From: Candidatus Latescibacterota bacterium
GTDB taxonomy: Bacteria > Latescibacterota > UBA2968
DNA: 27,640 bases
Assembly: GCA_964200925.1 (NCBI GenBank)
Contig: CAXNEV010000001.1
Location: 1-27,640 of the forward strand
Direction of reading: 5' to 3'
Below are positions 1 through 27,640 of the stretch, one piece after another. A model generated the notes under the pieces. The model did not search any database and had not been told where the DNA came from. It saw only the letters and a list, made by a program, of their open reading frames with translations. Made by a program: the position numbers and the translations under genes. The first letter of the stretch is position 1, and each line of letters opens with the position of its first letter.

Positions 1-2
1 GT

Positions 3-695
3 GTGGCTGAAGCACAAGAAGCCGGGGCGGAAATGGGTGTGGAGGTGATCCCTGGCATGGACTTGAGTGCTCAGGCAGGCAGCAAAGATATTCACATTTT
101 GGGATATTATATTGATCCGACCCATGCCGACTTGCAGATATTTTTGAAACAGTTTCGCGAAGCCCGCATTGACCGGGCTGACAAGATGGTAACGCAGTTG
201 AATCGCATGGGTTTGCGCGTGCAACTGTCACAGGTGCTGGCCAAAGCAGGCAATGCGGCAGTTGGGCGGCCTCATGTGGCTGATGTGCTTGTGGAAGAAG
301 GGTTTGTGTTTTCAGCAGACGAAGCGTTTCAAAAATATTTGGGATATGCCAAACCGGCGTATCAACCCAAGTTTGCACTTAAGCCTGCCGAAGCTATTGA
401 CGTGATCCACGCCGCAGGTGGATTGGCCTGTTTGGCTCATCCGGCCCTTTATTCGCAGGACAGTTTGATCGCTGGATTGGTGGCTCAGGGAATGGATGGT
501 ATTGAAGTGATGCACATCAAACATGATGCCGGGGTTGTGGCAAAATATTCGGCCATGGCGGAGCAATATGGTTTGTTAAAAACAGGTGGTTCGGATTGTC
601 ATGGCGATGGCCGTGGGGATGCCGTGATGGGGAGGGTGAAGGTACCCTGTGCTTTTTTGGATGCACTTAAAACCCGGTGGGCATCTCGTCAATAA
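3..695 (+). CDS. PHP-domain phosphoesterase (YciV/TrpH-like), 5'-truncated by the window edge
   Basis: Motifs IPGMDLS, HILGY, GRPHVA, LAHP, GIEVMH and GGSDCHG match the PHP family. The N-terminal HxH motif is absent, so the true start lies upstream of the window. Confidence 0.9.
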   Translation: MAEAQEAGAEMGVEVIPGMDLSAQAGSKDIHILGYYIDPTHADLQIFLKQFREARIDRADKMVTQLNRMGLRVQLSQVLAKAGNAAVGRPHVADVLVEEGFVFSADEAFQKYLGYAKPAYQPKFALKPAEAIDVIHAAGGLACLAHPALYSQDSLIAGLVAQGMDGIEVMHIKHDAGVVAKYSAMAEQYGLLKTGGSDCHGDGRGDAVMGRVKVPCAFLDALKTRWASRQ

Positions 696-727
696 ACAGT
701 TGTTATTGATCTGGATTGGAATAGGGT

Positions 728-973
728 ATGACTATTAAGGTTTTGTTTTTTGCATCGTGTCGAGATCTGGTCGGAGCATCGGAGCAAGATGTTGCATTGC
801 CAGAAGGAGCAACAGTGCAGAACTTGATTTCAGAAATTGTTTCTGAACATTCTCGGTTTATTGCCATGGCACCCAGTTTGATGGTATCGGTAAATCAGGA
901 ATACCAAAAACGGGAAACAGTGTTGCACAATGGGGACGAGGTGGCATTTATTCCGCCGGTGAGCGGAGGGTGA
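728..973 (+). CDS. moaD: Molybdopterin synthase sulfur-carrier subunit
   Basis: 81 aa ubiquitin-like protein with VLFFA at the N-terminus and DEVAFIPPVSGG C-terminal di-Gly; adjacent to moaE. Confidence 0.95.
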   Translation: MTIKVLFFASCRDLVGASEQDVALPEGATVQNLISEIVSEHSRFIAMAPSLMVSVNQEYQKRETVLHNGDEVAFIPPVSGG

Positions 974-1076
974 CACGCGTTTGAATCTTTGCATATGCGT
1001 TCCCACTGTTCCTTTGTGTTTGACGGTTGGATAAATGGCATGAAATTTTGGGAGCAATATCAGGGAGTTTGGCATA

Positions 1077-1529
1077 ATGGCTGATGATATTTATCGCATT
1101 CAGGAAGAAGAGATAAAACCGGATGCGCTTCATTGCGCAGTACTTTCCAACTCGGATGGGGCGGTAACAACCTTTGCGGGTGTGGTGCGCGACAATACCA
1201 AAGGACGCGGCACATCCTATTTGGTTTATGATGCTTATAAAAGTATGGCAGAAAAGAAAATGCGCGAAATAGGCGAAGAGATAAAAACGCGATGGGACGT
1301 GCATTGTGTGGGCATTTTGCACCGAATAGGTCGAATGGAAATTGGGGAAATCAGCGTGTTGATTGCCATTTCCTCCCCTCACCGCAAGGCGTCATTGGAG
1401 GCATGTCACTACGCGATTGACCGCTTAAAAGAAACGGTGCCAATCTGGAAAAAAGAAATGTGGACAGACGGTGGTGAGGCCTGGATTGAAGGTGATCCGT
1501 CATCGACAAAATTGGGAGCATCGCAATGA
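1077..1529 (+). CDS. moaE: Molybdopterin synthase catalytic subunit
   Basis: Motifs GAVTTFAGVVRD, HRIGRMEIGE, SSPHRKASLEACHYAIDRLK and VPIWKKE. Confidence 0.95.
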   Translation: MADDIYRIQEEEIKPDALHCAVLSNSDGAVTTFAGVVRDNTKGRGTSYLVYDAYKSMAEKKMREIGEEIKTRWDVHCVGILHRIGRMEIGEISVLIAISSPHRKASLEACHYAIDRLKETVPIWKKEMWTDGGEAWIEGDPSSTKLGASQ

Positions 1530-2023
1530 TTGGATTCAGCTGGGTGATTGACGGAGAATTGGCTGGGATGGGACAGCCTGGGTTAATCGACACACTGGGT
1601 GAAGATCTTCAGGCGCTGGTTGATGAAGGCGTTGGGGCTGTTGTGACATTGACGGAGCAAAGGTTGAGTGAAAATGCGGTTAATTTGACAAATTTAGACG
1701 TGCTCCATGTACCCATACGCGATATGATGTCCCCTTCAAGAGGGGATATCGATCATTTTGTGGCATTTGCAGAAGAGTCTATTGCCGATCACAAACCGGT
1801 TGTGGTACATTGTTTTGCTGGACGGGGACGCACGGGTACCATGCTGGCGTGTTTTATGGTTCACCGGGGCATGAATCCGGCGCAGGCCATTGGTTATATT
1901 CGTGACCGCCGTCCGGGTTCGATTGAAACAGATGCGCAGGTGCTGTCAGTATTTGATTATGCCCGGTATTTATCAGAACAGCGGTTGGAGAATAAAATGG
2001 AAAAAACCAAGAGCCGCAATTGA
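1526..2023 (+). CDS. Dual-specificity/protein-tyrosine phosphatase family protein (CX5R)
   Basis: Catalytic loop VHCFAGRGRTG, acid loop HVPIRD and C-terminal RPGSIET..Q; ATGA overlap with the moaE stop. Confidence 0.9.
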   Translation: MIGFSWVIDGELAGMGQPGLIDTLGEDLQALVDEGVGAVVTLTEQRLSENAVNLTNLDVLHVPIRDMMSPSRGDIDHFVAFAEESIADHKPVVVHCFAGRGRTGTMLACFMVHRGMNPAQAIGYIRDRRPGSIETDAQVLSVFDYARYLSEQRLENKMEKTKSRN

Positions 2024-2061
2024 ACCAGGGATGGCGTCAGGGGTACAACGAGGTGGTGTGA

Positions 2062-2835
2062 TTATGTAGAGATGATGAAGACTTCTCCCTGTTCCAGTTT
2101 GTGAAATCGATTTTGCAACTCAGGAGAAAGGGTTGCGCGCAATTCGTCTGGATAACCCACGGTCCAGTAGCTGTTTTGTTCGGTGGGCTCATAGGTATTA
2201 AAATGTTGGGGAAAGATGTGATCGGGCTGGGCAAATTCGATGAGGGTTTTGGACGCGGCGATATGGGTATTGTGCAGGGTGGGTGAGACAAAGAGCACGT
2301 TGATGTCGGCAAAGTCTTCGAGGTGTTCGTGAAGCAGGACAGTATCGCCGGGTTGATAGACTTTAAGGCCTTGCAGGGTAAAAACATATCCACAATCGTC
2401 AAGGTTGGCACGGCGATAGACGGTGAAATGGGTGTGGCCGTGCAGGGCGCGTTTGGGTTCGACAGGGATGTTGCAAATTTCAAAGGGTTGAAAAGGCCGC
2501 GCAACGGTGATCCGGTTTTCTGGAACACCGATTTTTTTTGCCTTTTCCATACAATTTGCGGGCACCACAAATTGGCAGGAGGATGTTTCGGCGAGAATTT
2601 TAGAGGTGTTTTCACTGAAGTGGTCACCGTGTTCGTGGGTGATGAACTGCACATCGAGCACGGAAGCCAATACGGTTGTTGGAACCGGTGACGGTTGCAG
2701 CCGGTTTTTGCGGTCGAGATCCAGGTCGGTGGCGATCAGTTTGCCATTGGCGCGAATGAGCCAGCTCAGATTGCCCAACCAGCACAGGCCAATGCCGTTT
2801 TGAACGGAGAGAAGTTTTTCAAGAACGGGGTTCAT
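2062..2835 (-). CDS. MBL-fold metallo-hydrolase (UlaG-like)
   Basis: Motifs WLG..SWLI, ITHEHGDH, GDT and PQH, the usual metal-binding pattern of this fold. Confidence 0.85.
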   Translation of the reverse strand: MNPVLEKLLSVQNGIGLCWLGNLSWLIRANGKLIATDLDLDRKNRLQPSPVPTTVLASVLDVQFITHEHGDHFSENTSKILAETSSCQFVVPANCMEKAKKIGVPENRITVARPFQPFEICNIPVEPKRALHGHTHFTVYRRANLDDCGYVFTLQGLKVYQPGDTVLLHEHLEDFADINVLFVSPTLHNTHIAASKTLIEFAQPDHIFPQHFNTYEPTEQNSYWTVGYPDELRATLSPELQNRFHKLEQGEVFIIST

Positions 2836-2870
2836 GGGTGTGGTTCCTTTTTTAACAGGGTATTTTCACC

Positions 2871-3205
2871 ATGCCTTCGGCGACCTACTTTTGCTGGCGC
2901 GAACCGTGTCACACACAACCCCCTCCCTCCCGGTTTGTAACGACACAAAAGTAGGCAAAAAGTCGTTCCCTCAAATGCCGGGAGGGCTGATTTGACTCGC
3001 GGCTGCGCCGCTCATGCGAAACAAGGGGCACTTCGTGCCCAATCACCCGCTTCGCGGGTCTTGTTTGGTCCGCATCCCCACAGAATGCTCGACATGAAAT
3101 AGCCTGCCAGCGATAAAGGCGTTTCAAAAGGTGTTGCGAAACGGAATGGCGCGGAAAATCGGCAGATGGTCTTTTTAAATGGGGTTTTGAGTGTTGAACC
3201 TGTTG
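2871..3205. repeat. Modular dispersed intergenic repeat, copy A (longest, with two extra cassettes)
   Basis: Shares ATGCCTTCGGCGACC, GGCAAAAAG, GGAGG(G)CTGATTT and CGCGGAAAAT blocks with 18695-18980 and 19902-20136. The right boundary is approximate. Confidence 0.9.
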
Positions 3206-3232
3206 AGGTACGATACAACCTTTCGCGGTCGT

Positions 3233-5206
3233 TTACTGTTCGGTTTTGATGAAGATTTGTTCGTGTGTGAGCGGTCGTCCCCAAGCGCCATGGGATTCGG
3301 CAAATGACACATCGTTGGGAATATTTCCGAGGCGTTTGTTCGCCCCCCAAACGCGATAGGCCGCACCCAGCGGAATAGCAGGAATGTTGTTGGTGAACAA
3401 ATCGCGAGCCCTTGTCATACAGATGCGCACTTCGGCTGTGTCGGTGGTGGTGGCTGCCTGATCAAACAGACGGGTGCATTCTTTTAACCAGTCTGGGCCT
3501 TCTGTGCTGGCATTGCGGTGCCAGTAGGGCATATTGGGGCCGCTGATGACCCATTCTTCGCGGTTGCTCAACGGATCGTCGGCACTGTCGAACCACCAGT
3601 GGTGAACGTCAAATTCACCGCTGTATCGGCGAGGTACAATGATGTCGCGCAGTGCGGCAAAGGTGTTGACTTTGATGCCCACTGCCTGCCAATGGGCGGT
3701 GGCCAGTTCGGTGACATCGCCTTTGCCACTGGAACTGGTGGCAATGTCGATGGTGAATTCAAACCGCGAGCCATCGTGAAATTCGCGATACCCATCGCCA
3801 TTGGTGTCGCGATATCCTGCCTGGTCGAGCAATTTTTTGGCTTGATCGGGATCATAGTCGCTAAAGCGTTTAAAGGCTGTTTCATTGTAATAGGGATTGG
3901 GTGGATAAAAGGAATATCCAGCCGATACGAGAAAACCGTGGTAGAGCAACTGGCTGATTTCTTCGCGGTTGAGCGCTAAAGACAGGGCGATGCGCACATC
4001 GCGGTTGCGAAAGGCTTTGCGCAATTCTGGATTTGGCGCATCCCAATTGAGGTAAAAAACATGGGCTGGCACGGGGCCAGAGAGGTACACGCGAAATGTT
4101 CCGGTTGTCATTTCAGACTGTTTGAGGGTTTCAAACATGTCGATCTGGGAATAGCGCCCAAAAAGATCGAGTTCTCGGTTGATAAATTTGAGAAGGATGA
4201 CCTGGGTGTCGGGAATGATTTGAAACACGAGTCGGTCTGCATAGGGCAGTTGATTGCCTGCGGTGTCGATTTTCCAGTAGTAGGGGTTGCGTGTGTAAAC
4301 GATGCGCTGACCGTGAATCCACGATGCGGGTATCCAGGCCGATAAAGAGGGCATGCCGGGTGTGTAATAAAATTGGGCGCGGGTGGCTTTTTGCCGAAAT
4401 GTTTCATAAGAGGCTTTGGGATTGTATTTGGGATGCCAGTTTTCGAAAATGTGTTTGGGATAGGCGGCATCGTCCACACCGGCCAGGGTGTTGAGCAATT
4501 GACCCAGGGGTTTATCGGCAGACATGCAAATGGTGTAATCGTCAATTTTTTCCACGATGATGGGTTTGCCATTGACGGTGAAAGCTGGTGGAATGCCCGA
4601 GCGGTCTATGGGGCGGGCATCGTCATTGAAGAGCAGGTCGTTGTAAAAAAAGAGCACATCATCGGCGGTGAAAGGGTGGCCGTTGGACCAGCGGATGCCT
4701 TTGCGCAAGTGAAGAAAAAGTTTGGTTCCGCCCTTCTGGAAGGCCCAGCTTTCGGCCAGATTGGGTTCGAGAGAATCGCCCAGGGGGTGCGCAAAGGTGA
4801 GCAGGCCTTCGTTTTTGGCCTTCATCGTGGCGGGAATTTGCACGATGTCGCCGGTGAGCGCGCGGCGCAGTTCCCCACCGTAGGTGCCAATTTGTTCAAA
4901 GGGAACAATGACACGCGGGTTTTCGGGCAGGCGTTTGGAAATGGGTGGCAGGTTTCCTACTTGAACATCTGCTGTCCAGAGTGGGGATTCGTGAAAGGTG
5001 CGTTTGGCGAGAATTTCGGGATCAAGGGACAATGGAGCGCGGGTTTGTTGTAAGGTTGACGGTGTGGAGGTTGTGTGCGGGGTGTTGGATGTGTGTTGTT
5101 GTGGGTCGGGGGCAATGCAGCCAAAAAATAACAACATCATCAGTATGAGAAGGTTTTTGGGTGTGCGATCATTTTTGGATTTGTCAAGATGGGATTGAAA
5201 AGTCAC
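3233..5206 (-). CDS. ABC transporter family-5 (OppA/DppA-like) substrate-binding lipoprotein
   Basis: Lipobox-like LFFGC; motifs PNLAESW, LRKGIRWSNGHPFTADDVLF and RNPYYWKID..GNQLPYAD. GTG start is uncertain. No cognate permease adjacent. Confidence 0.9.
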   Translation of the reverse strand: MTFQSHLDKSKNDRTPKNLLILMMLLFFGCIAPDPQQHTSNTPHTTSTPSTLQQTRAPLSLDPEILAKRTFHESPLWTADVQVGNLPPISKRLPENPRVIVPFEQIGTYGGELRRALTGDIVQIPATMKAKNEGLLTFAHPLGDSLEPNLAESWAFQKGGTKLFLHLRKGIRWSNGHPFTADDVLFFYNDLLFNDDARPIDRSGIPPAFTVNGKPIIVEKIDDYTICMSADKPLGQLLNTLAGVDDAAYPKHIFENWHPKYNPKASYETFRQKATRAQFYYTPGMPSLSAWIPASWIHGQRIVYTRNPYYWKIDTAGNQLPYADRLVFQIIPDTQVILLKFINRELDLFGRYSQIDMFETLKQSEMTTGTFRVYLSGPVPAHVFYLNWDAPNPELRKAFRNRDVRIALSLALNREEISQLLYHGFLVSAGYSFYPPNPYYNETAFKRFSDYDPDQAKKLLDQAGYRDTNGDGYREFHDGSRFEFTIDIATSSSGKGDVTELATAHWQAVGIKVNTFAALRDIIVPRRYSGEFDVHHWWFDSADDPLSNREEWVISGPNMPYWHRNASTEGPDWLKECTRLFDQAATTTDTAEVRICMTRARDLFTNNIPAIPLGAAYRVWGANKRLGNIPNDVSFAESHGAWGRPLTHEQIFIKTEQ

Positions 5207-5216
5207 AGAAAAACGG

Positions 5217-5256
5217 CCCTCACCCTCAGTCCCGCTCCCGCATGCAGGAGCGGGAA
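5217..5256. repeat. REP-like palindrome of the CCCTCACCC type
   Basis: CCCTCACCCTCAG leader followed by the 9-bp stem TCCCGCTCC (5230-5238) / GGAGCGGGA (5247-5255); intergenic. Single copy in the window; family assignment is from recall. Confidence 0.55.
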
Positions 5257-5482
5257 GGTGTTGGTGGTATTGTTGTGTGGTTGGTTTTTTTGGTCAGGGT
5301 GAAACGGGGTGCTTTTGTGATCGTCTAATCAGGTGTATTGCATGATCCAATACCTCTACAAACGATGCCCACTGCGCCACCGAACAGGTGCAGATACGTA
5401 CTGGATACAATTGATGGCTGTGTGGGACAATATAAAAGGATGGTAGGAGCTTGGTAGTACGAAATGTGAGGAGGCTGTTGAA

Positions 5483-5986
5483 ATGGGTAAAAAAAACCGG
5501 TTGCTGATGGTTTGTTTGGGTATGATGACTTTGGGTTTGTGCGCGGTTTTTGGTGTCAGCTGGGCGGATGACGATGATCACGGCAGAAAACGGCGTGGAC
5601 ATGAGGATCATGAAAAAGCAGAACGCGGTAAAAACAAACACAAGGCAAAATTGATTACTGCAACAGATGCAACATTTGTTCAGACCTGTGGTGCCTGTCA
5701 TATGCCCTATGCGCCGGGTTTGTTGCCTTTGGCTTCGTGGAAAAATATTTTGAGTCACCAAGAGAATCATTTTGGTGAAGAACTGGGTATTGATCCAAAC
5801 GATCTTGCAAAAATTACTCTTTATTTGGAACAAAATGCTGCGGATAAACGAAATACAGAACTTTCAAAAAAGATTATGCGCAGTACGGGAGGACAGATGC
5901 CCGTGCGGATTACAGAGGTTCCGTACATTAAGGCCAAACACAAAAAGCGAAAGTTGGTGCCAGATTGCACGTCCTGTCATAAGTAG
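5483..5986 (+). CDS. Dihaem cytochrome c (DHC family)
   Basis: AGGAGG RBS, signal peptide, His/Asp-rich linker, two CXXCH motifs (CGACH, CTSCH), and HMPYAPGLLP, HFG and RITE motifs. Confidence 0.85.
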   Translation: MGKKNRLLMVCLGMMTLGLCAVFGVSWADDDDHGRKRRGHEDHEKAERGKNKHKAKLITATDATFVQTCGACHMPYAPGLLPLASWKNILSHQENHFGEELGIDPNDLAKITLYLEQNAADKRNTELSKKIMRSTGGQMPVRITEVPYIKAKHKKRKLVPDCTSCHK

Positions 5987-6036
5987 TTGGAATAACTTTT
6001 AAGGATGGGTTGGGTTTTAAAGCAGGGTTCATGAAT

Positions 6037-6074
6037 CAAACTGCCCGGTCAACATAATTTGATCGGGCAGTTTG
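6037..6074. terminator. Hairpin between convergent genes, probable bidirectional terminator
   Basis: 11-bp perfect stem CAAACTGCCCG / CGGGCAGTTTG between the cytochrome stop (5986) and the peptidase stop (6092). Confidence 0.7.
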
Positions 6075-6091
6075 TGTTGTGCTGATTTTTT

Positions 6092-7402
6092 TCAGGCGGT
6101 TTTGCATTCGAATGTTTTGATTAAAGACTGGATGGTTTCGAGCATTGTGCACGTGTTTTCGGCCATGTAGTCGGTGAGCATTTTTTGGGCATGGGCCTCG
6201 TTTCCGGCGTTAATGAGCTGGCGGCCATCGGAGGCGATTTGATAGGCAGTTTTGAAAAGTTGATTCTGAATGGTTTGCCACTGGGTGCGCATCTGAGGCA
6301 CGCGATCTTCGGGGTGTGATCGCACCAACTGGTTGAGTCTGTGAAACTGCCACCAGGGGCTTTTGCTGCTGAAAGTGGCATCACCCACGTTGAGGATGGT
6401 TGGAAGTTGGCCTTCGATGAAGGTGGGAAGAAACAGGGCAAGGCAGGGGGAATAAAAACCACACCAGTACACAGGCAGACATGAGCCATTGGCACACAGG
6501 TCGGCAACGAGGCTGGCTGCGGTGTTGCCACCGGTGCCATCCTGGTTGCAGTGGACACAAATGCCACCCTGTTTGAGGTCGGTTTGAAATGTTTGCGGGG
6601 GTGATTGGGCATTGCCGTGATCTGAGAGAAGGGCCATCATGGTGTGCACATCGATCTGGCCTTTTTGATGAGACAACACGGCACAGGATCGGGCGCGGCG
6701 CGTGGCCCCGCTGCCTTCGGTTCGGCTGGATTCTGTGAAGGCAGCGGCAAAATTGAACCGACCTGTGGGAGACGTTTTGCCCAGTTCAATGGCTTTTTGT
6801 TGGGCGCAGGACGACAGGCGTATCCAGTCGGTTTCGATTGAATAGACATTGCTGATGCCCAATGTGCTTTCCACTTTTTTGACGGCCCAGTCGTGACCAG
6901 CCGTTTCAATGACATAGGCTTCGTGTGGATCGGCCACGATGTAGCTGTTGTCATAGGTGCGCACATTTGAGGTATTTTCAAATTTGCCTTGGCCAAATTG
7001 CAATATGAGGTCGGTTATGACGGCAACGGCTTCCGAGGCGGTGCGACCGCGTTCCAGGCCGAGGCGCAATAGTTCCATGCCGATGAGTTTGGGCGTTTTG
7101 GAAACGGGCAAATGAGAATGTACGGCTTCGTTGCCAATGACAACCTGGTGTTCGTTGAATCCGTGTTCGTAGCCCCAGCACCAGAAGGGGCGTGATCCGA
7201 TGTGGCGATAGGTTTTTTGAACTTCAGGTATGGTGATGAACTGGCAATATGTTTGGGTATTTTGCGGATGTGTTTTTCGATCGCGGAGGATGAGTGGCTG
7301 GCATTCATCGGCCGGGCGGTCGCTGTTTTTGGCAAAAATGGTTTGGCCATTCAATGTGGCATTGCCGAGTGCAACCATTGTGTCACAACTTTGGGGTTTC
7401 AT
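6092..7402 (-). CDS. Peptidase C69 / secernin-like Ntn-hydrolase
   Basis: N-terminal SCDT (nucleophile Cys), AKNSDRP, WGYEHGFNEHQVVIGNEA and YIVADPHEAYVIETAG. ATG at 7402 with upstream AGGA is preferred over TTG at 7408. Confidence 0.9.
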   Translation of the reverse strand: MKPQSCDTMVALGNATLNGQTIFAKNSDRPADECQPLILRDRKTHPQNTQTYCQFITIPEVQKTYRHIGSRPFWCWGYEHGFNEHQVVIGNEAVHSHLPVSKTPKLIGMELLRLGLERGRTASEAVAVITDLILQFGQGKFENTSNVRTYDNSYIVADPHEAYVIETAGHDWAVKKVESTLGISNVYSIETDWIRLSSCAQQKAIELGKTSPTGRFNFAAAFTESSRTEGSGATRRARSCAVLSHQKGQIDVHTMMALLSDHGNAQSPPQTFQTDLKQGGICVHCNQDGTGGNTAASLVADLCANGSCLPVYWCGFYSPCLALFLPTFIEGQLPTILNVGDATFSSKSPWWQFHRLNQLVRSHPEDRVPQMRTQWQTIQNQLFKTAYQIASDGRQLINAGNEAHAQKMLTDYMAENTCTMLETIQSLIKTFECKTA

Positions 7403-7418
7403 TTGCAATATCCTGATT

Positions 7419-9620
7419 TTATGATTTTTCCTCTGTCTGAGGAACAGTTTTCATTGGAATGCGCACACAAAACTTCGCGCCCTTTTTTTCTTCACTTTCC
7501 ACATCTATCATCCCTCCATAAGCATTCAACAATTGTCGGGCCATATACAACCCTAACCCGGTGCCCTGGGGTCTGTCATTGTCTCCTGTTTTGGTGGTAT
7601 AAAAAGGGTCGAACAATTTTTCCAGATGGGCTTTTGGAATTCCACACCCCGTATCGAGAATTTCGACCAGAATCCCCTCGCCTGTCAGGTGAGTTGTCAC
7701 AACTGTTAGAATTTTTTCATTTTGATCGTACATGGCCTCAATGGCATTGCGCAACAAAATGCCAAATATTTGGGCAAAGTCCGAGTAAACCCCGGAAACA
7801 ATGGGCAAGTGCAGATCCAGATGAATCTCTGTTTTAACTTCTTTTTGAAAAAAGGGATCGGAATACAAAAAATCTAATTCCTGTTTGAGCAGGTGGTTCA
7901 AATCGACTCTGTCCGGTGTTTTTTTTTGTCGGTTTTTTGCCAAAATATTTTCGATCATAACATGCATATTTTCTGACGCAGACACAATGCGATCCACTTC
8001 GCTCAAATGGGGATGTTTCATTTTTAACATTTCGGCATAACCCAGTATGCTCGTCAACGGGTTTTTCAAATTGTGCACAATGCCTGCCGCCACAGTTCCC
8101 ATTGCGGCCATGCGCTCCGATTGCACCAGTTGGCGTTCCAACTGCCGCCGCGCCGAATCGGCCTGTTTGCGTTCGCGAATGTCGCGCACAGCCACCACGC
8201 CCACTGTTTTTCCAGCATAGGGCACTGACCGACCAATGACTTCAATGGGAAATTCTTCGCCTTTTTTGGGACAAATGGTTGCCTCAAAGGGCTGCTCGTT
8301 GTTGTCACGAATGTGGGTGATGGCCATCAAACGCGCCTGACGCCCCACAAAGCGCCAGCAGTTTTTTCCAATGAGTTCCGATCCTTTTGAGAACCCCAGC
8401 ATGCGTGCAAATTGGTCATTGGCATCTAAAATGACACCGCCCTGGTGAATAAAAATGCCCTCAAATGCCGATTCTGAAAGCATCCGAAATCGCGCTTCAC
8501 TTTCTCGCAATGCCGCTTCAGCAGCCAAACGATTTGTGATATTTCTGGCGGCACAGACCATGCCCAGCGTTTCACCAGCCGGATTTTGCAACATCGCTCC
8601 CGACAGCAACACTGGAATTTCCCGTTTGGTTTTGGTCAGTAGCCGTTTTTCCACGTTTCGAATAGTACCGTGTTGAAGCAGTTGCGCCACCATGGTACCG
8701 TCGAAAAATCCGTCCTGATCAGAAGCAAAAAGCATCTGGGCAGGTTGTTCAAGCAGTTCGGATTCCGCATAACCCAATAAATTGCACAATTCGATATTAA
8801 CTGTTTCAATGTACCCTTTAGGGGTCATCACAAACAGGGCATCATTCATCGACCTGAGAATGTTTTCTGTATAGTCGCGTGTTGCAATCAACGCCGTTTG
8901 AGACAGTTTCAGGTGATTGGTCATCTGATTGAATGCTTCTGATAACGTATGCAATTCATCAGAGGTATGCACCTCGATTTGCCGATCCAGATCGCCCATA
9001 GAAACAGCTTGGGTGGCTTCGGTTAACACCTTTAACGGACGCGTCACATGCCCGACAAAAAAGACGGTTAATATTGTTCCAAAAACAATGAACCCCGCGC
9101 CAAAGCCAAAATTCCAGTACTCAATTTCTGTGATTTCTGTTTGTATTTTGGCCAGGGAAAACCCCACTCGTACCCCTCCCAGCTTTTTTTGATTCACATC
9201 AATGGCTTTTGCCACATCTAAAATATGATGCGTCATTTGCACCATCACCGAATCAACCGCTACCGCGCGCAAACTCACCGGGTCGTTTAAAGGTTGTTTT
9301 CGCGATGGATTTTCATGGCCATCTGTTAAAATATATCCCGCATGGTCAAACACATACACATAAGAAACTTCATCCTGAGAAAGCACATTGGTGAGCAACG
9401 GCATCAGATTGTGATTGTTTGTTTCACCCATGGCATCCGAAACACCCGCGGCCAACAAAGATGTGATGGACAGGGCTTTGTTTAACAACCGCTGTTGGAT
9501 GACGGTTTCTTGCGATTGAATGTTGTGCAGCGTAATCAAAACTGTAAAAACAATTAAAAGCAGCACAATAAAAGAAATGAATTTGGCTTTTAAACGAAAT
9601 GCAATCGGTGCAAAATTCAA
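7419..9620 (-). CDS. Membrane sensor histidine kinase (2 TM, HAMP, 2 PAS, HisKA, HATPase_c)
   Basis: HAMP motif DELHTLSEAFNQM, two PAS repeats, H-box AAGIVHNLKNPL, N-box RNAIEAM, DTGCGI, FDPFYTTK and GTGLGL. TTG start. Confidence 0.92.
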   Translation of the reverse strand: MNFAPIAFRLKAKFISFIVLLLIVFTVLITLHNIQSQETVIQQRLLNKALSITSLLAAGVSDAMGETNNHNLMPLLTNVLSQDEVSYVYVFDHAGYILTDGHENPSRKQPLNDPVSLRAVAVDSVMVQMTHHILDVAKAIDVNQKKLGGVRVGFSLAKIQTEITEIEYWNFGFGAGFIVFGTILTVFFVGHVTRPLKVLTEATQAVSMGDLDRQIEVHTSDELHTLSEAFNQMTNHLKLSQTALIATRDYTENILRSMNDALFVMTPKGYIETVNIELCNLLGYAESELLEQPAQMLFASDQDGFFDGTMVAQLLQHGTIRNVEKRLLTKTKREIPVLLSGAMLQNPAGETLGMVCAARNITNRLAAEAALRESEARFRMLSESAFEGIFIHQGGVILDANDQFARMLGFSKGSELIGKNCWRFVGRQARLMAITHIRDNNEQPFEATICPKKGEEFPIEVIGRSVPYAGKTVGVVAVRDIRERKQADSARRQLERQLVQSERMAAMGTVAAGIVHNLKNPLTSILGYAEMLKMKHPHLSEVDRIVSASENMHVMIENILAKNRQKKTPDRVDLNHLLKQELDFLYSDPFFQKEVKTEIHLDLHLPIVSGVYSDFAQIFGILLRNAIEAMYDQNEKILTVVTTHLTGEGILVEILDTGCGIPKAHLEKLFDPFYTTKTGDNDRPQGTGLGLYMARQLLNAYGGMIDVESEEKKGAKFCVRIPMKTVPQTEEKS

Positions 9621-9632
9621 GAGAGCCTCGGT

Positions 9633-11489
9633 TTAAGATGGTTCTGTAACCTTTTGGGGTGGCTTGATGGGTATGCGCACATTAAATGTCGTGCCGACAT
9701 TTAATGTGCTGTCAATGGAAATGGTGGCACCATGGGCATCCAGCAAACGCTTGCTCATATACAATCCCAACCCTGTGCCTTTTGGGCCTTCTGCGCTTGT
9801 TTTGGTTGTGAAAAAAGGCTGAAACAAATTTTTCAAATTGGCAGGATCTATGCCGCAGCCCGAATCGCCGATTTCGACAATTACATGGTCTTTGTCCTGG
9901 GCTGTTGACAGGCGCAAATTTTTGGTGGGTCGATCTGTCATGGCCTCGATTGCATTGCGCAAAAAATTGCCAAAAACCTGAGAAAAATCTGTATAAACGC
10001 CATGAATAGACGGCATGTGTTCGCCCAAATCAACCTGTTTATTCACATCGCGTTTAAAGATGCGATCGGCCATTAAAAATTCCAATTCGCGTTCGAGCAA
10101 GCGATTGATATCCACATCCTCAGTGGTGCGCTTGTGTCGGCTTTTTGCCAAAATATTTTCGATCATAGTATTCATCAAATTGCCCGATGACAAAATGCGA
10201 TCCACTTCGCCCAGGTCGGGATGTTTCATTTTTAACAATTCGGCAAAACCCAGTATGCCCGTTAACGGATTTCTCAAATTGTGCACGATGCCAGCCGCCA
10301 CGGTTCCCACGGCGGCCATGCGCTCAGACTGAATCAATTGCAATTCCATTTGGCGCCGCGTTTCTTCGGCATTTAAGCGTTCGCGCATATCTTTGGCAGT
10401 AATAATAAACCCGCTCAATCGCTGTTCGCGATCTCGTGGTATGGACACGCTTAAAAGCACGGGAATGGGTTGTCGATCTTTTGCGATCAGATGGCCTTCA
10501 AAATCGCGTCGCATCTCGCCAGCAGTACCATCCATCATGCCAACCAGTGAGAGACCTTCAAACAGGTGGCCTGCGGGTTTGTTGAGCAGTTCTTGTTCGC
10601 CATATCCCAACAACGTGAATGTGCTTCGATTGACCATGCGAATGCGACCATCTAATGAGGTGACAATCAGCACATCCATCATATTGTTCAAAATGCCATC
10701 CAAAAAATCTTTCGACACAGATGTTTCGGCTAAAGTTTGACTCATCCGGTTAAAACTGGCAGCCAGGTCGCCCATTTCGTTGTTGGATAAAACCGGCACT
10801 GTTTTTCCCAAATCTCCCTGGCGCACCTGCTCTGTGGCTTTGGCCAACAGGTGAATGGGTTTTAAAATTTGCCTGTTAAAAAGCAATGCCATGACAATAA
10901 AAAGCACACAGCCCAGCGCAATGACCAGCGTGACCTGTTTGGATATGCGGCTGGCTGTTGCACGGGATTCTAACATTAAAATGCCCAATCGCAACGTGCC
11001 CAGGCGCGTGCGGTTGCCCGAAGAGGCACCCCCCATCAACAAAAAGGTTTCGTCCGAATCGGAGGCCGTATCCCATACCGGAAGCGCCACATCCAGTACA
11101 GGGCCATCCGATGTTTGGATTTGGCGATACACGGGTGCATCTGAATACACACTTTCAAGGGTTAACGGATCGTCATACAGTTTGCCGTGTTCTGCCACAT
11201 TGGTGTGGGCAATCACACGCCCGGCACCATCCTGGGCCAAGGAATAAACCCCTTGCCCATTAGAAACCAGGGTTTGAATTAAGGGCAACAACTGGCTTTC
11301 GTCTCGCGCACGCAGACCGGGAAGGAATGCAGGTTTTTGCACGGTAGCGGAAACAGCATCAAGCCCGCGTTTGACCACTTCTTGCTCAATAACCCCCAGT
11401 ACAACTTGCTGGCTCAGCAGGCTCATGCCCACGGCAAACAACATGGCCAGAGGCACAAAAAACAACAGCAATTTGGTTTGCATTCTCAT
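9633..11489 (-). CDS. Membrane sensor histidine kinase (2 TM, HAMP, PAS, HisKA, HATPase_c)
   Basis: HAMP motif NEMGDLAASFNRM, one PAS, H-box AAGIVHNLRNPL, RNAIEAM, DSGCGI, FQPFFTTK and GTGLGL. Confidence 0.92.
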   Translation of the reverse strand: MRMQTKLLLFFVPLAMLFAVGMSLLSQQVVLGVIEQEVVKRGLDAVSATVQKPAFLPGLRARDESQLLPLIQTLVSNGQGVYSLAQDGAGRVIAHTNVAEHGKLYDDPLTLESVYSDAPVYRQIQTSDGPVLDVALPVWDTASDSDETFLLMGGASSGNRTRLGTLRLGILMLESRATASRISKQVTLVIALGCVLFIVMALLFNRQILKPIHLLAKATEQVRQGDLGKTVPVLSNNEMGDLAASFNRMSQTLAETSVSKDFLDGILNNMMDVLIVTSLDGRIRMVNRSTFTLLGYGEQELLNKPAGHLFEGLSLVGMMDGTAGEMRRDFEGHLIAKDRQPIPVLLSVSIPRDREQRLSGFIITAKDMRERLNAEETRRQMELQLIQSERMAAVGTVAAGIVHNLRNPLTGILGFAELLKMKHPDLGEVDRILSSGNLMNTMIENILAKSRHKRTTEDVDINRLLERELEFLMADRIFKRDVNKQVDLGEHMPSIHGVYTDFSQVFGNFLRNAIEAMTDRPTKNLRLSTAQDKDHVIVEIGDSGCGIDPANLKNLFQPFFTTKTSAEGPKGTGLGLYMSKRLLDAHGATISIDSTLNVGTTFNVRIPIKPPQKVTEPS

Positions 11490-11503
11490 AAAAACAATCT
11501 GCC

Positions 11504-13465
11504 TTAAAATTCATACGCCAAAAAACCCGTCAAACGACGACGCATCACTTCACCCCCCAATCCTGGCTCAAGCTTATTTCGGGCGGGTAATGTTTCAAAA
11601 TGTGTGTGATTGGTCATGTTAAACGCTTGAAAACCAACCGACAAGCCTTCCATGACCCCAGAAAAAGTATATCGAACGCCCATATTGAGTTGCCAGTAAT
11701 CCCCAATGGATGTGTATTGTGCATCCAGATTAACCGTACTGGCGTCACTCCAGGCTGTTTGCCCCACCCAGTGGCCCCACAAGGTGGCAGATATTCCGCC
11801 CTGTTGCATGCGCACGCCCCCATTGAATTTGTGAACGGGGCCGCCATTTTTGGCCACTTGAAATTCAAATTCGCCGCGAATGTGCTGGTGCGAATGATTG
11901 GCAAACAAAACCCACCCGGGCACGACTTCAATTTCTGTGCCCAATTCGCCTCCCCAGGCTTCTACTTCCTCAACACTGTTTTTATACTCTGCCTGTGCCC
12001 GCAAGTTGGGCAGGGCCTCTGGCACAAACAAAAACTGCCCCACACCAATCATATGTCGCAACCGATAGTGAAATCCAACAAGCGTGGTGCGCACCGGGCC
12101 AAAACGCCCGGTATGCGCCAGTTCTATTTGCCGCACGCGTTCGGGTTTTAAATTGGAACTGCCAACCACAGATAGCGTGACAGGCACATTAAAAGAGGTT
12201 TGAATAATTTGTTCTTGTATCACATAACGCTCTGTCAGCGTGGGATTGCGAAATGCCGAACCTGCGGCCAGGCGAAAGACGTGTTTGGCATTGGGAGAAA
12301 AAATCAAACTTGTTCGCGGAGAAAAAACCCATCCTGTTTGAGAATGTTGATCCCATCGACCACTGCTTACCACCGTCCAACTGGATACAGGTTGCCAGAC
12401 ATGTTCGGCAAACAGGGCATATTGTGTTTGTTGTACCTCGCCGGGTTTGTAAACATTGGACTGCACATCGTCTTGTCGGGCACTGCCGCCTATTACCAAA
12501 TTGTGGTGCGCCGATATAGACACGGTTTGTTCCAATGAAACCTCGCGAGAATTGAGTTTCACTTCGGGCACAATGGCCGTTTCCAGATCGAGAATGGCGG
12601 GTTGCTCCCGGTTCCAGTAAACCCGAACATGGGTATTGCGCCGATTTAAATCTGCTCGCAAATATCCCGTGGTGCCATCGTAGAAAGCCTGTGAAACACC
12701 CACGGCAAATTGGGTTTGATAGTCACTTAGCCCGCCTGATAAACGCAGCCTTGTGTTGCCGGGCAGTTCGGTGTCTATCAGACCGTGAAATTTTCGCACA
12801 TGTGATGCGCGCTGTCCGGCATTTTCAAATTGATGGGTTGTGCGATATTCGGCTCCTACGAGATAACGAATGTGCGCCTGGCGTTGTCCATAGGCCAGAT
12901 CAAACAAATGGGTTTGTCGTTCACCGGCGGCATATCGCACGGTTCCGCCATTTAATTGTTCGGGTGTTTTGGTAATGATATTAATGACCCCGTTGAGTGC
13001 ATTGGCCCCATAAAGAGCAGACGCTGGGCCCAGTACCACTTCAATGCGATCAATGGTGTTCCACACCACCGGTATGCCTTCCCAAAAGGTAGAATCAAAA
13101 GGGCCGTTTAATGCCGGTTTGCCATCAAGCAATACCAGTGTGCGGTTATTGAGGGACTTGTTTAATCCGCGAATGCTCACCTCGCCATAAAATGTGCGTG
13201 TGGACATCACATCAACTCCTGGCACCAATCGCAGGGCATCCCACAGGGTTTGCACACCCATTTGCGCCAGATCTTCGCTAGAAATGACATAGATCGTTGC
13301 TGGGGCCTGGCGAACCGACAGGGGCAATCGCGAAGCCGTGATTGTGCGAATGGCTTCGGCTTCAATGGCAAAAAAATCAAAAATATCGGTTTCTTCGCCC
13401 AATGCTGGAATGACCAGGACCATTATCCAGCACAGAGTAACCAACCCTCTTAATCCAAGCCTCAT
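11504..13465 (-). CDS. TonB-dependent outer-membrane receptor
   Basis: Signal peptide; plug motifs DALRLVPGVDV, LVLLDG and IDRIEVVLGPASALYGANALNGVINIITK; C-terminal aromatic pattern ending LAYEF. Confidence 0.93.
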   Translation of the reverse strand: MRLGLRGLVTLCWIMVLVIPALGEETDIFDFFAIEAEAIRTITASRLPLSVRQAPATIYVISSEDLAQMGVQTLWDALRLVPGVDVMSTRTFYGEVSIRGLNKSLNNRTLVLLDGKPALNGPFDSTFWEGIPVVWNTIDRIEVVLGPASALYGANALNGVINIITKTPEQLNGGTVRYAAGERQTHLFDLAYGQRQAHIRYLVGAEYRTTHQFENAGQRASHVRKFHGLIDTELPGNTRLRLSGGLSDYQTQFAVGVSQAFYDGTTGYLRADLNRRNTHVRVYWNREQPAILDLETAIVPEVKLNSREVSLEQTVSISAHHNLVIGGSARQDDVQSNVYKPGEVQQTQYALFAEHVWQPVSSWTVVSSGRWDQHSQTGWVFSPRTSLIFSPNAKHVFRLAAGSAFRNPTLTERYVIQEQIIQTSFNVPVTLSVVGSSNLKPERVRQIELAHTGRFGPVRTTLVGFHYRLRHMIGVGQFLFVPEALPNLRAQAEYKNSVEEVEAWGGELGTEIEVVPGWVLFANHSHQHIRGEFEFQVAKNGGPVHKFNGGVRMQQGGISATLWGHWVGQTAWSDASTVNLDAQYTSIGDYWQLNMGVRYTFSGVMEGLSVGFQAFNMTNHTHFETLPARNKLEPGLGGEVMRRRLTGFLAYEF

Positions 13466-14352
13466 TGTAATTCTCCTCCACTGCGTTCAAGAGCTGGTCG
13501 ATCAATGATCATTCCTGCATCGGTCGCAGCAGACAAACTCACGCGAAAAATCACTTTTTCAGGATATACAACCGCAGCTACCTTTTCTCCCGATAATACG
13601 CGTTTAACAACCAGCCCTGCAGTTCGACCAATTTCTTCAAAACCACAGGCCACCGATGCCACAGCCCCTTTATCAACCAGCCCGCCGCTTGGCACATATA
13701 AAGGCACATCGTTGGATCGCGAAAAGGTTCGAAACAATTCGAAACTTTGTGCATTAATCAACACGGGATCGGGGGGCAACCACACTCCATTGATGTGGCT
13801 GTGCAACATCTGACGCAACCCTTCGGGTAAATCGTCAAGGCTGTGCACATGTTCGGCAACAATTACAATGCCCCATTGCTGAGCGGCCTGCTTGAGTGCA
13901 TTGACATACAACAACTGGGCATCGGATGCCCAAAATATGCCCAATCGGGTTAAATTAGGTTGCAACAGTTTTAACCGAGAAATGACATCTGTTGCAGGAG
14001 GCAACATGGTGACTTTTATCGCTTCGCCTCGTTTTTCGCGCTCATCCAAATTCACACCGGGTGCCAGGCAATAAACCACCAGCGTTCCTGCCGGGTAGGA
14101 AGACAATGCGGCTTTGCCACCAAAAGCCACCACCACCCGTGTGACAGTGGGTGCATGTGAAGCCTCATCGCTCAAATTGATTCGGCGAATTGGCGCACCA
14201 TAAGCTGTCTGAAAAGCCTCAAAAGCCTTTTCATAGGGTTCGATGCTGGCACTTAATATGGCTGTCACTTCCTGGCCAGCGCATGGCACAGAGCTAAGTG
14301 CACATGCAAACAGGGCAACAGCCTTAAAAAGCCGATTTAAAAGAAGGATCAT
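13462..14352 (-). CDS. Periplasmic ABC_sub_bind-type (type I PBP) ligand-binding protein
   Basis: Signal peptide; motifs LQPNLTRLGI, GVWLPPDP, LVDKGAVASVACGFEEIGRTAG and SLSAATDAG; ATGA overlap with the receptor start. Confidence 0.8.
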   Translation of the reverse strand: MILLLNRLFKAVALFACALSSVPCAGQEVTAILSASIEPYEKAFEAFQTAYGAPIRRINLSDEASHAPTVTRVVVAFGGKAALSSYPAGTLVVYCLAPGVNLDEREKRGEAIKVTMLPPATDVISRLKLLQPNLTRLGIFWASDAQLLYVNALKQAAQQWGIVIVAEHVHSLDDLPEGLRQMLHSHINGVWLPPDPVLINAQSFELFRTFSRSNDVPLYVPSGGLVDKGAVASVACGFEEIGRTAGLVVKRVLSGEKVAAVVYPEKVIFRVSLSAATDAGMIIDRPALERSGGELQ

Positions 14353-14403
14353 CTGGATAGCGATTAAAAGCGAATGGGTTTTGTGATGATTGTTCGCTCT
14401 AAA

Positions 14404-14520
14404 ATCCCGCGCTACGCGCGGGGATCCAAAGGCTCACGGAAAACGTCGATGCTCCGCATCCTTTCCGTTCGACCTTCGGCCGAGACATAAAGCCACCAGC
14501 TTTCGCAGGTGGTCGTTTAG
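14404..14520 (-). mobile_element. Four-hairpin element; probable non-autonomous IS200/IS605-type end/MITE, or a structured RNA
   Basis: Minus-strand hairpins CCACC-T-GC(GAAA)GC-T-GGTGG, TCGGCC(GAA)GGTCGA, ACGGAAA..GATGC(GGA)GCATC..TTTCCGT and CCCGCGC(GTA)GCGCGGG. The end CTAAACGACCAC..GTGGCTT resembles IS200/605-type termini from recall. Confidence 0.5.
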
Positions 14521-14780
14521 TGCCCAATAAATCTACAAAAAAGTTGGAAGAATCCGTTACATAATTGGTGTGCCGTCAAATTTTTTTAGAATGAGCAAAA
14601 ATGAAACCACGGCTTTTTTTGAAAAATAAAATTTTCTCAAAAGCATTAATCATTTGTGCCACAAAAAATTACAAACAATTATAAGAATGGATATCAAAAT
14701 CCCCATAGTGCCACAAAAGGCGCAAATTCGCCAGTGCCAAAAAAGAAAAGGCCGCACTTCAGACATGCGGCTTAGAGAAT

Positions 14781-14844
14781 GGGCAGGCACACAGGTCTGT
14801 CCTTATATGATGGTTTACAAGCAGACACACGGGTCTGCGCCAAC
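14781..14844. repeat. Two degenerate REP-like palindromes in direct orientation
   Basis: GGGCAGGCACACAGGTCTGTCCTTAT (14781-14806) and GCAGACACACGGGTCTGCGCCAAC (14821-14844) share the GCAG(A/G)CACAC(A/G)GGTCTG core, similar to GTAG-family REPs. Confidence 0.65.
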
Positions 14845-14923
14845 TTGGGACTCGTCCAAAAAATAGACGAATGGGCGAATTGCAGATTTGTCATAAACCG
14901 GAAAGTTATTTCTGGATGAACCC

Positions 14924-16066
14924 TTAAATACCCGGTCGCATGCCTGTGCCGTAGCCTGTTAATTCCACATATCCTTTTCCAACCTGTTTTCCGTCCAAAT
15001 CTCTGACAGATACAGCGCCCTCCCAATAAAACAACCTTTCAATCCGTGAACCACGGTTTTCCTGGTTAGCCATCATGGCAATAACCTGCCACACCTGTCC
15101 ATTTATTTGCACCTGCCATGTTGTTGGATATTGCGCATGCGTATTTGGGCTTTTCCAGTAGGTTGTTGCACGCACATCAAAATCGCCACGCGACAAATGG
15201 TGCACCCGTCCTTCAGCATCACTCCATGTGCCGCGTGCATAATCTGTCGCACCTGTGGAATCGCGCAATATATACAACATCACGTCGCGCCCATCGTTTA
15301 GTTGCAAGCTGAACCAATCCCATCCCGTTTGATGGTCGCCCAATTGATTCGAGCCAAATTCTTTGTCCATCCAGCTTGCACCTGTCACAACCGCTGTTTC
15401 ACCGCCTACCGTCAGTTTGCCCTGGGTTTTCAACCGGGTAAAACTGTAATACTGGCTGGCGGCATTGTCGCTTTTGCCTTTGCGACTATATCCGTTTGGC
15501 CCTTGCAGAATTAATGGTTTTTGGGGATATGTCTGCAACTCAAATGCCATGTCTTGAGCATTGTCTGCCATTGAAAAATCAAATGCAACGCCATTCCATT
15601 GCAATGTCCATTTTTTGGCAGTGCCCGTTGGACCCCGGCTCCAGGCAATTAATGTATCGGGAAACACGCCGAAGCCACCCAGCAGGGGGGTTGTTCGATA
15701 CAGTACCTCGCTAAACACATGGGTGGTGTCGTTCAGATTGCTGATTGCCGCATGGCCCATGATCAACTGATTGGTTGCCCACTCCGAATTCAGTTCGGAT
15801 TTTTGGGGCATTAATCCCACGCGAAAAAAAGTAAACTGATACCCAAATTTTTGGCCCGTTGCCGTTTCCAAATGCCCGGTAAAGTACCACCACTCGGTTT
15901 TATATTCTGTTCGCGCCCAGTGATCTTGTGGAAATGACCACGGATAATGGGGTTGTGCGGTGCGCCATTCTTCGGCAAAAAGCGGGGATGCAATAACCAT
16001 TGAAATAAGAATAACAGTCTGGAACATTCCAAACCCCTGTTGCGGAAAATCACGTCTGTCTTGCAT
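14924..16066 (-). CDS. Secreted lipocalin-like / CrtC-fold protein (AttH-like)
   Basis: Motifs FPQDH, TEWWYFTGHL, GYQFTFFR, YYSFTRL, WMDKEF, GWDWFSLQL, YWEGAV and GYVELTGY. The start may be at MFQT (16027). Confidence 0.85.
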   Translation of the reverse strand: MQDRRDFPQQGFGMFQTVILISMVIASPLFAEEWRTAQPHYPWSFPQDHWARTEYKTEWWYFTGHLETATGQKFGYQFTFFRVGLMPQKSELNSEWATNQLIMGHAAISNLNDTTHVFSEVLYRTTPLLGGFGVFPDTLIAWSRGPTGTAKKWTLQWNGVAFDFSMADNAQDMAFELQTYPQKPLILQGPNGYSRKGKSDNAASQYYSFTRLKTQGKLTVGGETAVVTGASWMDKEFGSNQLGDHQTGWDWFSLQLNDGRDVMLYILRDSTGATDYARGTWSDAEGRVHHLSRGDFDVRATTYWKSPNTHAQYPTTWQVQINGQVWQVIAMMANQENRGSRIERLFYWEGAVSVRDLDGKQVGKGYVELTGYGTGMRPGI

Positions 16067-16138
16067 GTTGATCGAGTGATAAAATCTTAAATTGGCCCGA
16101 CCTGAAATCGGTTCATAGACAGATATACAGGACTACCC

Positions 16139-18667
16139 CTACACATCTTCCCGTCGCAATTCGGTTGCTGGTGTGCGGCTGGCTTTGAGTGCCGGATACA
16201 GGCTGACCAGCATTGCCGCACCCAAAATGATTGCCCCCTGTTGTATGAGTGCTTCCCACGGCCAATACACCTGAATTGTCCAGCCAAAATAGGCCCGGTT
16301 AATGACAAAAATCAACACCATGGCCAGCGAAATTCCCCCTGCTGTGCCCATTGCCAAACCCAGCAAGCCCATGCCCAAACCTTTGCCCAGAAACAAAAAA
16401 AACACCTGTTCCCTGGTGCTGCCCAGTGCCCGATACAAAGCCAGTTCTGACATCTGTTCTCGGGCCAGTACCAGAAGCATTAGGGCAATGCCACAAACCG
16501 CAATGGCCAAACCGATGTTCTGCAACAGCCTGGTTACGGCAAATGTTTGATCAAATATGTCCATCGCTTCATGACGCAAGCGCCGGTTGCTGCGAATTTC
16601 AAGAGGGGCGGTTGAAAATTGCGCCCGCAAATCATCCACCACTTCTTCGGCATTCAGCCCTGGTTTTAAATACAATGCCACACTGTTTACCGGCCCAGCT
16701 CCCCAGTGTGTTTGCAGGGTGTGCAAATCCATGATCACAGCACCGCCTTGTGCGTTATAATCGCAATATACCCCGGCAATGGGAAAAAGATGCAAGCCGT
16801 TTGACACATAAATTGCCACGTTATCACCGGGCCACAAATTTTGTTTGCGCGCCAGCGTTTCACCAATCAAAACAGCGCCTTCTTTTTGTACCCGGTTATA
16901 GGCTGTGCGGGCATCTCCTGAGAGCAGTGTAAACCGAGTTGTGCCACCTGGCAATCCCATATCTATTCCGGCCAGCGCAATGCGTTGATCGCCGGGTATG
17001 TAGGCTGTAAACCCGCGCAACCGGTCTATTGCTTTTACACTGGGATGGGTTTGCAAAGCGGCAATAAACTGATCGTCGAGAAAAGCCTCGTCACCCTGTC
17101 CGCGCCACGAAGCTGGCGACACATAAATGTCGGCCTGTATGGTTGTTTGTATCCACACTTGTAATGTTTGGCGAAAACTGCCGATCATCAGTGTGATGCC
17201 CACCAGCATACTCACTGCAATGCCTAAAGCCGCAACGGCAAATGCCGTGGTTTGCAATCGGGTGCCCAAACTCTTCACACTGTATTGGAACCCAAAATTC
17301 CGCACCCGAATCCACCCTGTTATTTTTTGAATCATAAGAGGGGTCATCAGCGGCAACCCGATCAACACACTCAGTGCCAGAACAAAACCCGCATGTTGCC
17401 AAAACCGCCCAATGATCCCATACCAGATACCCACCCCTGAGAGCAAAACCAGCCCCCCTATGCTCAAGTGCGGGGCCAATGACCCGATTTTTTCGTGAAG
17501 GGTAAATGCCGATAACAACGTGCGGGTATCTTTGCGACTCATATCCAGAGCAGGGATTAACGCACCAGTTATTGCACCGCCGATGCCTATGAGTGCCGCC
17601 AGCCCAAACAGCCAATAGGGCAATTCAAGTTCATGTATTTCTTCTAATAAATACAAATTGGTCAGCGCTGTACTGACGACTTCCACATTGGCTTTGGCAC
17701 CCCAATAACCCATTGGCAAACCAAACAGAACCCCCAGGCCACCCAACAAAACCACCTCACCCATGATCAGGCCAAATACCTGTATTCGCGATGCCCCAAT
17801 AGATCGCAACATGCCAAACTCAGCCCGTCGGCGCACCAGAGATGCCTGTGTGCTGCTATAGACCAGAAACAACCCCACGAACAAACTGATCAAACTCAAG
17901 GCCGTTAAATTCAATCGGAACGCCGACAACAACCCGGCTGTTTGTCGCGACCGCTGTTCCGGGTTTACAACCTGAACCGATAGGCCCAATTTTTCCTGTA
18001 AACGCGCTCGCACATGGTTTGCATCCACTCCTTTTTTTACCACCACGTCGATCTGGTGAATGTGGCCCACGCGCCCAAGCAGATGCTGTGCTTGAGCAAT
18101 GTCCATGACCACCATTTTGGGACTTGCCAATGGGCTTACTTTTTGAAAGTCAACCAGCGCTCCCACATGCAGCCATATCACACGAGATCCGCTGTAAACC
18201 TGAACCGAATCACCCAGGGCCCACCCCATCTGCTTGGCCAGTGTGGGTGTAAATGCCGCCCAGCCCGGTTTGGACAGGGCATCTGACCATTCGGACGGTT
18301 CACCCTGCCAGGGCACGCGCACCGGGGCAAAAAAATCCACGCCGATGATTTCCAGAAAAAACCGTTCGCGATTGGATAGTGCCGCGCTTACCCGATACAA
18401 TGGCCAGGCCGACTGCACACCCGGTTCGGCCAGCACAGCCACATATAACGATTCGGGCAAGGTGGGTGTGCGCCCCAATACGCTGAAATCGGCATCACCA
18501 CTTACCGCGTGCATGCTGCCTTCAAAGGCCGCCAGTGCATTGCGGTTGATGATCTGCATCGACAGCACCGCCGCCACACCCAAAGCCACGCCCAGAACGG
18601 TGAGCAAAAACAGGCTGCGGCCTGCACGAAAATGTGCGACATAGGCTTTGAAGAAGTAGTGAATCAA
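16139..18667 (-). CDS. FtsX/MacB-type ABC permease with duplicated domains (AttFG-like)
   Basis: 842 aa with two FtsX-type TM blocks (AFRLNLTALSLISLFVGLFLVYS; RRAEFGMLRSIGAS; LALYRALGST) and motif FIFVINRAYFGWT-like LIFVINRAYFGWT. TTG start is uncertain. Confidence 0.9.
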   Translation of the reverse strand: MIHYFFKAYVAHFRAGRSLFLLTVLGVALGVAAVLSMQIINRNALAAFEGSMHAVSGDADFSVLGRTPTLPESLYVAVLAEPGVQSAWPLYRVSAALSNRERFFLEIIGVDFFAPVRVPWQGEPSEWSDALSKPGWAAFTPTLAKQMGWALGDSVQVYSGSRVIWLHVGALVDFQKVSPLASPKMVVMDIAQAQHLLGRVGHIHQIDVVVKKGVDANHVRARLQEKLGLSVQVVNPEQRSRQTAGLLSAFRLNLTALSLISLFVGLFLVYSSTQASLVRRRAEFGMLRSIGASRIQVFGLIMGEVVLLGGLGVLFGLPMGYWGAKANVEVVSTALTNLYLLEEIHELELPYWLFGLAALIGIGGAITGALIPALDMSRKDTRTLLSAFTLHEKIGSLAPHLSIGGLVLLSGVGIWYGIIGRFWQHAGFVLALSVLIGLPLMTPLMIQKITGWIRVRNFGFQYSVKSLGTRLQTTAFAVAALGIAVSMLVGITLMIGSFRQTLQVWIQTTIQADIYVSPASWRGQGDEAFLDDQFIAALQTHPSVKAIDRLRGFTAYIPGDQRIALAGIDMGLPGGTTRFTLLSGDARTAYNRVQKEGAVLIGETLARKQNLWPGDNVAIYVSNGLHLFPIAGVYCDYNAQGGAVIMDLHTLQTHWGAGPVNSVALYLKPGLNAEEVVDDLRAQFSTAPLEIRSNRRLRHEAMDIFDQTFAVTRLLQNIGLAIAVCGIALMLLVLAREQMSELALYRALGSTREQVFFLFLGKGLGMGLLGLAMGTAGGISLAMVLIFVINRAYFGWTIQVYWPWEALIQQGAIILGAAMLVSLYPALKASRTPATELRREDV

Positions 18668-18694
18668 TAGGCCACCATTCAGAATTTATTTTTT

Positions 18695-18980
18695 ATGCCT
18701 TCGGCGACCAGTGGGTGTCATAAATGACACCCCTACAGATCGGCTTACAGATTGGTGAATCAATTGTAGAGACACCATTTATGGTGTCGTTGGCAAAAAG
18801 GCCGCCCTTCAAGTGCCAGGGAGGCTGATTTTCCGCGAATATCTCCACGGGATGCTCATAAGCAGATGGCCTGTCAACGATGGCGGTGTTTTGCAATGTG
18901 TAGCGAAACGGAATGGCGCGGAAAATTTTCCTGTATCGCATGTTTTGGGCATTGAAAGTGTTTATACCCTGTAAAGATGA
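18695..18980. repeat. Modular dispersed intergenic repeat, copy B (carries a REP doublet)
   Basis: Same conserved blocks as copies A and C; lies between the ABC ATPase and permease genes. Confidence 0.88.
18713..18788. repeat. Inverted pair of GTAG-tagged REP palindromes (REPIN/BIME-like)
   Basis: Minus strand GTAGGGGTGTCATTTATGACACCC (18736-18713) and plus strand GTAGAGACACCATTTATGGTGTC (18766-18788), separated by 29 nt. Confidence 0.75.
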
Positions 18981-18997
18981 GATAAAACTGTAACCCC

Positions 18998-19684
18998 TCA
19001 TGAGGGAATGGACAATTCCCCACTGTGGATTTCCCAGATAACATCGGCCAGTTTTGCAAATTCCCGGCTGTGTGTGACAAATACCAGTGTGGTTCCATTT
19101 TCATCGGCCAGCGACAACAACAAATCCATGACCCGACGTCCATTTTCATCGTCGAGATTGCCCGTGGGCTCATCGGCCAGCAGCACTTTGGGTTTGCGCA
19201 ACAGCGCCCGACAAATCGCCACCCGTTGCATTTCCCCACCTGACAATTTTTGCACGGGATCGCGCACCCGGTCTGCCAATCCAACACGATGGAGCAAATC
19301 TACCACGCGTTGTTCCATCTGTGGGGTGCGATCTCCTGCGATCATCGCTGGAAGGGCCACGTTGTCGCTTACGGACAGATGGGGCAACAGGTGAAAAAAT
19401 TGAAAAATCAATCCAACCTGGTTTCGGCGAATTCGCGTGCGGTCGCCTTCTGATACGGCACTTAAATCCTGGCCCATCACACACACGTTGCCGGTGGTGG
19501 GCACATCAATGCCTGCCGATAAGTGCAAGAGGGTTGATTTGCCACTGCCGCTGCGTCCCACAATGGCCACTTTTTTCCCCTGGGGCACAACAAACGACAC
19601 ATCGCGCAGGGCATATCGGCTGCCGCTGCCAAATGTTTCGTAAACTTTTGAGACGCCGTCAAACGATAGAGCCGATGTCATCAT
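18998..19684 (-). CDS. ABC transporter ATP-binding protein (LolD/MacB-like; AttE-like)
   Basis: Walker A GRSGSGKST, Q-loop LIFQ, signature LSGGEMQR, Walker B LLADEPTGNLD and H-loop VTH. Confidence 0.95.
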   Translation of the reverse strand: MMTSALSFDGVSKVYETFGSGSRYALRDVSFVVPQGKKVAIVGRSGSGKSTLLHLSAGIDVPTTGNVCVMGQDLSAVSEGDRTRIRRNQVGLIFQFFHLLPHLSVSDNVALPAMIAGDRTPQMEQRVVDLLHRVGLADRVRDPVQKLSGGEMQRVAICRALLRKPKVLLADEPTGNLDDENGRRVMDLLLSLADENGTTLVFVTHSREFAKLADVIWEIHSGELSIPS

Positions 19685-19901
19685 GTGTGTCCTGGTTTTG
19701 CGTATGAATCAGCAATTATCCGCATGTGTTTTGAACCGCATACAAAGTAATGAAAACGCACCAAAAAACAAGGTGATGCACCTTGAAAATGCTTGCCGCC
19801 TGATGCTTGCACACCTAAATTGCGGCAACTCGTTATTCAATATGGGCTGACAAAGCTCCCTGAAGTCCCCTTTAAAAACGTATCTTTTATCACATTTTTG
19901 T

Positions 19902-20136
19902 ATGCCTTCGGCGACCTACTTTTGTAACGACACAAAAGTAGGCAAAAAGTCGTTCCCTCAAACGCCGGGAGGGCTGATTTTCCGCGAATATCCCCATAGG
20001 ATGCATTCGATAAGATGGCCTATCAAGCTCAGAAGTGTTTCAAAGTATGTTGCGATGGGAATCGCGCGGAAAATCCGTTCCTGTATCGCGTGTTTATTGA
20101 CGGTGAGCATTGCAGGTGTGTATATCCTGTAATGAT
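19902..20136. repeat. Modular dispersed intergenic repeat, copy C (shortest)
   Basis: ATGCCTTCGGCGA-CCTACTTTTG(taacgaca)CAAAAGTAGG-CAAAAAGTCGTTCCCTCAAA; nearly identical to copy A over this block once A's insertion is removed. Confidence 0.9.
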
Positions 20137-20240
20137 GTGATAAAACGTAGTTCTAAAAAGGGGAAATGACTGTTTGTATGTAATCTGAAAAACTCACAAT
20201 TTTTTATGCTTGAGTGCTTATTTCTTGAAAAGAGCGTCCT

Positions 20241-20723
20241 ATGACCCTTGATCATTTGCTCGATGTGACTCGCACCACGATGCAAAACGCCAAATACTGC
20301 ATTCTGGCAACACAAGGCGACACCCGGATCAATGCCCGCGTGTTACAACCTTTTGATCCGCAATCCGATTGGACCATTTTTTTTGGCACCCGCTCCGATT
20401 CGCGCAAGGTTGTTGACATTCAGCAAAACCCGAACACAACCCTGCTTTATTATGACCACGACGACATTGGTTATGTGTCGCTTCAGGGAACGGCAAAAAT
20501 TGTTGATGACCCTGTTATGCGCCAACAATACTGGAATGCCAATTGGCGCATCTATTTTCCCAAAGGGCCAGATGAAGATTATACCCTTATTCAATTTGTG
20601 CCCGACCGCCTTGAGGTGCTCAGTTTTGGCCATGGTGTGACGCCCGAACCTTATGGCCTCAAACCCGCTGTGCTGATTCGCAATCAGGGCGACTGGCAAA
20701 TCGCATCGCCCGATTCAAAATAA
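20241..20723 (+). CDS. Pyridoxamine 5'-phosphate oxidase-like FMN-binding protein (general stress protein 26-like)
   Basis: Motifs YCILAT, ARVLQP, IFFGTRSDSRKVVDIQQNP and YVSLQGTAKIVDD, a split-barrel pattern. Confidence 0.85.
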   Translation: MTLDHLLDVTRTTMQNAKYCILATQGDTRINARVLQPFDPQSDWTIFFGTRSDSRKVVDIQQNPNTTLLYYDHDDIGYVSLQGTAKIVDDPVMRQQYWNANWRIYFPKGPDEDYTLIQFVPDRLEVLSFGHGVTPEPYGLKPAVLIRNQGDWQIASPDSK

Positions 20724-20737
20724 GGAGTTTGAACGAT

Positions 20738-21709
20738 ATGTCCGATTGGAAAACCCGCCCCTGGGATGGCAGCCCGGTTCGCTATCCCGACTCTGCCATA
20801 GAAATTCTCGACAGGCGTTTTCAAAAATACACGATTGGCAATGCCGCTGTGGATCGCCTTTGCACCGGATTGCGCTGGGGCGAAGGCCCGGTTTGGTTTG
20901 GCGATGCACGGTGTCTTCTGTTTAGCGATATTCCGCACAACCGCATGATGCGATGGAATGAAGAAGATGGCAGTTTGAGCGTGTATCGCAAGCCGTCGAA
21001 TTTTTGCAATGGCAACACCCGCGACCGCCAGGGCCGTCTCATTACCTGTGAACACGATACCCGCCGGGTTGTGCGCACCGAATACGATGGCTCAATAACT
21101 GTGCTTGTTGATCACTTTGACGGCAAACCGCTCAATGCGCCCAACGATGTTGTTGTCAAATCCGATGACAGCATCTGGTTCACCGATCCCGGCTACGGCA
21201 TTATGCTCGACTACGAAGGCCACAAGGCCCCGTATGAATTGCCGACCAACGTTTATCGTCTCGATCCCAAAACCGGCAAAACCACCGTTGTGGTTGATGA
21301 TTTTGTGCGCCCCAATGGACTGTGTTTTTCGCCCGATGAAAAAAAGCTCTACATCACCGACACCGGTGCATCCCACGGGCTGGGTGGCCCGGCGCATATT
21401 CGCGTTTTTGATGTGAAAACCAACAAACTCAACAAGGGCAAAATTTTTGCCGATATGGCCCCTGGGTTTGCCGATGGCATTCGCTGTGATATGGATGGCA
21501 ACCTCTGGTCGAGTTCCGGTTGGGGCAAACCCGAAGACGACGGCGTTAAAATCTTCGCACCCGATGCTGACATCATTGGCAAAATTCACCTGCCCGAACC
21601 CTGCTCCAACCTGTGTTTTGGTGGTCAAAAGAAAAACCGCCTGTTTATGACCGGCGGAATGTGTCTTTACGCGCTTTATGTGGCAGCCTCAGGGGCACAG
21701 ATGCCGTAG
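20738..21709 (+). CDS. SMP-30/gluconolactonase/LRE family protein
   Basis: Motifs WGEGPVW, FSDIP, NGNTRDRQGRL, LNAPNDVVV, WFTDP, RPNGLCFSPDE and ADGIRCD. ATG 20738 follows AAGGAG; the track's TTG at 20729 is too close to the RBS. Confidence 0.93.
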   Translation: MSDWKTRPWDGSPVRYPDSAIEILDRRFQKYTIGNAAVDRLCTGLRWGEGPVWFGDARCLLFSDIPHNRMMRWNEEDGSLSVYRKPSNFCNGNTRDRQGRLITCEHDTRRVVRTEYDGSITVLVDHFDGKPLNAPNDVVVKSDDSIWFTDPGYGIMLDYEGHKAPYELPTNVYRLDPKTGKTTVVVDDFVRPNGLCFSPDEKKLYITDTGASHGLGGPAHIRVFDVKTNKLNKGKIFADMAPGFADGIRCDMDGNLWSSSGWGKPEDDGVKIFAPDADIIGKIHLPEPCSNLCFGGQKKNRLFMTGGMCLYALYVAASGAQMP

Positions 21710-21742
21710 TTATAGGAAATGCCAACCAATTCTCCAAAGGCA

Positions 21743-21763
21743 GCGGTGCCGTCCTGACACCGC
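21743..21763. repeat. Short GC-rich hairpin after the lactonase (REP-like or terminator)
   Basis: GCGGTG / CACCGC stem preceded by TCCAAAG, 33 nt after the stop codon. Confidence 0.35.
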
Positions 21764-21787
21764 AAAACCATGCTTAACGGAGTCTAT

Positions 21788-22075
21788 ATGGAAAACATAC
21801 AGAACAAACCTCTGGTTTTAGGAGATGACGTGACCTTTGGACTCGGAGAGATCACTCTCTTCACTTCTCCAGGTACATTCCCGATTACACCAGCAAGCCG
21901 TATCTCAATTTTTGCTGAGGTAACGAAGAGGCACTGTTGATTGACAGCATCAGCAAATACTTTGCATAAAGAGAATCTTTTGGAACGACAACGGGCAAAA
22001 CCGAAACCCACACAAACGGCTGAAGAGGCAACAATACAAAAAACAATAGAACCATCTGTGAGCTTATTAACATGA
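21788..22075 (+). pseudogene. Small ORF or gene remnant with one in-frame TGA (21938-21940)
   Basis: GGAG RBS precedes ATG 21788; 50 codons, TGA, then 44 more open codons ending at a TGA that overlaps the next ATG (ATGA). Confidence 0.4.
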
Positions 22076-24498
22076 TCCACAACTACTTTCTCATTGCCAT
22101 GCGCAATCTGTTGCGGCAAAAGCGCTACGCGTTTATCAATCTTTTTGGTCTGGCCATTGGACTGTCGTGCTGTGTGATTGCGCTGGTGATCATTCACCAC
22201 GAATACAGCTATGACCGGTTTCACCCGCAGGCCGACCGCATTTACCGCGTTTTGCGCGAGCGCAGCAGCAACGATGACACACAGGTGCGCTGGCTCACCG
22301 ATGGGGCACTGGCACGCGCCCTTGAAGCAGAGATTCCCGAAGTGGCACATGCCACCAAAAACCGCATTTATCCCGTTGTGGTGCGCCACAAAGACCATGC
22401 GCTCGAACTCGAACAGGGTCAGATCGATGAGAATTTTTTTGCGGTTTTTAATTTCCCATTTGTCACTGGCAACGCCGATCTGCTCAAACAGCCCTATCAC
22501 ATTGCCATCACGCAGGAGGCCGCAAAGCGCCTGTTTGGACAGGTCGATCCCGTTGGACAAACTGTTACTCTGCAAGAGCGCTATTACGGCGGCGATTATA
22601 CCATTGTGGCCATTTTGAAAAACCCACCTGTACCCTCTTCCATTCAGTTTGATTTGTTACACATGACCAATGGCCGCACCGAAGAAGCCAACCTCGATTG
22701 GAACGGCTGGCAAAGCCGGGTGCAGCAGGCGGGCATCGAAACGTTTGTGTTGTTTCGCGAAGGTGTTGATACTCAGATTCTCGAAACCAAAATATCGGGC
22801 ATTATTGAACGCCACATGGGTTTGGATGTGCGCAAAAATTTGAGCTATAGGTTGCAACCTCTCTTGCGGTTGCACCTGTATGGCCTGCGCGATTACAACC
22901 TGTCTTCGAGCGGCAGTATCGATACGCTTTATCTGTTTGCGGGCATTGCGCTGCTTGTGCTCATTATTGCCAGCATCAATTTTGTGAATTTATCTACGGC
23001 TCGTTCTGCTGGGCGCGCGCGCGAAGTGGGTTTGCGCAAAGTGATTGGTGCCAATCGCGGTCAGCTCATCGGTCAATTTTTGGGAGAATCGATTTTTCTG
23101 GCCCTGCTGTCGCTTCTTTTTGCCATTGCGTTAGCACAACTGGCATTGCCCTATCTCAATTCTTTAACGGGCATCGCTGTGGTGCTTGATACCGATGTTC
23201 TCATCACCCTGCTTCCCATTTTGTTTGCGTTTACCCTGATCGTTGGGCTGATCGCAGGTTTTTATCCTGCGCTTTATCTGTCGGCCTTTCAACCTGCCTT
23301 CGTCCTTACAGGCACTCTGGGATCATCAAACAGCCATTTTCGGCAGGTTCTTGTGATTACCCAATTTGCCCTGGCCATTCTGTTGATGGTTGGCACCGAT
23401 GTGGTTTATCGCCAGCTCACATTTATTCAAACCAAAAACCTCGGTTTTGATCGCGAACACGTTGTGCTTTTGCCCATGTTTGCCATGGATCGCGAAAGCA
23501 AAACCAACAACGATGCATGGCTGGTGGGCCGTTACAACCTGGTCAAACAAACGTTTCTTGAAAACCCTGGCGTTGGTGCCGCATCGGCTTTTCGCTTTTT
23601 GCCCGGACGCGACGGCGGCGGATTTGTTCGCATTGTCAAACCCGAAGGTCACGACAATATCGAATGGCGCATGCCCGTTCAAGAAATCGACGAAAGCTTT
23701 TTTGAAACCCTCGGTGTGCCACTGTTATCTGGGCGCACGTTTTCACCCGATATTGAACACGACCGCACCCATGCGTATATTCTCAACAAAACCGCTGTTG
23801 AAGCGCTGGGCTGGACGGTTGAAAATGCCGTGGGCCGCCGTTTTGGCCGCGACCGTTCCGAAGACGATGCCAATGGCACAGTCATTGGCGTGGTTGATGA
23901 TTTTCACTATGCATCGCTGCGCGATCACATTGAACCTGCCGCATTTACCTATCGCCAGTGGTTTTTCAATTATCTGGCTCTGCGCGTGCGCGACTTTTCC
24001 AATACCCGCCCATTTCTCGAACAAACATGGGCCAAATGGATGGCTCCCAATCAGCCTTTCACGTTTGGCTTTCTCGATGATGAAATAGATGCTATTTACC
24101 GATCGGAGCGCCAGCAGGCCAAAATTGTTACCCTTTTTGCCGGGCTGGCCATTTTGCTGGCTTGTTTGGGGCTGTTTGGTCTGGCAGCTTTTACCGCAGA
24201 ACGCCGTATGCGTGAAATCGGCATTCGCAAAGTCCTCGGTGCATCGAGCATGAGCATTGTGGTCCTACTTTCTCAGGACTTTGTCAAATATGTGGCGCTG
24301 GCCAATTTTATTGCCTGGCCCATTGCCTATTATCTTGCAGATCAATGGCTTCAGAATTTTGCCTATCACATTTCGCTTGGTTTCGGGTCTTTTCTGCTGG
24401 CTGGGTTGCTCGCCTTTTTCATTGCGCTCATCACTGTTAGCCTGCAATCCCTCAAAGCCGCACACACCAATCCCGTTGATACGTTAAGACATGAATAA
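22072..24498 (+). CDS. MacB/FtsX-type duplicated ABC permease (orphan)
   Basis: Motifs RNLLRQKRYAFINLFGLAIG, INFVNLSTARS..RAREVGLRKVIGA, LVITQFALAILL, AERRMREIGIRKVLGAS and NPVDTLRHE. Confidence 0.93.
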   Translation: MIHNYFLIAMRNLLRQKRYAFINLFGLAIGLSCCVIALVIIHHEYSYDRFHPQADRIYRVLRERSSNDDTQVRWLTDGALARALEAEIPEVAHATKNRIYPVVVRHKDHALELEQGQIDENFFAVFNFPFVTGNADLLKQPYHIAITQEAAKRLFGQVDPVGQTVTLQERYYGGDYTIVAILKNPPVPSSIQFDLLHMTNGRTEEANLDWNGWQSRVQQAGIETFVLFREGVDTQILETKISGIIERHMGLDVRKNLSYRLQPLLRLHLYGLRDYNLSSSGSIDTLYLFAGIALLVLIIASINFVNLSTARSAGRAREVGLRKVIGANRGQLIGQFLGESIFLALLSLLFAIALAQLALPYLNSLTGIAVVLDTDVLITLLPILFAFTLIVGLIAGFYPALYLSAFQPAFVLTGTLGSSNSHFRQVLVITQFALAILLMVGTDVVYRQLTFIQTKNLGFDREHVVLLPMFAMDRESKTNNDAWLVGRYNLVKQTFLENPGVGAASAFRFLPGRDGGGFVRIVKPEGHDNIEWRMPVQEIDESFFETLGVPLLSGRTFSPDIEHDRTHAYILNKTAVEALGWTVENAVGRRFGRDRSEDDANGTVIGVVDDFHYASLRDHIEPAAFTYRQWFFNYLALRVRDFSNTRPFLEQTWAKWMAPNQPFTFGFLDDEIDAIYRSERQQAKIVTLFAGLAILLACLGLFGLAAFTAERRMREIGIRKVLGASSMSIVVLLSQDFVKYVALANFIAWPIAYYLADQWLQNFAYHISLGFGSFLLAGLLAFFIALITVSLQSLKAAHTNPVDTLRHE

Positions 24499-24513
24499 TT
24501 GCGAGGTGTTCCC

Positions 24514-24945
24514 ATGTTTCTCATGCTGCTCATTGTCACGCTGCTTATATCCACGCTGGTCTCCTTTATTGCGGCCCGTGCTTTTGACAAACCCGTCAAA
24601 GGCATTCTCAACCGGCTCATTGCCGACGATATTGTCGGAGCATGGGTACGCTACATGACCTTTGCGATATACGTGGTGGGCATATCAGGCGGGGTGCGCA
24701 TTTATTCGTTGGAGCGCTACATTTTGCCCTCACACCAACCGCGCATGGAAGGTGTGGAGCCCAGTGAAATCAAACCGATTGAATTGACTCCTGATCGCTG
24801 GGTGCTCGAAATTTACCGCACGATCATCGAATCCCTCCAATCCATTGCCTGGATGTTGCTCGTTTTTTTTGTGGTCTCACTGGGCATGTATGTTGTGTTG
24901 CACGTTTTTGAAATGCGGCGCACCCCACCAGCATCAAAAACGTGA
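24514..24945 (+). CDS. Hypothetical membrane protein (about 3 TM)
   Basis: GAGGTG RBS before ATG 24514; hydrophobic segments; follows the permease by 15 nt. Confidence 0.8.
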   Translation: MFLMLLIVTLLISTLVSFIAARAFDKPVKGILNRLIADDIVGAWVRYMTFAIYVVGISGGVRIYSLERYILPSHQPRMEGVEPSEIKPIELTPDRWVLEIYRTIIESLQSIAWMLLVFFVVSLGMYVVLHVFEMRRTPPASKT

Positions 24946-25022
24946 TTCTTGCAATGGTGTAACTTCCACCGCAGAAGAAGGCACCATTGTTACCGTAAAA
25001 CTTCCACAACAAACCCAAACAT

Positions 25023-25058
25023 AAAACGGGTCACTGAAAAATCAGCGACCCGTTTTTT
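25023..25058. terminator. Bidirectional rho-independent terminator
   Basis: AAAACGGGTC-A-CTGA(AAAA)TCAG-C-GACCCGTTTTTT between convergent genes, with T-runs on both strands. Confidence 0.85.
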
Positions 25059-25079
25059 AAGTCCAAAATTAAACCCACA

Positions 25080-27458
25080 TCAGAGTTTCACAATCTGCCC
25101 CGCTCGCAACTTCACCGTCTTTTTGCCTGCCTTTACCGATGCGGATGCCTTTCCAACATTGTTGACCATGATGCCATTGGCCGATGCGACAACTTCGATC
25201 TGGCCTGTTACTTCCAGCAGTGTTAAGGCTTTTTTCAACACGGCCTGTCCCGGTTGCAAAGTCAACGGATAGGTTACTGTTTGATCTGAAATTTGTGTTG
25301 TCCCGTCAAAGATCGGCACGGTTGTGAGATTTTTGCGTTTGGCGCGCAATGTGGCGCGAACCGTCTTCTGTTCAAAATTGGCCACTGCAAGATGATTGCT
25401 GCCGATCAACCCTATACAGCCTTGTGTTCCGGACAATTCGGTCAATGTGGTCGTCGCTGTTTTTTTTGCCGATTGGTTTGGGGCAATTAACGCTGTTAAC
25501 TGCGCAATTGTTTCCCCTGCTTTTACGCGTTTGGGGCCTGCGAATCGGCTCAAAAACAAATCGTCGGCGATTGCCCACCAGGGGTTGAAATAGTGCCGGT
25601 TGTGATACACCGTTTCCCCTGTTCCGCAAAATACAATGCCCAACCGACCATCTACATTTATCCATGCGGGATGATCGTATGTTTTGATGATGTCGCTGTT
25701 TTGGTCGGCACTTACAAAGCCTTCAAACCGGTTTGATCCACCGGGTGTTGAAATGATGCGAAATCCATTGCAATTGTCGGGTATGGCTTTAAAATTTTCA
25801 TTCACAATCCGCAAAAAGCCCTGCGACACATTGCTCACGGTCACGGGTTCTTGTGCCACCCACCGCTCAAATGACAAACTTACCCCATCGGGCAAACTGG
25901 CATAGAGCACCTCTTGCCGCACCGATCCCTGTGCCCGGTTCATCACGAGGGCCGCTGCAAACCCATCTTGTTGTGTGTCCACACTCACCGACACTTCATC
26001 CTGACTGTCGGGTCGATCTTTCACGGTTACACGCCCCAACCACGAGTGGGATGCCGGGGCCACGGTTTGAATGCCGTCGGAATTCAATGGCAGTACCATC
26101 TGGCAATTTCGCCAGGCAAAAGACGTTTGCCCTTTTGTGTGGCGTTGAAACACAAATCCAGAATGGGCATATACCTTTACTCCGCGCAACTTCTTTTCCA
26201 ATTCTGCATCTGGTGTCGGTTTTGGGCCATCGCCCTGAAAACGATGCAGCAAATAGGCATAGGCTGGCCCGGCGATCACACACTCGCGGATAATCATGGG
26301 GTCCTGCACATCGTGGCATACTTCGGCAACTTTGGGATCGTACATGCGCCCATCATTGCTGTTTTGACGACCTTCGAGTGTTTCAAGCGCCCATAACTCA
26401 ATGCGGGCCGCATCGGCATCTTTCAACAATACCGAAGCCGCTGCATGCGTTGTTGTGCCCGGATCGGTGAACAAATAGGGCCAGTCCATGCCTTGCACCG
26501 GGTGCATGGATCCCGTGCGGTCTGTGGTCAATTTTAACTGATCGTAAATTTTTCGCCGATTGAAAATCGCGTGTTCGGGGATGGGTGCGCCATAGGCCCC
26601 GTAAATCACACCCAGCGTTCCTGTAAATCCCACAGAAGACGCTGTATAACTGGGATGTACCATGCCGTGATTTTCGGCCATATAATCGGGCAATGTGGTA
26701 AAAATTTCCTCTGTTAATTGCGCCACGGTTTTGCCTTCGGCAAATACCCGGTGATCCTTTGTGTCTTGCGGTGTGGTTGCTGTTGAAAACATCCATCGGC
26801 GAGCCGTTGCCGCCCATGTTGCGGCCTCAGGTGCTTTTTCAAGGAGTCGTTCCACCGATGCCAGTCCGCACGATGTCCACCCGTTTTCTTCCATCTGCGT
26901 GTTGCGATATACCCCGGTTTTGGGTGTCATTTCGCCAAAGCGCGATGCATAATCGGCATGAACGGTGGCTATCAGGTTCCAGGTTTCTTCATCTACCATC
27001 TCTCACAACAGCAATGCTGCAACCGCCAGTCCTGATACGGTTGTGCCACACTGGCTTTCGCGGAAAAACCCCTTGCCGCGTTCGCCCCATTTGGTGCCAA
27101 AATTCTCCGACCGTCCCAGCCCTTTTTCTGGCCGTACACAATCGGCTGGCCCTGAATCATGGGTAAAACACAAAAAACGAATTGCTTTCAGGGCCATTTT
27201 TTGCAGATCTTCACGCGAACACCCTCCCATTTTTTCATCGTAGTCGGGTGAACTCGCCGCTGCCGCAAAGGTTAAGGCTCCGGCAATGGATTCAATGCCA
27301 TACCAGTGGCATCCGCCCAAAAAGTGCCCGCAATTGGATCGCACGGGCCAATCGGCAAAATAATGCACGCCCACTGGAATCCATTTTTCGAGTACTTTCA
27401 AATACCGTCGGCTCAATGCCGTTTCGGGTTTTAGCGTTTTGTTGCGCAATGCCGTCAT
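25080..27458 (-). pseudogene. ~792-codon hypothetical protein split by one in-frame TGA at 27003-27005
   Basis: Track ORFs 27003..27539 and 25080..26999 are in the same frame: CTG TTG TGA GAG ATG GTA GAT. Likely start is ATG 27458 (AGGA upstream). The function is unknown. Confidence 0.75.
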
Positions 27459-27640
27459 GATTTCCTGCACATTCGTCTGCACGTTCTGCCTCCTGAAAAA
27501 ACACCCATAAAAGAAAAACACCACAACCCACATGTTCAAAGGTATTTCAACTCATGCGCATAACGCAAATGAATTCTGTATCCGTATCAATAAAAAAGCT
27601 CTGCTGTTCAATCGCAGCAGAGCTTATAGAGAATTTGATA

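Follow-up and report, generated by a model that had tools for sequence, protein, structure and literature searches.

A conserved folded core unites a family of small, probably non-autonomous mobile elements in a lake Latescibacterota genome

In the mosaic repeats BOX (Streptococcus pneumoniae, boxA-boxB(n)-boxC), BIME (E. coli) and NIME (Neisseria), fixed modules recur between genes in varying combinations and are predicted to fold; none of the three is known beyond its own lineage. Longer variants of the ERIC repeat arise by insertions at fixed internal sites. ERIC, or IRU, belongs to Enterobacteriaceae (Sharples & Lloyd 1990; Hulton 1991; Wilson & Sharp 2006; cited in PMC3184786), and BOX is listed as MITE-like and transcribed (PMC3184786). 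Bacterial MITEs include Correia/CREE of Neisseria, RUP, Nezha and Chunjie (reviewed in Delihas 2011, PMC3184786). GTAG-tagged REPs and REPINs have been described with their RAYT transposases (Di Nocera et al. 2013, PMC3733652), and REP hairpins are themselves targeted by insertion sequences such as IS621 and ISKpn1 (references in PMC3184786).

Here we describe, in the genome of an uncultured lake Latescibacterota bacterium (3.55-Mb draft, 82% complete), a repeat family with at least 60 members, all of them small, mobile and non-coding. Like MITEs, its members are small, non-coding and foldable, occur in many intergenic copies with terminal inverted repeats and target-site duplications, and carry no transposase gene of their own. 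Unlike in MITEs, it is the inner core rather than the ends that is conserved across genera, with compensatory changes in its helices; the ends around this shared core differ from genus to genus, recognisable ends are missing from most copies, and no parent IS was found in the source genome. The family resembles BOX, BIMEs and NIMEs in its variably combined, foldable intergenic modules, but it is unrelated to them in sequence, has hairpin cassettes at two fixed scaffold points rather than variable tandem modules, and shares its head with several phyla. With ERIC/IRU it has in common an imperfectly palindromic intergenic form, unusual conservation across genera, longer variants produced by insertion at fixed sites and, in some copies, inverted ends and duplications. 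It differs from ERIC in sequence, fold and phylum, in its loop–linker pairing and swappable long-range helix, and in the cross-phylum occurrence of its head, ERIC not being known outside Gammaproteobacteria.

The window, the whole stretch of 27,640 nt that was analysed, holds three copies, A, B and C, whose features are listed here together with one gene from another contig of the same genome.

2863..3222, plus strand: copy A, core 2871-3160, with both cassettes and a 3′ extension of the CGGCAGAYGG type, without recognisable inverted ends
2895..2938, plus strand: loop insert of 44 nt in the slot-1 hairpin of copy A, common only to copy A and a copy on contig C17
2994..3068, plus strand: slot-2 cassette of copy A, 75 nt with three hairpins, interrupting the P3 5′ strand between GATTT and TCCGC
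18688..18993, plus strand: copy B, core 18695-18926, left end degenerate, remnant of the right inverted end at 18976-18993
18710..18791, plus strand: two GTAG-tagged palindromes in place of hairpin P2 in copy B, with 12 copies in the genome
19871..19878, no strand: left target-site duplication of copy C, TTTAAAAA, identical to 20152-20159 at 7 of 8 positions
19879..20151, plus strand: copy C, complete element (MITE form) with plain slot 1, empty slot 2, both inverted ends and a flanking 8-bp repeat
19879..19901, plus strand: left terminal inverted repeat of copy C, CGTATC TTTTATCACAT TTTTGT, kept in about 20 copies
19902..19954, plus strand: head of copy C (invariant 14-mer, hairpin P2, GGCAAAAA spacer and linker), supported by P2 compensatory changes, loop–linker co-variation and cross-phylum occurrence
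19915-19925 paired with 19932-19942, plus strand: P2 of copy C
19949-19954, plus strand: linker GTCGTT of copy C, complementary to the P2 loop AACGAC at 19926-19931
19976..19986, plus strand: P3 5′ strand of copy C, GATTTTCCGCG, pairing with 20065-20075
20065..20075, plus strand: P3 3′ strand of copy C, CGCGGAAAATC, with compensatory swaps in P3
20126..20151, plus strand: right inverted end of copy C, ...ATGTGATAAAA CGTAG, reverse-complementary to the left one
20152..20159, no strand: right target-site duplication of copy C, TCTAAAAA, counterpart of 19871-19878
C58:3039-3401: Y1 gene of IS200 type, followed by a frame read as tnpB, with flanks unrelated to the repeats

A first-pass annotation had recognised these three copies as co-oriented, and all are indeed on the plus strand. 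They share the scaffold it outlined: ATGCCTTCGGCGACC begins at 2871, 18695 and 19902, and GGCAAAAAG, GG(A/G)GG(G)CTGATTT and CGCGGAAAAT follow downstream in every copy. The spacing it gave between the head and the next start codon on the minus strand (36, 28 and 218 nt) was confirmed, as were the plain slot-1 hairpin of copy C (19915-19942), the same hairpin with the 44-nt insert in copy A, and the 75-nt multi-hairpin, found in slot 2 of A alone among the three. The GTAG-tagged palindromes of copy B are present too, and replace the hairpin instead of sitting inside it. The copies lie at the positions given, but similarity continues beyond CGCGGAAAAT (nhmmer extents 2863-3222, 18688-18990 and 19883-20157 for A, B and C), and copy C proves to be a complete element. 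The family is also larger than first described: the proposed copy-number search returned 76 nhmmer matches in the source genome, far more than three copies, of which about 55 are near full length, with copy lengths of 187-399 bp. The 14-mer TGCCTTCGGCGACC occurs 34 times, far above chance, compared with 0 for its reversed control. Because the hairpin loop lengths differ by non-multiples of 3, the copies could share no consistent open reading frame.

At the centre of the scaffold lies a core of about 175 nt with three pairings, kept by compensatory change across at least three genera: the hairpin P2, a pairing of the P2 loop with the linker after GGCAAAAA, and the long-range helix P3. Such changes are seen within the source genome and between genera and, for the hairpin and the loop pairing, also between phyla. 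P2 is 98.6% paired, compared with 48-64% when slid, and has double compensatory changes at 6 of its 11 pairs. P3 is 99.7% paired, and 5 of its 8 pairs are swapped on both sides, both between genera and within a single genome, G012, which carries the two versions of P3 on an otherwise identical body. Loop–linker co-variation reaches 3.74, compared with 2.98 ± 0.09 after permutation, and the pairs observed are AACGAC/GTCGTT, ACGGC/GCCGT, GTGCCC/GGGCAC, AGAGAC/GTCTCT, AGGCA/TGCCT and CTTGAA/TTCAAG. Pairing of this kind is more typical of functional RNA than of DNA, which runs against the view of the element as DNA. Conservation is uneven along the element, at 90-99% in the helices and the 14-mer and 35-70% in loops and ends, and begins abruptly at NTGCC. 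The fold of copy C is better than that of shuffled sequences on both strands (z = -3.0 and -4.2). The 768 P2 pairs include 9 G-T and 11 A-C mismatches, and this strict Watson–Crick pairing, with no wobble bias on either strand, leads us to lean towards a fold that would act as DNA, in replication or transposition, rather than as a free-standing RNA.

The core is older than the TTTTATCACAT-type ends. Other genera have the same core within different outer shells, and the end 13-mer TTTTATCACAT itself, with 15 occurrences in the source genome, was found a single time in each of 2 among 30 further genomes of the bacterial family; among the 31 searched, these ends are essentially confined to the source genome. 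The 60-base 5′ head of the core (TGCCTTCGGCGACC, hairpin, GGCAAAAA) recurs more widely, in several other bacterial phyla, being multicopy in Fibrobacterota, Bacteroidota, Calditrichota and Oscillospiraceae genomes; this head alone is found joined to unrelated bodies and in other phyla. Within the bacterial family its 14-mer is present in 23 of 28 genomes, mostly in 1-6 copies with bursts of 191, 46, 40, 34 and 28, and low-copy genomes hold copies at orthologous sites. Outside the class it was found once in 37 sampled genomes, and 2.9 million viral contigs gave 0 matches.

Complete copies are 250-275 bp long, with imperfect terminal inverted repeats around TTTTATCACAT (matched by ATGTGATAAAA, plus 6 further outer bases) and 8-bp target duplications. 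Both ends are present in 8 copies, and in 5 of these 8 the flanking 8-mers are identical at 7-8 of 8 positions. Insertion sites are short intergenic gaps, often AT-rich loops of other hairpin repeats. Copy C lies in the AT loop of one such repeat, an uninterrupted paralogue of which is found at C172:735; a joint of 19870 to 20155 is present in a single metagenome contig, with 27 nt on the shorter side, and is ambiguous in that it may come from a paralogue. Copy B occupies a 330-nt gap between an ABC ATPase gene (18998-19684, minus strand) and its FtsX/MacB permease gene (16139-18667, minus strand). The orthologous junction measures -4 to 71 nt, with neither element nor scaffold motif, in 10 of 11 relatives, and 114 nt in the eleventh (G005), where it is filled by a different repeat. 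By these comparisons, copy B is a lineage-specific insertion within the operon.

The earlier proposal of a non-autonomous mobile element is supported by the copy number, the inverted ends and 8-bp duplications, the element-free junction for copy B, the uninterrupted paralogue of the copy C target, and a patchy distribution with copy-number bursts. The elements agree with MITEs in several defining properties: small size (below about 400 bp), many copies, no transposase gene, terminal inverted repeats, a duplication of fixed length, and presence or absence at conserved sites. The family probably consists of short non-coding mobile elements that are non-autonomous and share a conserved folded core; it would be nested mobile DNA, not a gene-regulatory leader. 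Complete copies would be moved in trans by a DDE-type transposase making an 8-bp staggered cut, although no such enzyme was found. Neither an IS with the same ends nor an end-like sequence beside a non-core body was found in the source genome, which is weak evidence of absence in a fragmented, 82% complete assembly. Only 8 of about 55 copies have both ends; copy A has neither in recognisable form, and the left end of copy B is eroded. Copies without ends match the core consensus as closely (0.865) as those that have them (0.89), and they are not explained by old copies simply decaying. Selection, gene conversion or a second mobilisation mechanism are among the other routes by which the core may spread or be maintained.

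A start codon on the minus strand lies 36 nt (copy A) and 28 nt (copy B) from the head, a layout also seen in one G008 copy, and the first-pass annotation had suggested a cis-acting RNA leader. A leader or riboswitch for minus-strand genes starting 28-36 nt from the conserved end is nevertheless highly improbable, because orientation relative to genes is mixed: of 56 copies surveyed, 22 are antisense (the A/B-type layout), 15 sense, 7 divergent and 8 convergent. Genes beside the copies are of unrelated kinds, with an FtsX-type gene next to only 1 of the 56, and the riboswitch/leader class, with its fixed orientation upstream of a coherent gene set, was rejected on these counts. The conserved strand of A and B runs antisense to the genes, copy B arrived inside an operon as a lineage-specific insertion, and Rfam offers no match. 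The annotation's statement that no named family could be assigned agrees with the Rfam 15 search: at the families' gathering thresholds it found 0 matches in the window and none to the element at 12 loci spanning six phyla, and at E up to 10 it gave only noise. This last result also weighs against a broader reading, which we regard as rather unlikely, that the core, or its head if not the whole, functions as a structured RNA (a small RNA, protein-binding RNA or self-cleaving ribozyme) spread by mobile shells, its fold kept by RNA function. Such an RNA would fit the concentration of conservation in helices and 14-mer and its sharp start, the compensatory changes in P2 and P3, the loop–linker pairing with an A-rich spacer, as in H-type pseudoknots, the constancy of the head across phyla while bodies differ, the occupied orthologous sites in low-copy genomes, and the better-than-shuffled fold of copy C. 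Evidence on transcription, which the annotation had proposed to check, is divided: nine metatranscriptome runs contain 2-3 of 23 sampled element words, so transcription is possible, but two metatranscriptomes with exact pieces of the neighbouring ABC gene show depth 0 on both repeats. A scan of copies B and C revealed no sigma-70-type promoter or terminator within them, orientation relative to genes is unbiased, wobble pairs are rare and equal on both strands, unlike in most RNA families, and the subfamily of 12 copies in which P2 is wholly replaced still multiplied. We suggest tentatively that the head, with its invariant TGCCTTCGGCGACC, A/T-rich hairpin of 9-11 bp, GGCAAAAA spacer and loop-pairing linker, may be a functional pseudoknotted module that is portable and conserved in at least five phyla. 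It could represent an RNA class not yet described, for instance a ribozyme or a protein-recruiting RNA, or else the recognition handle of a new mobilisation system. Repeat bodies of unrelated kinds would then take up this head much as SINEs share one, and the fixed slots would serve as genuine docking sites where tiny hairpin elements form a second tier.

Core and cassettes could instead be single-strand DNA elements of REP/RAYT or IS200/IS605 type, REPIN- or PATE-like, moved through DNA hairpins by a Y1/HUH tyrosine transposase, with the inverted ends secondary. The strictly Watson–Crick helices agree with this, as do GNA triloops on the minus strand of cassette hairpins, cassettes at a fixed sequence without duplication, head-only and end-less copies directly 3′ of T-runs, including terminator tails, and opposite head strand ratios in the two halves of G003 (65:35 and 36:55). 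On contig C58 the source genome also encodes a single Y1 transposase, next to a tnpB-like frame. That sole gene is of IS200 type, however, and not a repeat-flanked RAYT, and its left-end hairpin is unrelated to scaffold and cassettes; the search for a copy beside a RAYT/Y1 tnpA gene, as the annotation had advised, found none. Genome G014 carries 40 heads without any Y1 match, the lineages do not share a fixed tetranucleotide 5′ of the head, and the inverted ends and 8-bp duplications of complete copies are not products of Y1 transposition. We consider this route improbable. An IS200/IS605-derived PATE was ruled out for the element by those same duplications and ends, and by the unrelated C58 hairpin; the cassettes, for their part, show no duplication and a fixed insertion site.

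Within the mobile-DNA family that we favour, cassettes enter at two points, the P2 loop and the inside of the P3 5′ strand, and their combinations vary from copy to copy. The slot-2 cassette has five copies in the source genome, every one at the same site, and no target duplication was found at its junctions. Four copies are 94.7-98.7% alike while their flanking scaffolds are 61-83% alike, which indicates that the cassette arrived separately from its host copies. A longer homologue occupies the same slot in G009, and in related genomes (G003 and G014) a 28-nt cassette occurs at two different scaffold positions. By these comparisons, cassettes are younger than their host copies. Cassette-carrying subfamilies have multiplied as units. 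Cassettes would enter by site-specific insertion into folded single-stranded DNA, or by very precise recombination between copies.

The copy B cassette, with its two oppositely oriented GTAG-tagged palindromes, resembles GTAG REPs. In the source genome, though, all 12 GTAG pairs lie inside the scaffold in a single orientation, which makes them a subfamily and not free REPs, and none was found in 30 related genomes. REP/REPIN was accordingly rejected as a class: among the repeats only this cassette fits the 20-40-bp GTAG/CGTC palindromes, and it is not self-dispersed; the source genome has no repeat-flanked RAYT (Y1) gene; the scaffold is about 175 nt long; and complete copies make duplications. 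The first-pass idea of a landing pad for palindromic elements is partly supported: the GTAG doublet speaks against it, but in its favour are the slot-2 cassette, the 28-nt cassette and IS elements, which lie in the P2 (slot-1) loop in both orientations with 9-bp and 8-bp duplications (G003, G014). As with IS-targeted REP hairpins, hairpins here serve as insertion targets, and the elements are nested.

These repeats constitute a genuine and so far undescribed family of mobile elements that are structured, modular and non-autonomous. Three copies lie in the window, with the following features:

2863–3222, plus strand: copy A, with a 44-nt insert in the loop of hairpin P2 (slot 1)
2994–3068, within copy A: 75-nt three-hairpin cassette in slot 2, a site inside the 5′ strand of the long-range helix P3
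18688–18993, plus strand: copy B
18710–18791, within copy B: GTAG pair (two GTAG-tagged palindromes) in slot 1
19838–19878 and 20152–20180: the two sides of a second hairpin repeat, interrupted by copy C
19879–20151, plus strand: copy C, with a plain slot-1 hairpin
20095–20110: weak run of (T/G)GATGG units

As the first-pass annotation had reported, the three stretches are co-oriented and carry the shared motifs in one common order, and the head (the 5′ ~60 nt, comprising a 14-mer, P2, a spacer and a linker) lies 36, 28 and 218 nt from a minus-strand start codon in copies A, B and C, respectively. Similarity among the copies also extends past CGCGGAAAAT. In the source genome G000 (480 contigs, 3.55 Mb, 82% complete; the window is contig 1), iterated nhmmer searches gave 76 matches to the family, around 55 of them near full length (187–399 bp), and the 14-mer TGCCTTCGGCGACC occurs 34 times, compared with 0 for its reversed control. 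Relatives carrying the element are labelled Candidatus Latescibacterota. Of 28 genomes of the taxonomic family, 23 carry the head, mostly at 1–6 copies, with bursts of 191 (genome G003), 46, 40, 34 and 28; outside the class, it occurs once among 37 sampled genomes. Neither the window nor 12 further loci matched Rfam 15, at the gathering threshold or at E values up to 10, and a full-text literature search with a 13-mer of the element, on both strands, returned a single, unrelated 16S rRNA paper. The head pattern has no matches in viral contigs, and plasmids gave a single marginal 44-nt match.

The first-pass proposal of a non-autonomous mobile element is borne out by element ends, by flanking 8-bp repeats and by a gene junction that is short and scaffold-free in most relatives. 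Around 20 copies begin, before the head, with CTTATC-TTTTATCACAT-TTTTGT, and many finish with ...ATGTGATAAAA-CCTTAG, the inverted complement of the left end. Both ends are present in 8 copies, and in 5 of these 8 the outer 8-mers match at 7–8 of 8 positions (CAAGCAGG; TTAAAAAA; AYCTAAAG; TAAAGAAG/TAAAAAAG; and, for copy C, TTTAAAAA/TCTAAAAA). Because it has both ends and matching flanking 8-mers, copy C is a complete element. It sits in the AT loop of the second hairpin repeat, a target that at least three other copies have hit as well (contigs C97, C213 and C17). This second family has about ten copies in G000 (GGGCTGAYAAA..CCCCTGAAGTCCCC-TTTAAAAA-GGGG.., including those on contigs C172, C15, C31, C97 and C213); it is uninterrupted at C172:735 and forms a long perfect palindrome on C31. 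One contig from a related-lake metagenome joins 19870 to 20155, and this joint, whose shorter side is 27 nt, may be a paralogue of the copy C target. Copy B, in turn, separates an ABC ATPase gene from its FtsX/MacB permease gene, filling the 330 nt between them. In 10 of 11 relatives, the orthologous interval measures −4 to 71 nt (G012, for example, has 40 nt and G004 has 44 nt) and is without the scaffold motif. At this junction in two genomes of genus g6 (loci L155 and L156; G009 and G005), a different repeat built of CGAATAGACGAAT units lies upstream of the permease gene; it is dispersed in G000 (63 matches, for example on contigs C6, C3 and C11).

A search of G000 and 30 genomes of the family for a parent insertion sequence, using the scaffold-element ends, found none, and a candidate at one end of contig C284 came to nothing. 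A Y1 transposase was also considered as mobiliser. The sole Y1 gene in G000 lies on contig C58 (1900–3700 region), encodes 149 aa of the IS200 type and precedes a frame that we read as tnpB; a truncated copy of the B subfamily lies on this contig at a distance of 3.2 kb. The Y1 genes of both C58 and G003 are of the IS200 type and their flanks are unrelated to the repeats, and this candidate was rejected.

The folded core of about 175 nt is older than its ends and outlasts them, being rewrapped with different ends in different genera. The end TTTTATCACAT has 15 occurrences in G000 and, among the 30 other genomes of the family, a single occurrence in each of two; in G003, this core is enclosed by an element of at least ~400 bp with different inverted ends, TA-TACTCTGTAAATTAAAT; and no shared ends were seen among the copies of genus g6. 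Within G000, the head, the helices and GCGAAACGGAAT are 90–99% conserved, compared with 35–70% for loops and ends, and copies that lack ends match the core consensus as closely (median 0.865) as those that have them (0.89). In all genera, for example at loci L023 and L036, a run of (T/G)GATGG units at 11–13-nt spacing lies 3′ of helix P3; it follows the core in G003, in genus g6 and, more weakly, in G000, and may be a protein-binding array.

Covariation supports two helices of the core.

Pairing in the core helices across 91 distinct copies from G000, genus g6 and genus g4
P2 (hairpin): 98.6% paired; 48–64% with the partner slid; changes on both sides at 6 of 11 pairs
P3 (long-range): 99.7% paired; 34–81% with the partner slid; changes on both sides at 5 of 8 pairs

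P3 exists in two versions, ATTTTCCGCG/CGCGGAAAAT and CACAGCGC/GCGCTGTG; genome G012 holds both in bodies that are otherwise the same, and the switch is fully compensated. The linker that follows GGCAAAAA is a complementary match to the P2 loop, and loop and linker co-vary (AACGAC/GTCGTT, ACGGC/GCCGT, GTGCCC/GGGCAC, AGAGAC/GTCTCT, CAGCT/AGCTG, AGGCA/TGCCT and CTTGAA/TTCAAG); their longest complementary run averages 3.74, versus 2.98 ± 0.09 for permuted partners (maximum 3.22 in 200 trials). A further candidate helix, P1, between the invariant 5′ GCCUUCGGCG and CGCCGGGAGGGC, is not counted as established: its changes in Latescibacterota are one-sided only, and in other phyla its duplex energies are mostly no better than those of shuffles, with z ≤ −2 in 2 of ~30 copies (200 shuffles per copy).

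These helices could operate in RNA or in DNA, and the indicators of strand are divided. P1 wobbles point to the plus strand. The cassette hairpins, whose minus-strand triloops are GAA or GCA, and single-sequence folding energy point to the minus strand (copy C: −62.3 kcal/mol, z = −4.2 versus shuffles, compared with −56.1 kcal/mol, z = −3.0, on the plus strand). P2 wobbles favour neither strand: 9 G–T and 11 A–C among 768 pairs, as rare as mismatches, which makes P2 more like DNA hairpins than like most RNA families. Neither repeat was covered in two metatranscriptomes in which exact pieces of the neighbouring ABC gene occur, and nine other RNA runs contained 2–3 of 23 sampled element words. 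No sigma-70-type promoter or terminator was found in the scanned region of copies B and C. Hammerhead, HDV-like and pistol ribozymes and a CsrA sponge were discarded, as the sequence, judged by eye, does not fit their core motifs. Along the G003 chromosome, heads are oriented 65 plus/35 minus in the first 3 Mb and 36/55 in the remainder, with 17 plus-oriented heads in succession at 2.18–2.99 Mb, a skew that may be tied to replication direction or gene strand.

The other first-pass reading, a cis-acting RNA leader, is contradicted by mixed orientation and unrelated neighbouring genes. With flanking frames crudely called as long open reading frames, 22 copies in G000 are arranged like A and B (head beside a start codon, other end beside a stop), 15 are opposite, 7 are flanked by divergent genes and 8 by convergent ones, and the neighbouring genes are unrelated. 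No conserved neighbour protein was found across 19 cross-phylum loci or across 11 loci of low-copy genomes. Adjacency to FtsX/MacB genes recurs at two or three loci, but in G000 only 1 of 56 copies shows it. A short open frame from the head NTG was ruled out because the hairpins vary in length by steps that are not multiples of 3. Scaffold repeats can pass wrongly for regulatory leaders. In genomes with 3–5 copies (G015, G083 and G018; L186/L196 and L193/L194), copies occupy orthologous positions in different species, and two independent loci among them lie, like copy B, upstream of FtsX/MacB-type double permease genes.

Slot contents, described in the first-pass annotation as swappable, do differ among the window copies, but the GTAG palindromes of copy B replace the slot-1 hairpin rather than sitting inside its loop.

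Slot contents of 41 strictly parsed G000 copies (two more cassette-bearing copies failed the parser)
Plain: 29
GTAG pair in slot 1: 9
GTAG pair and slot-2 cassette: 1
Plain slot 1 and slot-2 cassette: 1
44-nt insert and slot-2 cassette: 1

The idea of a landing pad for other elements has good support from several kinds of insert, whereas the GTAG pair speaks against it. Slot-2 cassettes of four copies are 94.7–98.7% identical, whereas their flanks are only 61–83% (64 nt before) and 68–81% (99 nt after) identical, and their junctions are exact and without duplication; the cassette therefore arrived independently, in scaffolds that had diverged beforehand, and its entry would have been by site-specific insertion or very precise recombination. 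Genome G009 has a longer homologue of this cassette in the same slot. Genus g4 has a 28-nt cassette, GAGCGGGGTACAACTGCCCCAGCAGTTC, whose two stems are mutually exclusive or pseudoknotted (loci L019, L026, L028, L038, L064, L067 and L083); it enters after GGC^AAAAA or CAGCGC^AAATCG, both sites being occupied in L064. P2 also receives insertion sequences in this genus (loci L032, L104, L070 in G003, and L045 in G014). One of 1.19 kb, with ends CATACTACGCGACAAAA and a 9-bp duplication GTCTACAGC, occupies the identical P2-loop point of three scaffold copies, with both orientations represented; the other interrupts the P2 stem, has the 8-bp duplication TTTTTTTT and a first frame with a CPHCG zinc-ribbon motif, and is read as IS1595-like. 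The GTAG pair, by contrast, lies within the scaffold in 12 of 12 cases and is present in no relative; it thus identifies a subfamily that expanded following a single event and, as P2 is replaced in that subfamily, P2 is dispensable for multiplication.

In kind, the family comes nearest to bacterial MITEs and to the mosaic or conserved repeats BOX, BIME, NIME and ERIC (PMC3184786, PMC3733652). Unlike these, the scaffold family has a compensated core that outlives its ends, cassettes that dock at fixed slots and a head common to several phyla. It offers, from an uncultured phylum, a clean and well-populated case of selfish DNA arranged in layers, with a transposon shell, a folded core and smaller docking cassettes; the lasting core, a helix in two compensated versions in one genome and the cross-phylum head go beyond ordinary MITE biology. 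The repeats break metagenome assemblies, as many copies lie at contig ends.

An exact-pattern scan for head, hairpin and GGCAAAAA, with one genome per species, located the head in metagenome-assembled genomes (MAGs) labelled Fibrobacter and Chitinispirillaceae; Saprospiraceae, Lewinella, Cytophagales, Rikenellaceae and Chitinophaga; Calditrichota; Oscillospiraceae and Eubacteriales; and Absconditabacterales, together with one Vibrio-labelled MAG. Two matches, in coding sequence, were chance; in five of the cross-phylum genomes the 14-mer occurs 4–23 times, compared with 0 for the control. The bodies 3′ of the head differ from phylum to phylum, and G012 alone has three head-sharing families (loci L166–L185), two with the core and a third whose CA-rich body of ~270 nt is unrelated. 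The 60-nt head, with its co-varying loop–linker pairing, is common to repeat families of distant phyla, including human-gut Oscillospiraceae; should it prove to be a functional RNA or a handle for a transposase, a widespread class of elements missing from current databases would be defined by it. In the Oscillospiraceae MAG (G123; loci L144–L153), the head lies within the ~110-nt inverted ends of 600–800-bp composites that carry GTAG REPs mid-element and adjoin another REP at each outer end. This MAG has 23 heads in 2.1 Mb, many of them 17–110 nt from contig ends. Separately, a ZTP riboswitch (RF01750, 66 bits) was found on a Latescibacterota contig (L085:2589–2675).

Follow-up and report, generated by a model that had tools for sequence, protein, structure and literature searches.

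The window analysed here, a 27,640-nt stretch of DNA from a Candidatus Latescibacterota bacterium (draft assembly of 3.55 Mb in 480 contigs, 82% complete), carries on its minus strand three copies of a scaffold repeat (R190) of ≈190 nt. Copy 3 (19899–20088) is canonical and 190 nt long. Copy 1 (2871–3162), which ends in ...GTAGGTCGCCGAAGGCAT, contains a three-hairpin cassette (F4) and a second insert of ≈44 nt at 2893–2934. Copy 2 (18695–18938) holds an alternative cassette of ≈95 nt (F5) and sits between the genes for an ABC ATPase and a permease; in another genus, the spacer orthologous to this one measures 44 nt and is repeat-free. A short, cassette-free form of the scaffold (GGGTTCATCCAGAAATAA...GCGAATC...GCCCATTCGTCTATT) lies at 14862–14923, also on the minus strand. 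Elsewhere in the genome the short scaffold hosts a “cloverleaf” cassette (F2), there flanked by CTGCGAATC repeats. A further element, F3, has four hairpins in ≈120 nt and occupies 14400–14519 on the minus strand. The number of loci per family is 69 (scaffold), 53 (F2), 12 (F5), 8 (F3) and 5 (F4).

The F4 cassette (75 nt, 2994–3068, minus strand) was delimited by alignment with canonical scaffold copies. Its closing stem, CCAAACAAG/CTTGTTTSG, surrounds ACCCGC(GAA)GCGGGT (3045–3059) and GGGCAC(GAA)GTGCCC (3026–3040), and is followed by GCGGC(GCA)GCCGC (2999–3011) and GAGTC. Insertion is between CGCGGA and AAATC, in the 3′ strand of scaffold helix P1, and the site is identical in all copies of the cassette; the inserts are 95–99% identical and the host left flanks 58–81%. 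The hairpins of F3 are CCCGCGC(GTA)GCGCGGG (14406–14422), GATGC(GGA)GCATC (14448–14460), nested inside ACGGAAA/TTTTCCGT, TCGGCC(GAA)GGTCGA (14469–14483), with one G·T pair, and CCACC..GC(GAAA)GC..GGTGG (14493–14512), with GCGAAAGC at 14499–14506. Aligned F3 copies differ by compensatory exchanges in their stems (AAAGC/GCTTT versus GATGC/GCATC, C-G to T-A); the loops remain GNA, but with another N. The hairpins listed in the initial annotation were all present in the sequence at these positions, with GNA on the minus strand, and its observation that GCC(GAA)GGC sits at the end of each of the three scaffold copies was confirmed (2873–2881, 18697–18705 and 19904–19912).

Seven C(GNA)G hairpins with a perfect stem of 5 bp or more were found in the window, all of them on the minus strand, while 200 dinucleotide shuffles of the window gave a mean of 0.75 (sd 0.82, maximum 4). 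Two of the seven are intragenic and probably arose by chance. The hairpins had initially been described as belonging to unrelated elements and as lying always on the same strand. The former is correct insofar as they fall into three repeat families, but one of these (2994–3068) sits inside another. The latter is true of the window, but the pattern comprises only four to six independent units (p ≈ 0.03–0.125 before correcting for post-hoc selection), and genome-wide the strands of adjacent independent units were the same in 14 cases and opposite in 5 (11:5 without this window), which is not significant. The one-strand arrangement of the window hairpins is best read as a coincidence. The hairpins themselves are modules of several small, non-coding, modular repeat families that occupy intergenic DNA in this genome and its relatives.

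Loop sequence and closing pair across the genome

Genome-wide, the GNA class made up 120 of the 239 intergenic triloop hairpins closed by C:G, compared to 80 of 888 intragenic ones. The closing pair of intergenic GNA loops was C:G in 120 cases and G:C in 12. In other loops the two closing pairs stood at 358:256, and in genic GNA loops at 80:84. The intergenic GNA loops consisted of GAA (69), GCA (40), GTA (6) and GGA (5), frequencies that do not match the ranking A>G>C>T measured for DNA stability. GNRA and UNCG tetraloops were not prominent in intergenic hairpins. Among the cloverleaf loops, G1 was kept in 70/76 and A3 in 76/76, while N was A or C in about equal numbers, with all four combinations present. 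The heptamer GCGNAGC is conserved across three genera, with N = A, C or T. Alignments of copies showed that the stems change by compensation while the GNA loops persist, and neighbouring hairpins within one element were on the same strand in 59 pairs and on opposite strands in none.

The stem-loop sequence recurs for 94 of the 120 GNA hairpins. Copies often share descent, so that the counts exceed the number of independent events.

Wobble pairs did not single out the GNA strand in the cassettes (G·T versus A·C, 8:3 and 32:25), and the scaffold count (5:27) pointed to the strand opposite GNA. Since the conservation of G1 and A3 and the C:G closure are symmetric between strands, the GNA strand was named on physical chemistry. 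The elements had been proposed to be selected to fold as ssDNA. The counts and alignments support the part of this proposal in which the loops would be selected as G-N-A with C:G closure, on one strand per element; that the folded strand is ssDNA rather than RNA, we infer. In sequence, the hairpins obey the rule established for d(C-GNA-G) mini-hairpins of DNA (PMC13037366, PMC3201870).

Orientation and turnover of the elements

The shared polarity of the hairpins had been ascribed to lagging-strand insertion. The GNA strand was found on the G-rich versus the C-rich strand in 30:27 hairpin clusters and 30:21 cloverleaf copies, and the scaffold (21:39) showed a weak bias the other way. In two complete relatives, the scaffold was divided 35:46 and 16:28 between leading and lagging sequence, and the best-fitting two-block replichore split did not outperform permuted data (p = 0.74 and 0.47). 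Within the window, the sign of the GC skew switches at 7400–8000, with values of +0.15 to +0.27 to the left of this region and −0.02 to −0.16 to its right. One and the same strand is therefore C-rich at 3.0 kb but G-rich at 14.4–20 kb, and the window hairpins straddle the switch. (This switch need not mark a terminus, because 8 of 56 long contigs have one.) The lagging-strand explanation is not supported by these counts, and it fails by the standard of the initial annotation itself, which had named a lack of strand bias genome-wide as evidence against its proposal.

The same annotation had asked whether orientation might instead follow transcription. The hairpin clusters do not follow genes: they were in the same orientation as the upstream gene in 25 cases and opposite in 29, with 27:30 for the downstream gene. 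Insertion appears to be near random in orientation relative to both genes and the replication fork. By family, the cloverleaf was more often antisense (31:16), whereas F3 was co-oriented with its upstream gene at 7/8 loci and the scaffold with its own at 40/63 (40:23). Because of the co-orientation of the latter two, roles at the transcript level are possible for some families.

The scaffold contains interleaved alternative helices and an invariant 16-mer, GTAGGTCGCCGAAGGC. Its helix P1 is wholly replaced through compensatory changes from one genus to another (GATTTTCCGCG/CGCGGAAAATC versus GCACAGCGC/GCGCTGTGC). The GTAG at the scaffold end is a portion of a helix strand. We considered the possibility that the scaffold was a riboswitch or leader, and rejected it: the flanking genes were same/same in 24 cases, opposite/opposite in 14, convergent in 11 and divergent in 6, so that all four gene contexts are occupied, and the scaffold found in another genus at the position orthologous to copy 3 is inverted with respect to the gene. 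A master element, with its gene between a pair of scaffolds, was also rejected, as the genes so placed (amtB-glnK, ECF sigma/anti-sigma, MFS, GGT, sulfatase and EVE) are ordinary genes. No target-site duplication, master copy or enzyme was found for the elements. The families are lineage-limited in their distribution; at the F3 and F4 loci, synteny with another genus was broken or the sequence too diverged for presence or absence to be scored.

Proposed folding and copying, and related systems

The ≈190-nt scaffold and the multi-hairpin cassettes of 75–120 nt form a system in which cassettes nest in the scaffold and in each other and occupy one precise site in differing host copies, and in which elements have been gained, lost and flipped between genera. 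We propose that one defined strand of each element would fold once single-stranded, and that the folded ssDNA would be recognised by an enzyme during copying or insertion, an enzyme that is presumably not of the Y1/HUH type in the relatives searched. The folded form is most likely ssDNA, because the loop rule fits DNA mini-hairpins and not the GNRA and UNCG loops of stable RNA hairpins. We put the probability at about one half that one defined strand must fold when single-stranded, most likely as ssDNA, and is recognised during copying or insertion by a non-Y1/HUH enzyme. The elements are probably REP/BIME- or MITE-like selfish elements that fold as ssDNA. As a tentative extension, they might constitute a Latescibacterota superfamily of nesting d(C-GNA-G) miniature elements, copied through an ssDNA intermediate by a non-Y1/HUH enzyme, with GTAGGTCGCCGAAGGC as a candidate recognition or cleavage site.

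Alternatively, the repeats could act as transcribed RNA elements, with the hairpins serving as 3′ stabilisers, processing sites, attenuators or small RNAs and the GNA loops being GNRA-like. The compensated long-range helix P1 and the interleaved helices are typical of structured RNAs, and the co-orientation of the scaffold and F3 with upstream genes points the same way. A search against Rfam (gathering and E-value thresholds) with the window and representatives of all families yielded nothing above threshold. It gave one snoRNA match, judged to be due to chance, and a weak sub-threshold match to Acido-Lenti-1 on the plus strand (23.4 bits, E = 0.19, gathering score 37) that might be counted in favour of RNA; this match depends on the inserted cassette, and the canonical scaffold and the other copies were unmatched. 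The indifference of the hairpin clusters to genes, the mostly antisense cloverleaf and the inverted scaffold copy at an orthologous gene all argue against an RNA function, and GNA and GNNA mini-hairpins are far weaker as RNA than as DNA (PMC13037366). Nor are the hairpins intrinsic terminators, a reading that we rejected: a T tail followed only 9/120 GNA hairpins when read in the GNA sense, and likewise 9 when read on the opposite strand; 4 of the 154 terminator-like hairpins in the genome used C(GNA)G; and in terminator scans of two window regions, sites were no commoner than in shuffles. On balance, an RNA function for the repeats seems doubtful.

Movement of REP/BIME or IS200/IS605-derived miniature elements as ssDNA on the lagging-strand template, by a Y1 HUH enzyme (RAYT or TnpA), would account for hairpins that are extragenic, GC-rich, high-copy and arranged in mosaics, and for the F4 hairpins that lie near both ends on one strand with no obvious target duplication. 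The draft genome does contain one Y1_Tnp gene, an IS200-type tnpA beside tnpB, and is only 82% complete. However, the end hairpins of this IS200/IS605 copy have GTAA and ATGA loops, and in a BLAST search of the genome the element and its flanks matched only themselves, so these ends were rejected as the source of the repeats. No RAYT was found in the assembly, and neither was a reverse transcriptase (RVT_1) or an IS110 transposase. Two complete relatives (G014 and G022) gave no Y1_Tnp match, yet had 44 and 81 scaffold motif hits, while a third genome (G001) had 75 Y1 matches and zero scaffold. In addition, the GTAG/CGTC tag was absent from the hairpin flanks in aligned elements, there was no lagging-template bias, and adjacent hairpins are direct, never inverted as in REPINs and BIMEs (PMC2817692, PMC3337134). 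The HUH/RAYT link suggested by the initial annotation is not supported by these results, and we regard such an origin as very unlikely. The GNA loops and the common polarity could also have been inherited from a single ancestral hairpin, through duplication of hairpins by descent, or the hairpins could be double-stranded palindromes that bind proteins, with no selection on single strands; the equal use of G·T and A·C wobbles in the cassettes and the many recent duplicates among the stem-loops would agree with this. But hairpins with unrelated stems, both in different families and within one element, still keep G1, A3 and the C:G pair while N and the stem pairs vary, and the 10:1 excess of C:G over G:C is confined to intergenic GNA loops, a bias that descent alone does not predict. 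This explanation, too, is unlikely.

Small hairpin repeats fill the intergenic DNA of bacteria, and an engine is known only for the REP-RAYT pair. Here, the GNA loop, the C:G closure and the use of one strand per element mark at least four families in a little-studied, uncultured phylum. If this rule reports folding of ssDNA, it would be a genome-wide marker of elements that pass through ssDNA and a handle on the enzyme. The repeats also probably break up assemblies of such genomes, as in the 480 contigs here.

One close parallel is with the d(GCGNAGC) and d(GCGNNAGC) mini-hairpins of Hirao and colleagues, which share the GNA loop with any N and the C:G closure; GCGAAAGC also occurs here. DNA mini-hairpins arise from GNA loops only, and the melting temperature is 39 °C for r(GCGAAAGC), compared to 70–76 °C for the d(GCGNAGC) mini-hairpins (PMC13037366); closure by C:G stabilises d(GCA) loops by ≈3 kcal/mol (PMC3201870). 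Natural mini-hairpins act in ssDNA, in the phage G4 origin, RSF1010 ssiA and N4 promoters (PMC13037366), whereas the elements described here show no sign of a priming, origin or promoter role, and their stems of 5–9 bp are part of dispersed repeats with tens of copies. In Acido-Lenti-1 (RF01687), a CUxAUUU linker connects two hairpins, and a UUC triloop closed by C:G caps the second of them (PMC2864571); the plus strand at 2968–3012 resembles this motif, at a score below the gathering score. Like the REP/BIME/REPIN-RAYT systems (PMC2817692, PMC3116915, PMC3733652), the elements are short, GC-rich, extragenic, high-copy, lineage-specific mosaics of hairpins. Published REP loops are mostly TY or CMA, not GNA, and CGTC REPs correlate poorly with transposase genes in some groups (same sources). 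Unlike REPs, the hairpins here have neither a GTAG/CGTC tag nor a detected RAYT, neighbours are direct, and the hairpins form part of cassettes with three- and four-way junctions that nest in the 190-nt scaffold.

The likeness to IS200/IS605 elements is in the strand-specific subterminal hairpins and in the entry of F4 at one defined sequence, with no evident duplication; the differences are the unrelated ends of the resident copy, the lack of a lagging-template bias and the persistence of the elements in complete genomes free of Y1. IS200/IS605 transposition and its miniature derivatives are reportedly the subject of a 2010 paper by Ton-Hoang and colleagues (Cell 142:398). Rickettsia palindromic elements, yeast mitochondrial GC clusters and double-hairpin elements are selfish, GC-rich hairpin elements. 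Like the elements described here, they are small mobile hairpin modules with nesting and covarying stems. They occur in other hosts, and the present elements, as far as they were tested, are confined to intergenic DNA.

GNA-loop hairpins and the repeats that carry them

The initial annotation had cited a set of minus-strand hairpins with a G-N-A triloop closed by a C:G pair, and every one was found in the sequence: GCGGC(GCA)GCCGC at 2999–3011, GGGCAC(GAA)GTGCCC at 3026–3040, ACCCGC(GAA)GCGGGT at 3045–3059, CCCGCGC(GTA)GCGCGGG at 14406–14422, GATGC(GGA)GCATC at 14448–14460 and, with one G·T pair, TCGGCC(GAA)GGTCGA at 14469–14483. GCGAAAGC was read on the same strand at 14499–14506, and each of the three copies of a longer repeat, R190, terminates in GCC(GAA)GGC, as described. 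A scan of the window (stem ≥5 bp) returned seven perfect C(GNA)G hairpins, all seven on the minus strand, compared to a mean of 0.75 and a maximum of 4 in 200 dinucleotide-preserving shuffles. The observation holds, and it is wider in scope than had been stated.

Repeat families were delimited with BLAST and nhmmer searches of the entire assembly, which is a draft of 3.55 Mb (480 contigs, 82% complete). R190, a scaffold of about 190 nt found at 69 loci, has a 5′ domain with an 11-bp closing helix and a 3′ domain that terminates in ...GTAGGTCGCCGAAGGCAT. The 75-nt cassette F4 (2994–3068), which comprises three hairpins, lies within this scaffold, inserted at the same site, the CGCGGA/AAATC junction, in five of five copies. 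The inserts are 95–99% identical and the adjoining host scaffold sequence is 58–81% identical. F3 (14400–14519, four hairpins) is separate from the scaffold and occurs at eight loci, where the stems carry compensatory changes and the GNA loops are kept. One F3 copy (C244:4881–5071, and C102/C117 flanks) contains a nested insert of ≈72 nt with the same polarity, rich in GCC(GAA)GGC, CTGCC(GAA)GGCAG and CCC(GAA)GGG units, which may be a further cassette family. The F2 “cloverleaf” has a closing stem, CAGCGGG/CCCGCTG, around three 5-bp GNA-loop hairpins, followed by a fourth hairpin with GCGNAGC; there are 53 copies, flanked by GCGAATC repeats, and the window holds only an empty F2 scaffold at 14862–14923.

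Most of the genera sampled in the family and order contain R190, and a single genome can have as many as about 300 candidates. F2 is confined to genus g6, one genome of genus g4 and the genus studied here. Within R190, hypervariable stretches separate the fixed blocks CGCAAC, GACAGGC and GCATCC (19899–20088 in the window; L010–L013 in the relative G003), and two interleaved helices, ACGAC/GTCGT and CCTACTTTTGT/ACAAAAGTAGG, are either pseudoknot-like or alternative. In g4 the closing helix has changed completely, with pairing maintained by compensation, and the 16-mer GTAGGTCGCCGAAGGC is almost letter-for-letter constant while the remainder of the repeat diverges. At ≤1 mismatch, this 16-mer has 227, 44 and 81 matches in the complete genomes of the relatives G003, G014 and G022, respectively, compared to none for its reversed control; it resembles a site that a protein would recognize or cleave. 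R190 copy 2 (18695–18938) sits in an ATPase–permease spacer of 330 nt, which in g6 is 44 nt long and free of repeats. Genus g6 has an R190 copy at the orthologous site upstream of its ABC transporter operon, there in the opposite orientation.

Loop rule and folding strand

Triloop hairpins with stems of ≥5 bp were counted genome-wide. The GNA/TNC class, expected at 12.5%, made up 120 of 239 C:G-closed triloop hairpins in intergenic DNA and 80 of 888 inside genes. GNA loops were closed by C:G rather than G:C at 120:12 in intergenic DNA and 80:84 in genes, and the intergenic ratio for non-GNA loops was 358:256. In the two best-aligned loops of F2 (GAA 35, GCA 34, AAA 4, and one each of GTA, ACA and TCA), N switches freely and all four GAA/GCA combinations occur, with A3 constant; across three genera, N in the heptamer GCGNAGC is A, C or T. 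Neighboring hairpins (≤80 nt apart) were on the same strand in 59 of 59 pairs. DNA mini-hairpins are formed by GNA loops only, with a Tm of 70–76 °C, and r(GCGAAAGC) has a Tm of 39 °C (PMC13037366); the C:G closing pair adds about 3 kcal/mol (PMC3201870). Judged on sequence, the loop rule of these repeats is the published rule for DNA mini-hairpins.

The GNA strand was named as the folding one from physical chemistry, because conservation of G1, A3 and the C:G closure is symmetric between strands. Wobble counts give no help in naming it: the pairs were G·T rather than A·C at 8:3 in single-mismatch hairpins, 32:25 in F2 and 5:27 in the R190 helices predicted on both strands, and for the scaffold this last count, if anything, favors the opposite strand. 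The GCC(GAA)GGC at the R190 terminus has only three pairs, is invariant and can be placed in long-range helices as well, so that its status as a hairpin is unproven. The proposal that the repeats fold as ssDNA is plausible but unproven.

Orientation relative to genes and replication

Hairpin clusters matched the direction of the upstream gene in 25 cases and opposed it in 29 (27 and 30 for the downstream gene); by family, the same:opposite counts were 40:23 for R190, 16:31 for F2 and 7:1 for F3. A T tail followed 9 of 120 intergenic GNA hairpins, and 4 of 154 terminator-like hairpins after genes used C(GNA)G. The CrtC-like gene has downstream of it, at 14751–14771 on the minus strand, a hairpin of the classical terminator-like type (GCCGCATGTCTGAAGTGCGGC, then CTTTTCTTTT), which places F3 past the probable end of the transcript.

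GC skew of the contigs is strongly bimodal, with peaks at about ±0.12. Along the G-rich strand, which carries 61% of coding bases, co-oriented genes have a skew of +0.16 and opposed genes one of +0.09; skew is thus a property of the strand, and gene direction is not its sole source. With strands assigned by local skew, the GNA strand was G-rich:C-rich at 30:27 for hairpin clusters, 30:21 for F2 and 21:39 for R190 (nominal p = 0.03). The scaffold motif was also counted in two complete relatives, taking dnaA as the origin: it fell on the leading-strand sequence versus the other at 35:46 and 16:28, and no two-block split was better than permutation. The only bias is therefore weak, and it runs against the direction that IS608-type insertion into the lagging-strand template would be expected to give. 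Lagging-strand insertion, the suggested source of the shared polarity, is not supported by these counts.

In the window, the skew switches from about +0.2 to about −0.1 at about 7.4–8.0 kb, so that the C-rich strand carries the hairpins at 3.0 kb and the G-rich strand those at 14.4–20 kb. Of 56 long contigs, 8 contain a switch of the same kind, which suggests inversions or chimeric joins at repeats; the one in the window has terminus-like polarity but does not have to mark the terminus. The site is flanked by a C69-peptidase gene and by the first member of a pair of paralogous sCache-HAMP-PAS histidine kinase genes, in a minus-strand run (6092–14352) that also encodes an ABC-type binding protein and a TonB-dependent receptor. 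A 203-nt stretch at 7981–8183 recurs at 10189–10391 with 81% identity, one copy per kinase gene.

Transposases and known repeat systems

The 82%-complete assembly contains one Y1_Tnp gene, an IS200-type tnpA followed by tnpB, and neither RVT_1 nor IS110 transposase was found in it. The IS200/IS605 element (C58:1834–3479, L003; tnpA 149 aa, tnpB 431 aa) is intact and single-copy, with no match elsewhere in the genome, and has a left-end hairpin CCGACC(GTAA)GGTCGG and a right-end hairpin CCCCGTCC(ATGA)GGGCGGGG. Across 40 relatives, Y1 genes bore no relation to scaffold presence: Y1_Tnp is absent from the complete G014 and G022 genomes, which have 44 and 81 scaffold motif matches, and the complete 8.4-Mb genome of G001, in the same family, has 75 Y1_Tnp matches, many identical, without the scaffold, which points to a large IS200/IS605 expansion. 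Genes between scaffold pairs were ordinary ones only. The suggested link to HUH transposases is thus not supported, since the ends of the resident element, with GTAA and ATGA loops, are unlike the repeats, and G014 and G022 carry the scaffold without Y1.

We found no paper on bacterial repeats built of GNA mini-hairpins. REP loops are mostly of the TY or CMA form, according to a REP survey, and the elements described here showed none of the defining features of REPs (tag, RAYT, inverted pairs), although in their working they are closest to REP/BIME or MITE-type selfish repeats.
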